IMG/VR virus record: IMGVR_UViG_3300012347_000246
Length of the DNA stretch: 64,000 nucleotides
Origin: an uncultured virus (IMG/VR IMGVR_UViG_3300012347_000246)
Taxonomy: Duplodnaviria > Heunggongvirae > Uroviricota > Caudoviricetes
Direction: 5' to 3' (one strand)
Part shown: positions 1-64,000 of the stretch, in pieces
How the letters are laid out: every line of letters starts with the position of its first letter
Position numbering within the stretch: position 1 is the stretch's first letter
Notes under the pieces: model-generated
What the model saw: the letters and a program-made list of their open reading frames with translations, nothing else
What the model was told of the DNA's origin: nothing
Database searches by the model: none
Made by a program: the position numbers and the translations under genes

Positions 1-52
1 CTACCTTATACCGAGTTTGCAATCCGGCGCATAAACGCTCTGCCAACCGCCC
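1..52 (-). tRNA. tRNA-Cys(GCA), 3' part outside window
   Basis: Minus strand GGGCGGTTGGCAGAGCGTTTATGCGCCGGA-TTGCAAA-CTCGG; D arm and anticodon arm visible. Confidence 0.75.
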
Positions 53-59
53 ATAATTT

Positions 60-160
60 ACTATTTTAAAACACACTAACTAACTTGGCGTTGTAAGTCC
101 GCTTTCGGGGATGATTACACCGTTGGGTCCAAGCTAGTGGCCAATGTGTTTTAAAATAGT
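60..160 (-). repeat. Conserved-stem RNA cassette 1 (18-bp stem, 65-nt payload)
   Basis: Arms actattttaaaacacact (60-77) and aatgtgttttaaaatagt (143-160). Confidence 0.85.
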
Positions 161-283
161 TCCTAGCAGCCTAACCCTCACGCTCTCTTACTCTTGGGTT
201 AATGCGCCTTGCCTTCTCGTGAACAACGTCGAATAGCGATCCACCTTGTTCCGGGCCAGTGCCTTGCGGGCACACTACTATAA

Positions 284-371
284 ACTATTTTGAAACACAC
301 TACAGAACGACCACAATGTCCAAAAAGACCTGGAAGTCAAAACACTGTGCAGTAATGTGCTTTTAAATAAC
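284..371 (-). repeat. Conserved-stem RNA cassette 2 (52-nt payload)
   Basis: Arms actattttgaaacacact (284-301) and aatgtgcttttaaataac (354-371), imperfect. Confidence 0.75.
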
Positions 372-455
372 CTATATGTAAACACACTGACTCTCCAGTA
401 TTGCTACCTTCGCCGAGTTTGACGTCTTAGGTCGTGCAATGTGTTTGCATATAAG
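371..455 (-). repeat. Conserved-stem RNA cassette 3 (49-nt payload)
   Basis: Arms cctatatgtaaacacact (371-388) and aatgtgtttgcatataag (438-455). Confidence 0.85.
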
Positions 456-1347
456 TGGAGGACTGAGAATACATCTCTCCCAACAACACCTCGAGCATTA
501 TTACAAACCTTGCGAGTCTGCTTTCTCTCGACTTCCACTACAACCATATTGCTATGTATCATAGTCTGCTGTCAGCATCGCCGTTTTTAAAGCCAGGCAG
601 TAGGCTTGTCGTCACATGCTATTCTATGCTTTCTATCCCGTTGACCTTGCGAGCCATTAAGTCTTGCGAACTACGAAACTTCCTGCATAAACAGATTTCA
701 CCTTGCGAGTTACGTCTGACTAGATTCACTTGCGTGTCTAGTATTAGATGCTTTTCACATATGACCGAGTCAGTCTTTGCGTTTTAATGATAGTGAGAAT
801 CGAACCCACCGCATTCTGTTTAAGAGACAGATGTTCTACCAATGAACTATATCAACCTACTGCGATGTGCTGACTCAGTTGCTGCGTAAAGTTTTGGCTC
901 TACACAATACAACACACCACGTACCTTTCCTCTTGCGGAGTAATCAGTCGTCTTTCGCGACCAGCGTCTGCATTACTACAGCCACCACCCACTAAAACTG
1001 CATACGAGCTCTTAGGTGCAACCCTTCGAACCAATACACTACCCTTTCTCATACCAATTAACAAAGTTGGTTTCGCATAGAAGTCAGCACCACCTGTTAC
1101 TTTCCATCTACTCAAGTTCCCCTTGATGCAATCTCAGGCTTGTAAGCAAACGTTCTTCCCTATGCACTTTGCGTCACTGTTACATCCACCCGTCGCTGAG
1201 TGAACGCTCCCTCACAGGAGTGAGCAGGCTTGTCTAAATGAACCATTGCTGGCGGAGTTATGTAGGCATACCTCCTTTGGCTGTGTCACCACAGTTATTC
1301 TTCGTCTAGCTGGGCTAACCATACTATCCAGGACATTAAACTGCCCC
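456..1347 (-). ncRNA. GOLLD-like large structured RNA with embedded tRNA
   Basis: About 890 nt with no credible ORF; at least six C-GCAA-G tetraloop hairpins on the minus strand; 3' end TGTATTCTCAG resembles the GOLLD 3' terminus as recalled; tRNA-array context. Confidence 0.7.
785..856 (-). tRNA. tRNA-Lys(CTT) embedded in the GOLLD-like RNA, weak acceptor stem, no CCA
   Basis: TCTGT-CTCTTAA-ACAGA anticodon arm; GTGGG-TTCGATT-CTCAC T arm. Confidence 0.75.
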
Positions 1348-1350
1348 AAA

Positions 1351-1502
1351 TTCTTATACATCTGCACACACGCAGGAATCGAAACCTGCTGCACTTATTT
1401 TAAGAAAGTGCATGTAGCCTTATAGCAAACAGTTTCGAACCTGCTTACTACCACATCAATTCTGTTTTCGACGCAGAACCTCTATGTGCATGTGTATAAG
1501 AA
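1351..1502 (-). ncRNA. Stem-bounded RNA candidate with two T-loop-like motifs
   Basis: Ends ttcttataca / tgtataagaa pair; internal GCAGGTTCGAAAC and GCAGG-TTTCGATT-CCTGC. Confidence 0.45.
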
Positions 1503-1519
1503 CTTCTTATACGTATCTA

Positions 1520-1593
1520 TTTTAAAGAACTTTGTTAGTTAGCACAATGTCTAACTAAGCTTCTATTGTAGCAAACTTTTCATTTGCTGTCAA
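1520..1593 (-). promoter_or_regulatory. Sigma70 promoter followed by boxB-like hairpin and boxA-like element
   Basis: TTGACA-17-TACAAT (1593-1565); hairpin TTAGTTAG/CTAACTAA; GTTCTTTAAAA. Confidence 0.8.
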
Positions 1594-1610
1594 CAGTTAT
1601 TTAGAAATTT

Positions 1611-1888
1611 ATTTTGATGCCTCTTTTTACCTGCTTACAAGGTTACGGGTAAGACTTGCGTCTTTCAGTTGACCCTCATGCAACCAGTAGAGCGTTACTC
1701 TACTTTATTGCAATCCTGGTTCCTGCGTATTGCTACGTGGAACAGATCGTTTCTAACTCATAGGTGTTAGACGCCACAGTAGCCGCTTACAGACTACACA
1801 AGAGTTCCCAGCTTTCTATCTGGACCGGATTTTCGGCAAGAGTTACGCAACCTATTAGCGTAGTACGCCTGCTTACTTTGCATCAAAA
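1611..1888 (-). ncRNA. Structured ~280-nt ncRNA candidate
   Basis: Terminal pairing TTTTGATGC/GCATCAAAA; several GNRA hairpins; own promoter upstream; no ORF. Confidence 0.55.
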
Positions 1889-1893
1889 CAAAT

Positions 1894-1958
1894 TTTTAAA
1901 GAACGTTTGTTAATTGCTTAACATGAGTGTATTGTAACACATTTTTCTTTATTGTCAA
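1894..1958 (-). promoter_or_regulatory. Sigma70 promoter followed by boxB-like hairpin and boxA-like element
   Basis: TTGACA-16-TACAAT with TGn (1958-1931); TGTTAA-GCAA-TTAACA; GTTCTTTAAAAA. Confidence 0.8.
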
Positions 1959-1977
1959 CTACTGTTGAAAACAAACT

Positions 1978-2062
1978 TGGTGCGGATGGTCGGACTCGAA
2001 CCGACACGCCTTTCGGCGCTAGAACCTAAATCTAGTGCGGCTACCAATTACGCCACATCCGC
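1978..2062 (-). tRNA. tRNA-Leu(TAG)
   Basis: Full cloverleaf, long variable arm, CCA. Confidence 0.95.
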
Positions 2063-2070
2063 TTAGATAA

Positions 2071-3237
2071 TTACTTATCGTTTAAGCTAGTATTATATGC
2101 GAAGTTGATTTTACTGTCAACATGTTTTTGCATGATTTTAGTGAAATCTTCAAACTTCTCTGCTTTTGGAGCACAGTAGCCGCATATACATCTAACTTGC
2201 TTGCATTGTATAACAGGAACAGTATTCCCGTCAAGCAGTTTTTGTTGATCGTCTAGAATTTTTTTGGTATCACTTAGGTTCCCGATTGGGCCTATGCCAC
2301 CGTCGAAGTTCATTTGACAATCTTTGTTTACATAAACATCACCATTGTGTTGTCTAATGTATAAGAAGTACCAGTTTACACTGCAATACCAATCTTTAAA
2401 ATCCGCATGTGGTACAAAGCCCATTGGATGTTTTAAGTCTTGGTTAGTACATAATCCTCTGCCGCCACAACAGCTACGACCAATCTTGCCCATACCAACT
2501 GTATCATCTGTTACTTCTTTTAACATGATGATCTTGTTGCGACTCTTTTCGGGCGTCTTGCTTTCGTAATAGTCTGCAAAGAACTTGAACTGATCTTTAT
2601 TGTATTGCCACTTAGGTGTAGGTGTGTCGTTGGCTTTAACTACATGCTTGATATCATGCTGTTTGCAAAACTCCACAGCTTGCATGCTTATATCCCACAT
2701 TTGAGGATCGTTATGCATCACAAACACTACTTTTTGCTTCCTGTTGATGGCCTTATTGTAGAGGATGTTGTCTAGCACTTGCTGGCGCTGCTTAGGCAGT
2801 GCTTCGCTGTGAAAACTAACTGTAAACTCATCTACGTGTTTGGTAACCTCGGTCCACAAGTTCTTTCCTGCTACGCCGTTAGTGGTTACTGTAACTGTTA
2901 ATGTCCAGTCATCCTTGAATGCTTCATGGCGCTTTCTAAGCTCTTGCAGAATCTCTACAATGTTAGGATGATAGATAGCTTCGCCGCCGTAAAGATTTAG
3001 AACCACGATGCGTTGCCACTTAGGCTTGAGCATCATGTAACGATGAACATAATCGAACATAAAGTCGATTGTGTTTAAGCATTCATCTAGCGGAGGGTGT
3101 GAGCTATGGTTGTCATGCCACTGCGGTCCACAATAGCTGCAATCAAGATTACAGCGTAGAGTTAACTCCCAATCCAATAGCAGAATTGGCCTATTAGACG
3201 GATCAATTGCTGGCTCAACGCTTACAATCTTATCCAT
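2071..3237 (-). CDS. Radical SAM protein with C-terminal Cys cluster
   Basis: CNLDCSYC motif, YGGE, TTNG, C-terminal CxxxxCxCxxC. Confidence 0.9.
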   Translation of the reverse strand: MDKIVSVEPAIDPSNRPILLLDWELTLRCNLDCSYCGPQWHDNHSSHPPLDECLNTIDFMFDYVHRYMMLKPKWQRIVVLNLYGGEAIYHPNIVEILQELRKRHEAFKDDWTLTVTVTTNGVAGKNLWTEVTKHVDEFTVSFHSEALPKQRQQVLDNILYNKAINRKQKVVFVMHNDPQMWDISMQAVEFCKQHDIKHVVKANDTPTPKWQYNKDQFKFFADYYESKTPEKSRNKIIMLKEVTDDTVGMGKIGRSCCGGRGLCTNQDLKHPMGFVPHADFKDWYCSVNWYFLYIRQHNGDVYVNKDCQMNFDGGIGPIGNLSDTKKILDDQQKLLDGNTVPVIQCKQVRCICGYCAPKAEKFEDFTKIMQKHVDSKINFAYNTSLNDK

Positions 3238-3808
3238 ATACCATTACCAGTTGTTGTTCAAACCATTCTTTGCATTCTGCAAAGGGTTTAGCAAATCGCA
3301 AGTTAAACCAAACTCGAGATCCTGTATTGTTGATGCCATGCATCTTTTGAATGTCCAGTAACCAACCTTCTCCAGCGTTACTCGGATACACTTCTATGTA
3401 GTCTTGGTCCTTTACATAGGTAAGACTGTCTGTGGTGTTAATGAAATAGTTAAACCCAGTATTCTGGCCGGGTTGGTCTTTGTGCTCTGCACCATTGCCC
3501 ACTAGTTTGTTCACGGACACTATGGTAGGCTCTAGCTCACTTAAACTTGCTAACATTAGCGGAAGAAAGGGCATTGACTTTTCGATCAATGGGCCTGTCA
3601 TATTATACCAGTAACTGCTACCGTTAGTAACGTGGCTAATTGTGCCAGCAGATCCTAGTTCATAGTGGTATCCATACTCACTATACTTGTATTGCTTTGT
3701 GATTTTATCACTGTTTGAGGTAACTAGACCAATGCCATGCTCTAATACTGCAATGGTATTTTTCCAATTATGATCAATTCTGATCGGGGTTTTGTATGTT
3801 AGTAACAT
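3230..3808 (-). CDS. Hypothetical protein, possible 2OG-Fe(II)/cupin fold
   Basis: HKD...HGINN...RVW pattern resembles the HxD...H facial triad. Confidence 0.55.
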   Translation of the reverse strand: MLLTYKTPIRIDHNWKNTIAVLEHGIGLVTSNSDKITKQYKYSEYGYHYELGSAGTISHVTNGSSYWYNMTGPLIEKSMPFLPLMLASLSELEPTIVSVNKLVGNGAEHKDQPGQNTGFNYFINTTDSLTYVKDQDYIEVYPSNAGEGWLLDIQKMHGINNTGSRVWFNLRFAKPFAECKEWFEQQLVMVYG

Positions 3809-3811
3809 GTA

Positions 3812-4092
3812 TCTATAAAGAGGTGGAGCATATAAAACTTATTTTTCAACCGTGGACTGATGCACGGCCGGTAGCTATCCGGCTCGCTTCGTAAGCTCAA
3901 ACGGGTAATTGCCATGCCCTAACTTACACATCTTCTCAGAGTCTCAATAATTCGCGATTTTAAAATCCATTTGTTGCCTCGGAGGTTTCCGATATTTGAT
4001 CACGGGCCACTATTCTCAGGCAAGAAAGATCGCTACTAAATCTACCACAGGTAATAAGTCACTGCCTTGTGTATGCTCCACCTCTTTATAGA
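3812..4092 (-). ncRNA. ncRNA or leader candidate bounded by a perfect 21-bp inverted repeat
   Basis: tctataaagaggtggagcata (3812-3832) / tatgctccacctctttataga (4072-4092); promoter directly upstream. Confidence 0.55.
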
Positions 4093-4106
4093 CAAATTGT
4101 TGAGTT

Positions 4107-4134
4107 ATTATAACAAAATTTGAATTTAAGTCAA
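4107..4134 (-). promoter_or_regulatory. Sigma70 promoter
   Basis: TTGACT-16-TATAAT with TGn. Confidence 0.7.
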
Positions 4135-4141
4135 CTGGAAT

Positions 4142-5335
4142 TTACGTAGTTAGGTCCAGTAAGTGGAACAATGGAGTAGAATTCAACTTTAATCCAAATC
4201 CATAAGTTCCTTCTACTAGGCTCATTGGGCTTACCCCACTTGTAAATTCTTTTGATCCATGGTAGAACGCTTTCCGCAATGAATCTAGCTCAGGAAGTTC
4301 GTGCAGCCAAAAATACCAATCGCTTCGTTCTTTATTTGGCTTCACAACTTGAAATTTATTATTATCCCACGTATCTTTATACAACACTGAATTAAAAATT
4401 CGACGCTGAGCAGCATCATAGTGAGACTTGTTGTGATTATTAGTTAAAAACCAAATTGGGCTTTCTAATAAAGGTCTTGCTGCTTTGTTATGATTAAAAT
4501 ACAGTGCAATTTGATAAGCCTGCTCCACTGGCAACAGAGGCAGGTCCGCAGACCAATAAAATAGTTCAACTCTGTCCTCTCCCATTGCTTCAACCATGCT
4601 TGCATTAGTGTGAAAGCTGTCTAGGAACTTAAAGTATACCTTTCCATCAACTGCTGTAACATACGGTTTGTCAGTTCCAATTACATGACCAACTTTTCTA
4701 CTTGTTGGCGATACCAACGATAACTTAGTCTCACAGTTGGGATCAAGACGAATAACCGTACTGCCCAGACTTAAGTGACCGATATTGATTTGGGACAATC
4801 TATTTGTAAGTTGATCCACTCCCAAGGACTGGTTTCCTAAATACTCTGCATAATCAACAATGTTGATTTTTATTTCAGGATTGGATATTTTTAATCTATC
4901 AAGAGTTGGCTTAATGGAATAGTTCCATTCGCTTGCTGCATTCCTTGCAGAAGTATCCTTAGTGTTAGGAGTGTAACCATTTCCATCAATAAGATGTTTT
5001 GGCCAACGCACCATTACTTCGTCAAGTTTAATATTGTTTGTTAAAAACGTTTCCAATATGTTATGACTATCGGCCCCGCCTGAATAATGCAATACTACAT
5101 AATCGTATTTGTCTCTAATTTGTAAAGCACGTTCCTTGTACAAAGTTGTTAGTGGGATTTTTCCCAACAACGATTTGTCAAACTTTTCCCAAACTTGATT
5201 GTGAAAATAAAAAGAAACTGGGCCGGATCTGTTTGCATACGCATGTCGATATGCATCAATTTTTGCAGTGAATGGCACTGAGTTAGAAACCCAACATCCA
5301 TATTTACTACTGAGTGTTTTTGAGATATTAACCAT
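4142..5335 (-). CDS. PP-loop (adenine nucleotide alpha hydrolase-like) protein, paralog 1
   Basis: LYKERALQIRDKYDYVVLHYSGGADS; ELFYW motif shared with paralogs. Confidence 0.8.
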   Translation of the reverse strand: MVNISKTLSSKYGCWVSNSVPFTAKIDAYRHAYANRSGPVSFYFHNQVWEKFDKSLLGKIPLTTLYKERALQIRDKYDYVVLHYSGGADSHNILETFLTNNIKLDEVMVRWPKHLIDGNGYTPNTKDTSARNAASEWNYSIKPTLDRLKISNPEIKINIVDYAEYLGNQSLGVDQLTNRLSQINIGHLSLGSTVIRLDPNCETKLSLVSPTSRKVGHVIGTDKPYVTAVDGKVYFKFLDSFHTNASMVEAMGEDRVELFYWSADLPLLPVEQAYQIALYFNHNKAARPLLESPIWFLTNNHNKSHYDAAQRRIFNSVLYKDTWDNNKFQVVKPNKERSDWYFWLHELPELDSLRKAFYHGSKEFTSGVSPMSLVEGTYGFGLKLNSTPLFHLLDLTT

Positions 5336-5362
5336 TAGTTGTTGACGTTAACACTATTTATA

Positions 5363-5436
5363 TGGTGCTCCTACAAAGAATCGAACTTTGGATTACGCTA
5401 TACCACAGCGTCGGTATGCCATTTACCTATAAGAGC
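5363..5436 (-). tRNA. tRNA-Thr(GGT), atypical loop bases
   Basis: ACGCT-GTGGTAT-AGCGT, T arm, CCA. Confidence 0.8.
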
Positions 5437-5437
5437 T

Positions 5438-5514
5438 TGGTGCCCCGGGCGAGACTCGAACTCGCAAAATTTGGATTTTGAATCCAACACGTATACCAAT
5501 TCCGTCACCGGGGC
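5438..5514 (-). tRNA. tRNA-Leu(CAA) with short variable loop
   Basis: TTGGA-TTCAAAA-TCCAA, Leu-type D arm, CCA. Confidence 0.9.
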
Positions 5515-5518
5515 AGGA

Positions 5519-6727
5519 TTAGTTGGTGCGTACTGCAAATACTTCTTGAAAGGACTCTCCCCTAATCACATCATATTTTTTTGTATAATCAAAAAATGCT
5601 ATTGGATCATGCGGGGTTGATTCAATTAGCCCCTTCTTTACATTTAACAACTCTGTACGCAATACTAGATAATTTGGCGCAGTTAAAATCTCTACCGATT
5701 TATCAATTTCAGTGATTGCTTTACTTCGTAGCTGCTTTGGTAAATTGTTAAAATGCATGCCAGGCGGCGAAGTCACATTGTAACATTTTATACCAATTGA
5801 TGCATTTTCATTGTATAGTTTCATTAGAAAAGAGGCAAGTGCAGAAAAGTCCATTAAACTATATGCAGATATAGCAGTGGTCACTTCTAAATTAAATGGA
5901 GCAGGCAACTGATTTAATTTAAGAACATTACTTTCGACTTTAGGCCAATCAGTGCCGCTGCGAATATATTCCGCAGATTTTCCTACTGCGTCAATGCTCA
6001 TTACTAACTCTACTTTTTTAAACTCACTAAGTCGAGTAATAAAAAGTGGATTATACACACTACAATTGGTATATAACTCTAACTCCATATTCCTACTAAA
6101 CCCATTGCTAATTAAGTAGTCTAGATAGTCGTAATATTCTTTTATCAAAAATGGTTCGCCACCGGTTAAACATACCTTTCGAACTGACGCCAACAACGAC
6201 TTGTCCTTGAGACTTTCAATTACCGCAGGGTCTGCTTTAGTTATTGGAATTATACTGTGCTCGAGATGACTTCCGGCTTTATCCGGCTTGATCTTATGTT
6301 CAATTTTTTCTGCTGCAAAGCTGGAACTAGATGTTTCATCGCACATCCTGCATTTCATATTACATAGATTGCTAAATCTAAGTTCAATTCTTGTTGGTAC
6401 TGTTGGACTGTCAGCAGTAAACTTGTTTGCAAACCACTGGTCTTCATACTCAGGTTCGGGTCCTACATTGTAGTAATTCCAAATTGCTCCGCGTGTGCTT
6501 TTTAGTCCATGACGCTCACGCTCTTTGCAACCAGAACATGCAGCAGGAACGATCCCTTGCTGCATTTCTTGTTTTATATTCTTGAGCCATTCGCTATTAA
6601 AATAATCAGACGGGGTTGCTTCCATCTCTAAATTTTTAATCATGTGACACGGACTGGGCGAGTTAGCATGGTAATACAACAATGACCACGGGGCAGGACA
6701 GAAGAACTTCTCCGAAAACTTTGCCAT
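5519..6727 (-). CDS. Radical SAM protein with N-terminal twitch/SPASM-like Cys domain
   Basis: CPAPW...CSGC, CNMKCRMC, TGGEP; start moved to the ATG at 6727 (AGGAG RBS) because the longer ORF overlaps a tRNA. Confidence 0.9.
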   Translation of the reverse strand: MAKFSEKFFCPAPWSLLYYHANSPSPCHMIKNLEMEATPSDYFNSEWLKNIKQEMQQGIVPAACSGCKERERHGLKSTRGAIWNYYNVGPEPEYEDQWFANKFTADSPTVPTRIELRFSNLCNMKCRMCDETSSSSFAAEKIEHKIKPDKAGSHLEHSIIPITKADPAVIESLKDKSLLASVRKVCLTGGEPFLIKEYYDYLDYLISNGFSRNMELELYTNCSVYNPLFITRLSEFKKVELVMSIDAVGKSAEYIRSGTDWPKVESNVLKLNQLPAPFNLEVTTAISAYSLMDFSALASFLMKLYNENASIGIKCYNVTSPPGMHFNNLPKQLRSKAITEIDKSVEILTAPNYLVLRTELLNVKKGLIESTPHDPIAFFDYTKKYDVIRGESFQEVFAVRTN

Positions 6728-6742
6728 ACTACTCCTATAATT

Positions 6743-6818
6743 TGGTGCCTCTAACCGGGGTCGAACCAGTGACACACGGATTTTCAATCCGCTGCTCTAC
6801 CAACTGAGCTATAGAGGC
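6743..6818 (-). tRNA. tRNA-Phe(GAA)
   Basis: Canonical cloverleaf, CCA. Confidence 0.95.
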
Positions 6819-6917
6819 AAATTTTAAATGGTTGTGGGTTTTTACCACTCCTGAACCTTGTTCCACCGCTCGGTCAAAGACTTATGTGGCGATCCCGTGC
6901 AGCTCGCATTACACTAT

Positions 6918-7038
6918 ACCATATAGAAGCACTCTCAAATGCAGGCCTAGGAGGAGTCAAGCTCTGAAACCGTTGCGTATGCATCCACTAAGGTCTCTTC
7001 TCCCGCTTTGTCTTATGCTAAGAATACTTCTATATGGC
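6918..7038 (-). repeat. Conserved-stem RNA cassette 4 (85-nt payload)
   Basis: Arms accatatagaagcactct (6918-6935) and agaatacttctatatggc (7021-7038); compensatory changes. Confidence 0.85.
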
Positions 7039-7137
7039 GGTGCATAAGTTAACCTAAAACTAGTCTAATATCGCGGCCGCAATATTTCGTCTATGTCTTA
7101 GGATATACACGTTGGTACCTTGCGTACCTTACGCACC
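7035..7137 (-). ncRNA. CCA-ended stem-bounded small RNA candidate
   Basis: GGTGCGTAAG ... CTTATGCACC-GCCA. Confidence 0.5.
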
Positions 7138-7237
7138 ATATAAAAACACACTACGTGGAATCGAACCACTGACCCTTTCACTCCGTAGAGACCGCATTAA
7201 TTACGCTTAGTCGCCGACTAGTATGTTTTTATATGGT
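7135..7237 (-). repeat. Conserved-stem RNA cassette 5 (67-nt payload with T-arm)
   Basis: Arms 7135-7152 and 7220-7237; payload contains GTGG-TTCGATT-CCAC. Confidence 0.9.
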
Positions 7238-7345
7238 GACAGTTTAGTCCGATAACTGTCAAAGAGTTGTTGTAGTTTGCTCTAGAAACAACATACATTT
7301 GGTCGTCATGACCGGGCACTCCACGTTTGAGCCTTCTGGTTAGAT

Positions 7346-7421
7346 ACCATATAGAAGCACACTAACCATCATTGGTACTGTTTGCAACCAGTACGGATTT
7401 GAAAATGTGTTTCTATATAGG
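7346..7421 (-). repeat. Conserved-stem RNA cassette 6 (40-nt payload)
   Basis: Arms 7346-7363 and 7404-7421. Confidence 0.85.
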
Positions 7422-7505
7422 CTCCACCGTTAACGACAGCATTCGTCCTGGCTTTATTTTATGTCGGTTAATGCACGGTGGACACACATGCCGACGGGGT
7501 TACAG

Positions 7506-7644
7506 TTTCAATGATGGGATTCGAACCCACTAACTACCCGTGCGATGCGGGTTGTGCTACGCTCGCCATACATTCAGTTTACTCCGTTACGTACCGGACC
7601 AATTGTATGACTTTGCACTATCTTTCCATGTCGTCTTCATTGTT
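7506..7644 (-). ncRNA. tRNA-like element with expanded D region
   Basis: CAATG/CATTG acceptor-like pairing; ACCCG-CATCGCA-CGGGT arm; GTGGG-TTCGAAT-CCCAT; no CCA. Confidence 0.45.
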
Positions 7645-7730
7645 ACCATATAAAAACATACTGCTGGCTATGCCCTTGGCGTCCCAGAAGCTATCAGAGT
7701 CTAACTGAATGCAATATGTTTTTATATGGT
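7645..7730 (-). repeat. Conserved-stem RNA cassette 7 (50-nt payload)
   Basis: Arms 7645-7662 and 7713-7730. Confidence 0.9.
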
Positions 7731-7827
7731 CGGTGCAGGTGAAATCGCATCACCGAGCCAAGTTATGTCTTTTGTACATTATGCACAGAACTCGCTGAGG
7801 CTTCCTCAGTACCTAGGATATGCACCA
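7727..7827 (-). ncRNA. tRNA-shell RNA with CCA
   Basis: TGGTGCA / TGCACCG-A-CCA acceptor; GGTGA-TGCGATT-TCACC T-like arm; non-tRNA interior. Confidence 0.55.
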
Positions 7828-7905
7828 TATGTAAACACACTATTAGTTTCGCCATCATCCGACTTTAAAATCAGCTGCGGTTTAAATAATGTGTTTGCAT
7901 ATGGT
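7824..7905 (-). repeat. Conserved-stem RNA cassette 8 (46-nt payload)
   Basis: Arms accatatgtaaacacact (7824-7841) and aatgtgtttgcatatggt (7888-7905). Confidence 0.9.
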
Positions 7906-7977
7906 GGGACTGTTCGGGCTCGAACCGAAAACCTACCGGTTAAAAGCCGGTTGCTCTAACCATTGAGCTACAATCCC
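7902..7977 (-). tRNA. tRNA-Lys(TTT)
   Basis: Canonical cloverleaf, CCA. Confidence 0.95.
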
Positions 7978-7980
7978 GTA

Positions 7981-8054
7981 TGGTCCTCCGCCTAGGTATC
8001 GATCCTAGTTTTACTGGTTAAGAGCCAGTTACATCACCTTAATGTTTGCGAAGG
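7981..8054 (-). tRNA. tRNA-Lys(CTT), atypical D and T arms
   Basis: ACTGG-CTCTTAA-CCAGT; T loop ATCGATA; CCA. Confidence 0.75.
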
Positions 8055-8139
8055 TTGGTGTATTAAATTTTAGTTTAACGTGCCAACCTTAGACCAATAC
8101 GGGATCTAAAGTTGACACTAACGTTTACCACGTTTCATG

Positions 8140-8271
8140 TCATTCACCTTTGTCAAATTTTCTACCACTCTTCTTACTCTTCACACCTATTGTGAATAGT
8201 ATCTTCTTACCAAACCCTGCACGATATACTCGACAGTCATGGTATGTACGCTTAGAACCAAATGCTCGCAT
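8140..8271 (-). CDS. Small basic protein, 43 aa
   Basis: AGGAG RBS; MRAFGSKRTYHDCRVYRAGFGKK...; below the ORF-track cutoff. Confidence 0.5.
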   Translation of the reverse strand: MRAFGSKRTYHDCRVYRAGFGKKILFTIGVKSKKSGRKFDKGE

Positions 8272-8280
8272 TGCCTGCTC

Positions 8281-8763
8281 CTACATGTTTCTAAATTGAA
8301 TTGTACGCCAGGCTTCAGGATCGGGTTGTTCATTCTCATCGTATGTCCAACCTAGTGCCTTCATCATCTTGTGCTTAACACGCAAGTTAGGTATACGTGT
8401 ACGTTCAGTATCACTGAACCCCATCATGATTCCAACTTCTGCTACTGCACCACTGCGACATAAGCCAGCCATACAGTGTACTACAACATTCATTTTATTG
8501 TCAAGTGCATGTTGAAGTAGTTTCACTATTTCATTTGCTTGTTCGTCTGTAATTTTAGCTTCGTCCGGAAACCCATCTTTATCTTCGGCATCTAAAAACT
8601 CGAAACGATGTGCTTCCTTAAAAGTGTGTGCAGGTGTTGGCCACCAACTCGGACACGGATCCATAATTTGAATCAACATAGAATTGTCCCCAGCATCATG
8701 ATGCAATTTCATCGGTACATCGGCTGCTGCTACGTTTTCAATCCAAGGCATTTTATTCTCCAT
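8281..8763 (-). CDS. Cys-based (PTP/dual-specificity) phosphatase
   Basis: VVVHCMAGLCRS CX5R motif. Confidence 0.85.
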   Translation of the reverse strand: MENKMPWIENVAAADVPMKLHHDAGDNSMLIQIMDPCPSWWPTPAHTFKEAHRFEFLDAEDKDGFPDEAKITDEQANEIVKLLQHALDNKMNVVVHCMAGLCRSGAVAEVGIMMGFSDTERTRIPNLRVKHKMMKALGWTYDENEQPDPEAWRTIQFRNM

Positions 8764-8803
8764 TCTGCATTATAACATCGATTCTATTATAACGCAAGAG
8801 TAT

Positions 8804-8880
8804 TGGTCGGTCCTGAGGGACTCGAACCCCCAACCTACGATTTCGAAGACCGGAACTCTATCCAGTTGAGCTAAGGACCG
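8804..8880 (-). tRNA. tRNA-Arg(TCG)
   Basis: Cloverleaf, loop CTTCGAA, CCA. Confidence 0.9.
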
Positions 8881-8993
8881 AGGTGAAGGTTTTAATGGTG
8901 CCGGGATTACCTTCAACCCCGTGTACACAGCCCATCCCACGTTTCGTGTACAGCGGACGCTGATATCTTCTCTTGCGAGTTAGTGGGTCAGCG
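8881..8993 (-). ncRNA. Three-hairpin small RNA candidate
   Basis: CGCTGA/TCAGCG, TGTACAC/GTGTACA and TGAAGGT/ACCTTCA stems. Confidence 0.45.
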
Positions 8994-8995
8994 AA

Positions 8996-9601
8996 TTACA
9001 TTGTAGGCGCAGAACCATTGCCGTAAACTTCTTCACGACGTTTCATACCCACAGTGCCACCCTCTGCTTCAATACGTTTGATAACGTCTTCAAACAAGAT
9101 AGGCGCAAAGTTAGTGTGCTCTACACATACACAATGGTATCGTGGATCGATAATTTCACCACCGTAGCCATTTGATTTCATTACACGACGATCATGTAAG
9201 TGACCGTGAATGTTAACACCAAAGCGACCTAACGACGATTCATGTAAAGGGATATGACTCAAGATCATTCCGTTCAATACATGATACCCACGCACATCAC
9301 GAAAGTGTTCGGTATATTCCTCTAAGCGAAAAATATCGTGGTTGCCTTTGATTAACACCTTGTCGCCATTTAGGCGGCGCATGATGCCTAATGCTTTACG
9401 GTTAATAACAACGTCACCTAAGTGATATACTTTGTCATTTGGGCGCACTGTGTCATTCCAACGGCGCACCATTTCTTCGTCCATTTCGTCAGGATTGTCC
9501 CACGGACGCAATTTTACGTTAGGGTCATCTTTACTCATAAACTTGCAGACACCCATGTGCCCGAAATGAGTATCACTGACTAAAAAACTTGCCGGCATCA
9601 C
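8996..9601 (-). CDS. Calcineurin-like metallophosphoesterase
   Basis: SDTHFGH, HLGD, GNHD, HGHLH motifs. Confidence 0.9.
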   Translation of the reverse strand: MMPASFLVSDTHFGHMGVCKFMSKDDPNVKLRPWDNPDEMDEEMVRRWNDTVRPNDKVYHLGDVVINRKALGIMRRLNGDKVLIKGNHDIFRLEEYTEHFRDVRGYHVLNGMILSHIPLHESSLGRFGVNIHGHLHDRRVMKSNGYGGEIIDPRYHCVCVEHTNFAPILFEDVIKRIEAEGGTVGMKRREEVYGNGSAPTM

Positions 9602-9678
9602 AGCCTCCTTATTACTCTATAAAGTACATACATTATAACACCAATTACAATTAAAGCCATTGCATGTACTCCTAATTT

Positions 9679-9755
9679 TGGTGCCCTGGGAGAGACTCGA
9701 ACTCTCAGCTTACGGCTTCTTAGACCGCTGCGTTTACCAATTTCGCCACCGGGGC
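9679..9755 (-). tRNA. tRNA-Leu(AAG) with short variable loop
   Basis: GCGGT-CTAAGAA-GCCGT; Leu-type D arm; CCA. Confidence 0.85.
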
Positions 9756-9770
9756 CTGATAAATAAACTT

Positions 9771-10325
9771 ATGAACTACGATAAATTCCGCCAACTCTTA
9801 AGTCTGTTTGAAGCCCGCAATCCTGATCTCGAATACCAGGAAACTGAGAAGCAAGTTATTGCTATCCTTAGAGGATCTAACAGCCAAGTATTCACCAAGC
9901 TAGCACAAAAAGTTGAACGCATTAGTCAACTTGAAGCAGAACTAAAAATCCTCAAAGAAGAAGTTAAGCAAAGCACTAGAGACGATGTAGCTGCATTGTT
10001 TAATGCAGAAGATGGCGCTAAAACTCGTATTATTCAAACTCTAAGTTTTATCTTGCAACTAAGCAAAGATCCAGAAGAAACTAAATCTCCAAAGTACAAG
10101 GACATCCTTGCTGTACTCGAAACCAAGTTAACTCCAGAGCTAATCAAAGTTCTTGAAGAGCTTAAAAAGACTATGGTTACTGTTACACAAAAAGAAGCAG
10201 GTCTTAAAATCAAGCCACTCGACGAAGGACAAGACGCAATGCTGTTCAATCGTTTAAACGAGTTAGTTCAAGACTGGGGCCAACGTTATGACCAAAAGCT
10301 AAACGCATTAATGCAACAGGTATAA
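9771..10325 (+). CDS. Hypothetical coiled-coil protein
   Basis: ATG just after an ATAAATA late motif; the longer ORF overlaps a tRNA. Confidence 0.75.
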   Translation: MNYDKFRQLLSLFEARNPDLEYQETEKQVIAILRGSNSQVFTKLAQKVERISQLEAELKILKEEVKQSTRDDVAALFNAEDGAKTRIIQTLSFILQLSKDPEETKSPKYKDILAVLETKLTPELIKVLEELKKTMVTVTQKEAGLKIKPLDEGQDAMLFNRLNELVQDWGQRYDQKLNALMQQV

Positions 10326-10327
10326 TC

Positions 10328-10747
10328 ATGAAGATCAAACCATTAAAAGAATATATCCGCGAAGCAGAAGTTGCGGACCGCCCACCAGAACTAGCAAAGC
10401 CTCCTGTGGGGCAGCAACAAGAAAAGCCAGCCGATAAACCAGGTGGTTTTACTGTTATGATTCTTAACGATGGTATGACGCCAGCTGAAGTAGTTATTGA
10501 AGCTATTGTTAGCGTAACTGGAATGAGCTCAGACGCTGCATTCACTAAAATGATGCGAGCACACCAAGGCGGATGGGCGCCAATTAAATCATATGCCAGC
10601 AAAGACGTTGCCGAGACTATTGCACATGGCATTATGCGTCATGCACAACAAAATGATCGCTACGATCATTATCGTCAACACCCACACTTCCGTAACTTTA
10701 AAGGCCCCTGGCCTCTTACTGCCGAAGTAATGGATGCTGCTCAGTAA
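10328..10747 (+). CDS. clpS: ClpS-like Clp protease adaptor
   Basis: VMILNDGMTPAEVV...MMRAHQGG...KDVAET matches the ClpS core. Confidence 0.8.
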   Translation: MKIKPLKEYIREAEVADRPPELAKPPVGQQQEKPADKPGGFTVMILNDGMTPAEVVIEAIVSVTGMSSDAAFTKMMRAHQGGWAPIKSYASKDVAETIAHGIMRHAQQNDRYDHYRQHPHFRNFKGPWPLTAEVMDAAQ

Positions 10748-10749
10748 TT

Positions 10750-10823
10750 TGGGGTGAAGCCGGGAATCGAACCCTGGTCCCTTGTTTCACAGACAAGTAT
10801 TCTACCACTGAACTAGCGACACC
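10750..10823 (-). tRNA. tRNA-His(GTG)
   Basis: G-1, loop CTGTGAA, C73, CCA. Confidence 0.9.
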
Positions 10824-10935
10824 ATAACGGCACTAAGGGCTTTCCTCTCAAGCGTGTGCCACACATATAACAGTAAACTATTTCTCATCTGTTATACATC
10901 CCAGTTGACTGCTGGTTCAGTGAAAATAGTTTTGA

Positions 10936-11047
10936 GTTAATGCGATGGGATTCGAACCCAACCATCCCGCCCGGTTTCGCTAGTTACTTGCCCTGCAAGG
11001 CTTTCCCTAGGTACTCGGGGCCGGTATGCCAGCCAGTACATCTCACA
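10936..11047 (-). ncRNA. tRNA-like element with expanded anticodon region
   Basis: TGTGA/TCGCA acceptor-like pairing; GGG-TTCGAAT-CCC; no CCA. Confidence 0.45.
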
Positions 11048-11084
11048 ACCTGTCGTTCAGTCTTGCAGGACCTCCCGAGCAGTC

Positions 11085-11513
11085 TCAAAAGTCTTCTGTG
11101 ATTTGACGTAGATCTTCTATGTTTTCTACGCTGCCGTCTTCGTTATATTTCACTGATCCGCCGTAGTATCCATTGTGGCTATTACGCACTTCAATGTCAA
11201 TGTACCCACGATCAGTTTTGATAGTCCAGAACGCATCCTGGACCACTTCGTGTCCTTCTTCTTCGTGATCCTCACCCCAACCTTTGTCTTCAACACCGGT
11301 TACTAGTGCCCCACGTAATAGATCAAAGCTGTTGCCTTCACCCAAGATAGTAACGCCGTTAATGTGGTTGAACCACACGCTGTTGCAGCAATCATTTTCG
11401 GTATCATAGCGATGAAACTTACCATCGATGGTTCTAACCACCAACGCCCAGCTATCATTACCCAGGAAAATACCGTTAATACGTTGTCCAACTAAATTTT
11501 TAAAAACGCTCAT
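11085..11513 (-). CDS. Hypothetical phage protein
   Basis: Clean ORF; DCC and HNGYYGG motifs seen in phage proteins. Confidence 0.75.
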   Translation of the reverse strand: MSVFKNLVGQRINGIFLGNDSWALVVRTIDGKFHRYDTENDCCNSVWFNHINGVTILGEGNSFDLLRGALVTGVEDKGWGEDHEEEGHEVVQDAFWTIKTDRGYIDIEVRNSHNGYYGGSVKYNEDGSVENIEDLRQITEDF

Positions 11514-11728
11514 TGCTGCTCCTTGCAGTTATTATACTGCTTTATTCTTTTTGAGTTGTTGTACAACTCCAGATTGTAGTCAAGTAATTCCCCTGGAATC
11601 GATTCACTTGTACACACGTTACAGACGTTCTTTTTAAAGCCTTTAACATATGGTCCGGTTTCGGGCCGAAAGGTGTATGTAACTACTTTAGTATCTTCAG
11701 ACCCACAGTATGCACATGAATGTTTCAT
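11510..11728 (-). CDS. YgiT/MqsA-type zinc-finger protein without HTH domain
   Basis: CAYC...YTFR...VKG...CNVC; AGGA RBS. Confidence 0.65.
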   Translation of the reverse strand: MKHSCAYCGSEDTKVVTYTFRPETGPYVKGFKKNVCNVCTSESIPGELLDYNLELYNNSKRIKQYNNCKEQQ

Positions 11729-11739
11729 AAAGTCCTTAA

Positions 11740-11816
11740 TGGTATCTCTGGCAGGAGTCGAACCTGCTACCCCTAAGTTCGTAGCCTAGTGCTCTATCCA
11801 GATGAGCTACAGAGAT
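11740..11816 (-). tRNA. tRNA-Arg(ACG)
   Basis: Cloverleaf, loop CTACGAA, CCA. Confidence 0.9.
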
Positions 11817-11828
11817 AAATATTTTACT

Positions 11829-12371
11829 ATGACACAACTATTCACCGAAACCGCAAGACACCATTCAAACAGCATAAGTCGTGCTAATCCAAATTGGCGC
11901 AACGACTCAGTTTACGCTTTCTATAAAAGCAACGGAGAAGTGCTAACTTTAGCTGAGTTAGTAAATAGTTTAAACCCGCAATCTGTCCTTGATTTTGGGT
12001 GCGGCAACGGGTTAGCATTACCTTCAATTGCAGGAGTTAATGCAAAAGGGTACGATCCATTTGTAGACGAATTTTCTACTTGGGAACCTGCTGTGTATGA
12101 TTTAATAGTGTCGCATTTTGCAATTTTGCACGTCGAAGATCAATTCTTCAGCGACACAATTAAAATGTTACGTAATGCATGTGGTAAAAATTTTGTTGCC
12201 ACGTTTGCTCTTACTAAACATATACCACATCGCGATACTGAATGGTATATTAATCATCTTAAATCCCACTTTACCATTGACGACCAGTACACTAGTGCGC
12301 CAATAGAATGGACTGATTCCAACAATGTTACTACTACAAAGCAAATAGTAACCATATGGTGTTCAGTTTAA
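11829..12371 (+). CDS. Class I SAM-dependent methyltransferase
   Basis: VLDFGCGNG, GYDP, YDLIV; start after ATAAATA. Confidence 0.8.
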   Translation: MTQLFTETARHHSNSISRANPNWRNDSVYAFYKSNGEVLTLAELVNSLNPQSVLDFGCGNGLALPSIAGVNAKGYDPFVDEFSTWEPAVYDLIVSHFAILHVEDQFFSDTIKMLRNACGKNFVATFALTKHIPHRDTEWYINHLKSHFTIDDQYTSAPIEWTDSNNVTTTKQIVTIWCSV

Positions 12372-12376
12372 GTTAT

Positions 12377-12453
12377 TGGTCCGTGTGACACGATTCGAAC
12401 ATGCGACCACCTGGTCCCAAACCAGGAGCTCTACCAGGCTGAGCTACACACGG
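12377..12453 (-). tRNA. tRNA-Pro(TGG)
   Basis: Cloverleaf, CCA. Confidence 0.95.
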
Positions 12454-12460
12454 ATAATTT

Positions 12461-12536
12461 TGGTGGAGGTAAGGAGGATCGAACTCCTGACCTTTAGCTT
12501 GCAAAGCTACTGCTCTCCCAGCTGAGCTATACCCCC
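12461..12536 (-). tRNA. tRNA-Ala(TGC)
   Basis: Cloverleaf, G3:U70, CCA. Confidence 0.95.
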
Positions 12537-12543
12537 ACTATGC

Positions 12544-12617
12544 TGGTGCCCCATAACAGAATCGAACTGCTATCCCCGGATTACAAAACCGGTGTTCTAC
12601 CATTTAACTAATGGGGC
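12544..12617 (-). tRNA. tRNA-Thr(TGT)
   Basis: Cloverleaf, CCA. Confidence 0.9.
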
Positions 12618-12704
12618 GAAATGCTTCCAACTGTGACCTTACGCTCTCTCCGTTGGCGATTGAGCAGCCGACATTCTTAAAGTCTTCTCGGAACTGACTT
12701 AAAT

Positions 12705-12780
12705 TGGCTCCCCAGCGTGGGATCGAACCACGGACACCTTGATTAACAGTCAAGTGCAACTACCGCTGTGCTACTGGGGA
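12705..12780 (-). tRNA. tRNA-Asn(GTT)
   Basis: Cloverleaf, GCCA. Confidence 0.95.
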
Positions 12781-12788
12781 ATGATACA

Positions 12789-12817
12789 ATTATATATGAC
12801 AAACATTACCTTGTCAA
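12789..12817 (-). promoter_or_regulatory. Consensus sigma70 promoter
   Basis: TTGACA-17-TATAAT. Confidence 0.85.
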
Positions 12818-12824
12818 TAAATTT

Positions 12825-12899
12825 TGGTAGCCATGGACAATTTCGAAATGTCGACCTAACGCTTATCAAGCGTTTGCTCTTCCTCTGAGCTACACGGCT
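12825..12899 (-). tRNA. tRNA-Ile(GAT)
   Basis: Cloverleaf, loop TTGATAA, CCA. Confidence 0.9.
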
Positions 12900-12914
12900 A
12901 AAAATAAATACAGT

Positions 12915-13118
12915 ATGAGTAAACCCAATCCAGGATTTGAAGAATTACAACAGCTCGGTTACGGAACATACCGCAACACTGTGAGCTATTCGTGCATCAA
13001 AGATTTCACTCTTACATATGCTAAAAAGACTAACGAGCTTTTTGTCCCCGACGGTCTTCCTAAACAAATTGGCAGGGGTAATCGGATTCGAACCGATGAT
13101 ACTAATTTCAAAGACTAG
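12915..13118 (+). CDS. Small hypothetical protein; 3' end antisense to tRNA-Gln
   Basis: ATAAATA-CAGT-ATG start like other plus-strand late genes. Confidence 0.45.
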   Translation: MSKPNPGFEELQQLGYGTYRNTVSYSCIKDFTLTYAKKTNELFVPDGLPKQIGRGNRIRTDDTNFKD

Positions 13119-13147
13119 TGCTTTAGGCCAGACTAAGCTATACCCCA
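13070..13147 (-). tRNA. tRNA-Gln(TTG)
   Basis: Cloverleaf, GCCA. Confidence 0.9.
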
Positions 13148-13160
13148 ACAAAATTAACCT

Positions 13161-13235
13161 TGGTACTGAGTACGGGAATCGAACCCGTCTTTGCGACTTG
13201 AAAGGCCACCGTCCTTACCGATAGACGAACCCAGT
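13161..13235 (-). tRNA. tRNA-Glu(TTC)
   Basis: Cloverleaf, CCA. Confidence 0.9.
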
Positions 13236-13243
13236 ACAAAAAT

Positions 13244-13319
13244 TGGCGCCTCGTAGGGGTTTCGATCCCCTTGCCTCTACAGTGACAGTGTAGTGCTCTC
13301 CCGATTGAGCTAACGAAGC
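13244..13319 (-). tRNA. tRNA-Asp(GTC)
   Basis: Cloverleaf, loop CTGTCAC, T loop ATCGAAA, GCCA. Confidence 0.9.
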
Positions 13320-13586
13320 ATATAAAAGCAATAGCGTTACTGCAAACAGAATGAACTGAGTGGCTCGCACTATCGCGGATGTTTGTGTTAAGTTGTTTGC
13401 CGCACAACCATAACAAAGCGGGGGTCTGTGTTTGTCAACAATTTATCTCATTATACGCCGCTGACAAGGGCGAGGCTCAGTAGCAGCATTAAACAATACT
13501 GCAAAATTTGTGGAAGTTCCGATAGCACCCATCGTCACTTACAACCGTTGAGTAACCATGCATCAAAACAAGATTACTATTTGCTC

Positions 13587-13672
13587 TGGTGGAGGCGACT
13601 GGAGTTGAACCAGTAGTGTCATAAGACGGCGGATTTACAGTCCACTGGGGTTACCAATTTTCCTACACCTCC
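13587..13672 (-). tRNA. tRNA-Tyr(GTA)
   Basis: Cloverleaf with long variable arm, CCA. Confidence 0.95.
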
Positions 13673-13681
13673 AAAAACTTT

Positions 13682-13783
13682 ACCATATGTAAACACACTA
13701 GCGTTTTACGATAAACTACGCTCCCGAGTTTCTGCTCAGGACCCCATAGGTTTGCCTATGTTTCTAATGTGTTTGCATATGGT
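13682..13783 (-). repeat. Conserved-stem RNA cassette 9 (66-nt three-hairpin payload)
   Basis: Arms identical to cassette 8 (13682-13699, 13766-13783). Confidence 0.9.
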
Positions 13784-13877
13784 GTAGTAACTGAGAGTTG
13801 AACTCAGAACGAATACTGTCATTTTACAATGGGTAATATTACCTCCCACCGCTGTATGCCCCTCGGATAATTACTTC
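13780..13877 (-). ncRNA. tRNA-shell RNA with aberrant anticodon arm
   Basis: GAAGTAA/TTACTAC-A-CCA; CTGAG-TTCAACT-CTCAG; extended central stem with no 7-nt loop. Confidence 0.6.
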
Positions 13878-13922
13878 CTACTCACATACAGGCACAGTCG
13901 TTACGCCTGTTTACCACAAACT

Positions 13923-13998
13923 TGGTACTGCGTATGGGAATCGAACCCATCTTACTAACGTGAAAGGCTAGTGTCCTAAACCGATAGACGAACGCAGC
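13923..13998 (-). tRNA. tRNA-Glu(TTC), second copy
   Basis: Cloverleaf, CCA. Confidence 0.9.
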
Positions 13999-14044
13999 AT
14001 TATTTCTAACATGTGTGTATTGTAACACACTTCTTCTTTTATTT

Positions 14045-14121
14045 TGGCGACCCCGAAAGGATTTGAACCTCTGACATTTGGTTTTGGAGACCAACGTTCT
14101 GCCGGACTGAACTACGGAGCC
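14045..14121 (-). tRNA. tRNA-Trp(CCA)
   Basis: Cloverleaf, loop CTCCAAA, GCCA. Confidence 0.95.
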
Positions 14122-14129
14122 ACTAAACA

Positions 14130-14205
<76 letters not shown>

Positions 14206-14215
14206 ATCTGATTCT

Positions 14216-14306
14216 TGGCGGAGACCGTGGGAATCGAACCCACTCACCTGCTCATCACAAGTGTACACCTTAGCAGGGTGCTGCATTACCGGCCTGCCCG
14301 GTCTCC
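14216..14306 (-). tRNA. tRNA-Ser(GCT)
   Basis: Long variable arm, GCCA. Confidence 0.9.
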
Positions 14307-14361
14307 AATGTTCTATTGTTACATACATTTAGATATGTGTCAACAGATATTTTTAAAAATT

Positions 14362-14453
14362 TGGCGGAAAGCAGAGGAGTCGAACCCCATCCCCGTTAAG
14401 AGAACCTGGTTTTCAAGGCCAGTCGCAGGACCATCCCCGCTGCATTACTTTCC
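14362..14453 (-). tRNA. tRNA-Ser(TGA)
   Basis: Long variable arm, enlarged D arm, GCCA. Confidence 0.85.
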
Positions 14454-14458
14454 ATATT

Positions 14459-14534
14459 TGGTGCCACGAACTGGAGTTGAACCAGTGACGCATAACTTTT
14501 CAGGCTATCGCTCTACCAACTGAGCTACCGCGGC
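14459..14534 (-). tRNA. tRNA-Phe(GAA), second copy
   Basis: Cloverleaf, CCA. Confidence 0.95.
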
Positions 14535-14542
14535 ATATTGTT

Positions 14543-14627
14543 TGGTGGAGTTTGTCAGGGCTTTCACCTGATACTGCCCACGTGAGTTACACGCAGTTTC
14601 GTCCTATATGTTACGTATTCAAACCCC
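14543..14627 (-). ncRNA. Ala-identity tRNA-like RNA resembling the tmRNA tRNA-like domain
   Basis: GGGGTTTG/CAAACTCC-ACCA with G3:U70; TCAGG-TGAAAGC-CCTGA; no standard D or anticodon arm. Confidence 0.6.
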
Positions 14628-14630
14628 AAA

Positions 14631-14769
14631 TAGGTTTTTGAGAGCCCAACTATCCTTCGGCAGGACTCACTGGATTGTCTCGTATGGGCAAGTTTAAACT
14701 ACCATAGCTGCAATGTGGCTTTGTCACATACCAGACGATATGCTATGCACTATGGGACTCAAACCCTAC
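14631..14769 (-). ncRNA. Stem-bounded RNA candidate
   Basis: TAGGGTTTGAGTCCCA pairs imperfectly with TGGGCTCTCAAAAACCTA. Confidence 0.4.
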
Positions 14770-14784
14770 GTCTATCTCAAAACT

Positions 14785-15038
14785 TGGCTTCGTTAGCAGG
14801 ACTCGAACCTGCGATAAGGGGCTTAAAATCGCGTATGCTGGGTGCCCCCCGTGTTTCCCAAAGTTACCCTCACATCCCCTCAATGCCTTATCTTACGTTC
14901 AAATAGTTAGACCTGTTCCGCACTTCCCGGACTCACAGTGTTTGGTTTTAAAGCCTACGCGATTGTTATCTAACTATCATACTAGCACATTATCTCATCT
15001 ACTCAATGCTACTCTACCTTCCTCTACACTATAACGAA
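14785..15038 (-). ncRNA. 254-nt tRNA-shell RNA
   Basis: Perfect acceptor TTCGTTA/TAACGAA-GCCA and T arm GCAGG-TTCGAGT-CCTGC around ~200 nt of foreign sequence. Confidence 0.65.
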
Positions 15039-15045
15039 ATAAACT

Positions 15046-15121
15046 TGGTGGAAATAAGAGGGGTTGAACCTCTGACCGTCAACGTATGAAGCTGCTGCTC
15101 TACCAACTGAGCTATATTTCC
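15046..15121 (-). tRNA. tRNA with CAT anticodon (Met or Ile2)
   Basis: Cloverleaf, loop TTCATAC, CCA. Confidence 0.9.
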
Positions 15122-15200
15122 AAATAAAACCCTTAAGGTTTCCGGCACTGGGCTCGGACATACGATAGAATCAGTATCTATATATGATCGTCATCCTTAA

Positions 15201-15279
15201 GGTATTCATAAACAAACTAGTGGGACGCTGCCAAAATTATATAACATATACTGATTCGTCTAGTTTGTTTGTGAATACC
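15201..15279 (-). repeat. Divergent conserved-stem cassette (20-bp stem, 39-nt payload)
   Basis: ggtattcataaacaaactag / ctagtttgtttgtgaatacc; shares the taaaca.act core. Confidence 0.55.
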
Positions 15280-15442
15280 CTGTATTTCTACAGGATATGT
15301 TAGGGTCGATACCCTAACCAGTTATTTGTACTCTGCTGTTACCGCCAGCATTTCATCCAACTGTCCGCCCGTTTAAAGATTATTATAGTGTTCTTTCAGG
15401 TCCTCGTTACCTGGCCATATAGGTCTTATTAACACTGTTAAA

Positions 15443-15601
15443 CTATGCGTAAGTTCGATTCAACTGTTTGCGTTTGTCAAATTCGATTTGAGCACGTTCC
15501 AACTTGTCCTGAATCAACTGTTTACGTTGTTCTGGGGTTAGTTCATTTTCAGTTACAAACCTTACCTCACGCATACGTTTTCTTAAATCAATCTTCTTCA
15601 T
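15443..15601 (-). CDS. Small basic helical protein, 52 aa
   Basis: AAAGGA RBS; MKKIDLRKRMREVRFVTENELTPEQRKQ... Confidence 0.6.
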   Translation of the reverse strand: MKKIDLRKRMREVRFVTENELTPEQRKQLIQDKLERAQIEFDKRKQLNRTYA

Positions 15602-15615
15602 AATTCCTTTTTACA

Positions 15616-15650
15616 AAACAAAAAACCCTGGGTGTTTAGTCCAGGGTTCT
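15616..15650 (-). terminator. Intrinsic terminator, putative attenuator
   Basis: AACCCTGG/CCAGGGTT stem followed by TTTTGTTTT. Confidence 0.8.
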
Positions 15651-15672
15651 TAAGTTTGTAAGTTACTTGTTA

Positions 15673-15822
15673 TTAACAGTAACCATCTCCCTCTCGAACC
15701 CCAATTCCAAATCCCTCTGAACTGCGATCACTTTTATTAATTGCAATCGTAGACCACAAGGCTGGCATGCCTAGTGTGGGCTGTTGTTGTTTGCAATAAT
15801 GATTAAAAGTGTTGTTCATCAT
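15673..15822 (-). CDS. Putative leaderless leader peptide, 49 aa
   Basis: ATG 7 nt after the -10 box; stop ~22 nt before the terminator. Confidence 0.5.
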   Translation of the reverse strand: MMNNTFNHYCKQQQPTLGMPALWSTIAINKSDRSSEGFGIGVREGDGYC

Positions 15823-15829
15823 AGTACCT

Positions 15830-15858
15830 ATTGTATATTTATTTACCTTTCGTGTCAA
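15830..15858 (-). promoter_or_regulatory. Sigma70 promoter with overlapping TAAATA late motif
   Basis: TTGACA-17-TACAAT; spacer contains GTAAATAAATA. Confidence 0.8.
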
Positions 15859-15897
15859 CCACGAACTGTAATTTATTTACCTTTTTCTTAAATTTAT

Positions 15898-17034
15898 TTA
15901 TGATCCGAGATCATAAAACTTACTTGACAAGCGTTTAACGTTAGCATTTCCGGCCCACGTACCCAATTTGTGTTGTTGCGGCAATGTGTTCCAAAGATGC
16001 TCTATTCCAACTTTCCACGCATGCTTTGCAGCATCGCTATCTGGTAGTTTAAAAAACCACTGATCTCTCGGAGAGTGTATCAGTGACATCGGTTTAACCT
16101 GAAAGTCAACTGGTTTCCACCCCGGGTAAACAATGCTGTTTAATAGCTCTATTGTAAGCCATTTAACTTTTTTGTCAACCACTGTGCTGTTCATAAAGAT
16201 TCTTTCTTTATCCTGGCTCAGCCCTTCTGCTTTCTTTAAAAAGTTTTTAACTGCATGTCCTTGCTTGGTCAGCAACTTAACGCAGCTTGGATCCCAATAA
16301 AATAATTCATTGTGATCCCACTCATCATTCTTTGATTGTACAGCACTACTTACTGCATTGTCAACCGAGTCTGTGAATTTAAAGTAATAATTTTTTCCAA
16401 ACCCGTGTACCATTGGTTTTTCGAGCCCGTAAATGAATCCTACCCGTTTTCCACTTTCTATTAAACGCATCCAGTGCGGCACTGTTTGTTTAATTACTTG
16501 TTTTACTGCTGAATTAGGGTTAACAAAATTGTTTAACCCGTATACCCATTCACTTGCGGATTGCTTACTAAAATAATCTACAGTAGGCTGAGCAATGTCA
16601 ACTAATGTGTGCTGCATCCACGGCTGCTGCTGCTTTGCTACAGAAACCTTTGGTACCGCTACATTGTAAATCTCACCATTTAACCAATCTTCTTTGCTTC
16701 CAGTGGCAGCAAAGTTCACTAGACTTGCACATTCGTCTAGCCTAATGTTGTTGGTTACGAACGTATGTAGTATGTTGTCTGAGTCGCTACCACCGCTGTA
16801 CCACAAAACCAAATAATCGTATTTGTCTCGAAGCTGTTGGGCTCGTTCGCGATACAACTCTTCTAAACTCTCAATCGGTTCCACGGACCAGTCATGTAAC
16901 CCGAACTCCACATCATTAAAATGCCAACTAACTTTTTGATTAGTCCGGATACTAAATTCAATTGCTTCTAGCTTACTGTAGAACTTTACTAACCCTACTA
17001 GATAGTACCCAAATTTATCCTGCCTATTATTCAT
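15898..17034 (-). CDS. PP-loop protein, paralog 2
   Basis: LYRERAQQLRDKYDYLVLWYSGGSDS. Confidence 0.8.
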   Translation of the reverse strand: MNNRQDKFGYYLVGLVKFYSKLEAIEFSIRTNQKVSWHFNDVEFGLHDWSVEPIESLEELYRERAQQLRDKYDYLVLWYSGGSDSDNILHTFVTNNIRLDECASLVNFAATGSKEDWLNGEIYNVAVPKVSVAKQQQPWMQHTLVDIAQPTVDYFSKQSASEWVYGLNNFVNPNSAVKQVIKQTVPHWMRLIESGKRVGFIYGLEKPMVHGFGKNYYFKFTDSVDNAVSSAVQSKNDEWDHNELFYWDPSCVKLLTKQGHAVKNFLKKAEGLSQDKERIFMNSTVVDKKVKWLTIELLNSIVYPGWKPVDFQVKPMSLIHSPRDQWFFKLPDSDAAKHAWKVGIEHLWNTLPQQHKLGTWAGNANVKRLSSKFYDLGS

Positions 17035-18188
17035 AGCCCAATGTTATATACTTTTTCAAAATTCTTAAGCCCATAAGACAAGACTTTGTTACGTTTGTAC
17101 TCATCTGGTACTACTGCCCACATATGCTCTAATCCAGTACGCCAGTTCGCAATCTCGGCAGAATGTTCCGACATACCATAAAACCAATCGTCCCTGTAGG
17201 TAAAAACAATAGATATCGCTTTGAACTGATAGGGTTCAAGTTTCCACTTAGGGTACACAAGTTTATTAACCATATTTAAATCGAGCCATCGAACTTTTTT
17301 GTTAATAACTGTGAAGTTCCCAAACGCCTTGTCAACCCTGTTGTCGGTTAACCATTCCTCGTCTCCTGTGGCTGATTTTAAAAAATTTTTAATCACATGA
17401 GCCTGTTTAATCATTAACGGCACACAATCCGGGCTCCAATAAAACAACTCAACGTTTTCTCTAGGATCGTTATTACGCTGCACTTGCGGACTTACTACGC
17501 GGTCAAACATATCAAAGAATCGCACCTGATACCCAGACGACGACCAAGCAATACAAGGTTTATCAATTCCGTATATAAATCCAACTTTTTTACCACTGTC
17601 CATTAACTTTACCCATTCAGGGACTTTAAGTCTCGAGTCTTGACTAGTCATGCTGTAGGGATTAAAGAATGCGTTCATATTATACGCCCAGTCTATGGAT
17701 TTTTTATCTTTAAAGAAATCCATGGTATATGCTGGAACATCAACTAAGCGGTGTATTAACCAAGGTTGTTTAACCTTGACTTCTTCAATTTTCGGAACTG
17801 TTACTTTGTAAATTTCCGCATTTAATCTGTTTGTTTGGTTGCCAGTTGCTTCGTAGTTAACTGCTCCAACCACTTCGTCTAGTTTGATATTGTTATCAAC
17901 AAACGTATCCAAAATATTTGTGCTGTCGGCGCCGCCGCTGTACCACAAAACCAAATAATCGTATTTGTCACGAAGCTGTTGGGCTCGTTCGCGATACAAC
18001 TCATTCAATGACTGTGTAGGTTCTACCTTCCAATTGTATGCACTAAATGCCTGGTCGTTAAAGTTCCAATAAACTTTTGATTGGGTCTTTGCTGCAACCT
18101 CTAATGCCTCGACTTTGCTGTAGAATTTTAAATTATCAACAGTATAAAATCCGTAAGCATCTTGTCTTGATGTAGGTGTAAGGAACAT
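17031..18188 (-). CDS. PP-loop protein, paralog 3
   Basis: LYRERAQQLRDKYDYLVLWYSGGADS; start trimmed to avoid tRNA overlap. Confidence 0.8.
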   Translation of the reverse strand: MFLTPTSRQDAYGFYTVDNLKFYSKVEALEVAAKTQSKVYWNFNDQAFSAYNWKVEPTQSLNELYRERAQQLRDKYDYLVLWYSGGADSTNILDTFVDNNIKLDEVVGAVNYEATGNQTNRLNAEIYKVTVPKIEEVKVKQPWLIHRLVDVPAYTMDFFKDKKSIDWAYNMNAFFNPYSMTSQDSRLKVPEWVKLMDSGKKVGFIYGIDKPCIAWSSSGYQVRFFDMFDRVVSPQVQRNNDPRENVELFYWSPDCVPLMIKQAHVIKNFLKSATGDEEWLTDNRVDKAFGNFTVINKKVRWLDLNMVNKLVYPKWKLEPYQFKAISIVFTYRDDWFYGMSEHSAEIANWRTGLEHMWAVVPDEYKRNKVLSYGLKNFEKVYNIGL

Positions 18189-18191
18189 TGT

Positions 18192-18283
18192 TGGTAGGAG
18201 TGGCCGGAATCGAACCGACATTGGCCAATTATCTGTTGCACACGGGATATAAATCCGCTGTTTTACCGTTAAACTACACTCCC
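18192..18283 (-). tRNA. tRNA-Ile(TAT) with long variable region
   Basis: GCGGA-TTTATAT-CCCGT; ~21-nt variable region; CCA. Confidence 0.7.
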
Positions 18284-18343
18284 ACTAAATCAGTGAGTTA
18301 TATGTATTCGTTTAAAAGTAAAATGATTCATATCTTTAAAATT

Positions 18344-18429
18344 TGGTGCGACTGGCCGGAATCGAACCGGCACGCCATTACAGCGTCAGATTTTAAGTCT
18401 GATGTGGCTACCAATTACACCACAGTCGC
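18344..18429 (-). tRNA. tRNA-Leu(TAA)
   Basis: Long variable arm, CCA. Confidence 0.95.
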
Positions 18430-18440
18430 ATAAGTTTTCT

Positions 18441-18469
18441 ATTATAGCTGGTAAGTTTATTTATGTCAA
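18441..18469 (-). promoter_or_regulatory. Consensus sigma70 promoter
   Basis: TTGACA-17-TATAAT. Confidence 0.85.
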
Positions 18470-18489
18470 CTTGCCTAGCATTTTTATTT

Positions 18490-18567
18490 TGGTGCGACTG
18501 GAGGGACTCGAACCCCCGACCTACTGGGTAGAAGCCAGCTGCTCTAATTCCACTGAGCTACAGTCGC
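18490..18567 (-). tRNA. tRNA-Arg(TCT)
   Basis: Cloverleaf, CCA. Confidence 0.95.
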
Positions 18568-18572
18568 ATGTT

Positions 18573-18648
18573 TGGTGCGCCCACTTGGATTTGAACCAAG
18601 GGCCAAAGGATTATGAGTCCTCTGCTCTTACCGCTGAGCTATAGGCGC
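18573..18648 (-). tRNA. tRNA with CAT anticodon, probably Ile2 (lysidine type)
   Basis: GACTCATAATC arm resembles bacterial ileX-type tRNAs. Confidence 0.85.
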
Positions 18649-18685
18649 GAATACTTATTTACACAAATTGTAGCATAAAAATCTA

Positions 18686-19435
18686 TTAGGTCAAGTTCTC
18701 TTTTAGAAATTTTTTAACTCTCTCTTTTGACCTGTTAGCAGCATCGCCGTTGGGTTCATATCGGCAGGTTGCCCCAAAGTAACAACGGGCCGCGCCAGTA
18801 AGATGACCATCGAACATGTGATGTGCATTTTGGTAAAAGTAAAACTCTACTTTACTAAAGTTTTTTGATTGGGCCAAATCCTGGCACTGCGAAACAGGGG
18901 CCCACTCATCTGCTGTTCCAATATGCACTTGTATTGGCACAGGCACCGGAGCATTATCTTTAATAAAAATACAATTAGGATAGTAGGATATCGCTCCATT
19001 GAATACCGGGCGATCATTTACTGTGTTTGCTAGCAGTGCCGTTAGCCCGCCCACCGAAAACCCAATAACTACTATTTTTCCATTGCTCCACTGTTGTTGT
19101 TTTACCCAGGTCCCGGCACTTTGAACGTCTGATACAGCATCAAACGAATATCGTGCGGTTTTGTTGGTCCCGCATATTGATGAATACCCACGAGAAGAAA
19201 AAGAATCTACAATAATTGTATTGTATCCTAGATCTGCGATGTAGGATGCCCAGTTGCGATAGTGTTGCCCTTGCGGACCATCGCACCCATTTAGAACTAG
19301 CACGGTGCCACGCTTTACATCTTCGTTGACATTTAGTGTTAGATGCGCCGTGTGACCGTTATTTGGCACTGGTACTGATACTGTAGAGCAGCCAGCAAGT
19401 AATGCACTTAACAGTAACCCAAAAAGTTTTGTCAT
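18686..19435 (-). CDS. Dienelactone hydrolase-family lipoprotein
   Basis: LAGC lipobox; GFSVGG nucleophile elbow; GTADE; AHHMFD. Confidence 0.85.
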   Translation of the reverse strand: MTKLFGLLLSALLAGCSTVSVPVPNNGHTAHLTLNVNEDVKRGTVLVLNGCDGPQGQHYRNWASYIADLGYNTIIVDSFSSRGYSSICGTNKTARYSFDAVSDVQSAGTWVKQQQWSNGKIVVIGFSVGGLTALLANTVNDRPVFNGAISYYPNCIFIKDNAPVPVPIQVHIGTADEWAPVSQCQDLAQSKNFSKVEFYFYQNAHHMFDGHLTGAARCYFGATCRYEPNGDAANRSKERVKKFLKENLT

Positions 19436-19475
19436 ACTCTACTGTAGCACAACTTTGATTTTTACTGTTGTATAA

Positions 19476-20225
19476 TTACAACACTCTATGGAAATCTTTG
19501 TCAAGCCACAGTGTAACTAAATCTGTTTGCTTTACATAATTGTGTACGTTTAGGCTTTCTTTTGCACGATCGCTAATAACATTAAGTTCCGCTAGCGTAT
19601 GCCACGTTGTTGTTTTAGGGTCCAGTGGTTCACTTGCTTTGTAGACTGCTGCATATATCCACGGCTCATTTTGCGGCCTATAAAAATATGCATCTCTGCA
19701 ATCAAACCCATTTGCACCTAACATGTACATGAGATTCACAATGTCGTAATTATGATATGCCCCATTGTGGCTGTTGACTTGTATTTTGTTGTACTGATAG
19801 AATGTAGATACCGGAATACTTAATACCAACATACCATTGAGGTTCATTTGTTGATTCCAATACTTGAGTGTTTGCATTGGATTTACAGCATACTGAAAAC
19901 TATCGTGACTCCACAGCAAATCGCATTTACGTGGAATTACAATGTCGTCTTCAAAGTCTTTTTGAAATAGATGCACGTTTGGTAGTGCAGCAACATCAGC
20001 GTCAACTTGTGCTATGTTTGTGTCAACTCCATAGACAAGATAGTTACGTGGTTCGGGAGGATCTTCTCTTGAAGCAAGTGTTGCCCACCACTTTACATCT
20101 AGGCCAGAGCCGCACCCAAAGTCTGCTACAACGTTTATACTGTCAAGAAAACTATCATACTCGTATAGTAGGTTTAAAACGTTTTGACTATGGGCGTGAC
20201 TATCATGTGGATTCTTAAACGCCAT
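19476..20225 (-). CDS. Class I SAM-dependent methyltransferase
   Basis: VADFGCGSG motif. Confidence 0.8.
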   Translation of the reverse strand: MAFKNPHDSHAHSQNVLNLLYEYDSFLDSINVVADFGCGSGLDVKWWATLASREDPPEPRNYLVYGVDTNIAQVDADVAALPNVHLFQKDFEDDIVIPRKCDLLWSHDSFQYAVNPMQTLKYWNQQMNLNGMLVLSIPVSTFYQYNKIQVNSHNGAYHNYDIVNLMYMLGANGFDCRDAYFYRPQNEPWIYAAVYKASEPLDPKTTTWHTLAELNVISDRAKESLNVHNYVKQTDLVTLWLDKDFHRVL

Positions 20226-20463
20226 GTTTTAATACTTCGAATATAAGTTTTTCTTGTAGTCTGTTTAGCTTAGGGGCGAGTATTTTGCAAGTTTCTGCAA
20301 TCTCTTCTTCTGTGCCCCATGCAATTAGATTGTTTAGCTTCCCTGCTATTATTTCACACTGGTCTTTTTCCAGTCTAAAATCTACTGCATTGTGTTTTGG
20401 GCGGGCCCGCATACACAAATAAAATTCGTTTAATAAATCTATTGCGTGTGCTCTAATGTCCAT
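20215..20463 (-). CDS. Hypothetical protein
   Basis: TAATG coupling to the upstream gene; MDIRAHAIDLL... Confidence 0.6.
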   Translation of the reverse strand: MDIRAHAIDLLNEFYLCMRARPKHNAVDFRLEKDQCEIIAGKLNNLIAWGTEEEIAETCKILAPKLNRLQEKLIFEVLKHGV

Positions 20464-20921
20464 TATTGACTGATGACAATATCTTCCATGCCCGCGGTTC
20501 TTAATCGCACAACATGGCCCATCATGAAGTTTTTGCTTTCTAGGCCTTTCATGACGCCTAGCCATTTATTTCTGAGTAATGCTACTTCGTTAATAATGGT
20601 TTCAAAATCAACTACTTCATCTTCGCCATCTACGTACTTTTCAGCATCTCTTGAAGTTAGTGCCCTTTGATACGCTTCAAGATACTTTTGAAAGTGTTTG
20701 CGTCGAATCTTGCGTAGTTGTATATTGAGGTAGTTTAGCACTGCCTCAATCTCTTGTAGTTGATTGAAGCGATGCTCAGTAATACCCGGAAGATTACTAG
20801 CAGCACGTTCTACATTACCGCGAATGTTTATTTCTCCCTTTGCGGTGAGAAGCTCACGTTCGTAATAATCAATGAACCCAGGAATCTCGCCCAGGTTAGC
20901 CACTATCTTGTTATACCACAT
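20463..20921 (-). CDS. uvsY: UvsY-like recombination mediator
   Basis: Helical protein, LTSRDAEKYVDGE; close to uvsX. Confidence 0.7.
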   Translation of the reverse strand: MWYNKIVANLGEIPGFIDYYERELLTAKGEINIRGNVERAASNLPGITEHRFNQLQEIEAVLNYLNIQLRKIRRKHFQKYLEAYQRALTSRDAEKYVDGEDEVVDFETIINEVALLRNKWLGVMKGLESKNFMMGHVVRLRTAGMEDIVISQ

Positions 20922-20923
20922 GC

Positions 20924-21154
20924 TTAGTTTTCGTAGTCAGTGTAATCTTCGTCTTCGTCGTACTCACTTGAGTACTCTTTGAATGCTCTGCTTAATGCAG
21001 CATCCGTGCTTGCAAATTCTTTAAGGTCTAGATCGTTTAAAACGTCGACCATAATACTCATCAAGTTGTCAGCAACCTCTTGCCTGTCCTTTTGTGAGAT
21101 GTACTGTTTCATGGTAGTGTACACTTCACTTAGTACTTCAACTTCAATACTCAT
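20924..21154 (-). CDS. Small acidic hypothetical protein
   Basis: Operonic ORF. Confidence 0.7.
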   Translation of the reverse strand: MSIEVEVLSEVYTTMKQYISQKDRQEVADNLMSIMVDVLNDLDLKEFASTDAALSRAFKEYSSEYDEDEDYTDYEN

Positions 21155-22082
21155 TTGATTTCCTTAACCTTGTTAATTGAACTATTTTTCGTTCCATCTT
21201 TAGCCCGGCGCATGCAAATACACATAACGGCCTTGGCTGGGTATTTATTTCGTTTGCAATGTCTAGTTGTTCAGTTTCTTGTATAGTATCAAACCCAATT
21301 GGTTCAAATCTATCATCAAACGGATCAAAATGACAGCACAACGTATACTTGCCACTTGCTGTAATATATAGTCCTGGCGCCTCTAGGTGGGCACAATTCT
21401 TTGTTGTTAGTTTTCGTTCAGGCGTTACTCTAAAGTTAAAGGTACTATCTTTACTCCAGGGCTCTAACATATATTGCTCGCCTGTTTGATAATTGTACGC
21501 TGTTTCAACGTTACGCACACCCTCGATTAGTTCAAAATCATCGAATCCCAATTCTTTAGCCATTTTAATGCAGGCATTGAGTTGATGTTCGTTATGCTTA
21601 AAGGGGATAAACTGCCAAACTGCGTGACCACCAGCTTGAATGAAGGCTGTGGCGTTTGCAATTATTTTGTTAAAGTCTGTGCCTTGGCGGTATATCTCAT
21701 GCACACCTGCTAGCCCGTCGATACCAAACCACACTTTGTGATTTACGTTTGCTAACTTTTGTCCCATCTCGGTCCACCATTCAGTGTTACGTAAACTACC
21801 GTTAGTGTGTATCTGGATGTACTGAACTTTAGGTGCTACCCACTCTAATATTTCATTTAGTTCAGGATGAATTGCAGGATCGCCGTAGCGACCACAGAAC
21901 TGAATGTCACGTAAGTTTGGCAACGCTTCAACTGCTGCCTTTAACTTGTTTACATCTAGATTCTGTGGTACTAGGTTATCTTTGAGACCGTAACCGTTTT
22001 TGTTCCGAGCACAGCTAGGACACCAAGCATTACATTTTGAGCTTAACTCAACGTGTAAGCTCTTGATGTCCTTTAACAGCAT
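21144..22082 (-). CDS. Radical SAM protein
   Basis: CNAWCPSC, GDP, HTNG, FGIDG. Confidence 0.9.
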   Translation of the reverse strand: MLLKDIKSLHVELSSKCNAWCPSCARNKNGYGLKDNLVPQNLDVNKLKAAVEALPNLRDIQFCGRYGDPAIHPELNEILEWVAPKVQYIQIHTNGSLRNTEWWTEMGQKLANVNHKVWFGIDGLAGVHEIYRQGTDFNKIIANATAFIQAGGHAVWQFIPFKHNEHQLNACIKMAKELGFDDFELIEGVRNVETAYNYQTGEQYMLEPWSKDSTFNFRVTPERKLTTKNCAHLEAPGLYITASGKYTLCCHFDPFDDRFEPIGFDTIQETEQLDIANEINTQPRPLCVFACAGLKMERKIVQLTRLRKSNEY

Positions 22083-23170
22083 TACTCAGCGGCTACAGAA
22101 TCTTCTTCAGGTGCATCTTCAGCAGATGACTTTTTATCGAAGATATGTGGATTAGCAGTAATGTCTTTCATCACTGTGTCTAAACAACCGTCATCATTAC
22201 GTTCCCATGCTTTGCGGAACTTCTTGATAATCTCGCCTTCAGTTGTTGTGTAAACAAGACTATTGCCTTCTTTCTTCAACAGCTCTTTGGCTTCAATCAA
22301 ATCAGTTAGGCCCGAGTATGGGTTCATACCTGTTTCGTATGGAATCTTAACTTGAACACTTTCAAAAGGTTTAGCATAACGTGTCTTCATGATCTTACAT
22401 GCAGCACGAATACCTTTTACTTCTGAAATCTTGTTTCCGTCTTCATCTTCTTTCAGCTTGAGCTTACGCATAGCAACTACAATAGAGCTAGCGTAGATAA
22501 AGCCTTGACCACCAGAGATCTTGTCATCAGGGTCAAACATGTCTTGACTTGCGTAGGTGTGGTTTGTAGCCACCAAGCCAATGTTTAGATCGCCAAACAT
22601 GTTTACACAGTTACGAACAAGTGCTGTAAGTGCTTTAGGCTTACGACCCAAGTCACCTTTCAAATCACCAGCAGTAAACTGGTTAACGTCTGTTGGAGTT
22701 AGCAACATGCCTAGCGAGTCAAGTACAAACAAGACCTTTGGTCGTTGATCTTCTGGTAGTGTTTTGTATTCTTTAACGAACTCGCTAATCATTTTAGCAA
22801 CGTCATCAATCATTGCCATGTTTAGCTTTAGTAGCTTGTCGTCACTAGTATCTACGCCGAGGGCGTGGAGCCATGCTTCGTCAAGTGCGTTCTCAGTATC
22901 AATGAGAATAGGATAAATGCCCTGTTCCTGTGCATTCTTGACCAAGTTACCCGAACATATGTAGGACTTACCAGCGCCTGACTCTCCAGCAAACACTGTA
23001 ACCTTTCCCATCGGTATACCACGGTTAAAATCCCCGCTAATAAGGTAGTTAAGAGCGAAGTTGTTTGTCGAGATCCAGTCTGTTGGATCGTTAAATCCAA
23101 TGCTGATCCCATCAATGCTTTTTGTAATGCTTTTACGAAATTTACTTACGTCGAATGGTTTTGTTGCCAT
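22082..23170 (-). CDS. uvsX: RecA-like recombinase UvsX
   Basis: AGESGAGKS Walker A; IDTENA; LDSLG; ISGG. Confidence 0.95.
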   Translation of the reverse strand: MATKPFDVSKFRKSITKSIDGISIGFNDPTDWISTNNFALNYLISGDFNRGIPMGKVTVFAGESGAGKSYICSGNLVKNAQEQGIYPILIDTENALDEAWLHALGVDTSDDKLLKLNMAMIDDVAKMISEFVKEYKTLPEDQRPKVLFVLDSLGMLLTPTDVNQFTAGDLKGDLGRKPKALTALVRNCVNMFGDLNIGLVATNHTYASQDMFDPDDKISGGQGFIYASSIVVAMRKLKLKEDEDGNKISEVKGIRAACKIMKTRYAKPFESVQVKIPYETGMNPYSGLTDLIEAKELLKKEGNSLVYTTTEGEIIKKFRKAWERNDDGCLDTVMKDITANPHIFDKKSSAEDAPEEDSVAAE

Positions 23171-23191
23171 ATTTTGTTCCTTGAAATAGAA

Positions 23192-23254
23192 AAGCCAAGT
23201 ACGGGGCCTGACGCAGTTTATCTATCTGCCGGCTTTTATCTTCGTACTTGGCTT
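23192..23254. other. 12-bp intergenic stem between gp32 and uvsX
   Basis: aagccaagtacg / cgtacttggctt. Confidence 0.6.
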
Positions 23255-23262
23255 AATGCAGA

Positions 23263-24267
23263 TTACTGCTTACGGTTGCGAATCATCGCTAGGATGTCTT
23301 CCGCACGTTGGCTGCTTGGCTTTGCTGCTGCTGGAGCAACAGGTTCATCTGCTGCTGGTGCATCGGCTTCCCAAGGCTCAGGTTCTGCTGCTGCTGGCGC
23401 TGCTGGTGCTGCCACTGCTGGACGAGCTTGTGCAACAGGTTTAGCTGCTGCTTCGTCACCAGTAGAACCAGTGCCTGCTTGCAAGCCTGCTGGCTTGAAG
23501 TAGTTGGCCCAACGATCTGCATCGTATGGTTGACCATCAACAGATGCTTCGAACATCTCTTTGATAACCTTCAACGCAGTTTCATCTGGCTTCTTAGGCA
23601 AGAAGTCGCTCAAGTTGTACAGACCATGCTGTTCAATTGCTGCTGCTTCGTCTGCTGTAAGAGCAGATTCTTTACGGCTCCAGCTAGATGTGCTGTAATC
23701 AGCGTAACCACCTTTGCTAGTTTTCTTGACAGAGAAGTCAAGACCAGCTTGGTAGTCAGTTGGCATACTATCCATTTCAGGATCCAACAATGCATTACGC
23801 ACCAAGTTGAAAATCTGTGGGCTGATGATGAATCGACGGATCGGGTTCTCTGGATTCTTGTCATCATTTAGTGGATTGTCGCGAACGAAACCTTGGAACA
23901 AGTAGCTTTTCTTTTTCCAGTACTTGCGACCCATTTCTTCCAAGTTAGGGTCCTTAAACCAAGTGCGAACTTCTGCAAGGATCGGGCAAGCGTCACCGTA
24001 CATTTCAACGCAAGGTACTTGCACGATAACTGGTTTGCTATCTGCTTGACCTTTGATGCCAGCAAAAGGCAACTTGATCATAAGTCTTTCGACCCAGAAG
24101 AAGTCATTTTTTGTGTTTGCATCAGGAAGGAATCTTACGCGAGCTGTGGTGTTTTCTGGAATGTTCCAGTGAGCGTAAACGGCGCTGTCGCCTTGTGGTC
24201 GATTACCGCCAGTGCGGTTCTCTTGAGCTTGTAGTTTTGCACGAATTTCTGCTAATGTCATTGCCAT
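23263..24267 (-). CDS. gp32-like single-stranded DNA-binding protein
   Basis: VRFLP, CP, YWKK, GYADYSTS; low-complexity tail. Confidence 0.9.
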   Translation of the reverse strand: MAMTLAEIRAKLQAQENRTGGNRPQGDSAVYAHWNIPENTTARVRFLPDANTKNDFFWVERLMIKLPFAGIKGQADSKPVIVQVPCVEMYGDACPILAEVRTWFKDPNLEEMGRKYWKKKSYLFQGFVRDNPLNDDKNPENPIRRFIISPQIFNLVRNALLDPEMDSMPTDYQAGLDFSVKKTSKGGYADYSTSSWSRKESALTADEAAAIEQHGLYNLSDFLPKKPDETALKVIKEMFEASVDGQPYDADRWANYFKPAGLQAGTGSTGDEAAAKPVAQARPAVAAPAAPAAAEPEPWEADAPAADEPVAPAAAKPSSQRAEDILAMIRNRKQ

Positions 24268-24347
24268 GATGTATTTCCTTTATTAATAATTTAAGATGGT
24301 CTTTATATGTGCCTAATCATATAACAGCACAGTGGCTAGTATATGAT
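24268..24347 (-). promoter_or_regulatory. Putative gene-32-type autoregulatory pseudoknot and AU-rich operator
   Basis: ATCATATA/TATATGAT stem; loop TGTGCT pairs with downstream GGCACA. Confidence 0.55.
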
Positions 24348-24368
24348 AAAGTATTTACCTAAGTCAAA

Positions 24369-24395
24369 AGAAAAGGCACAAAAATTTGTGCCTTT
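24369..24395 (-). terminator. Intrinsic terminator
   Basis: AAAGGCACAAA/TTTGTGCCTTT followed by T tract. Confidence 0.7.
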
Positions 24396-24414
24396 GGTGA
24401 AACGTTTTTTGGCG

Positions 24415-25881
24415 TTATCTTACTAAGCCTGCTAGGCGTTTCATAAAGTCTAACGGATCCGTAGACTCAGCTACAGGCGGCTGCACTTGTTGGTCTGTGC
24501 CAGGTGCCGCCACTTGCTGTTGCGGCTGTTGGGTTGGTACCGGGCTTTGTGTTGCTGGTGTTGGTTGGGCAGGAGCTTGCGACTGAGCCAATTTTGCTTC
24601 AATGCGGCTAGCAACAATCTTCATACCATTTTGTTTCATCCAGCTCAGTACTAGTTGACGAGCATCAGCATCCGGTCCTTGCTCTTGCGAAAACTTTGTT
24701 AATTCTTGATCTAATCCGTCATTGTTAAACAAACGAATTAGAGCATGTCTTGCATCCACCCCGTCTTGGCCTACACGCAATGCAGTTGCCATAATTTTTT
24801 CTAACTCGGCGTACTCTTGATCTTGTGTCTCAAACGCATCTTCGGAGATTTCGTTTGCCCAGTTTTCAAAGTCTTCGCCCATCGGAGTATGAATACGTTC
24901 TTGACGATTCTTGTAGGCTTTGTACACATATGGCAACGCATCAGTGAAACGATCATCATAGATCTTCTTAACAAAGCGTTCACGTAGTGCATCAACATCC
25001 ACTTCTTCTTCAATATCGTGCGATGGTACATATTCTTGTTTATATGTGCCGTATCCTCTGCGGCCACCTAAGTGCTTTAGCTTGTTCTTTAGTTCGCCGT
25101 AACGCTCAACTGCACTCTTTGCCATTTCGTCTGTTTCGGCGTCTTCGAATTGGCGGCGTTTAGCTTCACGAACAAAGTGAGCCATGGCTCCCATTTCTTT
25201 GCCCATTTCCATAATACCACAGCCCAACTCATCATCAACTGTGCCACCTTCGCTAACGTGGCGTGCCATTGCACGGGCAACGTGTAGGTTTTTAGTGTCT
25301 AGTAAGCGGCGTTCGCCTACATGGTTTTCAATAAACACGGATTCAATCTTGCGGCTACGATCGCCACGTTTCTCATCACTTACATTGTCACTGTGACGTA
25401 CAATAATACGTGCCGGGCCCATTTCTTGATAGCTGCTGCGAGTTGTGCCCCACATACGGCTTTCAGTAACGGCTGCGGTAACATCAGTGTCAACAAACGT
25501 ACCATCTGCTTTACTTTGTTGCTTGATATCGCGAATGTCCAAATTGCTCTTGTTAATATCACGTACATCAAACTTCATAAGGTTGCCACGGGCAAACTTA
25601 CGGATGTTCTTTAAGAATTCAAACCATTGTTCTTGTTGAGTATCATCAAGTTGGTCTGTGATGTTCTTGCTAAAGTAAACTTTAAGACCATCATCGTCAA
25701 CAATACTCATAGTAACGTTGCCGTAGTTTTTACCATTTGAATCAATGTAATCAAAGTTGAAAAAACGGGCCTTAGATGGATCGTTTGTACGTTTGGCGTT
25801 TTCGTCGCCTAAGTTCACGTTCTCAAAACGAGTACGGATCTTGTCAAATAAATTTTCTGCAATTTTGTCTAATTCACGCAT
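24415..25881 (-). CDS. Hypothetical, probably virion/head-associated protein
   Basis: Long ORF after terminase with TAAATA upstream; C-terminal KRLAGL. Confidence 0.75.
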   Translation of the reverse strand: MRELDKIAENLFDKIRTRFENVNLGDENAKRTNDPSKARFFNFDYIDSNGKNYGNVTMSIVDDDGLKVYFSKNITDQLDDTQQEQWFEFLKNIRKFARGNLMKFDVRDINKSNLDIRDIKQQSKADGTFVDTDVTAAVTESRMWGTTRSSYQEMGPARIIVRHSDNVSDEKRGDRSRKIESVFIENHVGERRLLDTKNLHVARAMARHVSEGGTVDDELGCGIMEMGKEMGAMAHFVREAKRRQFEDAETDEMAKSAVERYGELKNKLKHLGGRRGYGTYKQEYVPSHDIEEEVDVDALRERFVKKIYDDRFTDALPYVYKAYKNRQERIHTPMGEDFENWANEISEDAFETQDQEYAELEKIMATALRVGQDGVDARHALIRLFNNDGLDQELTKFSQEQGPDADARQLVLSWMKQNGMKIVASRIEAKLAQSQAPAQPTPATQSPVPTQQPQQQVAAPGTDQQVQPPVAESTDPLDFMKRLAGLVR

Positions 25882-25906
25882 GGGTTAAACCTGTCTATTT
25901 GTATAT

Positions 25907-27478
25907 TTAGCTGAAGCTAGCCAGGAACGGCATAGGTTGTACATAATCCTCTGCTTTGTCCTTCATAGTTTCGTCTAAGTTGCTATCATAGCTTTGTAGT
26001 GCTTGAATAATACGTACAGCCAACATCAAGCTCATAACCAAATCGTCTGTTTCGCCCATTTTAGCTTCAAAGCTGCTGCCCGCTGCTACAAAGGTCTTAA
26101 GCTCAGATATTAGGTTTTTACTTGCAATGGTTAGCTTTTTGGATTCAATTAACGCCTTAACTTTTGCACACACTGCTAGCTTGGTTTTGTTGGTTGTAGT
26201 AAACCCTTTGCGATACGAACGTCCTTTGCCCATTGTGCGTGGTTCACTAATAAACACACCCTTGATGTTTTCTTCGCCCATTTCGCTGATACTGATTAGT
26301 GCCGCTTCACCTAAGGTGTTGTTTTCAACACTGTAGTAAATTTCGGTTTCAGTTCCAATTTGGTCGTATATATGTTGTGTAATTTCTTTAAGAATAACAA
26401 TCTGCCGCTGGATTGGTGTTTTGTTATGCTGCCATTCGCCCACTTGCATTAAGCTAGGAACTTCAATAACTTGTATTGCAGCAGGGTCGCCACCTGTTCC
26501 CAAGCTAGGGTCTAGTGCAACTACGTAAGTGTTACCCTTGGTTGGACGTTTATACCAACGCACCTGCCCTTGGCGCTCAATTGGGTCAACGCCTGCCATT
26601 TCAATTAAGGTAGCAGCATTAATAAGAGTTTCGTCATAAATCAAGAACTCGCAACCGTGTTCACGACGGAAACGTTCTTCACCAATGCGTCCAATTTCAT
26701 CTGCTTTCCATGCTTCGTCCCGGTCCGGATGTTCCCACCAGTTAGCTTGGTAAGCACGGAAACCGTTTTGTCCAAGTGCTGTTTCGTTACCAAACTCATC
26801 AATGCACTTGTTGGCACCTTTCCAAATCAACGCAAATTGGTCTTCGTCACTGTTTGGTGTTGATGTAATAATCGCTTTACCACCAGTAGATAGTGTAGGC
26901 GAAATGGAAGTCCAGAATTCTGTAGCAATAGTAGGTCTAACGAATGCAAACTCGTCACAATATAGTAGCGAAATAGACATACCACGACCAGTTGTTTCAG
27001 TTGTGGTTTGCGAAACAATACGTGACCCGTTTTCAAATTCTAAGCTACCTTTGTTGTAGCTTGTACAACCTGCTCTAATATGATCGGGGCATAGTTCGTA
27101 TGCATAACGGATACGCTGCATAATTTCCTGGGCACCAGTGTACTTGTGTGCAGCAATAAGAATTGTGCTGTCCGGAACAAACATAGCGTACCAAAGTAAG
27201 TACCCTGCTGCACTTGTAGATTTACCCGTTTGACGTGGCATCAAGCTAATTGAGAAACGATAGTTGTGATACGAGTCAATTAGTTTCTTTTGGTAATCAA
27301 ACGGGTGATACAACATCTTACCTTTTGTGGGATGTTGAATGTAGAAGTAGTTGTCCATGAAATACTCTGGACCAGTAATTGGATCTGCACATCTTGCAAA
27401 CTCAATGATTTGCTTTTCGGTGTAGCTGTCTTTTTTATGCGGCGTCTTTACGATCGTCGTTTCTAATGGTTTACTCAT
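25907..27478 (-). CDS. Terminase large subunit (gp17-like)
   Basis: PRQTGKST, LLYCDEFAF, STPN, ALDPS, ENN, DDLVM. Confidence 0.95.
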   Translation of the reverse strand: MSKPLETTIVKTPHKKDSYTEKQIIEFARCADPITGPEYFMDNYFYIQHPTKGKMLYHPFDYQKKLIDSYHNYRFSISLMPRQTGKSTSAAGYLLWYAMFVPDSTILIAAHKYTGAQEIMQRIRYAYELCPDHIRAGCTSYNKGSLEFENGSRIVSQTTTETTGRGMSISLLYCDEFAFVRPTIATEFWTSISPTLSTGGKAIITSTPNSDEDQFALIWKGANKCIDEFGNETALGQNGFRAYQANWWEHPDRDEAWKADEIGRIGEERFRREHGCEFLIYDETLINAATLIEMAGVDPIERQGQVRWYKRPTKGNTYVVALDPSLGTGGDPAAIQVIEVPSLMQVGEWQHNKTPIQRQIVILKEITQHIYDQIGTETEIYYSVENNTLGEAALISISEMGEENIKGVFISEPRTMGKGRSYRKGFTTTNKTKLAVCAKVKALIESKKLTIASKNLISELKTFVAAGSSFEAKMGETDDLVMSLMLAVRIIQALQSYDSNLDETMKDKAEDYVQPMPFLASFS

Positions 27479-27517
27479 ACATGTATTTACATAATATGTG
27501 CCGTTTATGTTAATTTG

Positions 27518-27547
27518 ATTGACAAAAAAGGGCATTTCTGCTAAACT
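27518..27547 (+). promoter_or_regulatory. Sigma70 promoter for the HNH gene
   Basis: TTGACA...TAAACT. Confidence 0.55.
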
Positions 27548-27595
27548 GAACAGGTTAAATACATTGGGTCTTTAACTTTTCGAAATGAGAACAAT

Positions 27596-28129
27596 ATGGC
27601 AGATACATTACTACTTAATGCAGACCACCAACCAATTAGCATTCTACCGCTAAGTGTTATCGGGTGGCAGCATGCTTTAAAATTGTACTTCTTGGATCGT
27701 ATTACGGTTCTAGAATCCTACGAAGACCGCGTTATTCGCAGCGAACATATGAGTATCAATGTTCCAGCGGTTGCGGTTACGAAGGAATATTACAATTTTA
27801 AAAAGGGTGTGAAGTTCAGTCGCCATAACTTGTATTTGCGTGACCTATATCAGTGCCAATACTGCGGCGACACCTTTCACACTAGCGAACTAACTATTGA
27901 CCACGTAATTCCACGTGCAATGGGTGGCGGAACAAGCTGGGAAAACTGTGTAACAAGCTGCAAGGCATGTAACAGCAAAAAGGGCCATAAGTTGCAGAAA
28001 CCTCTGCGTATGCCTTTTATCCCAAGCTACCACAGCCTAATTAAAACCTGGAAGGATCGTCCATTCCACGTAGGCCACGAAAGCTGGTTGCGTTATTTGG
28101 GTGTTGACCGTAAAGTAGTCAACGGTTAA
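27596..28129 (+). CDS. HNH endonuclease
   Basis: LLLNAD; RDxxxCQYC; LTIDHVIP; CKACNSKK. Confidence 0.9.
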   Translation: MADTLLLNADHQPISILPLSVIGWQHALKLYFLDRITVLESYEDRVIRSEHMSINVPAVAVTKEYYNFKKGVKFSRHNLYLRDLYQCQYCGDTFHTSELTIDHVIPRAMGGGTSWENCVTSCKACNSKKGHKLQKPLRMPFIPSYHSLIKTWKDRPFHVGHESWLRYLGVDRKVVNG

Positions 28130-28509
28130 TTACTACTAGGTTTAGAGAAAAGCGTATTGCCAGTGGGTGCAGTTTTGCCCACTGGCTTTTCGCCTGTTAG
28201 GTACGGTCTAGAGAACCACAACTGGAACCATTCTGGGCTACCAGGCTTGATGTGATGTTCGTGCTCTAACTGTTTCTTTTCCATCGCTGTGTCGCTAATG
28301 TTGCTGCCCACAGGACTCATTTTTCCACTAGGATTGTGGTTGCCAGCATGTGCAGCTTTATCACGAGTTTCTGTGATTCCTGCCAATTCCTGCATACGTG
28401 CCAAGTCGTGCATACCAACTGCGGCAGGATCATGTAACACTGCATCAGGAATCAATGACTCTTCTGCAGATGGTACATAATCAGCTGACGTAATTCGGTA
28501 CTGTTTCAT
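28126..28509 (-). CDS. Hypothetical virion-associated protein
   Basis: ELAGITE; IKPGSPEWFQLWF. Confidence 0.7.
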   Translation of the reverse strand: MKQYRITSADYVPSAEESLIPDAVLHDPAAVGMHDLARMQELAGITETRDKAAHAGNHNPSGKMSPVGSNISDTAMEKKQLEHEHHIKPGSPEWFQLWFSRPYLTGEKPVGKTAPTGNTLFSKPSSN

Positions 28510-28889
28510 TAAACGCCGTACTTGTTTTTCTTTACTTTCGGTACAGCACTTAATTTATTAGTATCAGATAATTCCATACTGTTAAGGTTGCCACCGTTTA
28601 AGTCGTCCACGTTAGCCCCGGCAATTTTATATGCTTGAGCCAACATGTCTGCTTCTTCCTGTGTATATGGATGAGCAGTGTGTTTTTTTCCATAAAAGGA
28701 CTTTGGATCCATGTCCACTAATGGAGTTTTACCGTCGCAGCTAGCAAGAGCTAACCCTAGTCTATAATGCGTATAGTCAGTGTTGTTATGCTCTTTGTCG
28801 CTAAACGTATGAATGCCAGTGCTGGCTTCTTTATACCCTTTTGGTATTTTGCCAGCCCTGGCTTCAACGATAATTTCGTTTATTTTCAT
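28509..28889 (-). CDS. Hypothetical virion-associated protein
   Basis: MKINEIIVE N-terminus. Confidence 0.7.
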   Translation of the reverse strand: MKINEIIVEARAGKIPKGYKEASTGIHTFSDKEHNNTDYTHYRLGLALASCDGKTPLVDMDPKSFYGKKHTAHPYTQEEADMLAQAYKIAGANVDDLNGGNLNSMELSDTNKLSAVPKVKKNKYGV

Positions 28890-30451
28890 TTACGTAACTT
28901 CAAAGACTGGTAATCACGCATTAGTCGACGACCCATGTCGTCCATTGGATCCATACTTTCCAATGTTTGCAATGTAGGAGTTGCCATTGGGTTGTCACCG
29001 GGATACTCACGCTTGAACTGCTTCTTCTCGCGGTTCATGTCATCGCCTTGATGTGTAATAACATCTTGGCCTTGATAACATTCTTCAGGAGTGTTAGCAT
29101 ACTGCTCTTCAGCTTCGTCCATTTCAATTTCAATTGCTTCTGGCTCTGCGGTTGCTAAACGAGCGTGGGCATCACTGTCGCCCATGCCTGCCATTTTTAG
29201 CATAGACATTAATTGGTCTGCTGCATCGCCGTCTGCTGTGATAGTAACGTTCTTGTTGCCATCTGTGCTAGCGTTTGTGCTGATGTTAACACGGCCTTGC
29301 TTTTGTTCCATGCCCAATGCTTCTTGCCCAATGGACATTTCGCAGTTCTCAGTTAAGCCAGCTAAACGTGCCAACTCATTTAACTCAGCATCTTCGAAGG
29401 TGCTCTTGTTACGCAAATCAGCTAGCAATTCGTCATCGCTGCCGTGACCAATTGCTTTATTAATACCGCTAGCAACAGAACCAACTGCGTCCTTGGCACG
29501 ATCTAAAATAGATGGCTTGCCTTGTACACGGCTTGGTTCAAATGGTGCAGTAGGTTTAGATAGTGCCATTGCATCTTGTGGAGCAAAGCTAGGACCTTTT
29601 GGCACTGCTTCGCCCATTAAACGCTTGCCATGGTTATGAATCTTTAGGAACGCTTCTAGCTTGTCGCTGCAATGTCCTGTTTTCTTAAAGGAATCAATGT
29701 CAGCTTGGATTTCGCTTAACATTTCTGCAATGCCAGAATCAGTTTCCTTCATCATTTCAGCAAAGTTAATGCCTTCGGCGATTTTACGCTTACGGCTTTC
29801 TTCTACTTTACCAGCATTGTGTGCTTTCCATGCTGTAGCATAAGCAATGCCTTTTTCTTTGTCTGTTAGTTTGCCGTCATTGGCGTAGCCGGCTTTAATG
29901 GACTTAACCATTTTTTCAGCTTTCTTGCCAGGAGGGGCAACTTCATTCTTAACGTTGTCGTACTTGTTAGTTGGCTTGTCTAAACGTTTAACGTGTCCAG
30001 GCTTGTTAGCTGGATTGTAAACAGACTTAGCTTTCTTTTCAGTGCCCTTGATCGTTGGGTTCTCTTCACGCTCTTCATCTAGTCCAGCAGCTTTACGACG
30101 ACTACCAATAACTTCATCCTTTTCGGACTCAATCTCGCCGTCTTTGTCGTAGTCTTTGCTGGCTTTCTTAGAGGCTTCATCTAGTCCGGCTGCTTTACGA
30201 CGACTACCAATGACTTCATCTTTTTCAGTTTCAACTTTACCGTCTTTGTCGTAGTCTTTGTCGGCTTTCTTAGACTTTTCAAATTGCTCACGCAATTTTT
30301 GCTCGACGCCTTTTACGCCTTCAAGGATAGATCCTTTGGCCTCAACACTTTCATAAATTGATTGTGCTTCTGCTTTAACTTGTTGTTCTTGTGTAGGTTC
30401 TAATTTTTTAAAAATGTTTAGAACGTTGTACATTCCGTTACTGTTGCTCAT
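28886..30451 (-). CDS. Hypothetical charged protein with tandem 34-aa repeats
   Basis: Two KDYDKDG..EKDEVIGSRRKAAGLDE repeats. Confidence 0.75.
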   Translation of the reverse strand: MSNSNGMYNVLNIFKKLEPTQEQQVKAEAQSIYESVEAKGSILEGVKGVEQKLREQFEKSKKADKDYDKDGKVETEKDEVIGSRRKAAGLDEASKKASKDYDKDGEIESEKDEVIGSRRKAAGLDEEREENPTIKGTEKKAKSVYNPANKPGHVKRLDKPTNKYDNVKNEVAPPGKKAEKMVKSIKAGYANDGKLTDKEKGIAYATAWKAHNAGKVEESRKRKIAEGINFAEMMKETDSGIAEMLSEIQADIDSFKKTGHCSDKLEAFLKIHNHGKRLMGEAVPKGPSFAPQDAMALSKPTAPFEPSRVQGKPSILDRAKDAVGSVASGINKAIGHGSDDELLADLRNKSTFEDAELNELARLAGLTENCEMSIGQEALGMEQKQGRVNISTNASTDGNKNVTITADGDAADQLMSMLKMAGMGDSDAHARLATAEPEAIEIEMDEAEEQYANTPEECYQGQDVITHQGDDMNREKKQFKREYPGDNPMATPTLQTLESMDPMDDMGRRLMRDYQSLKLRK

Positions 30452-31041
30452 CGTACTGATCCTTTTGGTGGTGTCGGTAATTTAACTTGTTTGCTGCCAA
30501 CAGGACTATCAGTACCTGCAGGTGATGCGTCCATTGTTTTGCCATCTGCTTCGCTCTTAGCTGCAAACTCGTATGAACGTGAAGATAGCTCTTTTAGCAT
30601 ACTATCGCGGCGTGCCTGACCAACTAGCTCTTGGCCGCCAGCATCTGCTTTTAGTTCAGGTTGATCTAGTAATGCACCTTCGTGATCTTTGCCGTGAGCT
30701 TCAAACTCTTCATTAAAGTCGCGTTGGTTCTTGGGCCAAACGCACACGCACTCAGGGTTAATGCCAGCACGTTCTTTAATAAGTTGGCGTAATTGTTCTG
30801 GAGTGGTTGGGTACTTAATTGTTACCTCAAAAATCCAGCACTCGCATGCACCCATTTTAGGAAACTCTCTATGTTCCTGAATAGGCATGCTCTTAGGGCT
30901 GGATACGCTCTCCAATTCGTGAGCATTTAAAGCGTTTTTGATACGCTCCATAACGTCACCTTGTGGGTTAGTGCCTGCAATCTTAACCGTGTAGTCATAC
31001 GACTTATTAAGATCAAACACATACTGTTGGTATGATTTCAT
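30448..31041 (-). CDS. Hypothetical protein
   Basis: Operonic ORF, AGAGGA RBS. Confidence 0.75.
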   Translation of the reverse strand: MKSYQQYVFDLNKSYDYTVKIAGTNPQGDVMERIKNALNAHELESVSSPKSMPIQEHREFPKMGACECWIFEVTIKYPTTPEQLRQLIKERAGINPECVCVWPKNQRDFNEEFEAHGKDHEGALLDQPELKADAGGQELVGQARRDSMLKELSSRSYEFAAKSEADGKTMDASPAGTDSPVGSKQVKLPTPPKGSVR

Positions 31042-31063
31042 TGCGAATTCCTCTATTGTATAT

Positions 31064-31558
31064 TTATTGTTTCTTAGACTTTTCCAGGATAGACGCTAGT
31101 AAAGCATTACGATCTAGTAACATTCCCTTACCATCTTCTGGTTCTTCCTCAACTTTGCCAGAATCCTTTTGAACTTGGTGATCAAATTTGGCTTTTTGTA
31201 ACTGTAACTGTATTTGCTTCAGCTTCTTATCCATTTTAGCTGTTTTAGCTGTGATGCTATGCCCTAGTAGCTGGCTTGCAGTTTGAAAAATAACCCCACC
31301 AAAGCGTGGGTCTACATTCATGCCTAAGTCTAGTAGGTCTTCTGCTTTGTCCTTTGCTAGCTTTGCTAACTCGTCAAGGTCTGCATCAATGGAATCCAAG
31401 TCTGTGATTCCCGGCAGTGCGGCATCAATTTTATCAATGGCTTCATCGACTTGTGTAATAATGTCGCGATTTTCTTCAATTACTTGTTTAACTTCGGCGC
31501 TAGTTGCACCTTCGCCAACTTCTGGTAAATTGAATAAGGATTCTAATTTTTTAGTCAT
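31064..31558 (-). CDS. Possible terminase small subunit (gp16-like)
   Basis: Helical; LLDLGMNVDPRF pattern reminiscent of gp16. Confidence 0.45.
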   Translation of the reverse strand: MTKKLESLFNLPEVGEGATSAEVKQVIEENRDIITQVDEAIDKIDAALPGITDLDSIDADLDELAKLAKDKAEDLLDLGMNVDPRFGGVIFQTASQLLGHSITAKTAKMDKKLKQIQLQLQKAKFDHQVQKDSGKVEEEPEDGKGMLLDRNALLASILEKSKKQ

Positions 31559-31565
31559 AATGTAT

Positions 31566-32267
31566 TTAACCAATATTTTCAGAGTGTATTTCGTCTTTAA
31601 ACCATTTATGTATATTGGCGAAAACTTCTGCTTCTTGCCCGGTGTAAAAATGTGGGCCTGGCTCGGTTCCTGGATTTCCTAAATGCGGAAATCCGTTTCT
31701 AACTGTAATACTTGGTAGTGCTTGCATATGTTGCTCGGCTGCATTGTACGGGCACTGCTCAGTTTGATCATTTACATGATGCAATATTAATGTCGGAGTA
31801 GAAATTTTATCCGATTCAAAGTGTTGAACATATGCATCTTTATACATAATATCAGTTTCTTTAGTTGGCACCCAGGTTCCGTTGCTGATTACAATTTTTT
31901 GTATCACTGGGTCCTCACGCATTGCCAGGTAAGCAGCTTCCAATGCGCCGAAACTATGCCCAAAACACATAATCGGGATACCGGGATATTGAGTTGCTAG
32001 ATAATCTATTGCTTTAGATAACATTAACTGTCGGTCTTTGCTTAGACGGAATTTAGCAGGCATCCCAGTTGTTTCAAAGTTTTTAGTTAACTCAAACACT
32101 GCCACTGATACATTCATTTTTAAGCACCAGGGTATTAGATAAAACGGAAGAGAGTATCTCTTAACTCCGCCCGGGATAAACAATAGTATGTATTCAGGGC
32201 GATCCACGGTATGCAACGTTAAATCTGTTTCGTAGTTCCCAGATAACAGGGGTATTCTTTTAAGCAT
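31566..32267 (-). CDS. Alpha/beta hydrolase
   Basis: GHSFG nucleophile motif; PTLILHH.ND; C-terminal His. Confidence 0.8.
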   Translation of the reverse strand: MLKRIPLLSGNYETDLTLHTVDRPEYILLFIPGGVKRYSLPFYLIPWCLKMNVSVAVFELTKNFETTGMPAKFRLSKDRQLMLSKAIDYLATQYPGIPIMCFGHSFGALEAAYLAMREDPVIQKIVISNGTWVPTKETDIMYKDAYVQHFESDKISTPTLILHHVNDQTEQCPYNAAEQHMQALPSITVRNGFPHLGNPGTEPGPHFYTGQEAEVFANIHKWFKDEIHSENIG

Positions 32268-32280
32268 CACATATTTAAAG

Positions 32281-32306
32281 AAAAAAGGCACCTAGGTGCC
32301 TTTTTT
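32281..32306. terminator. Bidirectional intrinsic terminator
   Basis: aaaaaaggcac-ctag-gtgcctttttt. Confidence 0.75.
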
Positions 32307-32320
32307 GGGGTAGTTAACGT

Positions 32321-33268
32321 TTATTGTTTTTTGATGCTATCTACTAAACCAGCAGTAAAGTAGTCTTGGTACTTGGCATAAACACCCTGTGTTGCTTCAG
32401 CAAAGCGAGCTTGTTCAGCTTCGCTCATTTTAACAACTTCAATGCCGTCTGCTGCTGCACGGTCTTGGACCAATGCGATGTCAGCAATGCTCAACTCACG
32501 TTCGTGGCGTGCTGCAACTAATGCTGCGTCAGCAACTACTTGTTGCAAGTCTGCATCTAGTGTAGCCCAGAAGTCGCTACCAACTAAGATGCTTGTCAAG
32601 AACAAGCTGTGCTCAGTGTGGTTGATAACTTTAGACACTTTATCTTGACCTAGTGCATAAACACGTGGGTAAGTGCTTTCGCCGATTGTGACATCAGCTT
32701 GCTCTAAACCAGTAGTTAGTTCTTCAAGTTCCATAGGAACTACGTCTGCACCAACTGCTTTGAATGTATCAATAGCAACTGGGCTGTGACTTGTGCGAAC
32801 TCGCATACCACGTAGATCTTCGATCTTAGCAACTGCTTCGTTACCAGGGATGATACGGAAACCACCTGAGTACGTGAAAGCTAGTCCTTTGATCTTCTTG
32901 CTTTCTTGTAGGCTGTCTAGTAGTTGCTTACCAATTGCGCCTTCAAATACACGACCAGCGTGTGCGTGGTCTTTGAACAAGAATGGTAGGTCTAGTGCGA
33001 AGAAGTCCTTATTAACATTACCCAATGTGATTGTGTAAGTTTGACTCATTTCGATACGGCCGCTGTCTAGTAAGTCTACTAGTTCGTGTTTGGTAACTAG
33101 AACGCCGTCGTTATACTTTTCTGAGTATTCACTCATAGTCATAACTTCAATGTCTAACTTACCCGGTGCCTTAGCTTCTACCTCTGCGGCAAATACCTTA
33201 GCCGCACGGATGAATAATTCGATAGGTTCGTGTGCAAGAACCCAGCGTACTTTAATTGCTTGTGTCAT
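32321..33268 (-). CDS. TRAP transporter substrate-binding protein (DctP family)
   Basis: LDLPFLF, GFR, DLRGMRVR, PM...EL; no obvious signal peptide. Confidence 0.9.
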   Translation of the reverse strand: MTQAIKVRWVLAHEPIELFIRAAKVFAAEVEAKAPGKLDIEVMTMSEYSEKYNDGVLVTKHELVDLLDSGRIEMSQTYTITLGNVNKDFFALDLPFLFKDHAHAGRVFEGAIGKQLLDSLQESKKIKGLAFTYSGGFRIIPGNEAVAKIEDLRGMRVRTSHSPVAIDTFKAVGADVVPMELEELTTGLEQADVTIGESTYPRVYALGQDKVSKVINHTEHSLFLTSILVGSDFWATLDADLQQVVADAALVAARHERELSIADIALVQDRAAADGIEVVKMSEAEQARFAEATQGVYAKYQDYFTAGLVDSIKKQ

Positions 33269-33343
33269 TTCATTTTCCTTTGTTTAAATTTAGCCACTTG
33301 AGTTTGCAGTGAGTTTAGATTGCTGTGGCCGGAGTGTGTAGTA

Positions 33344-34225
33344 TTATTTAGCTATTTTATGATCAAACTTAGTTTGCATTTTTTTAACTTGTGACACAGA
33401 TTGGTGATAGAACTGCTCCGCTGTTACACCATCAAATATCGGCGGGTGCATTGCTGACAATCTATATATTTCATGCAACCCAACTTGAATAGTTGCATCA
33501 TTTAAAATTTTCGAGATTGCAATACGTCGAGCCAATGGCATATCTTTATGTGCAATTGTGATATTAAAAATGTAAGGTGCATCAATGCCCATCTCTTTTA
33601 ATGTTTTAACCTGAGGAGCTTGGGGTAAACGGACCGGGCAACTTGCTGCAACCATTCTCAATTTATTGTTTTTAGTATGCAACGACTCGTAGGATTCGTA
33701 CTTGTCAATCACAAATTCAACACCATTATTGCCGGCCATATTTACTAATCCATCAAAATTTGATTTAAAAATAATGTATCTAACATCAAAATTAAACTTT
33801 TCCCCCAATGCAAGTGCTGTCAGATGTGTTGCATTACCTAACCCAACTCCACCAACAACAAATTCAGATTGTTGAGCAAGGGGTTTGTTTGTTATCACTG
33901 CCCAGCATGCATTTCCGAATGCATGGACTGGGATATAGTCCCTCTCGTCTAGCTTGCCAGACAATACATTCTCAACATATGCTGGTGCAATAATTGCAAG
34001 ACTATTTGCATCTAATGCCTTAACTGCAATAATCTGGTTACCCCCTGGCTTAAATTCCGGAACAAATTTATAAATGTTTTGATTTTCGTTTGCTGCCTCT
34101 AATACCCGAAACAATGCAGGTGTGCCCGAATGCCCGGGACTGTATGGTGAGTAAATTTTAATAGTCTCAGCGGCTTGAGCCGAAACTGCTATTAGTGCTG
34201 TTAAGATGTAAAATATATATTTCAT
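33344..34225 (-). CDS. Bug/TctC-like substrate-binding protein
   Basis: Signal peptide; PYSPG, KPGGNQ, GNATHL, RLP..P.VKTLKE.G. Confidence 0.8.
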   Translation of the reverse strand: MKYIFYILTALIAVSAQAAETIKIYSPYSPGHSGTPALFRVLEAANENQNIYKFVPEFKPGGNQIIAVKALDANSLAIIAPAYVENVLSGKLDERDYIPVHAFGNACWAVITNKPLAQQSEFVVGGVGLGNATHLTALALGEKFNFDVRYIIFKSNFDGLVNMAGNNGVEFVIDKYESYESLHTKNNKLRMVAASCPVRLPQAPQVKTLKEMGIDAPYIFNITIAHKDMPLARRIAISKILNDATIQVGLHEIYRLSAMHPPIFDGVTAEQFYHQSVSQVKKMQTKFDHKIAK

Positions 34226-34229
34226 AATA

Positions 34230-35465
34230 TTAAGTTAGAACAATACTTTCTCGCATATCACCTATGCAATATGCATTACTGACACAAATTTTATATTCCC
34301 AGGACATTCCTGAAATTTCATTGTGTACTCCTGATAGTCCGGTTGCATTTAAGGTTAAAAATTTGTAGTCAATATTTTTGTAAAGATGCAGCATCCCTCG
34401 CATGAATGTCTTGTATCCTTTGCTGTCCTTAAAATTGTTAATCCAGTAGTCCCATTCTTGATAAACCGATCTAATCGGTTTGTCACATTGAAATGTTGAT
34501 AAATCATAATCTGGGTAAATGATTCCTTTAATTAACGATTCATACGCAGTACGGTTACTTGTTCTTCGTAACCAAAATCTATCAAACATAAACCAGAATC
34601 GACGATTTTGAGGGACCTCAAGCCATCTCTTTATTAAATGACATTGTTTTGCAAGTAATTGCATTGAGTTTGGGTGCCAGTAAAATAGTTCAACCTCGGT
34701 GTTTGTGTAACCATTATTTACTGCGGCCGGTGTAGCGGAGTGAGTAGCCCTATCTACAAACATTAAATGCAATTTGTTATCTTCGATGTACACCCGAGGT
34801 TTATCAATACCAAACAAAATGCCAATCCGCTTACCCTTGTCGAATACATTTAAACTGTCTTTTTGGCTTGCATGAGTGTATCTTACTACACACCCAGGAG
34901 TAACATAATCGCCGCACCAATGTATAAAGTTCTCGTCCCATGTTAGATTTTCATCAATGATGTCCGCACTGAAATCGTGTACAGTTATTTTTGTATTTGG
35001 GCTAGCCGTCTTTAACCATTTTAGCAAAGGTAGTGCTGCAAATTCAAACTCGCTAAATTCATTACTGGCACTGTAATTTAAATCGTTTGTACCAAAGTTA
35101 CTGGTACCAGTGGTAGCATGTCTGACAAAAACTTCATCAACGTGTAGCCCTTGATTAATAAAAGCATACAACATTGTTGTGGAATCAGCTCCGCCGCTAC
35201 AATTTAAAATAAGGTAATCGTACTTCTCTCTTAGCTCACGGGCCCGAGCATTATAATATTCTCTTATATCGCCAGGGGGCTCATCAGTCCAATTAAAATT
35301 ACCGAACTCAGTATCATTGAAATTCCAGTGTAAGTCATCATGAGATAGCCCCATCTTGGATCCACTAAGCAATGCACTTGCTTTGTCCCAGTATATTTTA
35401 TTGCCGATTTCGTAAAAGCCGAGAGTTGGATCTCGTGCCAGAGTTGTGTGATCAATTTTTATCAT
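34230..35465 (-). CDS. PP-loop protein, paralog 4
   Basis: RARELREKYDYLILNCSGGADS; GIDKP; ELFYW. Confidence 0.8.
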   Translation of the reverse strand: MIKIDHTTLARDPTLGFYEIGNKIYWDKASALLSGSKMGLSHDDLHWNFNDTEFGNFNWTDEPPGDIREYYNARARELREKYDYLILNCSGGADSTTMLYAFINQGLHVDEVFVRHATTGTSNFGTNDLNYSASNEFSEFEFAALPLLKWLKTASPNTKITVHDFSADIIDENLTWDENFIHWCGDYVTPGCVVRYTHASQKDSLNVFDKGKRIGILFGIDKPRVYIEDNKLHLMFVDRATHSATPAAVNNGYTNTEVELFYWHPNSMQLLAKQCHLIKRWLEVPQNRRFWFMFDRFWLRRTSNRTAYESLIKGIIYPDYDLSTFQCDKPIRSVYQEWDYWINNFKDSKGYKTFMRGMLHLYKNIDYKFLTLNATGLSGVHNEISGMSWEYKICVSNAYCIGDMRESIVLT

Positions 35466-35540
35466 TTAATGATGAGGTGAATGTAGGTGAGATAGCGAGA
35501 GCAGTAAGGTTGCCTTACTTGTGGTAAAGTATTTACTGAT

Positions 35541-35972
35541 TTATTTTCCTTGATGGAAAATTTCTTGTTCAGTAACTACCCTAAAAACAAGCCCTTGGTT
35601 TTTACACCATGCTCGAGCGGCCTCCCACTTGGCCATATTTACAATAGCTGCGGCTTGTGCTTTAGTACTCCGGCCAGCAGCTTCAAGGGTTGTTTCCTTA
35701 GTGGGTTTTACTTCAATGACTTCTGCATGCTTTTGTCCTGTCTTATCTGTATAGATAATCAAAAAGTCAGGAACATAAATTGTGTTTCTGTTAGTCAATG
35801 GGTTTCTATAATTGATATGTATAGCTTCGCTGGCCCATTGTAGAATTGCAGGATTGTTGTCACAAAACTGCATGAATACAAATTCCCACCCGGAGCGGTA
35901 AGTCGGCGTTTTATTGCCCACATACTTTTCAGGGTTCTTCATTTGGAACTTGCCATTTGCATACTTACTCAT
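35541..35972 (-). CDS. Head completion nuclease (gp4-like)
   Basis: NPEKY.G, YRSGWE, WASE, YVPDF, IEVKP, KWEAA. Confidence 0.9.
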   Translation of the reverse strand: MSKYANGKFQMKNPEKYVGNKTPTYRSGWEFVFMQFCDNNPAILQWASEAIHINYRNPLTNRNTIYVPDFLIIYTDKTGQKHAEVIEVKPTKETTLEAAGRSTKAQAAAIVNMAKWEAARAWCKNQGLVFRVVTEQEIFHQGK

Positions 35973-36352
35973 GGTAAAATTGATCGGTTAATATATTTAT
36001 TTGTAATTGGCTGATTAGTAATACCTAGATAACTAGTGCCTTTTCTTTGCATGTTTAGGAACATAACTAGGTAGGCATTAAGCTCGCCTTTTGGCAGCTT
36101 AGTAAACTCTTGCAAAGTTTGCATAGGGTTAACGCCTTGGCTTTTGCTTGTGTAGATAACCGCACTGGCCAATGCCTTGGCTGCTTCTGAGTTAAATGAT
36201 ACTGATTCAAAGTACGACAAGATTGCTGCATCAACATTTGAGCTTACCACAAACGTTGGATCAAAATAGTTGTTAAAATATCTATTAGGATCAGTGTTAT
36301 CGTTAACTGATTGATCCACTGCCCCTAAGTTTGTCATTGTTCCGTTTGCCAT
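35969..36352 (-). CDS. Hypothetical structural-region protein
   Basis: Operonic ORF. Confidence 0.7.
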   Translation of the reverse strand: MANGTMTNLGAVDQSVNDNTDPNRYFNNYFDPTFVVSSNVDAAILSYFESVSFNSEAAKALASAVIYTSKSQGVNPMQTLQEFTKLPKGELNAYLVMFLNMQRKGTSYLGITNQPITNKYINRSILP

Positions 36353-37998
36353 TAAAAGTCCCAATTCTCAGAATCATTTTGATTTGTTGCACTGTCGGTA
36401 TTATCTTCGCCCATCGATAGATTATTTTCTTGTGCTCTAGCTTCAGCATCGTTTGCAATCTGTGCAGCAATATCTGCAGGTGTTTCTATCGGTTTATTAA
36501 GTTGATCAGCTGTAAATACCGGGACGTTGCTAGATAGCAATGCTGGGTTAGTTGGCATGTCTGCATCTGCATATTCATTTGCAGCATTCTTGTCATTTAA
36601 TGCAACATTAGAAGCACCTGACACAGCATCAGGGTTGTCTAAATAGCTATCCATGTATGTGTTTGCTGCACGATTTGGCATGTTGCTTATTTGCGTTTCG
36701 GCTGCGGTTTTGCTCGGGAGAGTGGATACTGATTCAACTGCTCCTGTTTTTGGATCAACTTTCAGCAATTTATTCAACGCACCAGCACCAGCAACAAGAC
36801 CCCCGACTGTTGCTAATGCACCTAGCCCGCCACCTTTACCAAGTAATACACTTGCACCTAGCCCGCCGAGTACTGTTCCTGCAACGCCTAGCCCAATAGA
36901 CGAACCAACTTTTTCCCCGTTGCTGGTCGCACCGTTTGCTCCGTTACCTGCACTACCGTTACCAGCTTTGCTGTTTTTGTTGTATTGATAAATCGGACTA
37001 CCGTCTGCTAGATTGCCGCTGTTTGGCACAAACAATCTATTCAATGGGTTGTTACCACGTAACATATCTGTGCCCATTTGCGTAAGTTCTGCTTTGGCTA
37101 CCGCAACTAAGTTTGTATTCTTGAGATTTTGGTATCCACGGAATGCTTTAAAGAATGCACTTGCACTGCCGCCTTCTTTGCCAAGGTCGCTTACCACATC
37201 GTTTGCTGTATCCAACAAGCCGCCCGGACCAATGATACTCTTTGTACCACCACCAGCAGGGGTCAATGGGCTCGGGCTGTTGTCATAATGAATATCAGCA
37301 AAACCTTGTACTGTATTTTTGCTTACCCAACCTGCACCGTATAACACAGTTTCAAACGACAATGTCATTTCGTGTTGCAATGCGTCACTAGAACCGGCTG
37401 TATGCTGCCCGTGTTTAAAGCTGGTAATAATTGGATTGATTAGTGTGTATTCCGCAAAACGCTTTTGACTCATGCTATAGATGCGTACTGCGTTAATCGG
37501 ATGTGTGTTTGGCGTTTTAGGTGAATAACCCCAGTTGTTATTTTCTCGCGGAGTATACTTTGTATTTTGTCTGTACCCTGGGTTAATAACACCATCGGGC
37601 CCCTGGTAGCCTAAATCAGTGTCACGGTAGAAGTGGCTAAAATACTGGAACCATAATCCACGAACAACGTCTGCATGATCGTCATGGAACTGAATGTTGA
37701 TTGGGTCGTACTTGATTTTTGTTTGTACAATATTTGGTTTGTTGTAGCTGTTAAGAGTTTTAGCATCAATTGTAAACTTTGGCAAGTCTACCATTTTTAC
37801 TAGCATGCCAGCTTCGACTTGTTGGTTGCGACCAAACTTAGCCGAAAACTCAGGTGCTAAGTCAAAGAACACATGATACAAAAATCCCTGGCGAGGTGCC
37901 AGCTTGAAGTTGTCTCCAACAAACAACTTACTAGCGTGTTGGAAATCCTTAATTTGGTCGCCTTTTCCAACTTCTTGTAAAAACTGATTAATGCTCAT
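36352..37998 (-). CDS. Tail-tube-fold baseplate protein (gp54/gp48-like)
   Basis: VDLPKF...YDPINIQFHDD tube-like motif; adjacent to the tube gene. Confidence 0.6.
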   Translation of the reverse strand: MSINQFLQEVGKGDQIKDFQHASKLFVGDNFKLAPRQGFLYHVFFDLAPEFSAKFGRNQQVEAGMLVKMVDLPKFTIDAKTLNSYNKPNIVQTKIKYDPINIQFHDDHADVVRGLWFQYFSHFYRDTDLGYQGPDGVINPGYRQNTKYTPRENNNWGYSPKTPNTHPINAVRIYSMSQKRFAEYTLINPIITSFKHGQHTAGSSDALQHEMTLSFETVLYGAGWVSKNTVQGFADIHYDNSPSPLTPAGGGTKSIIGPGGLLDTANDVVSDLGKEGGSASAFFKAFRGYQNLKNTNLVAVAKAELTQMGTDMLRGNNPLNRLFVPNSGNLADGSPIYQYNKNSKAGNGSAGNGANGATSNGEKVGSSIGLGVAGTVLGGLGASVLLGKGGGLGALATVGGLVAGAGALNKLLKVDPKTGAVESVSTLPSKTAAETQISNMPNRAANTYMDSYLDNPDAVSGASNVALNDKNAANEYADADMPTNPALLSSNVPVFTADQLNKPIETPADIAAQIANDAEARAQENNLSMGEDNTDSATNQNDSENWDF

Positions 37999-38026
37999 AG
38001 TATCCTCTTATAAACTATTTAGCCAT

Positions 38027-38052
38027 AAAAAAGCCCGGTCGAAACCGGGCTT
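38027..38052 (-). terminator. Intrinsic terminator
   Basis: AAGCCCGGT-TTCG-ACCGGGCTTTTTT. Confidence 0.8.
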
Positions 38053-38069
38053 GAGTTTGTCATCTGGTA

Positions 38070-38690
38070 TTAACCAGTTACCATTGTTCCCAATGTACGT
38101 CCGACTAGTGTACCAACACCAGTACCAGTTGGGGTTTGCACGGCATTGTCAAAACGCAATGTTAATGCAATCTGTACAGGATCATTGGAGCTGTATGCCA
38201 TATCGCCGTAATCAACTTGACTGATCATGCAACCATACAATTCCCATGTCTCTAATACATTCGGTTCATTAGCGCCGTTGCCGCCGTCTAATACTTCATA
38301 ACGTAACAAGAACTTATAGTCGATACCGGAAGCTGCTGAACTTTGTTCTGCAAAGTCGAATTGCTTTTGAATCTGCTCGCCAACCATTCTGCTAACGTTG
38401 CCTGCGGCATCGTCACGTAAGTTAACTGTAGTTTCTTGCCATTCTGGCTTGCCTTGCAAATAAACTTTACTGTTATAAACATCCAATGTGATTGGGTTAA
38501 AGTTTACGCTTGGACGCTTAATATCCACGACTTGTTTTGTTAATTCTACTCGTTTGTCAGCACTTACACCAAAGCCTTCGAATGTCGCACGGAAGCGATA
38601 TTTTAGTTTTGGCATCAGCAAACCTTGTGCAGATGCACTTTGGTTAGTTGCTAATGGTACTGTTAATCTTGTTAGTGACGATACTGCCAT
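38070..38690 (-). CDS. Tail tube protein (gp19-like)
   Basis: KYRFR...GKPEW..LRDD...WELYGC; follows the sheath gene. Confidence 0.85.
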   Translation of the reverse strand: MAVSSLTRLTVPLATNQSASAQGLLMPKLKYRFRATFEGFGVSADKRVELTKQVVDIKRPSVNFNPITLDVYNSKVYLQGKPEWQETTVNLRDDAAGNVSRMVGEQIQKQFDFAEQSSAASGIDYKFLLRYEVLDGGNGANEPNVLETWELYGCMISQVDYGDMAYSSNDPVQIALTLRFDNAVQTPTGTGVGTLVGRTLGTMVTG

Positions 38691-38766
38691 CTTATTCTCC
38701 TGTTAAGGTATTTACCTAATTTTTGGTAAGTTAACGGGACCGTTATGGCCCCGTTATATACCTACT

Positions 38767-41700
38767 TTATGCGCCTAATTTAGCGACTTCGCCTGGGTTG
38801 TATAAGCGAATTGGAATGTAGATAAATTCAACATCCTTCATTGGCTCAATAGCAATATCCACATACAACTCATTGCGAGCAATACGCTCTGGTGTGTTGT
38901 TGCTTTCGTCGCAAACTACCAAGTAGTCGTATACGCCACGCTTGCTTACCAAGTCGTTAACAGCACCGCTGATGATAGTCTTTAATTGATCACGAGTGAT
39001 CTTGTCGTTTGGTTCAAACAAGAAGCCGTTACCAACGCTAGCAAGGATAGTACGAATGTAGTTCACTAAACGAGCTACGTTTACACGATCCATTGCACTT
39101 GCAAATGGGTTACGAGTCTTTTGGCCCCATACAACTAAACCTACGCCTGGCAAGTTAGTGATTGGGTTAATCTTGTTTTCATACAAGCTGTCACGTAGAC
39201 CTTGGTTAACACCAATTGGGTTATACTCGCCGCTTGTAGAGTCAATATATCCAACGCTTGTAGCATTGTCTACCATGCCACGACGTGTACCAGCTGGAGC
39301 AAACCATGGATAGCTCAAGTTGTCACTGTGTAAGAATGTACGCAATGCAATATGGCTCGGTGGCACTACAATAGTGTTACCTTGCACATCGTTAGTTTGT
39401 GCAGCACCTGGGTAGTAAACACCTAGGTACGGATCGTTAGTTGTTAAACCAGTTGCATTATCAGTGTTGTTGCTCCAGTTCACTAAGTCAATAGTGTTAG
39501 GTGCTAAACGGAATGGTGTGTCGCCGATAATGAATGCTGTGTTAGCACGATCATTGTTCAATGCAACCATGTTGCTGATCAACTCTGGATAACCAGGAGC
39601 TGCAATCAAGTTAAATCCATATTGGTCTTCACGTACTGCTGAGTTTCCATCAACTGCTGCCTTCAATGCACTAACAACCATATGACGTTGTGCTTGACGA
39701 CCTGCATACATGCTGCCATTGTCTTTTAGACCACTTGCACTTACCCATGCACTTGGTACTGATGGTAACGAAGCATTTGCAAAGTTAGCTTCAGTGAAGT
39801 ACTCGTTAACAAAACGCTTAACGTTATAACCGCTGCGACGAGTGTTAAACAACATTGTACCACGTGGGTATAAACGATAGTCTGGAGCATCTAAGTCGAT
39901 GTTATCGCTTGTTAGCAATTCAACAACAGATGGCATGCTGTCGCTGATCGGGTCAACGTTGCCGTCTGTGCCCCAACGTGCATCAGCAAATACAATACCG
40001 TTCTGGCCAATTTGGTCAGTGTTGTCAATCTTGGCCCATGTTGTGCCAGTATAACGGCTCAATGCTGGCCAGTTCTCTAAGTCGCTTGTGTCTAACCACA
40101 AGTCACCTGCTACTAGAGCTGAACTGTCTGTTTGAGTAGTCGGCTTGCTTGCACTAACAATAACACCCAATGGGTCTGTTAAGCTCAAATCGTATCCACG
40201 AGCATCGCTTAATTCATTTTGGTAACCTTTCCAACCTGTGGTTGTGTTAACCATAATGTCAACTTCTGTTGCAGAACCATAATACCACAATGTACCATCG
40301 ACTGGGTCTTGTGTTGGCTCAACTACGCTGAATGTATATGTTAGAGGTTCCCATGTGCTTAACTCTAATTCGCTTGCTGCGTTACTTTGTACACCTGTTA
40401 CTGCCAATGTAAAGCCTGCATCTGCTACTGGGCTACCAGTTACGTTAGCTAAACGGATTACGCCACCGTACTTGTGTGTTAAGCTGATTGCACCTGTAGT
40501 TTCAACTGCTGCTGTAACTTCAGGGATGTTTGCTGCCAATACAGCAGAAACAAACGCTGCACGGCTTGTACCACTTAATGTAACAGTGTATGCAGTATAT
40601 GTAGACTCACCAATGGATGTAGTATACAAAGTGAATGCATTGTTTAATGTAAATGGGTTTGCAGTATCTGTTACTTCTGCAACGATTTTAGTTGCGCCAG
40701 ATACACGGCGAACGTATGGCTTAAATGTTACTGTACCGTCTGCACTTGTGTCAAAACGTGTATAGATTGTACCAGCAGCAATGTTAAAGCCGCCTGCACT
40801 TGGATCCATCCCATAGATTGCATCAGATGGTGTGTTGTACAACGGAGCAGCTTGGGCAGTCCAAGTATCTGTTCCTGCACTATATTTCTTAATAACAACA
40901 TCTGCGCCGCTACCAATTGCACTAGTCTTAATGTATACGCTACCTGTTGGACGTGGTGCTGTGTCTGTGCTTCTCCATGCTGGAATAGCAACATAAGAAC
41001 CATAGCTAACTGTTGGACGATAGTAAGTACCGGCAGCAATACCTAGGCTGCTCAATGGAGTCTGTGTTGTGTTTGCAATGATAACCTTACCGTCTGCAGA
41101 TGCAGATGGGCCACCACTCTTAGCTAAATCAGTTGCTAAAATTTGCAACTTACCGTTAACTCCGCGGGCTGTAACACCAGTGATAGCTGCTGTGTTAATA
41201 GCAGTAACAATGTCGCTTAGACTCTTGTCAACACCAGTAGCACCTACAGTAACGTCAACACCGTTAATACGCAATACAGCGGCTGGTGTGGACATCGGAA
41301 CTTCAACTGGACTAGATACAGAACCGTTAGCACCAATAATAGTTGCTTGGTCTACCATCCATGTGCGGTCACCAACTTTAGCCCAAGAGTTATCAGATAA
41401 CTTCTTGAAGATATTCCAAACGTGACCAGTATATGCGCCGCTGTTAGCAGGGCTTAGAGCTGCTGCATATGAACCAATGTCGCCTACGCTTGATGTTGGG
41501 TAATTAACACCACTAACGTTAGTCAAGTTAGAAGCGTCAGTGATAACTAATAGAGATTTCTTAACGAATGCACTTGCTGTTGCATCCCATTCGTTTAGAC
41601 CCCAATCTGTGTCTAACAAATCAACCCAGTATGTGCCATCGGCGACAATACCTGTTGGACGGTTAGAAGTTGCATTTAGTTGAGCTAGGTCAATGTCTGC

Positions 41701-42030
41701 ACGGATAGCGTACACACGATTGCTAATGCCTAGTGCAGAGTATGCAGCCATTAAACCAAATTCGTTACGTTCATCACCGTGTAGAGCTGTTCCAGCACTA
41801 CTTTGTTGGAATACAGGATAACCAAAAGCACTTACCAACTCACGTTGGCTAGCATATGCTTGTAATTTACCGGCATTTGCCTTTGTAGTACCTGCGGCTA
41901 CTGCGCCTGCAGGATTTGTTTTGTCTTGAGCTGTTGCCAAAACAACCAATGGTACAGAACCAACTGCGCCTGGTACGTATTGACTTTCGTCGGTTACACT
42001 TAACTGTAAACCTGGAGATACTAGTGCCAT
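38767..42030 (-). CDS. Tail sheath protein (gp18-like)
   Basis: LVSPG; WFAPAG.RRG; NPI; WGQKT; FEPND; VCDESNNT. Confidence 0.95.
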   Translation of the reverse strand: MALVSPGLQLSVTDESQYVPGAVGSVPLVVLATAQDKTNPAGAVAAGTTKANAGKLQAYASQRELVSAFGYPVFQQSSAGTALHGDERNEFGLMAAYSALGISNRVYAIRADIDLAQLNATSNRPTGIVADGTYWVDLLDTDWGLNEWDATASAFVKKSLLVITDASNLTNVSGVNYPTSSVGDIGSYAAALSPANSGAYTGHVWNIFKKLSDNSWAKVGDRTWMVDQATIIGANGSVSSPVEVPMSTPAAVLRINGVDVTVGATGVDKSLSDIVTAINTAAITGVTARGVNGKLQILATDLAKSGGPSASADGKVIIANTTQTPLSSLGIAAGTYYRPTVSYGSYVAIPAWRSTDTAPRPTGSVYIKTSAIGSGADVVIKKYSAGTDTWTAQAAPLYNTPSDAIYGMDPSAGGFNIAAGTIYTRFDTSADGTVTFKPYVRRVSGATKIVAEVTDTANPFTLNNAFTLYTTSIGESTYTAYTVTLSGTSRAAFVSAVLAANIPEVTAAVETTGAISLTHKYGGVIRLANVTGSPVADAGFTLAVTGVQSNAASELELSTWEPLTYTFSVVEPTQDPVDGTLWYYGSATEVDIMVNTTTGWKGYQNELSDARGYDLSLTDPLGVIVSASKPTTQTDSSALVAGDLWLDTSDLENWPALSRYTGTTWAKIDNTDQIGQNGIVFADARWGTDGNVDPISDSMPSVVELLTSDNIDLDAPDYRLYPRGTMLFNTRRSGYNVKRFVNEYFTEANFANASLPSVPSAWVSASGLKDNGSMYAGRQAQRHMVVSALKAAVDGNSAVREDQYGFNLIAAPGYPELISNMVALNNDRANTAFIIGDTPFRLAPNTIDLVNWSNNTDNATGLTTNDPYLGVYYPGAAQTNDVQGNTIVVPPSHIALRTFLHSDNLSYPWFAPAGTRRGMVDNATSVGYIDSTSGEYNPIGVNQGLRDSLYENKINPITNLPGVGLVVWGQKTRNPFASAMDRVNVARLVNYIRTILASVGNGFLFEPNDKITRDQLKTIISGAVNDLVSKRGVYDYLVVCDESNNTPERIARNELYVDIAIEPMKDVEFIYIPIRLYNPGEVAKLGA

Positions 42031-42131
42031 AATCATTTTTCCTTTATGTTACACGATATCAATATTTACCAGGGTTTGGATAAAATGGGCCGTTATGGTG
42101 CCCTTAATTAAGGTTTACCCATAAATACAGC

Positions 42132-42482
42132 ATGACTCAACGCCCTATGTGCCCTGTATGTAACGCTAGACCCGTTGCTATCAACTGCAAGAAGAACGAC
42201 ATTACGTATTATCGCAAACTGTGTGATAGCTGTCTGCGTAAAGGTAAAAGGCTTGCACCCAAAAGGCCAGCATGGGCATTAAGTGGATACAAGAAAAAGC
42301 CGCACTGTGAGAAATGCGGCTTTGTTGCTAAACATTCGGAACAGTTAAACGTGTTCCATGTCGACGGTAACTTAAAGAATAACGATTGGGTTAATCTAAA
42401 AACAATTTGCTTAAACTGCTCAACGGAAATATCCAAGAGCAAGTTACGTTGGAAAGCAAGTCTTACTCCACCTGAGCTTTGA
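42132..42482 (+). CDS. Zinc-finger/HNH-like small protein
   Basis: Four CxxC pairs; HVDGN..N....NL. Confidence 0.7.
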   Translation: MTQRPMCPVCNARPVAINCKKNDITYYRKLCDSCLRKGKRLAPKRPAWALSGYKKKPHCEKCGFVAKHSEQLNVFHVDGNLKNNDWVNLKTICLNCSTEISKSKLRWKASLTPPEL

Positions 42483-43074
42483 GCTGTGTGTATAAGTGAT
42501 CAATTGAACTGTTGTTGTCAATGATTGCATCAAAGTTGGTTCCTGCCCAACTATACTCACTTGCATGAATACCATTGAGTCCTAGCCATTCACGTGCTTT
42601 GTTATCCCCACGGTTAGCAGATTCTGCAATGCTGTACCAATGAGGGATAATGCCACGCTGTACCCATAGCATTTTTGCACCTTGGGCCTTTAGTCCTGTA
42701 ATTTCGTTAGGAAAACGGCAGTCTGTAATAACAATGTTGTCTTTGCTGTTACGCAATTTGTTTTCTAAGCTAGCGATCCAGATGTCATCATGAAAGTGTG
42801 CTCTAAGAACGTTTGTGCCCCAGTTTTGTAAAACCCAACGCGGTGTAATGTGCATGCCCAATCGTTGGGTCCACCATAAGTCAGTTTCTTCCCGCCACAG
42901 TCTACTTTGATCTGTACGGCCTTCTAGCATATCTCTGTCCCAGCCAAATATCTTAGCAACAGCATCCTTTAATGTTGCTGCAAATGACTCTCGTTTAAAT
43001 CCGTGAAAGTTAACTAAGTAGTCTGCTGCTGTATCTTTGCCCGAACCTATTAAACCTGTAATACCTATAATCAT
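42463..43074 (-). CDS. Deoxynucleoside monophosphate kinase (gp1-like)
   Basis: GLIGSGKDT; FA..LKD; TPR..LQ..GT; DCRFPNE; HASE. Confidence 0.9.
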   Translation of the reverse strand: MIIGITGLIGSGKDTAADYLVNFHGFKRESFAATLKDAVAKIFGWDRDMLEGRTDQSRLWREETDLWWTQRLGMHITPRWVLQNWGTNVLRAHFHDDIWIASLENKLRNSKDNIVITDCRFPNEITGLKAQGAKMLWVQRGIIPHWYSIAESANRGDNKAREWLGLNGIHASEYSWAGTNFDAIIDNNSSIDHLYTQLKAQVE

Positions 43075-43125
43075 AAAAAATGCCCCAATAAGGAGCATTT
43101 TTACATACTGCATTAGCAAAGTCAA

Positions 43126-44304
43126 TTACATTAGGAAGATTTGACCATTGCACATACTCAAAACATCGCCAAACAATAGTTGCATATCGTAGCCCAATGT
43201 TTCAGCGGCTTGCGTTAAGTCTTCTTCGCCACGGGCTTTCATTTGTAGTTGATTGCCAAATGTATACTTGCCGTACCCTATCTGTGCAGGGAATGGATTT
43301 AGGGTAACGGTACCTGTTTGAATATACTGTGCAAACATCTCGTATATGAATTCGTATGGTCGTTTGATTTGATTTTCACGGCTGCTACGCTGTGTACCAA
43401 TAGCATTAAACAATGCATTGTATAAATCAGATCGCATGTAATCTAAGTCGCTACCAAATGTATCTCGGCGAGACGGTTTACTATATACTGCTGCTAGCTT
43501 TTGGTTTATGACGTTAACAAAATGATGTTCAACTGTGCGCCACTGTTCCATACTAGACACTTGGATAGCATGTCCAATTCGATGCGCCATAATCCACGGC
43601 GTTATCATTACTTTTTGTGCGCCATAGTTGCCCAAGAATACCACGGTAATGGCATCTTCACTACCAGCAATAACTTGTTCAGCAGCATCTCCAAGTATGT
43701 TACGAACTTGATCATGGCTTGCTGCACCTAGCTCTGCACTTTTTCCTGTTCCTGGAATGTTAGAGAAGAACAAGCGGAAGTCGTATGGAGTTTTTTCAAA
43801 GAACTTTGCAGTCTTTAACTGAGCAGTTGGGTGCATGACTAGCTTCTTGTCAACTTTACTTCTAAACGGACCAGGCTTGTCAAAATTTCCGAGCGGAACG
43901 TAATCAGTTAACGGAGCTTCAGATAACTCATCTTCCCAAATTCTTGCATCTTCGCCGCGGTGCTTATCCCAAAATCCTGCGCCTGCATCTGTTTGCTGCT
44001 CACTGCGGCAAATTCTATAACCTTTGCTCTTTACGTAGTCATACATTGTTTTAGCAATGCCCTGGCCACGGAATCTCTCTTCTACTTCTAAATCTTGTGG
44101 CACTAGAACCTGGCCCCGGGAATCCTGCTCTATTGAGAATATTACATATCCTAGATCTTTTCCGTTGGCAGTGGCTTTTACAAATACAACTTGATTTTCA
44201 GTATCTTCGTCATCAACATACTCGTCGTCTTTTTGTACTTCAAGCGACAGGTCTATGCCATTGAAGTGCTCTTTATATTCTGTAATAAATTCACTTGCTC
44301 GCAT
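43126..44304 (-). CDS. Protein with N-terminal GNAT acetyltransferase domain
   Basis: VEERFRGQGIAKTMY acetyl-CoA motif; MRASEFITE N-terminus. Confidence 0.7.
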   Translation of the reverse strand: MRASEFITEYKEHFNGIDLSLEVQKDDEYVDDEDTENQVVFVKATANGKDLGYVIFSIEQDSRGQVLVPQDLEVEERFRGQGIAKTMYDYVKSKGYRICRSEQQTDAGAGFWDKHRGEDARIWEDELSEAPLTDYVPLGNFDKPGPFRSKVDKKLVMHPTAQLKTAKFFEKTPYDFRLFFSNIPGTGKSAELGAASHDQVRNILGDAAEQVIAGSEDAITVVFLGNYGAQKVMITPWIMAHRIGHAIQVSSMEQWRTVEHHFVNVINQKLAAVYSKPSRRDTFGSDLDYMRSDLYNALFNAIGTQRSSRENQIKRPYEFIYEMFAQYIQTGTVTLNPFPAQIGYGKYTFGNQLQMKARGEEDLTQAAETLGYDMQLLFGDVLSMCNGQIFLM

Positions 44305-45200
44305 TAGCCAGTAATCCATGTCATTGGCATTCCGCCGTCTTGGAAGCGTTTCAATTCTTCTTCAAGGCCCGCCATTTCTTCTTTGGCTTCTGCAATCAAT
44401 GCAGGACCGTTAAGTGTTGTTCCACCTTGTGGGCCAGCAACAGTACTAAACTTGCCGCGACCTTCACCTAAGATTCGTTTAGCAAAGCTATAGGCGTATT
44501 CTTGCAACCACGGAAATACCATGTAATCGTTAAACAGTTGCCAGTCTGGTTTGTAGTTGTAGCACCATAGCAAGCATGATTCTGCATCATCGATATTAGA
44601 TTGACCGGTGCCCTGGAATGGCATTTTACGCATAATTGTTAGCTTGCGAGTGGTACGGTTCCACGAAAAGTTCATAAAGCCGCCAAACATCTTCATTGCT
44701 AACTCTTGATATTGGGTAAACAACTCGTAGTTTACTAGGCCGCCTACACGCCCTGCTACCAACATATATGTGTTCAGGTAGCCCGATGCAAATGGTTCAA
44801 ACTGACTTGCAGTCGTACCGCTTACGCTACCAATACCACGGCGGTTAACTTGGCGAACTTCAATGATTTCTTTTGGAAGGATGTATTCTTGGGTTTCCGG
44901 CAATAGCTGTAAGAATGCATAAGATTCTTCAACAGCGTTGCTGCTACGTTGGCGGTACTTAATTAACGCTTGGTTAATCGCCATTTCATAATGTTCTTTG
45001 TCTAGTTCAACGTCTACAATACCGTCTGCTAAACGCATACGAATGTAGTCAGTGATTTCTGCACGTTTGGCGTTGGCGCTAGTGTAATCGTCTGTATTGT
45101 AAGCAATGTGCCCAGATCCTGTTCCAGTGTTTGCTTGGAACAATGAATCTGTTATTAAATTGCCTTTTGCATCATAGATGCTAGTATCTTGTGTGGCCAT
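44304..45200 (-). CDS. Neck protein (gp13-like)
   Basis: RL..IVDVEL; KF..V.GP.GG.TLNG..L..EA.EE...LE. Confidence 0.85.
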   Translation of the reverse strand: MATQDTSIYDAKGNLITDSLFQANTGTGSGHIAYNTDDYTSANAKRAEITDYIRMRLADGIVDVELDKEHYEMAINQALIKYRQRSSNAVEESYAFLQLLPETQEYILPKEIIEVRQVNRRGIGSVSGTTASQFEPFASGYLNTYMLVAGRVGGLVNYELFTQYQELAMKMFGGFMNFSWNRTTRKLTIMRKMPFQGTGQSNIDDAESCLLWCYNYKPDWQLFNDYMVFPWLQEYAYSFAKRILGEGRGKFSTVAGPQGGTTLNGPALIAEAKEEMAGLEEELKRFQDGGMPMTWITG

Positions 45201-45237
45201 AGAAAAGTCCTGTTACAGTATTTATTACTGACAGGAC

Positions 45238-45492
45238 TTATCTAGTTAGGCTTTCCCATATCCCGTACTTCTCGTACTTGGCCCACTCGGGCCCCTTAAA
45301 CGTTAACTCAAGCTCTCTATGCCGCAGCTGATATTCTAGGGTACGAATTTCCTTAACTGCACTGGGCTTCCTGTGCAATTTTGTGGACGTTAACAGTTGT
45401 ATTCTGTTTTGGGTCCACTCAATTTCACTGTGAAGCCTAGATAAGAATAGCTGGTTAGTGTTAGGCGGTTCTAAGTAAAACGACATCTTCAC
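45238..45492 (-). CDS. Hypothetical protein
   Basis: Short operonic ORF. Confidence 0.5.
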   Translation of the reverse strand: MKMSFYLEPPNTNQLFLSRLHSEIEWTQNRIQLLTSTKLHRKPSAVKEIRTLEYQLRHRELELTFKGPEWAKYEKYGIWESLTR

Positions 45493-46633
45493 TGATCCGA
45501 CCAGTAAGTTTAGTTTCTGTTGCTTTGATATCGTCCAAGAACTTGCGAAGTTGGATTTTACCTGCTTTAGCGAACTCTTTTAGCTTTTCGTCCGGTTTAC
45601 GTAGAGTCTTGCTGGTCGATTTGTCTGTGTCGAAGCCTTCAATGCTAGTACCTTTGATGCTGAGCTGCTTATATGCTGCTGCCACGTATTTTCCCAGCTT
45701 TCGGGTCTTGGTGTTATAAACCCAGAGTTCACTTGCGCCAATAATGTCTGCAGGATTAATCGAGACAATTTTAAGCCCTGGATCAGTTTTTGCATACTTG
45801 AGTTTTGCCACCAGCTTTTCTTTGCTTGGAGCTTTCTTAACTCGTGCCTTTTTCGTAGCCTTTTTAACACCTCGGTACTGATCCACGGCTGAGAGGAGGT
45901 CGTCGATCCAGGCGATAATTCGTTTGAAGTCAGTGGCTTTAAGATAGCTGTAGCCTTCTCGTACTTGCTCGTCTTTCTTTGACTGTGCGAGTAATAGTTC
46001 GTCTTTACGCCTGTTGTATAGATCTTCATACTTTCCTAGCTGGCTTTGCACCACGTTGTTTGCAGTAAGCCAATCATATGGCTTAAACTTTTCTGCTTTG
46101 TTTGCAAACACATCGTCAAACATGCCTTCAAGTTCACCGATGAGCTCACTGGTTTTTTCGTTTAGTCTGTCCTGAATAGTGGGCACGTATGCTTTTGGAG
46201 CATCCGATTCGGCTACTGCTTCGACTTCGGGCTCTGCTGTGCTAATAGCTTCACGGATAGCTTCCTTGAGAAAGCTAACGTGACGTGGCTTTAGTGGCAT
46301 GCCTTGTTTATGCGCCATTACCAAGCTGCATGCAGTCATGCTCAACGAACGATCACTGCTGCGAACAAAGGCTTTAACTTCGTCTTTGGTAAATTCGTTC
46401 TCTGGTTTTTGTACCCATGCCACTACGTGTTTCTTACAATCCTTTTGATTGTAATGATAGTTGTAGTAGTAAAAGCTGCGACGAAGGTGATGATCAAAGG
46501 TTGCATCATCAAACTGTAGAGCTTCTTCGGTATTCCATTCTGGTTCTCCGCCGGTGTACTTTTCATCAGCGAAGGCAACCCGCTTCTCGCGAGGTGCTTT
46601 AGTTTTAATCTTAATACCGGCTACGGTAGCCAT
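45461..46633 (-). CDS. Conserved hypothetical phage protein
   Basis: Long ORF with AAGGA RBS; LWVYNTKTRKL, KTLRKP. Confidence 0.8.
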   Translation of the reverse strand: MATVAGIKIKTKAPREKRVAFADEKYTGGEPEWNTEEALQFDDATFDHHLRRSFYYYNYHYNQKDCKKHVVAWVQKPENEFTKDEVKAFVRSSDRSLSMTACSLVMAHKQGMPLKPRHVSFLKEAIREAISTAEPEVEAVAESDAPKAYVPTIQDRLNEKTSELIGELEGMFDDVFANKAEKFKPYDWLTANNVVQSQLGKYEDLYNRRKDELLLAQSKKDEQVREGYSYLKATDFKRIIAWIDDLLSAVDQYRGVKKATKKARVKKAPSKEKLVAKLKYAKTDPGLKIVSINPADIIGASELWVYNTKTRKLGKYVAAAYKQLSIKGTSIEGFDTDKSTSKTLRKPDEKLKEFAKAGKIQLRKFLDDIKATETKLTGRISEDVVLLRTA

Positions 46634-46641
46634 AATATTCC

Positions 46642-47025
46642 TTAATAAAGTGGTAGATGCCCAGTCACCGCGTTAATTTTATCTTCACGATCTGGGCCAA
46701 CTCCTACAGCAGTCAAGGTTTTTACACCATTGAACTCTGTTAGTCCTGCATCCTCAATGATTGAGCAGATGAGTCCTGCATCCTTAGCTGCATTATACAC
46801 ATCTATCAATTCTTGTTCACTATTTACATAAACACAAATCTTCTTAAATCTTCCAGTTACCCACGGCTCTAAGCGAGCATCATTTAAGTCAAGAGTTAGT
46901 TTGTTACCATCCCGGGTCGTTTGCCCTAAAATTGCACCCATTGATGCATGTGCGCCTTGAGCAACTAACTTGCCCTTACGCATATTTAGGTCCTTACGCA
47001 TTACAATGACCTGTTTGTGTTCCAT
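46642..47025 (-). CDS. pth2: Peptidyl-tRNA hydrolase, Pth2 type
   Basis: KQVIVMRKDL.MRKGK..AQGAHA; DAGLTE; GP; VTGHL.L. Confidence 0.95.
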   Translation of the reverse strand: MEHKQVIVMRKDLNMRKGKLVAQGAHASMGAILGQTTRDGNKLTLDLNDARLEPWVTGRFKKICVYVNSEQELIDVYNAAKDAGLICSIIEDAGLTEFNGVKTLTAVGVGPDREDKINAVTGHLPLY

Positions 47026-47252
47026 TAAATTCGGCGCTTCTTCCAGGTGTATTCTGAACCATCTGGCAGCACACCTTCTTTGATGTCGTCTACGCCCATT
47101 TTACCAACTTGGTTTGGGTTTTCTGTTGCAATAACAACAAACGAGCCACCTGCGTCACGGGCGTCTTTGGCCACGTTTAATGCTTCGCCTAGCTCAGTGC
47201 GAAACAAGCTGTGCTCTTGCCCTGTTTTATCTGTCCAATATATTTTATGCAT
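47025..47252 (-). CDS. Hypothetical protein
   Basis: Operonic ORF ending YTWKKRR. Confidence 0.7.
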   Translation of the reverse strand: MHKIYWTDKTGQEHSLFRTELGEALNVAKDARDAGGSFVVIATENPNQVGKMGVDDIKEGVLPDGSEYTWKKRRI

Positions 47253-47254
47253 CT

Positions 47255-47707
47255 TTATGCCTGTTCGAATTTTGGGTTACCCCAGAGTTTACGCTCAACT
47301 GCAATTGATAGCAAGCGTTCTTTTTTCCATGCGTCAATTTCCCATGGGCGATCAAAATACTTGTCAGTATTCTTTTCGCCACGCCAGTAATATGTAGCAA
47401 AGCCGTATTCGTCTGTTTCGATACGAAGTTGGCCCAACACAAACTGTTTTACATGCACCATTTCGTGTGCAATCACTTCAACCATTTTAGTTGCAGTGAG
47501 TGCAGAATCCACAAACATCACATAGCCGCCATCTGCATGCGGCTGAACAGCACCATTGTACCCACCGTTTTTAGCAAGCCCAGGGCGAACGCAAACGTCA
47601 AGTTCAAAGTTACGTTTATCCAACTTGAGTTCTTTTGCAAGAATCCCAATCACTTGTTGGATAAATTCACGTTTAACTTTGCTGCGGAAGTGTACTTGTG
47701 TGTTCAT
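47255..47707 (-). CDS. HExxH metallopeptidase-like protein
   Basis: AHEMVHVKQ ... PWEIDA. Confidence 0.8.
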   Translation of the reverse strand: MNTQVHFRSKVKREFIQQVIGILAKELKLDKRNFELDVCVRPGLAKNGGYNGAVQPHADGGYVMFVDSALTATKMVEVIAHEMVHVKQFVLGQLRIETDEYGFATYYWRGEKNTDKYFDRPWEIDAWKKERLLSIAVERKLWGNPKFEQA

Positions 47708-47732
47708 GTGTTTATTATAGCACCATTTTGGG

Positions 47733-48014
47733 CTATGCGTACATCAGACACGCAATTAGCATGTGTTGATCAAAAACTGTAATACTTTCAGTAAACTTTT
47801 CTTCAAGTTCTCGATATCTTGTTGTAAATTTACCACGCTTTCTGCATTCAACCATTTCGTTATCCATCTCAGTCCAGTACTTACGCATCACATTGTAGAA
47901 CTTCCACATTGTGCTTTTGGTGCGGATATCAGTTAAACGTTGCAATTCAGCAAAACAACGCTCGTACTTAGCTCGATTTTGGTAGTGTGTGAGTGGCATC
48001 GCTGGATTGTACAT
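47733..48014 (-). CDS. Hypothetical protein
   Basis: Clean ORF. Confidence 0.6.
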   Translation of the reverse strand: MYNPAMPLTHYQNRAKYERCFAELQRLTDIRTKSTMWKFYNVMRKYWTEMDNEMVECRKRGKFTTRYRELEEKFTESITVFDQHMLIACLMYA

Positions 48015-48062
48015 AAAAACGGATTAAACGTCAAACCATAAATACTGCATTAGGGACGAAAC

Positions 48063-49163
48063 ATGGCTAGATTAAGTCTTTGGAAAGACGGCAGACACAG
48101 CAACGATTACAAATTTTTGGATAGACGCATATCCGAAATGTACACCATCGGCGGAACTGGGATTCTGCTGCACAAATACTTGGGCCCAGTTGAACAAACT
48201 GGCAGCGACGATGCTACTAAGCCAGTATATACAAATCAAAGTGAAATGAACATCCAGGACTTGTTGTTTTTGGAAAACCGTGATCGCAAGTACGATTCAG
48301 ATGTGTATACCATGCGTGGCATTTATCAAGTGTCAGACAATACTTTTGACTTGAGCCAATTTGGTTTGTTCCTTCAAACCGGAACACTGTTCATGACGTT
48401 TCACTTAAACGACATGATAGACACAATCGGACGCAAGATCATCAACGGTGACGTACTTGAACTACAGCACTTGATTGACTATAACCCACTAGACGTAGAA
48501 TTGCCTGTTGCATTAAAGCGTTTCTTTGTTTGTAGCGATGCTCAATTTGCCAGTGAGGGCTTTACACCAACATGGTTCCCTCACTTGTGGCGTGTAAAGT
48601 TAAACCCACTAACAGATAGCCAAGAGTACAAAGACATTTTGAATACTATCAAAGCAGGTAACAATACCAATTCAAGTATTGCTGATGTGTTAAGCACTAT
48701 CAGCAAGTACCAAAACATCAATGATGCAATTATTGCCCAAGCCGAAGTTGCTGTACCGCAAAGCGGATACGATACCAGTGGCTTATACATTAAGAGCAGC
48801 ACATTGCCTGACGGTACAGAAACTACTCCGGAAAACAAAGTACAAGGTTACTTAACTGGTGATGGCAAAGGTCCAAACAGCGTTCCTGTTGCGACCGGTA
48901 TCAACTTTCCAACACACCCAGACACTGGCGAATACTTCCTACGTGTTGACTATGTACCAAATCGTTTGTTCCGCTTTGATGGCAAGCGTTGGATCAAGAT
49001 CGAAGATGCTGTACGCACTAATTTAACCAATGGTGCAGCAGATAACCAAACATTACGTAGCAGCTTTGTTAACGATACCAGCACCTACACTGACAACAGT
49101 GGTGGTACCCATACTACATTACAGGGTCTAAGCAAGATCCTAAGACCAACGGCGGATAACTAA
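48063..49163 (+). CDS. Neck protein (gp14-like)
   Basis: DLLFLENRDRKY, LSQFG; late motif upstream; precedes gp15. Confidence 0.7.
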   Translation: MARLSLWKDGRHSNDYKFLDRRISEMYTIGGTGILLHKYLGPVEQTGSDDATKPVYTNQSEMNIQDLLFLENRDRKYDSDVYTMRGIYQVSDNTFDLSQFGLFLQTGTLFMTFHLNDMIDTIGRKIINGDVLELQHLIDYNPLDVELPVALKRFFVCSDAQFASEGFTPTWFPHLWRVKLNPLTDSQEYKDILNTIKAGNNTNSSIADVLSTISKYQNINDAIIAQAEVAVPQSGYDTSGLYIKSSTLPDGTETTPENKVQGYLTGDGKGPNSVPVATGINFPTHPDTGEYFLRVDYVPNRLFRFDGKRWIKIEDAVRTNLTNGAADNQTLRSSFVNDTSTYTDNSGGTHTTLQGLSKILRPTADN

Positions 49164-50530
49164 TGGCTCAACAATTTTTTTACGACGGGCAAATCCGTCG
49201 ATTTCTAACTCAGTTCATTCGCATGATGAGTAACTTCCAAGTAGAGTTTGGCAAGGACCGTAACGGCAACGTGACCTTACAACGTGTGCCTGTGTACTAC
49301 GGAGATGCTAGTAGACAAGCTGCAACTATCCTTCGTGGTAATAGTGAAAGCTCGTTAAACGCTGTACCTGCTATGGCTGTTTATATCAATGGCTTAACAT
49401 ATGATCAAAGTCGTATGCAGGAGCCATTCCACGTTAGTAAACTAAACCTGCGCCAAAAGAGCTACGATCCAAACACTGGCGAGTATGGCACAACACAAGA
49501 TACCGCATACACTGTTGAACGTCTAATGCCTGTGCCATATAAGCTAACGCTTAAGATGGACATTTGGACCAGCAACACTGAGCAGAAGCTACAACTACTT
49601 GAGCAAATACTAGTATTGTTTAATCCTAGTATGGAAATACAAAGCACTGACAACTATATTGACTGGACAAGTCTAACAGTTGTTACTCGCACTGACATTA
49701 ACTGGTCTAGTCGCAGCGTACCTGCAGGTGGCGAAGAGCCTATTGATATTTGTACAATGACTTTTGAGATTCCAATTTGGATTAGCGGTCCTGCTAAAGT
49801 TAAACAGCTTGGTGTTATCCAAAAGGTTGTTACAAGTATTTTTGATGCTAACGGAAACATCAACGAAGATTCATTGTTAGAAAGCAACTTGTTAGCACGT
49901 AAGATGTTAACCCCAATGGGCTACGGTGTGGTCTATGTCGGCAACACTCTAAAATTAATCAAAGCATCTGAGATCGTTAACGGCGATGAGAAGATTGGTA
50001 CACCGGATGATTGGCACAATCTAATTGATGTATACGGACAGTTACGTGATGGCACAAGCCAGATTAGACTTGAGCTAGCAGCCGAGTATGATGAAACTAC
50101 TGGCACCACAAGTCGTAACGAAATTATTGGCACAGTTGCATTCCATCCTTCAGATCCTACTGTAATGTTGTTTACTGTAGACACTGATACCTTACCAGCA
50201 AACACCCTTGCACCTATCAACGCTATTATCAACCCTCAATCAGTTGCTGTAGACAGTGGTATTACTACTCCATCAAGCGGATCACGTTATCTTATCTTAG
50301 ACAGCATTGGGGCCGATGTAGCGGTATGGGGAGGGGTATCTGCTAACGCAAACGATATTATTGAATATAACGGATCCTCGTGGTCCGTTGTACTTGACAG
50401 TACTAGCCATTCTCAGTTAGAATACGTAACTAACTTAACTACCACCGTTCAGTACAAATGGTCAAACGGTGCGTGGACTAAGAGTGTTGAAGGTGTATAT
50501 CGAGAAGGCGAATGGTCAATCATACTGTAG
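49163..50530 (+). CDS. Tail sheath stabilizer/terminator (gp15-like)
   Basis: FYD.QIRR, VPV.YG, PVPY, QLLEQI..FNP. Confidence 0.85.
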   Translation: MAQQFFYDGQIRRFLTQFIRMMSNFQVEFGKDRNGNVTLQRVPVYYGDASRQAATILRGNSESSLNAVPAMAVYINGLTYDQSRMQEPFHVSKLNLRQKSYDPNTGEYGTTQDTAYTVERLMPVPYKLTLKMDIWTSNTEQKLQLLEQILVLFNPSMEIQSTDNYIDWTSLTVVTRTDINWSSRSVPAGGEEPIDICTMTFEIPIWISGPAKVKQLGVIQKVVTSIFDANGNINEDSLLESNLLARKMLTPMGYGVVYVGNTLKLIKASEIVNGDEKIGTPDDWHNLIDVYGQLRDGTSQIRLELAAEYDETTGTTSRNEIIGTVAFHPSDPTVMLFTVDTDTLPANTLAPINAIINPQSVAVDSGITTPSSGSRYLILDSIGADVAVWGGVSANANDIIEYNGSSWSVVLDSTSHSQLEYVTNLTTTVQYKWSNGAWTKSVEGVYREGEWSIIL

Positions 50531-50934
50531 GCGTAGGCGTACTATTTTATAGTCAACAAACCAAAAGATACTTGTTCTTGCTGCGTAATGGCAATAAGCA
50601 CAATGGCCATTGGGGGTTAGTTGGCGGTAAAGTAGAAGCAAACGAAACAGCTATGCGAGCATTGACTAGAGAGATCACGGAGGAGATCGGAGCTGTTACT
50701 TACAGCAAAGTTATCCCGTTAGAACACTTCACTAGTGATAACTCACACTTTGAATACCACACATACATTATACCTGTGCCCAATGAGTTTGTGCCAACTC
50801 TCAATCACGAGCATCGTGGCTATGCTTGGACGCACATAGAAGATCACCCGAAGCCATTGCATCCGGGTGTTTGGAGAACTTTTAACTTTGCCAGCGTACT
50901 GGACAAGATTAAAACTTTAGAAGGTATTTTATAA
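50512..50934 (+). CDS. NUDIX hydrolase
   Basis: GGKVEANE...ALTREITEEIG. Confidence 0.9.
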   Translation: MVNHTVGVGVLFYSQQTKRYLFLLRNGNKHNGHWGLVGGKVEANETAMRALTREITEEIGAVTYSKVIPLEHFTSDNSHFEYHTYIIPVPNEFVPTLNHEHRGYAWTHIEDHPKPLHPGVWRTFNFASVLDKIKTLEGIL

Positions 50935-51663
50935 ATCAGCCTCTAGTACAAATTGATTGTAGTTAATTTGTCTAAAGTTTGAAGCATACTTCCATGCTTC
51001 CGGAATTCTATATGATGCTTCAGGCATTACTCTTACAAAGTCAACATCTGAGTATGCAGTAAACACTTCAAGCATAGAACGTACCCAATACTCTTCAGAA
51101 TAAATCTGTGCAGGATACCCAGGTGTTCCTTCATATATGTTGTAGCTGGACGCAGGATCGTCGATTCCATCAAACCCTAACAAGAATACTTTTTTATGCT
51201 CGTCAAATGCTGCCAAGTATGCGGCTGTGGCACCAGCGTTAAAAGGAGGGTTCTGTGGAATGTTATGAACTTGATTACCAATGACGCGGCGCTTTAAATG
51301 CCTAGATGCAAATACGTTAGTTCTGCTTGCAATACTAAGACTTGCAATCTCGTCTATCATGTCGTTGCCTGTTACAACTAAAAAGTCTGGCAGAAAATCT
51401 CTATATATCGCATTACATCCGTAGGTACGTAATATTTTAGTTGGGATGGTATTAAGAAGTCGGTTGCTCAACAAATTAGTATTGAAATTTTTTCTGCTGA
51501 TCCCGTTGCCAAACACTACTGCACACCGCCCGTAACTAGGATCGCCAGTCTCAGTAAACTTAATTTGAGTTGTTTCTCCCACCCATTGGCTATTACGGTA
51601 CACTAATTCAGTGACTGCTTCTTCGCTAGTGTACGTCGATCTGTAAAATTTGTTAATAGCCAT
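50929..51663 (-). CDS. Hypothetical Rossmann-like protein (glycosyltransferase-like)
   Basis: VFGNG.SR, YGCNAIYRD, G..A..LA, VFLLGFD. Confidence 0.65.
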   Translation of the reverse strand: MAINKFYRSTYTSEEAVTELVYRNSQWVGETTQIKFTETGDPSYGRCAVVFGNGISRKNFNTNLLSNRLLNTIPTKILRTYGCNAIYRDFLPDFLVVTGNDMIDEIASLSIASRTNVFASRHLKRRVIGNQVHNIPQNPPFNAGATAAYLAAFDEHKKVFLLGFDGIDDPASSYNIYEGTPGYPAQIYSEEYWVRSMLEVFTAYSDVDFVRVMPEASYRIPEAWKYASNFRQINYNQFVLEADL

Positions 51664-51668
51664 ATCTA

Positions 51669-53300
51669 TTATTTATTGTGGATATTGTCCCGCAGAAACT
51701 CGTAGTGAGTAGGCAAGGTATCAATATGTGCCAATACTTCTTCTTTGTGCTTTAACCAGTTATCGTACACTTGTTTACGTAGCTCCGGAGTTTCGCCAAG
51801 TCGAGCATCTTCGTAACGCAGGAAGTTTGGTTCTACCGGGTTGTACCCCATGCCTGCTGCGATGTAAATAATTCCGCCCATGTTGTTATCAAACCTGCGA
51901 ATTCTATGCATACGCATACCTAAGTCTGTAGTTGACCTAAGATCGTGGTCCAATGTTGATAGTCCCGACAAACTAGATAAATTAGACATAGTTCGAGAAT
52001 AACTAACATCACCGGATACTTCTTTCCAGTATGGAGTGTCATTTCGTACGCTCAATGCATAATGTTGACTAATGAAGTCCTTGAACCCCATAATTTGCTC
52101 TTGGAATCCAAAGTTAAACAAGTCAACATCGTAATTACTTACAACGCCGTTACGCATTGCTAGAGTGCTGCATAGTTTAACAATGCCTTCATGTGTTAGC
52201 ATCAATCCAGTAGATTCTAGTGGCTCAATAAAACCATTGGCAAGCCCAATGCCCACTACGTTTTTAACCCATGCACGTTCGTGTACACCGTGTTTAATTT
52301 TGATGTGACGTACTTCACACTTTTCTGCACGTTCTGCATCCGGAAATAGCATGCGATTGCTTTTTAGATGTTTACGTAACTGTGCTTCTGCTTCTGCTTC
52401 CGTTGCATGTTTACTGCTATAAACATATCCTGTGCCAATTCGATTCCACAAAGGAATGTTCCACACCCAGCCCGCTTCAATAGCAGTACAACTAGTATAG
52501 TTTTCCATCTCTGCTTCTTTGTCAATATATGGAATAACCGTTGCTACTGCTCTGTCATTTAACAGTGTATCGTTAAAACTAATAAAAGGAACCTTGAGTG
52601 TTTGATCTAATAATATACTGCGGAATCCCGAGCAATCGATAAACAAATCAGCGTGGATGTGATCGCCTTCTTTGGTGACAATTTTTTCAATACTCTCGTC
52701 GTCTCGTTGAATTATTTTGTCAACTGTTGCGACAATATGCTGCATCCCAGTTGGCAAACAAACATAATCACGCAGATACTCCCCAAACAATGCAGCATCC
52801 ATATGGTATGCAGTATCGTGATTAAAATTGAATCCCCTAACTTTAAAATCCTCGTTCCGAGTCATTTTGTTTCGGTCAGTCATTAAAATACTGTCGTGGT
52901 AAAATTCTGCAAAGTTTTCGTTAGGAATAGCCGGATTGTCGGCTTTTGCTAAAAACCACTCCATTGGGCCACGCGGCTTTTCTGTAAAATCCATAATACC
53001 AAACGGATAATGAAATTTATGTGGGTGTTCAGTTGGGTTTTCTCTAAAGTCAATAAACTTAATACTGGTCTTGTATGTTGCATTGCAATGATGCATCCAA
53101 TCCTCGTCCTTAAGACCAATCATTGTCAAGAATTGGTTAATATGACCAATAGTACTTTCACCAACACCAATTGTGGGAACTGTTGCACTTTCTACTAGAG
53201 TTAGTTTAATATTTGGCAGCAATCTAGATATTCCTGCTGCTGTCATCCACCCACTTGAACCGCCACCTACGATACAAATACTTTTTATATCATGTCTCAT
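51669..53300 (-). CDS. Tryptophan halogenase-family flavoprotein
   Basis: GGGSSG, GVGEST, K, FIDCSGF, GWVWNIP, FIEPLESTG. Confidence 0.9.
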   Translation of the reverse strand: MRHDIKSICIVGGGSSGWMTAAGISRLLPNIKLTLVESATVPTIGVGESTIGHINQFLTMIGLKDEDWMHHCNATYKTSIKFIDFRENPTEHPHKFHYPFGIMDFTEKPRGPMEWFLAKADNPAIPNENFAEFYHDSILMTDRNKMTRNEDFKVRGFNFNHDTAYHMDAALFGEYLRDYVCLPTGMQHIVATVDKIIQRDDESIEKIVTKEGDHIHADLFIDCSGFRSILLDQTLKVPFISFNDTLLNDRAVATVIPYIDKEAEMENYTSCTAIEAGWVWNIPLWNRIGTGYVYSSKHATEAEAEAQLRKHLKSNRMLFPDAERAEKCEVRHIKIKHGVHERAWVKNVVGIGLANGFIEPLESTGLMLTHEGIVKLCSTLAMRNGVVSNYDVDLFNFGFQEQIMGFKDFISQHYALSVRNDTPYWKEVSGDVSYSRTMSNLSSLSGLSTLDHDLRSTTDLGMRMHRIRRFDNNMGGIIYIAAGMGYNPVEPNFLRYEDARLGETPELRKQVYDNWLKHKEEVLAHIDTLPTHYEFLRDNIHNK

Positions 53301-53302
53301 GA

Positions 53303-54532
53303 TTAATTAATCTTTCTTAATTGTAAAGCTGAATCAATATCCTGGAATCCAAATGTGCGTTCACATTCATGACAGTCCCAGCACTGATTGCGGCAAGTTC
53401 GTAAAATCTTTTCTAACCTCTTACCAGGATCTGTTGCCCATATACCAGTGTATGGCTTATATGTTTTGCGCCAATCTTCTTTTGTATAGCGTGTATCGAT
53501 CCAGCCCGGTATCCAGTTATGAACTGGGCCCAAGTTATTATCAATCACTTCATCAAAATTGTCTGCATATACTGTTTGGCCAACAAAAGACACTGACTGC
53601 TTAAACTTGTTGATATTATCGTAATACCATACCGCCTTCATGTGTTTTGCATCCTCTGCTTTAAACATAGGAGTAGTTAAGCGGCCCGAATATTTAAAAA
53701 TGTCTACTAGATCCGCAAACTCCTTAAAGGTGTCCGCTTGTCCTGCTACTAGGTTAATTCCCGAACGTGGTAACTCTGCAAACTCGCTGTGACCTCTCCA
53801 GCCATTACAACTTAGGTCTGCAGGGCCACGGAAGTATTCAGTACCAATTACTTCGCCAACGCTGTCATGCTCTTTCTTAAACGGGCAGTGATAGATGCAA
53901 GCCTCGGCAACCAGCAAACTTGTCATCAACTTCTTCTGAGGGTTAAGACTGTTTAAATAATCCTGTGCTCGCTTGATACGCTTTAGTTCTCGGATGTTGC
54001 GATTCAGGCTACGATCCAATAGAATGGTGTTGTACCCTAAGTATGCGTAATCAATAAACTGCTGTGCATCAGAGACAATTTGATTCACTGTGCTTTTCCA
54101 CCGCATGTCAGGACAACGTTGTTGAAGGATGCCCATACGCAAAATGTGTTCACTGCTCATGGTGCAACTACGTAGGCCACGATCGTAATAGCCGCCAATC
54201 CATTCTACAAATTGGCCCCTGATTGTGTCGTCCCACACTAACTCATGTGGCACTTCAACAGTGTTAAATGTAAGACTAATTTCTACGCCAAGTTCTTCTT
54301 GTATTTTAAACAAGTAATCAATTTGCTCGTCGCTGGCTTCAACGCCCATTGGGTTGCCGGCACGTTTCTTTTGACCTTGCCATTCATAATAAAAGTACTT
54401 GCCAAAATAAATGTCATGCAGACTTTCCAGATAATCCGGATCTGCATTTTTCATTATTTCGTAATATGTACTAGAAAACTCGCCGTGAAATTGATCGTAG
54501 TGTGCGATCGAAAACCGCTTTTTGAAATTCAT
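53303..54532 (-). CDS. U32-family-like Fe-S protein
   Basis: DRSLNR, EAC...CP...H, FK.SGR, C-terminal CxxxCxxCxxC. Confidence 0.65.
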   Translation of the reverse strand: MNFKKRFSIAHYDQFHGEFSSTYYEIMKNADPDYLESLHDIYFGKYFYYEWQGQKKRAGNPMGVEASDEQIDYLFKIQEELGVEISLTFNTVEVPHELVWDDTIRGQFVEWIGGYYDRGLRSCTMSSEHILRMGILQQRCPDMRWKSTVNQIVSDAQQFIDYAYLGYNTILLDRSLNRNIRELKRIKRAQDYLNSLNPQKKLMTSLLVAEACIYHCPFKKEHDSVGEVIGTEYFRGPADLSCNGWRGHSEFAELPRSGINLVAGQADTFKEFADLVDIFKYSGRLTTPMFKAEDAKHMKAVWYYDNINKFKQSVSFVGQTVYADNFDEVIDNNLGPVHNWIPGWIDTRYTKEDWRKTYKPYTGIWATDPGKRLEKILRTCRNQCWDCHECERTFGFQDIDSALQLRKIN

Positions 54533-54542
54533 GTTTTACCCT

Positions 54543-54962
54543 TTATTGCGGGGCAACATTCCCTTGCATAGATTGCCAGTATTGCATATTCCATTCGTGA
54601 ACTGCATACGGATCATCTTTTGGTATTGCAGCTTTAACGCTAGCAATATGAGTTGCCCATGGCCCAGTATTACTTATCGTTCCTGTGGACTGTATCTCTT
54701 TAAAAAGCATATCCAATTGGTCGCCCATCGAGCCATACCCAATTCCCCGTGCAACTTTGTATGCATTTTCTGCAAAGCCCGGTTGTTTTGTGATATCAAA
54801 TTTAGTAATAGTGCCGTCGTCATTGACTGTGTCAGCTGTAGTTGTTCCATCTGGAAGATCTATCCACCGAAACGACTCATGTACTTCAAACTCACTACCT
54901 GCCTCTACAATCTCGCAAATTCGACCTGGTTCAGTGGTATTAATTAATCCTCTTAACGCCAT
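54543..54962 (-). CDS. Tail fibre assembly/chaperone-like protein
   Basis: R...Y.S.GDQLDML...W...I..VK...PK pattern; tail context. Confidence 0.6.
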   Translation of the reverse strand: MALRGLINTTEPGRICEIVEAGSEFEVHESFRWIDLPDGTTTADTVNDDGTITKFDITKQPGFAENAYKVARGIGYGSMGDQLDMLFKEIQSTGTISNTGPWATHIASVKAAIPKDDPYAVHEWNMQYWQSMQGNVAPQ

Positions 54963-54974
54963 ATTTGTTTCTCC

Positions 54975-55694
54975 TTATTTGTATGAATAAATGGTAACCA
55001 TTCCATTGGTTCCGTATTCCCCTGCTGAATGGCCGCGGGGGTGTTGATAACCCCAATCCGTGACATTGGCTGCGCCACCGGCGCCCGGTGCCCCGTTTCC
55101 AATTCCGTGCTGCACTGCCCATCCGAGATTGCCGTGATTTCTAATGTGATTTGCAGGCCCGCCATAATATCCGCTGCCGCCTACTACACTCGCAGTAGAG
55201 TGGCCTACACTATTAATGTGGCCACACCCAGCGCCACCTTGTACTGAAAATTGGGCACCGCCAAAGCTGTTTCCACCGTGGCCACCGCTGTGACTATAGT
55301 TTTGGTTAGCTCCATACCCTCCGCTGGCACTCAGATAGCCACCAAAACTGCTAGTACCACCGTTTCCTGCTGCTGCGTAGTAAGAGGCATAGCCGCCGCC
55401 GCCACCCACTGTAACTGCCACAGACCCCACACCAGTCACATTATAAAATCCCTCAGCATACCCGCCTGCACCACCGCCTTCGCAGTATCCGGCTCCGCCG
55501 CCACCGCCGCCGATTAACTTAACGTGAACCATTGTGGCCCCTGGGTTAGTCCAAGTACCGCTGTTAGTAAAGCATGCGATGTCTATGAGATCGCCGCGGT
55601 CTGTTCCGTTTAGGCCTATGCCATCTGTGTTACGAGATGTTTGACTAGATCCATCACTATATGTTATTCCACTTGAGCCTAATGTAACTGCCAT
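54975..55694 (-). CDS. Glycine-rich tail-associated protein, paralog 1
   Basis: FTNSGTW, GGGGGG, YCEGGGAGGY. Confidence 0.8.
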   Translation of the reverse strand: MAVTLGSSGITYSDGSSQTSRNTDGIGLNGTDRGDLIDIACFTNSGTWTNPGATMVHVKLIGGGGGGAGYCEGGGAGGYAEGFYNVTGVGSVAVTVGGGGGYASYYAAAGNGGTSSFGGYLSASGGYGANQNYSHSGGHGGNSFGGAQFSVQGGAGCGHINSVGHSTASVVGGSGYYGGPANHIRNHGNLGWAVQHGIGNGAPGAGGAANVTDWGYQHPRGHSAGEYGTNGMVTIYSYK

Positions 55695-55702
55695 ATTAAT
55701 CC

Positions 55703-56356
55703 TTATGTATATGCATAAACTACACACACGCCGGCAGCGCCTGTTGTTCCAGATCCACCATCATTTGTTCGGCCGCCTGTTGCACCAGATCCGAGCGCCG
55801 GGCTATAATTACTTGGGGTAGTGCTTCGATACTGCCCGCCGGGGCCACCAAAGAAGCTAGGGCCACCCCCAGAGGGTTGACCGTGGCTTGCACTATTGCC
55901 ATGGCCGCATCCAGTGCCGCCATCTAAGTTAATTTGTCCACCAGATCCTGATCCGCCGTGGCCGCCACCATGGCTATAATTATTATTTGCACCATATCCG
56001 CCAGTTGCACTTATTAATGATCCAAAGCTGGAAGTGCCGCCGCGGCCAGCTGCTGCATAATAACCTACGCCACCACCACCGCCACCAATGGTAACTGCGT
56101 AAGTCGCGCCAGGGGTAACTGAAAAGACTCCCTCGGCGAATCCACCTGCACCACCAGCTTCGCAATATCCCGCAGATCCGCCGCCGCCGCCCACTATTTG
56201 AACAAGGATCTTGCGACAGTTACTTGGCACTGTGTATGTTCCGTTGCTGGTGAATGTCTGTATACTAATCGGCTGGCCACGGTTAGCTGTATAACTAGAC
56301 GTTTGTGTCCCGCCTGTCGGATATGTAATTCCTGTTGATGTTAATGTAATTGCCAT
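55703..56356 (-). CDS. Glycine-rich tail-associated protein, paralog 2
   Basis: FTSNGTY, YCEAGGAGGF, GYYAAAG. Confidence 0.8.
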   Translation of the reverse strand: MAITLTSTGITYPTGGTQTSSYTANRGQPISIQTFTSNGTYTVPSNCRKILVQIVGGGGGSAGYCEAGGAGGFAEGVFSVTPGATYAVTIGGGGGGVGYYAAAGRGGTSSFGSLISATGGYGANNNYSHGGGHGGSGSGGQINLDGGTGCGHGNSASHGQPSGGGPSFFGGPGGQYRSTTPSNYSPALGSGATGGRTNDGGSGTTGAAGVCVVYAYT

Positions 56357-56365
56357 GTTTGTTCC

Positions 56366-57025
56366 TCAACTGTATGCATAAACAACAACCATGCCTGCAC
56401 GGCCTGCTTTGCCGCTGCCGCCATTACCGGTAGTGCCCGGACTTGCACCGGCACCGGGTGTGCCTGATCCAATTTGCTCACCTCCACTGTGTCTGGTACC
56501 AAAACTGCCACCCCAGTATGTAGGGACTCCTCGCGGGCCCCAACTGCCGAATCCGTTTGTGTGTCCAATGCCGCCGCCGCCTTGCAACGTTACTTGGCCG
56601 CCAGATCCAGTTCCGCCATGGCCGCCTGTGTGACTGTAATTTCTATTGGCACCATACCCGCCAGAAGCAGAACAGTAGCTACCAAAACTGCTAGTTCCGC
56701 CATCGCCTGCGGCAGCATAATAACCTACGCCACCACCGCCGCCACCAATTGTTACTGCAAATGTCATGCCGGGAGTAATTGCATGAATTAGTCGTTCACT
56801 ATACCCCCCTGCGCCGCCACCTTCGCAGTGCCCAGCTGAGCCACCACCACCACCTTGCACTTTAACCAAAAGTTTTCTACACGGTGTAGGTGCAGTGTAA
56901 GTCCCACTAGATGTAAATGTGGTAATAGAAACCAATTGCCCAAAATCGTAAGAACTATCTGGCGCAGAGTTTTGCACTGTTCCATCCGAGTATGTTATCC
57001 CGTTGTTACTTAATGTTACTGCCAT
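56366..57025 (-). CDS. Glycine-rich tail-associated protein, paralog 3
   Basis: FTSSGTY, HCEGGGAGGY, GYYAAAG. Confidence 0.8.
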   Translation of the reverse strand: MAVTLSNNGITYSDGTVQNSAPDSSYDFGQLVSITTFTSSGTYTAPTPCRKLLVKVQGGGGGSAGHCEGGGAGGYSERLIHAITPGMTFAVTIGGGGGGVGYYAAAGDGGTSSFGSYCSASGGYGANRNYSHTGGHGGTGSGGQVTLQGGGGIGHTNGFGSWGPRGVPTYWGGSFGTRHSGGEQIGSGTPGAGASPGTTGNGGSGKAGRAGMVVVYAYS

Positions 57026-57027
57026 AG

Positions 57028-58017
57028 TTATTTGAGTTGTTGCTTAATACTATTTACTTCTTGTCNNNNNNNNNNNNNNNNNNNNNNNNNNNNNNNNNNN
57101 NNNNNNNNNNNNNNNNNNNNNNNNNNNNNNNNNNNNNNNNNNNNNNNNNNNNNNNNNNNNNNNNNNNNNNNNNNNNNNNNNNNNNNNNNNNNNNNNNNNN
57201 NNNNNNNNNNNNNNNNNNNNNNNNNNNNNNNNNNNNNNNNNNNNNNNNNNNNNNNNNNNNNNNNNNNNNNNNNNNNNNNNNNNNNNNNNNNNNNNNNNNN
57301 NNNNNNNNNNNNNNNNNNNNNNNNNNNNNNNNNNNNNNNNNNNNNNNNNNNNNNNNNNNNNNNNNNNNNNNNNNNNNNNNNNNNNNNNNNNNNNNNNNNN
57401 NNNNNNNNNNNNNNNNNNNNNNNNNNNNNNNNNNNNNNNNNNNNNNNNNNNNNNNNNNNNNNNNNNNNNNNNNNNNNNNNNNNNNNNNNNNNNNNNNNNN
57501 NNNNNNNNNNNNNNNNNNNNNNNNNNNNNNNNNNNNNNNNNNNNNNNNNNNNNNNNNNNNNNNNNNNNNNNNNNNNNNNNNNNNNNNNNNNNNNNNNNNN
57601 NNNNNNNNNNNNNNNNNNNNNNNNNNNNNNNNNNNCTGCACCAGATGACGTTACGCTAGTTGCACTAACTGTACCACCACTTTGGTTTGTGGCTGTAGTT
57701 GCTGTAGTTGCTGACCCGGCTGTTAAATTACTAGCTGTGCCGGTAAGGCCTGTGCCTGCGCCAGAAAATGAACTTGCTGTTACTGTGCCACCAACTATGA
57801 AAGAGTTTGCTGCTGTTAATGTACTAGGAAACGTGCCACCGCCAATGTCAGCTGCTGTTAGAGTAACTGCACCAGTGCGACCTGCTACACTAGATACCGG
57901 ACTAGCACTTGCCGACGACCCTTGCGGATCCCAAACTCCCATTGCAGAGTCGTAGACATAAGTAACTCCGTTGACTGTGTATTGTTGTCCGTTTGTTGGA
58001 CTTACTGGAAAAGCCAT
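57028..58017 (-). CDS. Tail fibre-like protein spanning the gap; possible C-terminal chaperone coil
   Basis: FPVSPTNGQ, VSSVAGRTGAVTL; ends QEVNSIKQQLK; middle unsequenced. Confidence 0.6.
   Translation of the reverse strand: MAFPVSPTNGQQYTVNGVTYVYDSAMGVWDPQGSSASASPVSSVAGRTGAVTLTAADIGGGTFPSTLTAANSFIVGGTVTASSFSGAGTGLTGTASNLTAGSATTATTATNQSGGTVSATSVTSSGAXXXXXXXXXXXXXXXXXXXXXXXXXXXXXXXXXXXXXXXXXXXXXXXXXXXXXXXXXXXXXXXXXXXXXXXXXXXXXXXXXXXXXXXXXXXXXXXXXXXXXXXXXXXXXXXXXXXXXXXXXXXXXXXXXXXXXXXXXXXXXXXXXXXXXXXXXXXXXXXXXXXXXXXXXXXXXXXXXXXXXXXXXXXXXXXQEVNSIKQQLK
57066..57635. other. Assembly gap (570 N)
   Basis: Run of n. Confidence 1.
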
Positions 58018-60956
58018 TAAAATCTCCCTACTACCACTTCAATTGTGGCAAATTCATCGTCTGCTACTTCACCAAGAGCTTTACCTAATACGCAACCCGG
58101 ACGGTATAGAGTATCGTGCATACGCTCTGCATATTGTGCATACGCACTGGTTACTAACACATCACCTTTAGACACAGGTCCACGCACTTTACAAGGCACA
58201 CGCCCTGTGAATGCAACCGGCAATCCTTCTGCTTCACTATTCATCAAATACGCAGGGTTAGTGGAAATAACCCCAGCAACTCTTGTATCATGTGTTTTTG
58301 TTGTTACTGTAATCTCTTTAGCTCCGCCAAATACAACCACTGTTCCTGGTGCGTACTCTTGATCACTAGTGTACACTTCTGCCAAGTCGGCATACTTTGC
58401 ACTACTTGCAGTACCAATAAAGTTAGTTGCTGTCAAGTTTGCACTTGAATCACGTAGAGCCAGTGTGTTTGCTGTTGCACTGGTCGATGCGTTATATAAC
58501 GCACTGCTATAGTTAACCCAGTTGTATGTGTTGCTTACGTTGTCGTAAATGTATTTGTAAATTGCACCAGTATTACCACGGAACCATTCATCGCCCTGGA
58601 TTGGGTTTGCTGGAGCAACGTTACCTGAGAAGTTAGTAATTAACGGTCTACTTGAACGGGTTACGTTTCCAGTAAATGTGCCGCCCGCAAAGGTTGGACT
58701 TGCCGTTGTTCCGATATCTTGTGGGGCATTAATAGTAATAGTGCTACCACTTGCTGTTGCGGTTATACCGTTAGTGCTTGCAAAAGTTAATGTGCCTCCA
58801 CCGGATACTGAACCAGTGCCACTTGTTCCTGCTAAATTAATAGTCGAACTTGCTGCCGATGTAGTTACATTAGTGATACGACCTTTTGAGTCAACCGTGA
58901 TAACCGGAATAGCAGAACTGCTACCATATGTGTCAGCTGTTACGCCTGTAGTAGTTAAACTTAGACCTACGTTGTTGCCACTCGGTACGTTTGCAGTAAT
59001 GTCTGCGGTATTGCCCACTGTAGTAGATACAAAAGGATTGCCGTTGGCATACTTGTAATTGTCTGAATATAACGAACCCGCAAATATATCACCAGTGACA
59101 CCCAGGCCGCCCGCGACTCTAACCGCACCAGTTGACGTGCTTGTTGCTGCTGTACCTGTAGTTACCTGGAAGTAACCGTTACTGCTGGAGTTACCGTGGA
59201 ACCGGGCTACTTCAGATTCTGCAAAGAAACTACCAGTTGCAATAACAATGTCATTATAAGTTCCTGTGCTGTCGGTGGCTAACACCAAGTTACCACCAAG
59301 TGCAGACCCATTTCTTGCACTTGCAAACAAATATCCGTCGTTGGCTTTGGTAATAGTATACGCCGGGTCACTGAACAAGTTGCCAGTGAACCCCATGTCC
59401 ATAAATCCGGTAACACCGTCTGTGGTATTATTTGGATAAGCAACAATGTCAGATGATCCAGTGGCGTTGGTGTTAATTAACGCACTTTGTACATAGTACT
59501 GGCCCGCATTAACTGCTTGGCTAGAGCTTGTACCAACAATACTTGGGTTAATAAGTGGAGTGGCTGCGGCATTGTATCCGAAATAACCTGCACTGTTAAC
59601 GTTTAAGTTACCACTAATGCCTGCGCCGCCAGTTACTACTAAGGCCCCGCTAGTGGTGCTTGTGCTCGCTGTACTATTTGAAATCAATAAATCACCGACT
59701 TGCACAGTGTCGTATACTGTGCCCGGGTCCGTGAAATCTATAGTTGTTGAACTAGGCTCCGCAGCCACGTTACTAAAAAATACCCATCTATTATTGTTGT
59801 GGTTTCTAACTACACCAGTGTGACCATACACGTTGGCGCTGCCGCCAATGAAGTGGCCGTACATACCAATTTCAAAGTCGTAGGGATACGGAGACCCAGT
59901 TAAGTAAACCAATGGACTAGTAACACTTAGCGTAGATGTTGAAGTTGCAACTAAATTTGGTACATACAAATTACCAACAATGTGTACATCGTTACCAAAA
60001 TAAGAAACACCACCAACACCAGCACCTCCCGTAATAACCAACGCACCGTTTCCGGCGCCGGTACTTTGAGTAGAATTGGTAATAGATGTGATACCAGTCA
60101 CATCTAATGTATTATTAATTTGACTTGCACCCGTTGATGTAATTCCAGCAAACGTTGGGCTAGCTGTCGTTCTTAGGTCTTGTGGACTAGATAACGACAC
60201 TACGTTTCCGCTAACTGCTGCAACAAACCCGTTCGTACTTGTAAACGATAGTAATTGGCTAGACAAATCAACTGCGCCAGTGCCAGTTGTGCCACTTGTG
60301 TTGAGAGTTGTTGTTATGCTTGCAGAGCTTAATGCACTAACTCGACCGTACGCATCAGTAGTGATAATCGGAATTGCACTAGAACTACCAACTGTGGTTG
60401 CTCCTGGCCCTGTAGCAGGAAGAGCCAAAGTTACTGCGCCAGTGGCAGCACTCACTGATATGTTTCCGCCACCACTTGAGCTTAGTCCTGTTACACCAGA
60501 GTTAGTAATCGTAATCTCTTGTGCCACTGCACTAGTGTTAATACCTGTGCCAGCAGCAATAGTTAAACTTTGATTAGTTAATGAAACTGAACCTGTGCCT
60601 GATGCACCTGCAATGTTTAACGTAGAACTAACTGTTGCCGTGCTTAATGCACTAATGCGACCATATTCGTCTGTTGTAATTATCGGAATAGCTGTGCTGC
60701 TACCAGTTGTAGCTGCACCAGGCCCGTGAGCAGTTAAGTTTACACCAGTTCCTGAAATGGTTACGTTACCTGCACCCGACGATGTTGATACTACTCTTGT
60801 GCCATTATCGTACACCGAAGCTGCAACCACTGATGATGGAGTTGATATGTTACCAGAAGCATCAATTGCTCCGGTGGTTGTTATTGCACCCGATGATGCA
60901 ATGTTTGCGTTGCCGACTGTTAGCCCGTTGTGGACTACAAAATACCCATTAGCCAT
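58017..60956 (-). CDS. Tail fibre protein
   Basis: S/T/G-rich repeats (IPIITTD.YGR, GALVVTGGAG); C-terminal YADLAE domain. Confidence 0.85.
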   Translation of the reverse strand: MANGYFVVHNGLTVGNANIASSGAITTTGAIDASGNISTPSSVVAASVYDNGTRVVSTSSGAGNVTISGTGVNLTAHGPGAATTGSSTAIPIITTDEYGRISALSTATVSSTLNIAGASGTGSVSLTNQSLTIAAGTGINTSAVAQEITITNSGVTGLSSSGGGNISVSAATGAVTLALPATGPGATTVGSSSAIPIITTDAYGRVSALSSASITTTLNTSGTTGTGAVDLSSQLLSFTSTNGFVAAVSGNVVSLSSPQDLRTTASPTFAGITSTGASQINNTLDVTGITSITNSTQSTGAGNGALVITGGAGVGGVSYFGNDVHIVGNLYVPNLVATSTSTLSVTSPLVYLTGSPYPYDFEIGMYGHFIGGSANVYGHTGVVRNHNNNRWVFFSNVAAEPSSTTIDFTDPGTVYDTVQVGDLLISNSTASTSTTSGALVVTGGAGISGNLNVNSAGYFGYNAAATPLINPSIVGTSSSQAVNAGQYYVQSALINTNATGSSDIVAYPNNTTDGVTGFMDMGFTGNLFSDPAYTITKANDGYLFASARNGSALGGNLVLATDSTGTYNDIVIATGSFFAESEVARFHGNSSSNGYFQVTTGTAATSTSTGAVRVAGGLGVTGDIFAGSLYSDNYKYANGNPFVSTTVGNTADITANVPSGNNVGLSLTTTGVTADTYGSSSAIPVITVDSKGRITNVTTSAASSTINLAGTSGTGSVSGGGTLTFASTNGITATASGSTITINAPQDIGTTASPTFAGGTFTGNVTRSSRPLITNFSGNVAPANPIQGDEWFRGNTGAIYKYIYDNVSNTYNWVNYSSALYNASTSATANTLALRDSSANLTATNFIGTASSAKYADLAEVYTSDQEYAPGTVVVFGGAKEITVTTKTHDTRVAGVISTNPAYLMNSEAEGLPVAFTGRVPCKVRGPVSKGDVLVTSAYAQYAERMHDTLYRPGCVLGKALGEVADDEFATIEVVVGRF

Positions 60957-60986
60957 AGTTCCATATATCCCTGTTGGCTGTTAATA

Positions 60987-63900
60987 TCAAATTAACATGT
61001 ATTGTTTACTTATCCTTACGTTGGTTCCATTATTTGCAGCCACAAAGTTTACGCTTAATGTGCTGCCACTAATGCCAGTTGTTAGAACACCTAAATTACC
61101 GCTCGTTGCTACTACACCAAATGTTGTTACCGTTGGGGTAGTACCATCATGAATCACTAATGCTTCCATAGTTTGATACGAGCTACCAGATGTTGCCTGG
61201 ATCAAATACTTTGCACTGCGATATGTTGTTTTGCTGAAAGAGTCAATTGCTGTTTCAACGTTTGCTGTAGAAACTGTAACGTTTCCTAGCCCGCTTACTA
61301 ATGCCCCATTGGCATCAACTTTAAGGGTTGGTACCTTGCTAGAAGTTCCGCTATAGATAGTTACACCATCTGTATCAGTTGCAACTTCGTTGTATCCAGT
61401 TGAATCAGTGATTGCAATTACTGTTTGTGTTGTAGTTAATCTACGAACATCAATCTTTGCTGCGTTAGCCGGAGCAGATGTAAAGGTCAGTACTGCATCA
61501 GTTACATAGTAATCGAGTACAGGACTTTGTAGTAGCCCGTTAACGCTAACAATACAGCTATTAGTTGTCTGCGGGCTGCTTAACAAGAAGTTAACTTGCG
61601 ACCCTGTTCCTGTAAATTGGTTGTCACTAATAATAGTGAATTCACTAGTTGGAGTAACCCAACCTCGGCCAGCTGTGTACCATTCAACACCGTCATTTGT
61701 TGTGCTGAAGCGGATCATACCCGGTACATCAGTGGCGCCACTTGAGCTTGGGCGTTCAGAAGCAGTACCAATTGGCAGTAAAATACTGTCCTTACTGTTA
61801 ATATGTAACTTAGCACCATTTACAATCGAGCCTGTTGAAATGGTATTTCCAATAATTACTTGGTCATATGTGCCATTAGATCTTGCCCAGATCAAGTTGC
61901 TGGTGTTTACACCGTTAACCTTAAAGTCCATTCCTGCGGTGTTGGTGCTGTTAACAGTTAATGCCTGTTGAGTAGAAATATTGCCTGTTGCAGCAACAGT
62001 ATCGGTTGTAACACTAGTTGTAGTAAGTGTTCCGGTATACAAATTGCCCGAGATACCGGCCCCACCAGTTACACGCAATGCACCAGTTGTTGTGCTAGTT
62101 GCTGCGGTACCTTGAGTTAAACTAAAATACCCGCCATTACTTGCATCGCCATGGAAACGAGCAACTTCTTGTGAATCTGCAAAGCCACCGGTTGCAATAA
62201 CAATATCGTTATAAGTTCCAGCTTCGCTAGTTGCCAAGACTAAGTTTCCACCAAATCCACTTTGAGGTCTAACAAATACATAGCCGTCATTCGGCTTAGT
62301 AATCTCATAATTTGGATCGTTAAAGGCACTACCGGTCATGCCCATGTCTGCCCAGCCACCAGTGTCAGTCCCGTTGTCGCCGTATGCAGAGAAGTCTGCA
62401 GATCCAGTGCTGCTAGTGTTAAGCATGTACATCTGTGCAAAATCACCAACAGAGTTAACGGCTGCAATTGAAGAATTTACCAGTGCGGTAGATAACGATG
62501 CTGCACCTACGTTTAGTGTTCCACCAACATAAGTGTTTCCACCAAATGCTGCACCACCATTTGGAACTGTTAATGCAGCATTAGTAGGACTAATCAATTG
62601 TGTTGACGAGTCAATAACTACATTGCCAGTGGTAATTGCTGTTTGTGCAAATAACTCTGTGAAGTGTGCATGTGACGGGTTGGCTTGCCCAATTGTGGTG
62701 CTGTCTAAACTACCGCCAGTGATTACTGCGTTAGCAGAACTAAAATTAGTTGCTGTAAAATAATCAGCTTGTCCAGTGATGCCAGTGACACTGCCACCAA
62801 TGATTTGGGCACTATTAGTAAAAAAGTTTAACGAACTTAAATTTGTTAACCCTGTAATACTACCACTAGATATTTGTGCATTTGCTGCACTCACTGTCGC
62901 TGCCGAGATGTAGGTTACATTGCTTATGAAGCCACCTGTAATGAGTACATTCGGCGAAATTAAGTTAGAAGCAAAAGTAGAAAACGATGTTATAACCACG
63001 TTTGCAATATTGCCGCCGTGAATGTTTGCACTAACCGCAGTTAACTCTCCTACACCAAGTACTTGTGCATTACCAGTTATGTTATGCACTGAGCCGCCAG
63101 TGATCAACACATTACTAGAAATAAAATTCGTAATGTCGAATGTTGAAGCTGATCCTGTGATTCCGTTTACAGTGCCACTAGTTATACTTGCGGTACCACT
63201 AAACGTTCCACTGAATGTAGTAGCATTAATAGTATTAGTGCTAGGATTAAAATTAATACCTGGAGTGATATACGCCGCACTATTACCTGTTGTAGAACGA
63301 TCAGTGAAACTTGGGTAATATACACTGTTGTTTGTAGTCGCAGTGTAGTTTTCATATAAGGCTACGTTACCAGTGGATGCTGTACCAGATAGCGTACCAA
63401 CAATGTTTCCGGAACTAAAATTGGTTGCTGTCAAGTATGATGCAGCGCCAGTAAACCCTGTAATGCTGCCGCCGGTAATTTGAGCATTGCCGGTTGAGAA
63501 ATTAGTAGCTGTTAAATAAGATGCATCCCCGGTAATACCAGTTACGCTACCGCCAGTAATCTGTGCGTTACCAGTTGAGAAGTTTGTTGCAACCAGCGTA
63601 CTTGCAGCACCAGTAAAGTTTGTGATACTGCCGCCAGTGGCTTGTAAGTTACTGGTTGTAAATTGACCAATTACTTGTTTGTTAAAATTCCAGCTATCAG
63701 TAGCATTGGTATACAACAACGTTGCATTGGCGCCATCAACAGTAAGTCCAGCACCGTTAGCTGCTGCTCCATTTACTGCACCTTTGGCTACTGTGATGTT
63801 TAAATCAGTTACATCTAATGTTGCAGAGTTGATTGCTGTTGTTGTGCCTTGTACTGTTAAGTTACCAGTAACAACAATGTTTTCACCAACATACAAGTTA

Positions 63901-64000
63901 CCACCGATACCAGCTCCGCCAGTTACTACCAACGCACCAGATGCCGATGTTGTTGCAGCATCACTGCCTGTTACTCGGCCTAATGTAGTTGATAATGTAC
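60987..64000 (-). CDS. Tail fibre/baseplate protein, 5' end outside window
   Basis: Frame open to the window edge; ATNFSTGNAQITGGS repeats; YRSAKY C-terminal domain. Confidence 0.85.
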   Translation of the reverse strand, partial: TLSTTLGRVTGSDAATTSASGALVVTGGAGIGGNLYVGENIVVTGNLTVQGTTTAINSATLDVTDLNITVAKGAVNGAAANGAGLTVDGANATLLYTNATDSWNFNKQVIGQFTTSNLQATGGSITNFTGAASTLVATNFSTGNAQITGGSVTGITGDASYLTATNFSTGNAQITGGSITGFTGAASYLTATNFSSGNIVGTLSGTASTGNVALYENYTATTNNSVYYPSFTDRSTTGNSAAYITPGINFNPSTNTINATTFSGTFSGTASITSGTVNGITGSASTFDITNFISSNVLITGGSVHNITGNAQVLGVGELTAVSANIHGGNIANVVITSFSTFASNLISPNVLITGGFISNVTYISAATVSAANAQISSGSITGLTNLSSLNFFTNSAQIIGGSVTGITGQADYFTATNFSSANAVITGGSLDSTTIGQANPSHAHFTELFAQTAITTGNVVIDSSTQLISPTNAALTVPNGGAAFGGNTYVGGTLNVGAASLSTALVNSSIAAVNSVGDFAQMYMLNTSSTGSADFSAYGDNGTDTGGWADMGMTGSAFNDPNYEITKPNDGYVFVRPQSGFGGNLVLATSEAGTYNDIVIATGGFADSQEVARFHGDASNGGYFSLTQGTAATSTTTGALRVTGGAGISGNLYTGTLTTTSVTTDTVAATGNISTQQALTVNSTNTAGMDFKVNGVNTSNLIWARSNGTYDQVIIGNTISTGSIVNGAKLHINSKDSILLPIGTASERPSSSGATDVPGMIRFSTTNDGVEWYTAGRGWVTPTSEFTIISDNQFTGTGSQVNFLLSSPQTTNSCIVSVNGLLQSPVLDYYVTDAVLTFTSAPANAAKIDVRRLTTTQTVIAITDSTGYNEVATDTDGVTIYSGTSSKVPTLKVDANGALVSGLGNVTVSTANVETAIDSFSKTTYRSAKYLIQATSGSSYQTMEALVIHDGTTPTVTTFGVVATSGNLGVLTTGISGSTLSVNFVAANNGTNVRISKQYMLI

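Follow-up and report, generated by a model that had tools for sequence, protein, structure and literature searches.

What kind of genetic element is represented by the long hairpins that recur in a phage tRNA array with similar stems and entirely different interiors? The tRNA arrays of phages are currently interpreted as counter-defence loci, and their non-tRNA content is almost unannotated. Ten such hairpins occur in the window (the whole 64-kb stretch of viral DNA that was analysed), and the earlier note had described them as small RNA cassettes in which a conserved stem carries a variable payload.

Ten hairpin units in a minus-strand tRNA array

All ten units listed in the earlier note were recovered at their coordinates, and all lie within the minus-strand tRNA array of the window. 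Each has a closing stem of 18-20 bp around an insert of 38-83 nt. The minus-strand arm consensus is ACCATATRNAAACACATT...AGTGTGTTTNYATATGGT, and the inserts are, as had been claimed, mutually unrelated, none of the ten clustering with another window insert. At E<=1, a covariance model (R1) trained on 72 units (the ten of the window plus 62 from other contigs) matches the 64-kb window at these ten units and nowhere else, with values of 3e-14 to 9e-5 on the minus strand, and it scores each of the ten higher on the minus than on the plus strand. Since all ten were in the training set, these matches arise partly by construction; the informative part of the search is that it returned zero further matches in 64 kb.

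All units lie on the minus strand. In the first cluster, unit 1 (60..160) has the arms ACTATTTTAAAACACATT / AGTGTGTTTTAAAATAGT, a payload of about 63 nt and an R1 score of 56.4 bits on the minus against 36.7 on the plus strand, unit 2 (284..371) has the most divergent arms (27.3 bits, partial match at 288-367), and unit 3 (371..455; 54.7 bits) lies directly 3' of a GOLLD RNA (460-920; Rfam match to RF02032). Unit 4 (6918..7038; 41.3 bits) carries an ATTCT/AGAGT arm variant with three G.U pairs on the minus strand, and the payload of unit 5 (7135..7237; 55.1 bits) contains a tRNA-type T-arm that adjoins the 3' arm. Units 6 (7346..7421), 7 (7645..7730) and 8 (7824..7905) score 45.3, 63.8 and 60.4 bits, respectively. 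The 5' arm of unit 8 begins with the ACCA end of tRNA-Lys(UUU) (7902..7977, minus strand), whose discriminator and CCA provide the first pairs of the hairpin. Unit 9 (13682..13783; 59.2 bits) has the same 19-nt arms as unit 8 around a different insert, as noticed earlier, and its payload comprises three hairpins. Unit 10 (15201..15279; 44.5 bits), at the 5' start of the array, is divergent and has the arms GGTATTCACAAACAAACTAG / CTAGTTTGTTTATGAATACC.

Within 6819..7823, hairpins 8 to 4 alternate with five elements that end in CCA (7823-7731, 7644-7422, 7345-7238, 7134-7039 and 6917-6819, read on the minus strand), none of which is called by ARAGORN or Rfam. A T-arm-like hairpin is seen in two of them, 7823-7731 (co-folded computationally) and 7644-7422.

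Beyond the window, a degenerate pattern matched at least 123 viral contigs, and the same pattern matched 7 stretches in 596 Gb of cellular genomes, every one on MAG contigs. R1 gave 335 matches (both strands counted) across 79 loci, and a separate unit scan found 240 places. The host phages are large, uncultured and from freshwater, the units sit between tRNA genes, and in three whole viral records (225-364 kb) all matches fall within one short region each. No Rfam 15 match overlaps any unit, either at the gathering score in the whole window or at E<=1 in positions 1-20000, and none of the 30 ARAGORN calls and 28 RF00005 matches covers a unit. No match to the family was found among cultured phages, and no matching description in the literature searched. 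In 3-kb flanks, no protein family accompanies the units consistently; the commonest occurs at 13 of about 80 loci. The family had not been recognised in the earlier note; a real family that is absent from Rfam 15 is supported, and the units point to an undescribed kind of modular RNA gene.

A relation to YrlA or Y RNA was rejected: the sole RF02553 match reaches 24.8 bits against a gathering score of 69 and lies on two tRNAs at 12397-12516, and the ORFs scanned contain no TROVE (Ro) domain.

The shared stem and its junctions with tRNAs

Across the family, 5' (A)CCAUAUAAAAACACAUU is paired with AGUGUGUUUCUAUAUGG(U) 3' in a helix of 18-21 bp. In the 72-unit alignment, 94.4% of the stem cells are paired versus 87.7% in shuffles (0 of 500 shuffles reach the observed value), both-sided changes occur at 12 of 19 stem pairs, and slid controls pair 30-55%, which substantiates the compensatory arm changes first reported for the window. 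In the 62 non-window rows, the search pattern left no freedom at stem positions 1-6 and 9-13; at the free positions, a covariation signal is present at 7 (AU 47, UA 15, GC 7), 14, 16 and 18. R1 and the unit scanner both started from a strict pattern, which accounts for part of the apparent invariance of the arms, and the arms could owe their conservation to recombination homogenising them rather than to a bound partner.

It had been argued that irregular pairs read as G-U on the minus strand. This holds for stem position 16, which is U.G in 69% of 121 units, otherwise C-G or U-A, and in none a mismatch. It fails for position 8, where the tRNA-sense strand has a conserved mismatch (A.C, or else C.A or C.C) in 64% of units; as this mismatch would be G.U on the opposite strand, wobble counting alone leaves the strand unfixed. 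Unit orientation equals tRNA orientation in 103 of 103 informative units.

In 90 of 120 pattern units, the last nucleotide of a called tRNA is the A of the CCA in the 5' arm, as had been proposed from the window, and the same holds for 116 of 225 distinct scanned units. At the other side, a called tRNA starts at the terminal GG of the 3' arm in 62 of 240 units. CCA is encoded by 517 of 531 closely spaced tRNAs, and co-folding of tRNA-Lys with unit 8 gives a cloverleaf that directly abuts the hairpin. The helix spans the roughly two turns of double-stranded RNA around a mature RNA that are expected of an RNase III processing stalk, with the mismatch at pair 8 in the same 64% of units.

Variable payloads and their exchange between genomes

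The 224 distinct units hold 146 payload clusters, with payload lengths of 27-97 nt (median 49) that never shrink to a small loop. Payloads differ even where the neighbouring gene is the same, e.g., the 60 units linked to Lys-UUU have a median pairwise payload identity of 0.51. The claim that the inserts are themselves structured was sustained in part. The folding z-score over the 146 clusters has a mean of -0.61, with 9% below -2, and payload stability is on average only slightly above that of shuffles. In payload family A3, however, 12 payload pairs are 97.2% paired versus 84.8% in shuffles and 5 show double changes, and family A4 has AU/UA and CG/GC/GU switches within the payload; the G.U pairs of both families are on the tRNA-sense strand. 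Payload covariation rests on these two families, most clusters having too few members for the test. Moreover, 7-nt loops are enriched (30 versus 12.1 +/- 3.5 in shuffles), and a T-arm stands next to the 3' arm in about 8-10% of payload clusters (15 of 146 by structure; 12 of 146 match tRNA T-arm regions). Antisense targets of the payloads were searched for in the window, and none were found beyond shuffles.

Syntenic positions were compared with the nearest record (G001), whose flanks are about 98-100% identical to the window. The payloads of units 5 and 9 are entirely replaced in G001, while arms and flanks are identical, so that the interchange of payloads is seen directly at these two units. 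The block from the 5' arm of unit 3 to the next tRNA is also replaced (381 vs 341 nt), with its start within that arm, and G001 contains an additional module (a unit plus a tRNA-like element) inserted at the CCATAT where the 5' arm of unit 4 starts; its copy of unit 6 is identical. The two genomes thus differ by three replaced segments and one indel, each with at least one break point in an arm. The replaced payloads have relatives elsewhere, that of unit 5 being 89% like one at another locus (L084) and that of unit 9 forming a family with three others (L027, L077 and L111).

The same modularity is seen across loci. In 50 cross-locus unit pairs with a payload identity of at least 0.9, identity is 0.92-0.94 in the arms, about 0.5 over the adjoining 5 nt and 0.33-0.52 in the further flanks, and in 23 of the 50 both flanks are unrelated. 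Among 20 listed pairs, 18 have payload identities of 85-98%, the remaining two (0.37 and 0.32) having been set aside as coordinate artefacts; 13 of the 18 have tRNA species common to both loci, and their same-anticodon tRNAs are at the median 64-82% identical. The converse is also found, e.g., two loci with the same Gln..Lys context (L020 and L083) have flanks that are 0.93 identical around payloads of 0.55. It was thereby shown that both arms are recombination break points, that payloads are swapped between identical arms, and that modules are gained or lost at arms. Such arm-bounded swaps account for the same payload standing between different tRNAs in phages with far more diverged tRNAs. 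This near-identity in diverged phages could reflect recent transfer of selfish DNA, without selection.

A proposed cassette system and its alternatives

Since the units do act as DNA modules exchanged between genomes, RNA-level and DNA-level readings must be combined. The modular RNA cassettes of the earlier note retain their constant stem, interchangeable inserts, tRNA-sense covariation and link to CCA; antisense action finds no targets beyond shuffles in the window. We consider it probable (about 0.6) that the units are candidate co-transcribed small-RNA gene cassettes whose shared stem doubles as homology arms for payload exchange. The units would be small RNA genes of phage tRNA operons, transcribed together with the tRNAs on the window's minus strand, and each predicted RNA would be one long hairpin in which a universal basal helix closes a payload that differs in each unit. 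The helix usually starts with the CCA (often plus the discriminator) of the upstream tRNA or tRNA-like gene, and its last two bases are often the opening GG of the next tRNA. Ordinary tRNA processing, in which RNase P would cut on the 3' side and 3'-end maturation on the 5' side, may then free a stable hairpin RNA, no dedicated nuclease being needed; alternatively, the helix of about 20 bp is a putative RNase III-type site. There are analogies for either route. In murine gammaherpesvirus 68, the TMERs carry a hairpin right after a tRNA-like unit that is released by tRNA 3' processing, and in rRNA processing stalks, a long leader-trailer helix around the mature RNA is cut by RNase III. Both involve different hosts and machinery.

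Phage tRNA arrays are thought to counter tRNA-directed host defences. For the payloads, a role as accessory RNAs (e.g., decoys or mimics) that evolve under diversifying selection would fit best with varied structured heads on one handle, hypervariability in near-identical phages and the array setting. A more far-reaching version is put forward tentatively: a recombination-driven cassette system would use one stem both as RNA handle and as DNA homology arms, swap at least 146 head types in fixed tRNA-array sockets and give near-identical phages different RNA repertoires, as an RNA counterpart of integron or shufflon diversification, plausibly with decoys or mimics against tRNA-directed defences. 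In metatranscriptomes (four runs, contigs only, with neither end nor strand information), the hairpin regions are thinly covered: the summed depth is 0-288 in the bin of units 1-3, 0-19.4 in two bins of units 5-8 and up to 124 at unit 4 (which spans two bins), next to 49,000 in the neighbouring GOLLD region. As short RNAs are usually lost from such libraries, this thin coverage counts neither way.

That the units are instead selfish miniature mobile DNA (MITE-like or recombination-driven), spreading among tRNA arrays with no phage function and transcribed incidentally, is unlikely, although several observations agree with it. The units are discrete and homology stops at the arm ends, near-identical payloads occur in phages with strongly diverged tRNAs, near-identical genomes differ by replaced payloads and by the indel of a module, and TA...TA flanks, reminiscent of the TA duplication typical of IS630/mariner-type elements, occur in 55 of 225 units. 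Yet direct repeats were found at 7 of 135 non-palindromic left dinucleotides (about chance; inverted complements 15), a count restricted to these because palindromic TA cannot be judged, and a 4-nt target-site duplication in 0 of 220. Target-site duplications, which had been named beforehand as the mark of MITE-like DNA, were therefore sought in vain, and the MITE reading is unsupported. Orientation is reversed in 0 of 103 units, the copies in one genome all differ inside, unlike in MITE bursts, orphan arms are rare (8/188 and 7/222), the ends of the units were not seen on any long element, and the helices of payload families are kept via compensatory changes. Correia elements and related MITEs are about 100 nt long, have terminal inverted repeats, and are co-transcribed to give RNA hairpins cleaved by RNase III; the units differ from them in the lack of target-site duplication, the fixed orientation and the unrelated interiors within one genome.

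It is also improbable that the units are pure processing or punctuation hairpins, with a role for the stem alone as an RNase III-type or other processing site that separates neighbouring tRNAs, and with neutral sequence filling the loop. In favour of this are the position of the roughly 20-bp helix, exactly between one tRNA 3' end and the following 5' end, the strongly conserved arms around payloads with little average structure, and the unrelated payloads at one site after Lys-UUU. However, most tRNAs of the same arrays are at most 10 nt apart (542 such gaps), so a hairpin is not needed there, and the loops are never small. Within the same phage pairs, conservation is far higher for payloads than for tRNAs, compensatory changes occur in two of the payload families, and 7-nt loops are in excess. 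Very improbable, finally, are attC-like sites, i.e., folded single-stranded DNA hairpins for a site-specific recombinase that shuffles tRNA or tRNA-like cassettes, the RNA being irrelevant. Integron attC sites are strand-specific imperfect inverted repeats with conserved ends and a variable central structure that mark cassette boundaries, and their total length is similar to that of the units, which likewise are imperfect inverted repeats (75-120 nt) with conserved ends, a conserved unpaired stem position and a variable centre. The alternating hairpin/tRNA-like array at 6819-7905 and the module indel at an arm are in line with such sites. The units nevertheless hold their cargo inside the hairpin, whereas attC stands beside it, and the inherited module is the hairpin alone, without a neighbouring gene, as the 23 pairs with unrelated flanks show. 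No integrase was found, a tyrosine recombinase being absent from the window ORFs scanned (21 over two Pfam scans; 22 in PHROGs). The arms, judged by eye, are unlike the R-box consensus RYYYAAC/GTTRRRY, and covariation in the units is of the RNA type, including G.U pairs in payloads.

With the cassette family, phage tRNA arrays gain a class of small RNA genes that is widespread and easy to recognise. In the literature searched, no RNA genes are described in which a constant stem encloses structured payloads that are hypervariable and exchanged horizontally; here the payloads vary even among phages with about 98-100% identity around the units. Functional payloads would make this a scaffold-plus-insert design found in nature, and also a new hypervariable locus at which arms races between phage and host could be tracked in metagenomes; selfish payloads would make the units a new kind of mobile element in tRNA operons, without transposase or target-site duplication. 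Under either reading, R1 is a marker for locating units, and the sockets after tRNA-Lys(UUU) offer fixed positions for a direct read-out of variation within populations.

Some known phage elements resemble the units in part. The rnaC and rnaD genes of T4 (species 1 and 2) are likewise small non-tRNA RNA genes amid co-oriented tRNAs, right after a CCA end, but they are closer in kind to the CCA-ended elements that separate the hairpins than to the hairpins. With filters off, the best R1 match in the T4 tRNA region (8.7 bits, E 0.47) is not at rnaC/rnaD. The two RNAs have no known function and are not known to have a constant-stem/variable-payload design or payload swapping. GOLLD and ROOL (PMC5737381; bioRxiv 10.1101/2024.12.08.627333) are phage non-coding RNAs of unknown function near tRNA islands. 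They are large single conserved folds, in contrast to the units, which are small, have no Rfam match and have unrelated interiors.

Arbiol et al. (2010, PMC2839356) describe the PeSLs (promoter-early stem-loops) of T4-type phages as a short conserved sequence plus stem-loop in many copies, and these copies, like the unit arms, are break points of insertion, deletion or replacement between closely related phages. PeSLs combine a sigma-70-like promoter with a terminator hairpin and flank protein genes, whereas the units lie in tRNA arrays and carry variable cargo, itself structured RNA, inside the hairpin. In the window, none of 35 promoter-like sites has both hexamers in an arm, no closing stem corresponds to any of the 25 terminator-like sites, of which one falls within the payload of unit 9, and no T-run follows the stems. 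A weak plus-strand promoter-like match (9/12) at 290-317 starts in the arm of unit 2.

The hairpin stem and its strand

The ten hairpin units placed in the tRNA region by the earlier note, each a conserved closing stem of two arms around a variable payload (units 1 to 10; minus strand, 60-160, 284-371, 371-455, 6918-7038, 7135-7237, 7346-7421, 7645-7730, 7824-7905, 13682-13783, and 15201-15279), were all recovered by an inverted-repeat scan and by folds. A covariance model, R1, was built from the 19-pair stem of an alignment, A1, that comprises these ten units and 62 units from other contigs. At E<=1, the R1 matches in the 64-kb window are exactly the ten units, and the 48.7 kb that lie outside the tRNA region contain none; as the ten units belong to the training set, the informative part is that no other place in the window matches. 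The stem covaries as had been proposed: in A1, 94.4% of stem cells are paired vs 87.7% in shuffles (0/500 shuffles), 12 of the 19 pairs have changes on both sides, and a control in which the partner was slid gives 30-55% pairing.

Stem anatomy was assessed in 121 distinct units in tRNA-sense orientation, numbered from the first C of CCAUAU, with positions 1-6 and 9-13 being fixed by the search pattern and therefore uninformative. Position 0 is A-U in 74%; position 7 is Watson-Crick in 98% and covaries (AU 90, UA 22, GC 6); position 8 is a mismatch in 64% (A.C 66, C.A 5, C.C 4) and otherwise A-U or G-C; position 14 is C-G (104), U.G (11), or U-A (6); position 16 is U.G (83), C-G (22), or U-A (16) and never a mismatch; and position 18 is paired in 84%, with six pair types, while the sequence beyond position 19 is random. 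The two arms are thus consistently distinct from each other, and for all 103 informative units among the matches listed this asymmetry gives the same strand as the tRNAs. In the window, R1 scores higher on the minus strand for 10/10 units, in agreement with their earlier reading on that strand, and the folding energy is lower there for 7/10. G-U pairs, which had been taken to mark the minus strand, do so only in part: the U.G pairs favour the tRNA sense, but the position-8 mismatch is a G.U on the opposite strand. Because of this ambiguity, the case for the sense strand is drawn from orientation, junctions, and payload G.U pairs rather than from the stem by itself.

Hairpins within tRNA arrays

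The pattern CCATATNNAAACA-N(48-78)-TGTTTNNATATGG matches at least 123 stretches of IMG/VR contigs. In bacterial and archaeal genomes totalling 596 billion bases, it occurs only 7 times; these 7 are all on MAG contigs, from unrelated phyla, and are taken to be binned phage DNA. Among the matches listed, all viral loci with flanks are dense, co-oriented tRNA arrays (up to 28 tRNAs per 6 kb), and R1 gives 335 matches, both strands counted, over 79 loci, with runs of three to six consecutive units at several of them. A looser custom scan found 240 unit places among the loci listed. Each of three whole viral records (225-364 kb) has all its R1 matches within one short region.

The hairpin family was not found in any cultured phage: megablast of window positions 1-16000 returned only tRNA pieces, blastn with unit 9 returned no match, and a consensus-like unit as blastn query (E<=10) returned eight chance matches, all within protein genes; R1 has 0 matches on Pseudomonas phage PA5oct, which is the closest cultured relative. 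In keeping with the novelty supposed earlier, no unit matches Rfam at the gathering score or at E<=1, and the searched literature, arm sequences as text included, yielded no relevant description. Clustering of ORFs across about 80 loci (3-kb flanks) gave no family in more than 13 loci, and ORFs without known function in the tRNA region of the window have no informative Pfam or NCBIfam match.

The earlier observation that several 5' arms begin at the ACCA end of a tRNA or tRNA-like unit extends to these loci, where a called tRNA stops exactly at the A of the arm CCA in 90 of 120 pattern units among the matches listed. In a wider scan of the loci listed, a called tRNA ends at the arm CCA in 116 of 225 distinct units; the remainder follow a T-loop-bearing tRNA-like end (29), abut another unit (9), or follow other sequence (71), which is mostly CCA-ended too. 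Among the same loci, the upstream tRNA is called in 122 of 240 places (Lys(UUU) 66, Gln(UUG) 14, Leu(UAG) 10, Glu(UUC) 9), and the arm-terminal GG is the start of a called tRNA in 62 of 240, 32 of which are Met(CAU). Across the other viral contigs (L001-L123), hairpins thus have a strong site preference, namely after tRNA-Lys(UUU) and before tRNA-Met(CAU). The helix often extends into both neighbouring tRNAs, N72-A73-CCA being paired with U-GG-U-A, and in a co-fold of tRNA-Lys and unit 8 the cloverleaf abuts the hairpin with zero unpaired bases between them. Among the loci listed, CCA is encoded by 517 of 531 closely spaced tRNAs, and 542 tRNA gaps, i.e., most gaps in these arrays, are <=10 nt, so that hairpins are not needed merely to separate tRNAs. 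None of the promoter-like and terminator-like sites in the window coincides with any unit. Odd ARAGORN calls occur in some arrays, e.g., a tRNA-Pyl(CUA) in locus L058 and a four-base anticodon in locus L013.

Hairpins 8 to 4 of the window form an alternating series with five (A/G)CCA-ended elements on which no tRNA finder made a call (7823-7731, 7644-7422, 7345-7238, 7134-7039, and 6917-6819, minus strand). Two further minus-strand elements lie at 13922-13784, with the same type of end, and at 283-161, which ends in GGAA. A T-arm-like hairpin is present in 7823-7731, 7644-7422, and 13922-13784, and an acceptor-like stem in some of the others; ARAGORN and Rfam gave no calls on any of the seven. 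These elements are reminiscent of T4 rnaC/rnaD. The T4 genes were also considered as members of the hairpin family and were rejected as such. One RNA contig is 100% identical to 7429-7564, with contig ends unlike the window.

Payloads and their exchange at the arms

Among the loci listed, the payloads of 224 distinct units form 146 clusters; a cluster 0 made up of merged tandem units was not used. Payloads are 27-97 nt long (median 49), with a G+C of 0.49 vs 0.42 for the loci. The earlier statement that the inserts are structured holds only in part: the average payload is just slightly more stable than shuffles (z -0.61), and in two families of five and six members helices are maintained through compensatory changes. 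In one of these tested families, A3, payload pairs alone are 97.2% paired vs 84.8% in shuffles (0/500), with double changes in 5 of 12 pairs, in a test that favours the A3 structure since this was derived from the same sequences. The other, A4, looks like a tRNA without D-arm that sits on an approximately 24-bp helix. Hairpin loops of 7 nt, mostly T-loop-like, are enriched in payloads (30 vs 12.1 +/- 3.5 in shuffles); a T-loop motif lies near the 3' arm in 15 of the 146 clusters, and tRNA T-arm regions are matched in sense by 12 of 146 vs 1 in antisense. An excess of Y-U-NNN-R-N loops (7 vs 0.9) is explained by T-loop-like sequences, and anticodon-loop decoys were rejected. The guide or antisense role once suggested found no support, the longest antisense matches of ten payloads to minus-strand transcripts of the window being 9-12 nt and within shuffles. 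Window words occur in small share in six metatranscriptome runs; contigs from four runs, which carry neither ends nor strand, are thin over the hairpins and very high over the large phage RNA GOLLD.

Exchange is directly visible in G001, the viral record nearest to the window, a 62-kb fragment in which 60% of the 31-letter words sampled from the window recur. The two differ by a handful of substitutions across 6740-8060 and are elsewhere 96-98% identical by BLAST; units 4, 6, 7, and 8 are conserved, and the unit 10 region lies inside an aligned block that is 98% identical overall. As anticipated for interchangeable payloads, that of unit 5 is replaced in G001 by unrelated sequence with arm ends and flanks unchanged, and the same is true of unit 9, whose exact 27-nt flank was found in G001 only among viral contigs and had no match in metagenome contigs. 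From the interior of the unit 3 5' arm to the next tRNA, 381 nt in the window correspond to 341 unrelated nt in G001 that contain two other units. G001 also has an insertion exactly at the CCATAT of unit 4, comprising a tRNA-like element and an extra unit that is 88% like one from locus L003.

Across loci, the same payload type occurs between different tRNAs (Leu(UAG)..Ala vs Lys..His, 98% identity; Gln..Ser vs Val..Asp on different contigs, 95%). In 50 cross-locus pairs whose payloads reach an identity of 0.9 or more, identity is 0.92-0.94 over the arms, about 0.5 over the 5 nt next to them, and 0.33-0.52 further out; neither flank is related in 23 of these pairs, and a single flank is unrelated in 19. 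Payloads are 85-98% identical in 18 of 20 listed pairs, the other two (0.37, 0.32) being coordinate artefacts of merged tandem units that were excluded, and same-anticodon tRNAs are a median 64-82% identical in the 13 of these 18 pairs whose loci have a tRNA species in common. Close pairs are few: both flanks are at least 0.9 identical in 17 pairs of IMG/VR loci among the matches listed; 12 are duplicates, and one of the five others (L020 vs L083) differs in payload within the same Gln..Lys context. The window/G001 and locus comparisons together identify the arms as recombination break points at which payloads and whole modules are exchanged, the exchange of payloads being rapid compared with point substitution.

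The units are most likely co-transcribed small RNA genes in which a universal closing helix carries exchangeable heads. Their mobility would also be accounted for by selfish DNA elements, which we consider unlikely: the fixed orientation and the payload covariation are at odds with them, the units lack the target-site duplications of MITE-like elements, no long master element sharing unit ends was seen, and orphan arms are rare. Somewhat less probable still is a pure processing signal, which accounts for the stem and is difficult to reconcile with the conservation and size of payloads. Recombination sites like attC are improbable, as no recombinase was found among the ORFs scanned and the inherited module is the hairpin alone. 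As small RNA genes, the hairpins may be released by tRNA processing, i.e., by RNase P downstream and 3' maturation upstream, or alternatively be freed by RNase III; the helix might then serve as a stability or recognition handle, and the heads could be accessory RNAs under diversifying selection.

The phage and its tRNA region

The window is a portion of the genome of a large freshwater myovirus, either T4-type or jumbo. It encodes UvsX, gp32, large terminase, tail sheath, and tail tube, and its closest cultured terminase (TerL) is that of PA5oct (55% identity); DNA runs containing window sequence carry mostly freshwater labels, plus one wetland and two seawater. All 30 tRNA genes within bases 1-18,650 are on the minus strand. 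Two perfect (12/12) sigma-70-type promoter matches on this tRNA-sense strand, at 12817-12789 and 2120-2092, suggest that the array is transcribed as several units, with the total of promoter-like sites in the window being not above chance. The GOLLD RNA (RF02032, 207 bits) lies at 460-920 (minus), with a tRNA-Lys(CUU) inside it at 785-856 (minus). In freshwater metatranscriptome contigs, the summed depth reaches up to about 49,000 over 535-1602 and is 340-624 over 1348-1941; the variable 5' domain of GOLLD, or another large RNA, may occupy 920-1941.

Three radical-SAM genes lie in or beside the tRNA region on the minus strand (2071-3237, 5519-6787, and 21144-22082), the second of which encodes a twitch-domain radical SAM protein (NF033640, 274 bits). 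A tryptophan halogenase by PHROG 2928 annotation (51669-53300, minus, E 3e-152) is located among structural genes. At 14366-14453 (minus) lies a tRNA-like gene that has a long extra arm and no ARAGORN call; it matches the tRNA-Sec model weakly (34.9 bits vs a gathering score of 47) and resembles unannotated sequence of Pseudomonas phage PHB09 at 88%. Lastly, the tRNA-Ile(UAU) called at 18192-18283 (minus) is, at 92 nt, unusually long for that tRNA and may contain an insertion or a long extra arm.

Follow-up and report, generated by a model that had tools for sequence, protein, structure and literature searches.

A GOLLD RNA with a tRNA-shaped domain in its linker, encoded in the tRNA array of a freshwater jumbo phage

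Introduction

To our knowledge, GOLLD is among the largest and most elaborate RNAs of bacteria and phages, and we know of no function assigned to it, despite the solved cage. One member of the family raises a question about the only part of GOLLD that resembles something understood: what is a tRNA doing inside such an RNA, and does it ever leave? This member lies near the start of a 64,000-nucleotide stretch of DNA from an uncultured virus (IMG/VR record IMGVR_UViG_3300012347_000246; the whole stretch is called the window below, and all positions count from its first letter). It is a further GOLLD with a linker tRNA, a kind already in print, as tRNAs or pseudo-tRNAs at this place are described in the accessible parts of bioRxiv 10.1101/2024.12.08.627333, PMC12990946 and PMC6582537. 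The copy in the window is therefore routine; its family context is what yields testable statements about the tRNA-like part. On balance, and with somewhat better than even confidence, we take the best explanation overall to be a GOLLD with a retained, unreleased tRNA-shaped module.

Results

A complete GOLLD RNA on the minus strand

An earlier note, made from the letters and their open reading frames, had placed a GOLLD-like giant RNA at 456–1347 without naming a strand. Searching the whole window with cmscan (Rfam 15) bears out the family: the GOLLD model RF02032 matches 460–920 on the minus strand with a score of 207 bits (gathering threshold 150; E = 4.7e-57), and this untruncated match covers model positions 1–416 of 416. 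The nearest record, an IMG/VR fragment of 62 kb (G001), has an identical GOLLD score. For ROOL, the other giant RNA considered at the outset, there was no match in the window, GOLLD being the sole large non-tRNA match, and a permissive Rfam scan of 1–5400, flanking structured regions included, gave neither ROOL nor any other further family at E ≤ 1.

The window and G001 are 98% identical from 437 to ~1349, with both flanks unrelated or rearranged, and this block of homology points to an RNA unit of ~890–910 nt; the extent proposed at first agrees well with the unit of 437–1349 common to relatives. The longest ORFs overlapping 456–1347 have 77 aa (554–787, plus strand) and 71 aa (900–1115, minus strand), and 1–2070 contains none of 80 aa or longer. 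The description as ~890 nt without a credible ORF is confirmed. The richness in GCAA that had been noticed is real as a modest enrichment, with 12 sites on the RNA strand of 437–1349 compared with 5.9 ± 2.2 in dinucleotide shuffles, 8 of 500 of which reach 12; half of the 12 sites (six) are CGCAAG. We are close to certain that ~437–1349 on the minus strand is a GOLLD RNA. Against 50,697 phage records, blastn of 440–1400 gave one weak match (Xanthomonas phage BUDD, 67.8% over 26% of the query), and megablast of 2071–8000 gave none, that is, no close cultured relative in that collection.

Domain structure and covariation

From 5' to 3', the RNA is composed of the following parts:

921–1349, minus strand: GOLLD 5' domain, the variable half, outside the Rfam model, beginning with the P1 hairpin GGGCA/UGUCC at 1346–1331
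862–920, minus strand: first hairpin of the Rfam model (model positions 1–63), with an outer stem 920–914/868–862, inner stems and the loop CCAAAA
870–877, minus strand: 5' arm of helix 24, UGAGUCAG, in a bulge of the first hairpin
785–856, minus strand: tRNA-like domain with anticodon CUU (Lys), called as tRNA-Lys(ctt) by ARAGORN and matched by Rfam RF00005 with 59.6 bits against a cut-off of 29
766–773, minus strand: 3' arm of helix 24, CUGACUCG
460–765, minus strand: conserved core of the GOLLD 3' domain (model positions about 159–416)

Relatives (at least 120 IMG/VR loci) were fetched by a pattern from the junction of the linker and the 3' domain, and the window was aligned with the 54 unique loci that have the 38-nt version of this pattern and full flanks (alignment A2), leaving out L027, an evident false positive. 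The structure was assembled from the RNAalifold consensus, the Rfam pairs of the first hairpin, the GAGUCAG/CUGACUC helix of the earlier note and the 3'-terminal hairpin. In these 55 sequences, 96.2% of 13,589 cells are paired, compared with 37–43% with slid partners, a percentage that is flattered because most of the structure was derived from the same alignment. More telling are the compensatory counts, with both-side changes in 194 of 252 pairs, compared with 83–102 with slid partners; none of 500 shuffles reaches the real values.

The 5' domain (~430 nt) is 73–93% identical to more than 90 GOLLD loci among the matches listed; its helices 1–21 are 88.7–100% paired and all 21 contain pairs changed on both sides, so that 921–1349 has the character of the structured, less conserved ~400-nt 5' domain of GOLLD. 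The first hairpin has a 9-nt bulge on its 3' side, and its helices 22–23 are 98.2% and 97.5% paired. In the 3' core, a long-range helix formed by 765–757 and its partner, six CGCAAG-type loops and the 3' motif GAUGUAUUCUCAGUC are present, with helices 31–44 being 92–100% paired. Both-side changes occur in all of helices 22–24 and 31–44, giving the covarying, multi-helix 3' domain of the family. Unlike in most relatives, where it is longer and has a UUAGC loop (A2 columns 873–890), the 3'-domain hairpin at ~660–672 is a short CGCAA hairpin in the window and in five relatives; contacts between subunits could differ here.

The linker is closed by a family helix

The earlier note had also paired GAGTCAG (767–773) with CTGACTC (870–876) and read the resulting helix as enclosing the tRNA. 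This helix (helix 24 above) is present and real, and it extends to 8 bp (877–870 with 766–773); in the 55 sequences, with 97.9% of cells paired, five of the eight pairs are compensatory and the other three invariant, variants being GAGACAG/CUGUCUC, GAGGCAG/CUGCCUC, GUGUCAG/CUGACAC and GAAGUAG/CUACUUC. Its 5' arm lies within the 9-nt bulge of the first hairpin, making it a pseudoknot-type helix that is absent from the Rfam structure line. What does not stand is a special relation to the tRNA: by eye, equal complementarity is found in GOLLDs without one (L012, L017, L023, L039, L079, L103), so this is a family helix closing the linker and not an adaptation to the tRNA. It may form within one chain or between the chains of an oligomer, the covariation being compatible with either.

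The tRNA-like domain has an intact body and a defective acceptor end

The insert sits in the unpaired linker of the RF02032 model (positions 63–158). That it is a tRNA-Lys(CTT) at 785–856, as first read, is supported by both ARAGORN and the Rfam tRNA model, and the D, anticodon and T arms are intact, with a canonical GG in the D loop and UUCGAUU in the T loop. The acceptor end is as weak as had been described: G1.U72 and U2.U71 are followed by five Watson–Crick pairs, and after A73 the chain continues with AAAC instead of CCA. The cloverleaf of a canonical tRNA is thus present, and the seven-pair acceptor stem and the encoded CCA are not. The window has 30 tRNA genes in the ARAGORN output, all on the minus strand, of which 28 encode CCA, or 29 once the His call, one base out of register, is corrected. 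Position 39 of the insert is A, not U.

Free tRNA-Lys(CUU) and tRNA-Lys(UUU) genes are found at 7902–8054 of the window, and the insert is unrelated to the former (7981–8054). Its nearest kin are instead the inserts of the closest GOLLDs listed (L081, 96%; L002, 93%; L034, 92%).

Inserts of related GOLLDs share this architecture

For a survey of 121 stretches (at least 120 loci plus the window), an insert was defined as an ARAGORN tRNA ending 1–12 nt before the GCAAAG motif. Among the matches listed, 75 of the 121 have one; all 75 belong to the 101 stretches with the 38-nt pattern, and the 20 with a 39-nt pattern have none. Counted over unique stretches, inserts are called in 66 of 108. In these 66, again among the matches listed, the anticodons are Asn GTT (33), Lys TTT (11), Lys CTT (7), Arg TCT (4), Thr TGT (2) and Asn ATT (2), with seven others found once each. 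The 23 stretches with the 38-nt pattern but no call, inspected by eye among the matches listed, consist of 19 degraded tRNA-like inserts, three short linkers (L007, L008 and L083) and one false positive. Several of the degraded inserts, again by eye, keep the anticodon arm and have lost the T loop.

The acceptor-stem columns (helices 25–26) are unreliable in the MAFFT alignment, so ARAGORN boundaries and a T-loop anchor were used for the acceptor statistics. Among the matches listed, CCA is encoded by one of 57 unique embedded tRNAs and by 297 of 311 free tRNAs in the same loci (1/57 versus 264/276 with the T-loop anchor). In the same comparison, the mean number of Watson–Crick acceptor pairs out of seven is 3.93 in embedded and 6.19 in free tRNAs, and the top two pairs are both non-Watson–Crick in 24 of 57 versus 6 of 311. 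G73 is found in one of 26 embedded Asn(GUU) inserts, compared with all 10 free tRNA-Asn, also among the matches listed. In the body of the insert, the D, anticodon and T stems (helices 27–30) show compensatory changes across the 55 sequences.

The anticodons themselves are biased: UU at positions 35–36 (anticodon NUU) is present in 45 of 57 embedded tRNAs, and U36 in 52 of 57 versus 104 of 311 free ones, in counts that ignore relatedness and come from a sample picked by one sequence pattern, among the matches listed. Ten pairs of embedded tRNAs that are at least 90% identical have differing anticodons (Asn/Lys, Asn/Thr and Lys CUU/UUU, among the matches listed). A free tRNA with the anticodon of the insert occurs within the available flanks in only 7 of 48 loci, among the matches listed. 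The CCA, G73 and anticodon patterns are unreported in the GOLLD literature that we searched; Weinberg 2009, Morgado 2020 and the supplements may contain them.

Genomic surroundings

The window encodes T4-type proteins (large terminase, tail sheath, tail tube, gp15, UvsX, UvsY and a gp32-type SSB), and the completeness rating of 18% for the 62 kb of its relative G001 suggests a jumbo phage. The carrier is a freshwater T4-like jumbo myophage with the GOLLD inside its tRNA array; with 30 tRNAs, T4-like genes and an IMG/VR relative, the locus has the phage location beside tRNA genes that is typical of the family. In relatives, tRNAs usually both precede and follow the GOLLD (among the matches listed), and in many of them a tRNA or a promoter occupies the spot directly upstream of its 5' end. 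Three radical-SAM genes lie in or just past the tRNA array. Three elements frame the RNA:

1565–1593, minus strand: putative sigma-70-like promoter, a consensus match only (TTGACA, 17 nt, TACAAT, with TG; 11 of 12 consensus positions)
1363–1490, minus strand: tRNA-like five-way cloverleaf in the MFE fold, directly upstream of the GOLLD 5' end
373–455, minus strand: long AU-rich hairpin directly 3' of GOLLD, with a fold of −25.4 kcal/mol, outside the Rfam model

The predicted promoter could drive both the tRNA-like element and GOLLD. For the element itself, the fold has z −3.9, equalled by 0 of 200 shuffles. It combines an acceptor-like stem of 8 bp and an extra arm with a T arm GCAGG-UUUCGAUU-CCUGC and a loop UCUUAAAAU that resembles an anticodon loop. 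ARAGORN makes no call for it, even when introns are permitted and the threshold is lowered. The element may act as a signal for processing and so define the 5' end of GOLLD. The motif TGTATAAGAA, considered as a promoter or processing motif before this end, was rejected for lack of enrichment in the window (6 matches versus 6.56 expected). On the other side, the 3' hairpin keeps an 18-bp stem around a hypervariable interior; its helices 46–47 are 86.2% and 89.6% paired, 14 of 17 pairs are changed on both sides, and the homology between the window and G001 stops inside it, at 437. It is a candidate hairpin for processing or termination.

Two further observations concern the neighborhood. A second structured RNA candidate of ~330 nt, with its own putative promoter, lies at 1595–1925 on the minus strand (fold z −5.05; eight compensatory pairs among five sequences; no Rfam match). 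Between GOLLD and the truncated tRNA-Cys at the start of the window are three hairpin cassettes, which are exchanged wholesale between the window phage and G001.

RNA libraries contain the continuous form

Twenty public runs match the stretch or part of it; of these, 16, which come from 16 studies, are recorded as RNA, almost all of them freshwater metatranscriptomes. We mapped contigs from four RNA libraries, each of a different study, on 1–2400. All four cover the GOLLD region, with contigs that show no strand, ends or level and for which DNA carry-over is possible. A contig of library X3 (record 13; 653–1302, two differing letters) bridges both tRNA junctions, and contigs of X7 (record 24; 489–885) and X5 (record 19; 751–876, no differences) bridge the 3' junction by a 31-letter rule. 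The continuous form through the tRNA therefore exists in RNA libraries, in contigs that cannot show processing. In one contig of X2, 787 is joined to 854, a skip of 66 nt that nearly coincides with the tRNA body (side 30, 90% likeness); the joint may come from an insert-less relative, from a jump of reverse transcriptase across the acceptor stem or from real excision. Within 1–2400, cover is absent at 81–320 and 2081–2400, which is no evidence on expression level. Summed word depths, likewise not a measure of expression, are about 8.7k–88k (X2) and 6.5k–24k (X5) over 561–1360, and about 340 (X2) and 175 (X5) over 1361–1920.

Discussion

Probable retention of the tRNA-like domain

We consider it likely that the tRNA-like part stays in GOLLD and is not released as a working tRNA. 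A transcript probably starts at the sigma-70-like promoter (1593–1565) or arises by read-through of the array, and it is then probably trimmed at both ends, at the upstream tRNA-like element (1363–1490) and at the downstream long hairpin (373–455). By analogy with the cryo-EM structures of other GOLLDs, the RNA would then assemble into a 12- to 14-mer cage. In the accessible text of bioRxiv 10.1101/2024.12.08.627333 and PMC12990946, these cages are closed 12- to 14-mers, with a linker that is not resolved and points into the cavity; the homo-oligomeric cage (10- to 14-mer as a family trait) is, according to the same portions of both sources, known only from cryo-EM of other GOLLDs. The linker of the window RNA, and hence its tRNA-like domains, would by the same analogy face the interior. 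The domain would be covalently kept in GOLLD as a tRNA-shaped module, its anticodon arm and elbow intact and on display, with an acceptor end built against maturation and charging.

Several results argue for this. In the family, they are the absence of CCA, the weak acceptor ends, the missing G73 of Asn-type inserts, the anticodon swaps and the degraded inserts; for the window, they are the free Lys(CUU) and Lys(UUU) genes and the contigs that are continuous through the tRNA. A Northern blot in Mycobacterium aubagnense adds to them, where the GOLLD insert was judged a pseudo-tRNA and no separate product was seen, as far as the available part of PMC6582537 reports.

Other points speak against retention. 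The intact, covarying body of the cloverleaf would also be expected of a tRNA that can be released, and in most relatives the insert could be the sole nearby copy of its anticodon, a free one being found in 7 of 48 loci. Many bacteria mature tRNAs without an encoded CCA by means of RNase Z and the CCA-adding enzyme, a route that the host of the window phage may share. A73 and the Lys anticodon of the insert fit what we take to be the Lys identity elements, so that charging might be possible once CCA had been added.

One rival reading is storage and release, which we think unlikely. Here a real tRNA-Lys(CUU) gene would be parked in GOLLD and its product shielded from RNases inside the cage; on opening of the cage, or before its assembly, RNase P and RNase Z would excise the tRNA, CCA would be added and AAG would be decoded late in infection. 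The idea is already in print as "inhibited storage" of the GOLLD tRNA (accessible part of PMC12990946). It would explain why the cloverleaf is intact (59.6 bits, with canonical D and T loops, A73 and CUU) and why the stems of the insert covary (helices 27–30), it fits the scarcity of free tRNAs with the same anticodon in the flanks (7/48 loci, among the matches listed), and the X2 contig without the tRNA body is what excision could leave. It is hard to reconcile with an acceptor end whose top pairs are G.U and U.U, with 56 of 57 embedded tRNAs lacking a CCA that 297 of 311 free tRNAs have, and with Asn-type inserts that lack G73 (1/26 versus 10/10; both counts among the matches listed). Degraded inserts moreover persist among GOLLDs, the window phage already owns free Lys(CUU) and Lys(UUU) genes, RNA-library contigs run continuously through the tRNA, and in M. 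aubagnense no released product was seen.

Quite improbable, in our estimate, is that the tRNA shape serves GOLLD itself as a cis-acting handle or is a tolerated remnant. As a handle, it would let RNase P or another tRNA-binding factor dock or cut, GOLLD being split into two halves that the linker helix and tertiary contacts hold together. Alternatively, its role as a handle would be in folding or assembly. The 8-bp flanking helix could indeed keep the halves together after a cut. The variable linker and the dispensable tRNA (0 of 20 with the 39-nt pattern; short linkers in L007, L008 and L083; among the matches listed), the existence of degraded inserts and the tRNAs that usually flank GOLLD on both sides suit either version. 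A functionless leftover of GOLLD's life inside tRNA arrays, however, is not expected to retain, in dozens of lineages, both a canonical anticodon loop and three stems with compensatory changes, nor to show a strong NUU bias (45/57, among the matches listed), and the conserved 5' flank AGUAGGUU and the fixed placement 3–12 nt before GCAAAG argue for a constrained module. Judged from sequence, this flank and placement would not discriminate between a handle and a display function.

A possible decoy for tRNA-targeting factors

If the tRNA-shaped module is retained, as we favor, the question becomes what it displays. A speculative and rather unlikely answer is that it is a decoy for a tRNA-targeting factor: the displayed anticodon arms would bind or titrate a recognizer of Lys/Asn/Thr-type loops, such as a tRNA-cleaving defense nuclease or a modification enzyme. 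In its more specific form, which we hold to be a long shot, inserts of the lake type would be non-chargeable bait, with 12 to 14 anticodon arms per cage (Lys/Asn/Thr/Arg(UCU)) absorbing or misdirecting a host factor directed at these very tRNAs, by attack or by modification; anticodon nucleases of the PARIS, PrrC or RloC kind would be examples. The starting point is an overlap with published targets: PARIS AriB cuts tRNA-Lys(UUU), Thr(UGU) and Asn(GUU), according to the accessible part of 10.1101/2025.02.04.636281, and the anticodon preference of the inserts overlaps these targets, which suggests, as speculation, bait for a tRNA-targeting defense. The PARIS-specific motif of the E. coli AriB targets, U36-A-A-U39, was looked for and is absent from the window insert, which has A39; from its letters, no feature would tie this insert specifically to PARIS.

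Were the bait reading true, the fast turnover of anticodons on otherwise constant bodies would record an arms race, and GOLLD would gain its first function, as an RNA-only counter-defense organelle. With a retained bait rather than a stored tRNA, work on GOLLD could turn to genetics with tRNA-targeting defense systems in laboratory strains.

Comparison with known systems

The solved GOLLDs are env-38 (833 nt, 14-mer, PDB 9MEE) and that of Streptococcus agalactiae (700 nt, 12-mer, 9L0R), as given in the accessible part of PMC12990946. Like these, the window copy (~890 nt) matches the full model, combines a conserved 3' domain with a less conserved 5' domain and a variable linker, and is located in a phage beside tRNA genes. 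Unlike env-38, which lies downstream of a Met-tRNA in the available text of bioRxiv 10.1101/2024.12.08.627333, it belongs to a freshwater subfamily with a tRNA-like domain in the linker, and its hairpin at ~660–672 has the short CGCAA form.

Mycobacterial GOLLDs also have a tRNA-shaped insert at the same place of the RNA and within a horizontally moving tRNA array: the pseudo-tRNA of M. aubagnense (PMC6582537), and in Mycolicibacterium a tRNA-Phe in the J13/15 linker (from Morgado 2020, as cited in the accessible part of PMC12990946). The differences lie in the insert and the carrier: tRNA-Phe in Mycolicibacterium and a chromosomal location on the one hand, and Lys(CUU) in a freshwater, lytic-type jumbo myophage on the other.

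The tRNAs of phage T5 offer a functional comparison. T5 tRNA-Lys(UUU), Thr(UGU) and Asn(GUU) counter PARIS AriB, and in vitro the change U39>A abolishes AriB cleavage of E. coli tRNA-Lys (both from the accessible part of 10.1101/2025.02.04.636281). The T5 anticodons overlap those that dominate the GOLLD inserts among the matches listed, and A39 of the window insert parallels the change that abolishes cleavage. The T5 tRNAs, however, are free and chargeable and replace cleaved host tRNAs, whereas the GOLLD insert is embedded, without CCA and with a weak acceptor end; any link of GOLLD to defense systems would be a conjecture from the overlap of anticodons. Finally, ROOL is also phage-borne near tRNA islands and cage-forming, according to the available text of bioRxiv 10.1101/2024.12.08.627333: ROOL and GOLLD share a genomic niche and both build cages, with unrelated sequences and folds.

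A second structured RNA candidate adjoining GOLLD

Adjoining the giant GOLLD RNA is a further candidate for a structured RNA, about 330 nt long and preceded by a promoter-like sequence:

1595–1925, minus strand, structured RNA candidate
1958–1931, minus strand, sigma-70-like promoter of the candidate, by consensus match (11 of 12 consensus positions, with TG)

On folding, the candidate has a minimum free energy of −101 kcal/mol (z = −5.05), and the predicted structure is closed by a long AU-rich stem and includes several loops of the GNRA type. Conservation is 89–97% in G001, the nearest IMG/VR record, and in three further GOLLD loci (L081, L034, and L003); when these four are compared with the window, the 105 predicted pairs show eight compensatory and eight one-sided changes. 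Two RNA libraries contain a 2.3-kb contig that spans 1348–1941, and a permissive Rfam scan of 1–5400 gave no match to the candidate at E ≤ 1. The candidate may represent an RNA family not yet described.

A tRNA-like element and hairpin cassettes flanking GOLLD

A predicted tRNA-like element lies a short way upstream of where GOLLD begins, and 3′ of GOLLD are three tandem hairpin cassettes of about 85–100 nt each with conserved AU-rich stems:

1363–1490, minus strand, tRNA-like five-way cloverleaf (predicted fold, z = −3.9)
61–160, ~280–366, and 373–455, minus strand, hairpin cassettes

In the predicted cloverleaf, an acceptor-like stem of 8 bp is combined with a T arm of canonical appearance, an extra arm, and an anticodon-like loop of 9 nt, UCUUAAAAU. 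ARAGORN, including its intron option, did not call it, and Rfam on 1–5400 did not match it. The element is also found in G001, there with about 150 extra nt before GOLLD.

All three cassettes keep their stems, which are of the UAUUUUAAAACACA...UGUGUUUUAAAAUA type, around unrelated interiors; the stem of the one directly 3′ of GOLLD (373–455) covaries in relatives (helices 46–47 of the GOLLD alignment). G001 has about 340 unrelated nt in place of 56–436, between flanks that are 98% identical, and pieces of the cassettes are found again elsewhere in related arrays. The cassettes may be either processing hairpins or recombination cassettes.

Embedded and free tRNAs

In one contig from the X2 RNA library (depth 1262, side 30), 787 is joined directly to 854; the 66 nt skipped are almost exactly the embedded tRNA body between acceptor pair 3:70. 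This joint could represent a natural variant lacking the insert, a jump of the reverse transcriptase, or excision. Among the related IMG/VR loci, some GOLLD inserts carry odd anticodons: TTA (L033), which reads the stop codon UAA, ATG (L020), ATT (L013/L021), and the four-letter TTTC (L116).

Three further genes of the surrounding tRNA array are:

1–52, minus strand, tRNA-Cys(GCA), within which the window begins
7981–8054, minus strand, atypical free tRNA-Lys(CTT) (ARAGORN)
18192–18283, minus strand, long tRNA-Ile(TAT) (ARAGORN)

Because the window begins within the tRNA-Cys gene (1–55 matches the G001 tRNA-Cys at 6172–6247), the array runs on past the window start; in G001 it continues with Cys, Met, Val, and Gly. 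The free tRNA-Lys, with an odd D arm and the T loop GAUCGAU, is absent from the Rfam tRNA matches at gathering score in a whole-window scan. tRNA-Ile(TAT) genes of 90–94 nt, unusually long for this tRNA, recur in L025, L033, L044, L045, and L074, and may contain an intron or an extra arm.

Auxiliary protein genes

Several protein genes accompany the array or lie among the phage structural genes:

2071–3237, 5519–6787, and 21144–22082, minus strand, radical-SAM genes in or just past the array, one weakly QueE-like
8281–8763, dual-specificity-phosphatase-like protein, between tRNA genes
8996–9601, phosphoesterase (phrog_547, 8e-48), between tRNA genes
51669–53300, minus strand, tryptophan-halogenase family (PF04820, 3e-111), amid structural genes

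Together, the radical-SAM, phosphoesterase, and phosphatase-like genes may be a set for tRNA modification or repair. The tryptophan-halogenase-family gene is an unusual auxiliary gene.

Follow-up and report, generated by a model that had tools for sequence, protein, structure and literature searches.

Large phages carry dozens of tRNAs, and the punctuation and maturation of their long tRNA operons have, to our knowledge, hardly been studied. Phage T4 provides two stable RNAs of another kind, species 1 and 2, for which we know of no assigned function. Both genes (rnaC and rnaD; NC_000866) encode non-tRNA RNAs of 119-139 nt and lie on the tRNA strand directly after tRNA-Arg; rnaC contains a T-arm and an acceptor-like strand, and rnaD ends in ...GCACC followed by A. 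Here we describe positions 6819-7905 of a 64,000-nt stretch of DNA from an uncultured virus (IMG/VR IMGVR_UViG_3300012347_000246; the whole stretch is called the window), where non-tRNA RNAs likewise follow tRNAs on the tRNA strand. Units A, D and G of the window resemble the T4 stable RNAs in their terminal helix and NCCA end, and A and G also in a T-arm-like hairpin. By this analogy, the hairpin inserts and CCA-ended units described below might be regarded as descendants in kind of T4 species 1 and 2. No sequence similarity to rnaC or rnaD was seen in a distant-mode blastn search of 6700-8100 against 50,697 phage records, in which only the tRNAs matched, and T4, unlike the window array, has no constant-stem hairpins between the two genes.

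For the hairpins, a close parallel is the intervening sequence of circularly permuted tmRNA genes (RF04321, RF01850), which according to the accessible part of the tmRNA database paper (PMC11915505) also has an encoded CCA on one side and the 5' G of the acceptor helix on the other and is removed by tRNA-processing enzymes. That same part makes no mention of a conserved spacer hairpin. The window hairpin differs from the tmRNA spacer in joining different RNAs (a tRNA to a unit, or one unit to another), in being used ten times and in closing no acceptor stem.

Hairpins processed by RNase III are present in the early mRNAs of phage T7 and as stems in rRNA operons, and we know of no RNase III site whose sequence is strictly conserved across many phages. 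Engineered polycistronic tRNA-guide RNA arrays and natural tRNA-linked small RNAs are released by the tRNA-processing enzymes of the cell; unlike the engineered arrays, the window array is natural and phage-borne and has a dedicated constant hairpin. As described in the accessible part of PMC1540722, RNase III sites resemble the constant stem in being duplexes of about two turns with an internal mismatch, AU-rich with few G-C pairs near the base and placed at the flanks of a released RNA, and the E. coli enzyme has a specific U·G-containing box among its positive determinants. Matching the fixed U·G step of our stem to the T7/E. coli box gave nothing convincing; its orientation, as we read it, is unlike that of the canonical UA/UG distal box.

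The array between tRNA-Lys and tRNA-Phe

All 30 tRNAs that ARAGORN identified in the window are on the minus strand, and the array was therefore read on that strand. The first-pass annotation had described five cassettes alternating with spacers between tRNA-Lys and tRNA-Phe, and this layout is borne out by inverted repeats and by the covariance model R1 introduced below: from tRNA-Lys(UUU) to tRNA-Phe, long hairpins and non-tRNA units, five of each, follow one another in alternation (Table 1). The region has no protein-coding content, its five short ORFs matching no PHROG family in a coding-potential check, and no sigma-70-like promoter or terminator-like site was found on the minus strand inside 6819-7905. 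The 3' CCA of tRNA-Lys(UUU) (7904-7902) supplies the first three bases of hairpin c5, and c4, c2 and c1 each come after NCCA-ended units. Elsewhere, a second array lies directly 3' of a GOLLD RNA (460-920; 207 bits), and a hairpin preceded by unit G lies 10 nt upstream of tRNA-Tyr.

Table 1. Features of the array, with family hairpins and units found elsewhere in the window
Feature	Position	Strand	Basis and remarks
tRNA-Lys(CUU)	8054-7981	-	first in transcription order
tRNA-Lys(UUU)	7977-7902	-	ARAGORN; Rfam tRNA 72.8 bits
Hairpin c5	7904-7825	-	R1 53.8 bits minus, 43.9 plus; arm pair I2, 22 nt, 91% complementary
Unit A, about 100 nt, tRNA-like	7827-7727	-	MFE -30.7 kcal/mol; sequence
Hairpin c4	7729-7646	-	R1 53.8 bits minus, 48.5 plus; inverted repeat I4
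Unit B, composite	7645-7421	-	Rfam tRNA 17.2 bits in 5' part; relatives
Hairpin c3, variant, left arm begins CUAUAUAG	7420-7347	-	R1 42.3 bits minus, 40.3 plus; I23
Unit C	7347-7237	-	fold; sequence end ...CACCA
Hairpin c2	7236-7136	-	R1 51.9 bits minus, 40.2 plus
Unit D, about 100 nt	7137-7035	-	MFE -36.9 kcal/mol; fold
Hairpin c1, divergent member	7037-6919	-	R1 25.1 bits minus, 18.4 plus; alignment of 5 relatives
Unit E, conserved small RNA, end ...CCCACAACCA	6918-6829	-	relatives; shared word GGAACAAGGT
AU spacer, 10 nt	between unit E and tRNA-Phe	-	
tRNA-Phe(GAA), downstream end of the array	6818-6743	-	ARAGORN and Rfam
Second array: hairpins 372-454, 285-370 and 61-159, with unit F (161-283, contains GGAACAAGGT)	61-454	-	R1 46.0, 33.2 and 52.5 bits
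Unit G (13783-13922) and hairpin 13683-13782	13683-13922	-	R1 54.1 bits; sequence, fold
Divergent family hairpin, upstream of tRNA-Met	15202-15278	-	R1 24.6 bits, E 1e-4

Units A and D had been annotated as stems ending in NCCA, and they do fold in this way. In unit A the terminal helix is 7 bp long, a T-arm-like hairpin abuts its 3' strand, and the four bases ACCA follow unpaired as a 3' tail. In unit D a 10-bp terminal helix is followed by unpaired GCCA, a C-GCAA-G tetraloop hairpin lies inside, and the fold has a z of -4.7 relative to mononucleotide shuffles. Unit G, too, has a terminal helix of 7 bp, a T-arm-like hairpin and ACCA, and unit C ends in an 8-bp hairpin followed directly by CCA. 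The ACCA end reported for unit E is correct (...AACCA), as is its sharing of a sequence with the spacer at 161-283: the word GGAACAAGGT has exactly two copies in the window, one at 243-252 and one at 6855-6864, each on the minus strand. Unit E, which carries this word, is always found with c1 in relatives, just 5' of tRNA-Phe.

Unit B had been said to contain a tRNA-like element. A T-arm is indeed present in its 5' part, but the tRNA match there (7506-7577) is weak, with 17.2 bits against the 29-bit gathering score of RF00005 the best of any unit, and ARAGORN, which makes no call among the units at normal thresholds, calls this part only at an 85% threshold. Lowering the ARAGORN thresholds or allowing introns gave doubtful calls only and no tmRNA in the region, and Rfam at E <=10 returned tRNAs, microRNA-type noise and a 15-bit permuted-tmRNA match over c5. 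Module P (about 7422-7500), which makes up the 3' part of unit B, is kept in four relatives; it shows long-range pairing and lacks a terminal CCA, and an internal hairpin shows a compensatory change in L199 (read by eye). Module P was also considered as a tmRNA-like tag frame, and this was rejected, the frame not being kept between the window and L197 (read by eye). Among the inter-hairpin units, 16/32 end in CCA, and in a simple test only 7/32 have a terminal helix of at least 5 bp; 'tRNA-like' suits only part of the units. One unit, ending in ...AATGAGTTYGCA, is found in 5 contigs at 6 loci.

A constant-stem hairpin at tRNA ends

A repeat search recovered four of the array hairpins as arm pairs (I2, I3, I4 and I10) of 17-22 nt with 88-95% complementarity, and the arms of c3 (I23) are 13 nt long and 92% complementary. 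The array had been described as lacking direct repeats, which does not hold, as the hairpin arms recur in it as both direct and inverted repeats (families D1-D4). We built the covariance model R1 from 60 hairpins of other phages, without any window sequence. On the five array hairpins it scores 25-54 bits (E 8e-5 to 3e-13), and these are far beyond chance. In the window as a whole it finds 10 hairpins, all in the tRNA region of the first 16 kb and 10/10 scoring higher on the tRNA strand; five of these family hairpins lie beyond the coordinates first given (Table 1). In a complete 354-kb relative (G003), R1 identifies 5 sense-strand hairpins and one doubtful plus-strand match.

The family stem is 18-20 bp long and is built of an 8-bp AU-rich outer helix, often a mismatch, and then a 10-bp core. 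In this core the conserved AAACACAUU pairs with AGUGUGUUU, one of the pairs being a fixed U·G; the enclosed interior varies but is structured. In alignment A1, 94.8% of cells are paired compared with 84.8% in shuffles (0/500 shuffles reach the observed value), 13 of the 18 stem pairs are changed on both sides, and slid controls pair at most 62%. As the rows of A1 were preselected for pairing, the unselected evidence comes from the bases outside the core. Exact 13-nt arms were found in 57 viral loci and the 9-nt core pair in at least 122; in the 80 loci examined among the matches listed, 74 of 84 core matches extend outward by at least 5 bp, and outward pair 2, which was not preselected, is A-U in 28 cases, G-C in 11, U-A in 10 and C-G in 9. 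At stem positions 14 and 16 of 44 unique hairpins there are 27 U·G pairs and not one A·C or C·A. The pairing is of the RNA type, with covariation. The same 84 core matches have tRNAs on the same strand in 55 cases, only on the opposite strand in none, and none within 600 nt in 29.

The position of the hairpin relative to tRNAs is equally characteristic. In other phages, 45/58 hairpins start with the CCA of an upstream tRNA, which is tRNA-Lys(UUU) in 26 of the 45, and 23/58 run into the first two bases of a downstream tRNA, so that the usual span runs from the CCA of one tRNA, often to the first G of the next. In phage two-piece tmRNA genes the family hairpin is the cut-out spacer segment: at 4 of 10 loci scanned (L091, L115, L118 and L147) it lies between the CCA of the acceptor piece and the 5' G of the coding piece of a permuted tmRNA, and one R1 hairpin of G003 is inside its permuted tmRNA gene. 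The array hairpins of the window have the stem, the core and the U·G of the family, and they occupy its place on the tRNA strand between structured RNAs. One hairpin of conserved sequence marks the joints at which tRNAs, tRNA-like RNAs, GOLLD RNA and both halves of phage tmRNAs meet, and its recurrence in more than 100 uncultured phage contigs points to a shared processing signal. The family has no entry in Rfam 15 and we found no description of it in the literature; it appears to be undescribed.

The bacterial hosts, for their part, do not seem to employ this signal themselves, because the exact extended core is found almost only on small tRNA-bearing contigs. In species-representative bacterial genomes, 6/80 core loci show extended pairing together with adjacent tRNAs, two of them from one contig and all on contigs of 1.5-21 kb; 5 more are one Haemophilus element, and the rest are without outward pairing and chance-like. 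We also considered the arms as late promoters (TATAAATA-like) and rejected this, since many members have other outer arms and the conserved core is elsewhere.

Proposed processing of the array and possible role of the inserts

The explanation we favour, with confidence somewhat better than even, is that region 6819-7905 belongs to the tRNA operon of a large, uncultured freshwater phage of T4-like type, and that a single transcript of this operon, punctuated by a standard hairpin, would be cut by tRNA-type processing. Two kinds of RNA alternate in it, the spacer hairpin and non-tRNA small RNAs, several of which keep the ends of a tRNA (an acceptor-like terminal helix, sometimes a T-arm, and an encoded NCCA). 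By pairing, the hairpin arms join the 3' trailer of a structured RNA to the 5' leader of the one that follows, and they enclose a variable structured insert. The whole stretch would be co-transcribed with its flanking tRNAs. RNase P would cleave at the 5' G after each hairpin and an endonuclease, either host RNase III acting on the duplex of about 20 bp or RNase E, at or in the AU-rich stem beside the CCA, giving tRNAs, CCA-ended units and free hairpins as products. The helix geometry of the family (18 bp, with a mismatch at one position in 28/60 rows) fits that of RNase III substrates, cleavage by RNase III being a prediction, and, more generally, transcription, cleavage sites, enzymes and the function of the released RNAs are all matters that we infer from sequence. 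The hairpin is probably a processing spacer, which may insulate the folding of its neighbours and mark where to cut, likewise in the phage two-piece tmRNA genes, and its near-identical arms may also provide the recombination system of the phage with short stretches of homology. If so, the stem would represent a natural design for releasing multiple RNAs from one transcript.

The first-pass annotation had proposed that host tRNA-processing enzymes cut a single precursor into some ten small RNAs. The anatomy is consistent with this, because the array lies on the tRNA strand, shows no internal promoter-like or terminator-like site on that strand, has CCA at its junctions and uses a hairpin that also serves as tmRNA spacer. 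The accompanying notion of a CRISPR-like economy is not supported: the arms are conserved repeats arranged as inverted pairs with 40-85 nt between them, what varies is structured RNA of 45-220 nt rather than uniform spacers, the units measure 89-225 nt, and no Cas family was found in the scanned ORFs and no Cas-like gene among the annotated window ORFs. Several points weigh against the favoured explanation: hosts do not seem to employ the signal, genes for RNase III, a dsRNA-binding domain and a CCA-adding enzyme were each found in 0/5 large relatives, and a host enzyme would not obviously demand so strictly conserved a stem sequence.

This strict conservation bears on another explanation, which we hold to be possible but rather improbable, namely that the hairpins themselves are the product. 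The stem would then be a scaffold (for processing, for nuclease resistance or as a protein-binding site), the insert a payload acting as decoy or regulator on host translation or on a tRNA-targeting defence, and the units further payloads. The fixed U·G is present in 56/60 family rows and the core is conserved beyond the needs of pairing alone, as a scaffold might require. The 156 distinct hairpins share one common stem and fall into 107 unrelated interior clusters, within which inserts keep their internal hairpins by compensatory changes (read by eye); such upkeep would be more than a mere spacer needs. Hairpin c1, with a stem of about 20 bp that includes five G·U pairs on the minus strand, is kept together with its insert in 5 relatives, where 5/63 predicted pairs are changed on both sides, and the inserts of c2 (T-loop GGTTCGATTCC) and of an extra hairpin in the close relative G001 are tRNA-like with a T-loop. 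A partner protein for such a product was not found, Ro60 (TROVE), like the dsRNA-binding domain, being found in 0/5 large relatives; the array thus also differs from the bacterial Y RNA (YrlA)/Ro60 system, whose YrlA model has no match at E <=10 in 6700-8100. Moreover, inserts are replaced wholesale in near-identical phages, which argues against an indispensable payload.

Exchange of modules among relatives

The first-pass annotation had suggested looking for unit turnover in relatives, and turnover is evident. In G001, which is 96-97% identical to the window, the c2 interior is replaced with arms and flanks intact, and a 245-nt hairpin-plus-unit module is present that is missing from the window. 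Among 5 distinct relatives, the place after tRNA-Lys(UUU) is taken by 4 different inserts. The c2 insert is found in 3 different contexts, L197 and L199 having the same interior elsewhere. Close relatives differ by swaps of whole modules, with breakpoints inside the arms. The window encodes the recombination genes UvsX and UvsY, and swaps of inserts and of hairpin-plus-unit modules between close relatives would be expected under the processing-spacer explanation because near-identical arms give recombination homology.

The same observations could be taken to indicate an element acting at the DNA level, with the arms as terminal inverted repeats of a miniature mobile element or as attC-like sites and the whole as an integron-like store of RNA-gene cassettes. 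Inverted arms around a segment that varies in sequence and length, gain and loss of modules, breakpoints inside the arms, inserts shared between contexts and module orders shuffled in other contigs all agree with this idea, which we nonetheless consider quite unlikely. A tyrosine recombinase (Phage_integrase family) was found in 0/5 large relatives and in none of the annotated window ORFs, so that the integrase of an integron attC array is missing from the ORFs covered, and the inserts of different copies are unrelated (the 107 clusters above), unlike the copies of a miniature inverted-repeat transposable element. The hairpins also have a fixed orientation to the tRNAs, show G·U-type mismatches on the sense strand only and sit exactly on RNA processing sites, and general homologous recombination by UvsX/UvsY suffices for the swaps. 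It is very unlikely that the region lacks a function of its own, its units and inserts being tRNA duplicates in decay and its arms a frozen accident: the weak tRNA remnant at 7506-7577, the T-loops in c2 and unit B and a content strongly variable among relatives would fit, but conservation and covariation of the stem extend across more than 100 phage contigs. Unit E, module P and c1, moreover, are kept among relatives whose neighbouring gene is 77-84% identical (protein), and unit X shows covariation in its acceptor helix between G001 and L198 (read by eye).

Going beyond the processing-spacer explanation, we tentatively suggest, as a speculation with a low chance of being right in full, that large phages have an RNA-cassette system with the constant stem as its standard socket. 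Any small structured RNA set between the two arms would be expressed from the operon as a payload, excised by tRNA-type processing and protected by the stem; through the near-identical arms, payloads and entire hairpin-plus-unit modules would be exchanged by homologous recombination, with payloads and CCA-ended units acting on host translation or tRNA-targeting defences. If true, this would amount to a pool of non-coding RNA genes that resembles an integron but needs no integrase. Whatever their role, more than 100 unrelated inserts and the CCA-ended units expose a large, fast-turning pool of small structured RNAs, for which the stem is an easy search handle among phage non-coding RNAs.

Half or more of the sampled words were present in 7 public runs, from 3 freshwater or wetland studies. 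The four RNA-library runs consist of assembled contigs, which may contain DNA and give neither ends nor strand, and in which uncovered bins are meaningless. Their contigs join the modules in other orders: one (X18 record 21) has unit C between other flanks, and another (X16 record 9), at unit D, covers 7033-7129.

The array between tRNA-Lys(UUU) and tRNA-Phe

Read on the minus strand, the tract from tRNA-Lys(UUU) to tRNA-Phe consists of five long hairpins with a constant stem (c1-c5) that alternate with five units (A-E) of 89-225 nt. The first-pass annotation had described stem cassettes alternating with CCA-ended or tRNA-like units at 6829-7905, and both the sequence and its folds bear this out. 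The tRNA-like element that it placed in one spacer corresponds to unit B, which has a T-arm though its tRNA score stays below the cut-off, and the 10-mer common to 6829-6917 and 161-283 is present at exactly two sites of the window, each on the minus strand. Unit E is also found in another phage (L071), immediately 3′ of a tRNA. The proposed likeness to a CRISPR system "without direct repeats" is unsupported, as the hairpin arms are themselves repeats and the region failed the test for a CRISPR array.

Array features and further elements of the window
Feature	Position	Strand	Remarks
tRNA-Lys(UUU)	7977-7902	-	upstream boundary
hairpin c5	7904-7825	-	left arm begins with the tRNA-Lys CCA
unit A	7827-7727	-	terminal helix (7-10 bp across A and D), then ACCA (fold)
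hairpin c4	7729-7646	-	
unit B		-	T-arm; sub-threshold tRNA match (17.2 bits, cut-off 29 bits)
hairpin c3	7420-7347	-	
unit C		-	8-bp hairpin at end, CCA immediately after; 3′ end ...CACCA
hairpin c2	7236-7136	-	
unit D	7137-7035	-	terminal helix (7-10 bp across A and D), then GCCA (fold)
hairpin c1	7037-6919	-	five G·U pairs on the minus strand
unit E		-	3′ end AACCA; carries the 10-mer common to 161-283
tRNA-Phe	6818-6743	-	downstream boundary
GOLLD RNA	460-920	-	207 bits
hairpins after GOLLD	372-454, 285-370, 61-159	-	R1
hairpin upstream of tRNA-Tyr	13683-13782	-	R1
hairpin upstream of tRNA-Met	15202-15278	-	R1

The window derives from an uncultured, large T4-like phage. Its proteins include UvsX, UvsY, a gp32-like single-strand DNA-binding protein, tail sheath, tail tube and large terminase, and its 30 tRNA genes, every one on the minus strand, span 785-18648. 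The nearest record to the array region is the phage genome G001 (96-97% identity), and larger relatives reach 320-354 kb. At least half of the sampled words of the window sequence were present in seven fresh-water or wetland metagenome runs from three studies.

A hairpin family linked to phage tRNAs

Exact 13-nt arms around 50-80 nt occur at 57 viral loci, and the 9-nt core pair at no fewer than 122. The 5′ end of the hairpin is the CCA of the upstream tRNA in 45 of 58 exact-arm hairpins, this tRNA being Lys(UUU) in 26 of the 45, and its 3′ end forms the first two bases of the downstream tRNA in 23 of the 58. Among 84 core matches (80 loci among those listed), 74 pair for at least 5 bp beyond the core, and nearby tRNAs lie on the same strand in 55 and on the opposite strand only in none, with no tRNA nearby in 29. 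Orientation judged from core asymmetry agrees with all tRNAs of the locus at 217 of 318 places, overlapping loci being counted separately, and disagrees at 7 (55 ties, 39 without tRNA). R1, a covariance model built from 60 alignment rows with the window and G001 sequences left out, picked up ten hairpins in the window; none lies beyond the first 16 kb, and each scores better on the minus strand.

The stem shows RNA-type pairing. Across 44 unique hairpins, U·G occurs 27 times at stem positions 14 and 16, where A·C is absent, and a U·G is retained in 56 of the 60 alignment rows. In this alignment, whose rows were pre-chosen for pairing, 94.8% of cells are paired, both sides change in 13 of 18 pairs, and none of 500 shuffles matches; one stem position is mismatched in 28 rows.

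The family has no entry in Rfam 15 and our literature searches found no published description of the hairpin. Among species-representative genomes, its strictly conserved core is in exact form nearly restricted to phage-like contigs. The hairpin is apparently an unpublished phage RNA element. An 81-83-nt Haemophilus hairpin (L266, L287, L319, L320, L326) has the same 9-bp core with different outer arms and no tRNA nearby, and some 14 IMG/VR prophage loci (e.g. L109) carry this type as well; it could be a chance resemblance or a distant relative.

Within the window, a constant-stem hairpin lies within 6 nt downstream of GOLLD, in which tRNA-Lys(CUU) (785-856) is embedded. The same order of GOLLD and hairpin recurs in a second phage (L133), and the proximity of GOLLD to tRNA islands is covered in PMC12286853. 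Hairpins also sit within permuted tmRNA genes, at 4 of 10 loci scanned with Rfam; an alignment at one locus (L091) places the hairpin exactly between the CCA of the acceptor piece and the 5′ G of the coding piece, and the complete relative G003 has one R1 match inside a permuted tmRNA called by ARAGORN. Elsewhere in G003 (L253; 174282-174465, minus strand), a family hairpin directly follows a CUA-anticodon tRNA that ARAGORN labels "Pyl". This tRNA is an amber suppressor, and its presence in the 354-kb genome is a hint that phages of this group reassign or suppress a stop codon.

Module turnover and proposed processing

Outside the window and G001, 156 unique hairpins fell into 107 insert clusters without detectable similarity between clusters, and the region failed the test for a miniature transposon; within clusters, internal hairpins are maintained through paired changes, as read by eye. 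Between the window and G001, arms and flanks are near-identical whereas the c2 insert is entirely different, and a 245-nt hairpin-plus-unit module is present in G001 only. Across syntenic relatives, whose neighbouring radical-SAM gene is 77-100% identical, the tRNA-Lys(UUU)-to-tRNA-Phe tract measures 540-1335 nt, and in five distinct relatives the slot 3′ of tRNA-Lys is occupied by four different inserts; three contexts were seen for the c2 insert. Conserved blocks are c1 with unit E, immediately upstream of tRNA-Phe, and module P, the 3′ part of unit B (~7422-7500). Contigs assembled from four RNA libraries carry modules in different orders, which bears on module order and not on transcription or RNA ends. 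The array adds evidence for module exchange; the arms probably serve as short homology for the phage recombination system (UvsX/UvsY), which would explain swaps of modules and inserts. The region failed the test for integron attC sites, and no integrase was found in the relatives examined.

Hairpins alternating with non-tRNA units are a general pattern: other phages yielded 38 distinct segments between hairpins, of which 29 lack a recognisable tRNA and 9 have one. A CCA end was present in 16 of 32 units tested (one window unit having been dropped for an orientation tie), a terminal helix of at least 5 bp in 7 and a T-loop-like motif close to the 3′ terminus in 12. The array also strengthens the case that tRNA-like RNAs with a CCA end form a class. 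Unit X, a tRNA-Lys(CUU)-like RNA of G001 (L196, ~2990-3140) and L198 (~2065-2205), has a normal anticodon loop in G001, a ~50-nt insert with a GAAA-capped hairpin at the variable-arm position, and an acceptor helix that covaries between the two.

It is plausible that one precursor is processed by tRNA-type cleavage into small RNAs, as the first-pass annotation had proposed. On the simplest reading a single transcript of the tRNA operon would span the whole array; inside the array region, no site resembling a promoter or a terminator was found on the minus strand. The hairpin may insulate adjacent folds from each other and flag cut sites, with RNase P expected to cleave at the 5′ G. Given how bacterial tRNA 3′ ends mature, a hairpin right after an encoded CCA would be expected to block exonucleolytic trimming, and an endonuclease would therefore probably act on that side. 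The stem geometry (two helices around a mismatch, ~20 bp in total) is compatible with RNase III, for whose sequence boxes no convincing match was found, and no genes for RNase III, a dsRNA-binding domain or a CCA-adding enzyme were found in the relatives examined.

Among known systems, the nearest are the T4 stable RNAs and the spacer found in two-piece tmRNA genes (PMC11915505). In T4, rnaC and rnaD lie directly 3′ of tRNA-Arg and have tRNA-like 3′ ends; no sequence similarity connects them with the array units. The region failed the test for a Y RNA with Ro60.

Neighbouring genes

Three paralogues of ~390 aa on the minus strand (4142-5335, 15898-17034, 17031-18221; 48% and 33% identity) are interspersed with the tRNAs and adjoin radical-SAM genes (2071-3237, 5519-6733). 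They match no family in Pfam or PHROG; all three contain the SGGxDS motif that characterizes PP-loop ATP pyrophosphatases, and they may act in the modification of tRNAs or nucleotides. A dual-specificity-phosphatase-like protein (8281-8763) and a calcineurin-like phosphoesterase (8996-9601), both encoded on the minus strand between tRNA genes, may be part of RNA end repair. Also encoded are a ClpS-like adaptor (10328-10747, plus strand; E 8e-12) and a tryptophan-halogenase-like protein (51669-53300, minus strand; PHROG 2928, E 3e-152). At 92 nt, tRNA-Ile(UAU) (18192-18283, minus strand) is of unusual length for that tRNA.
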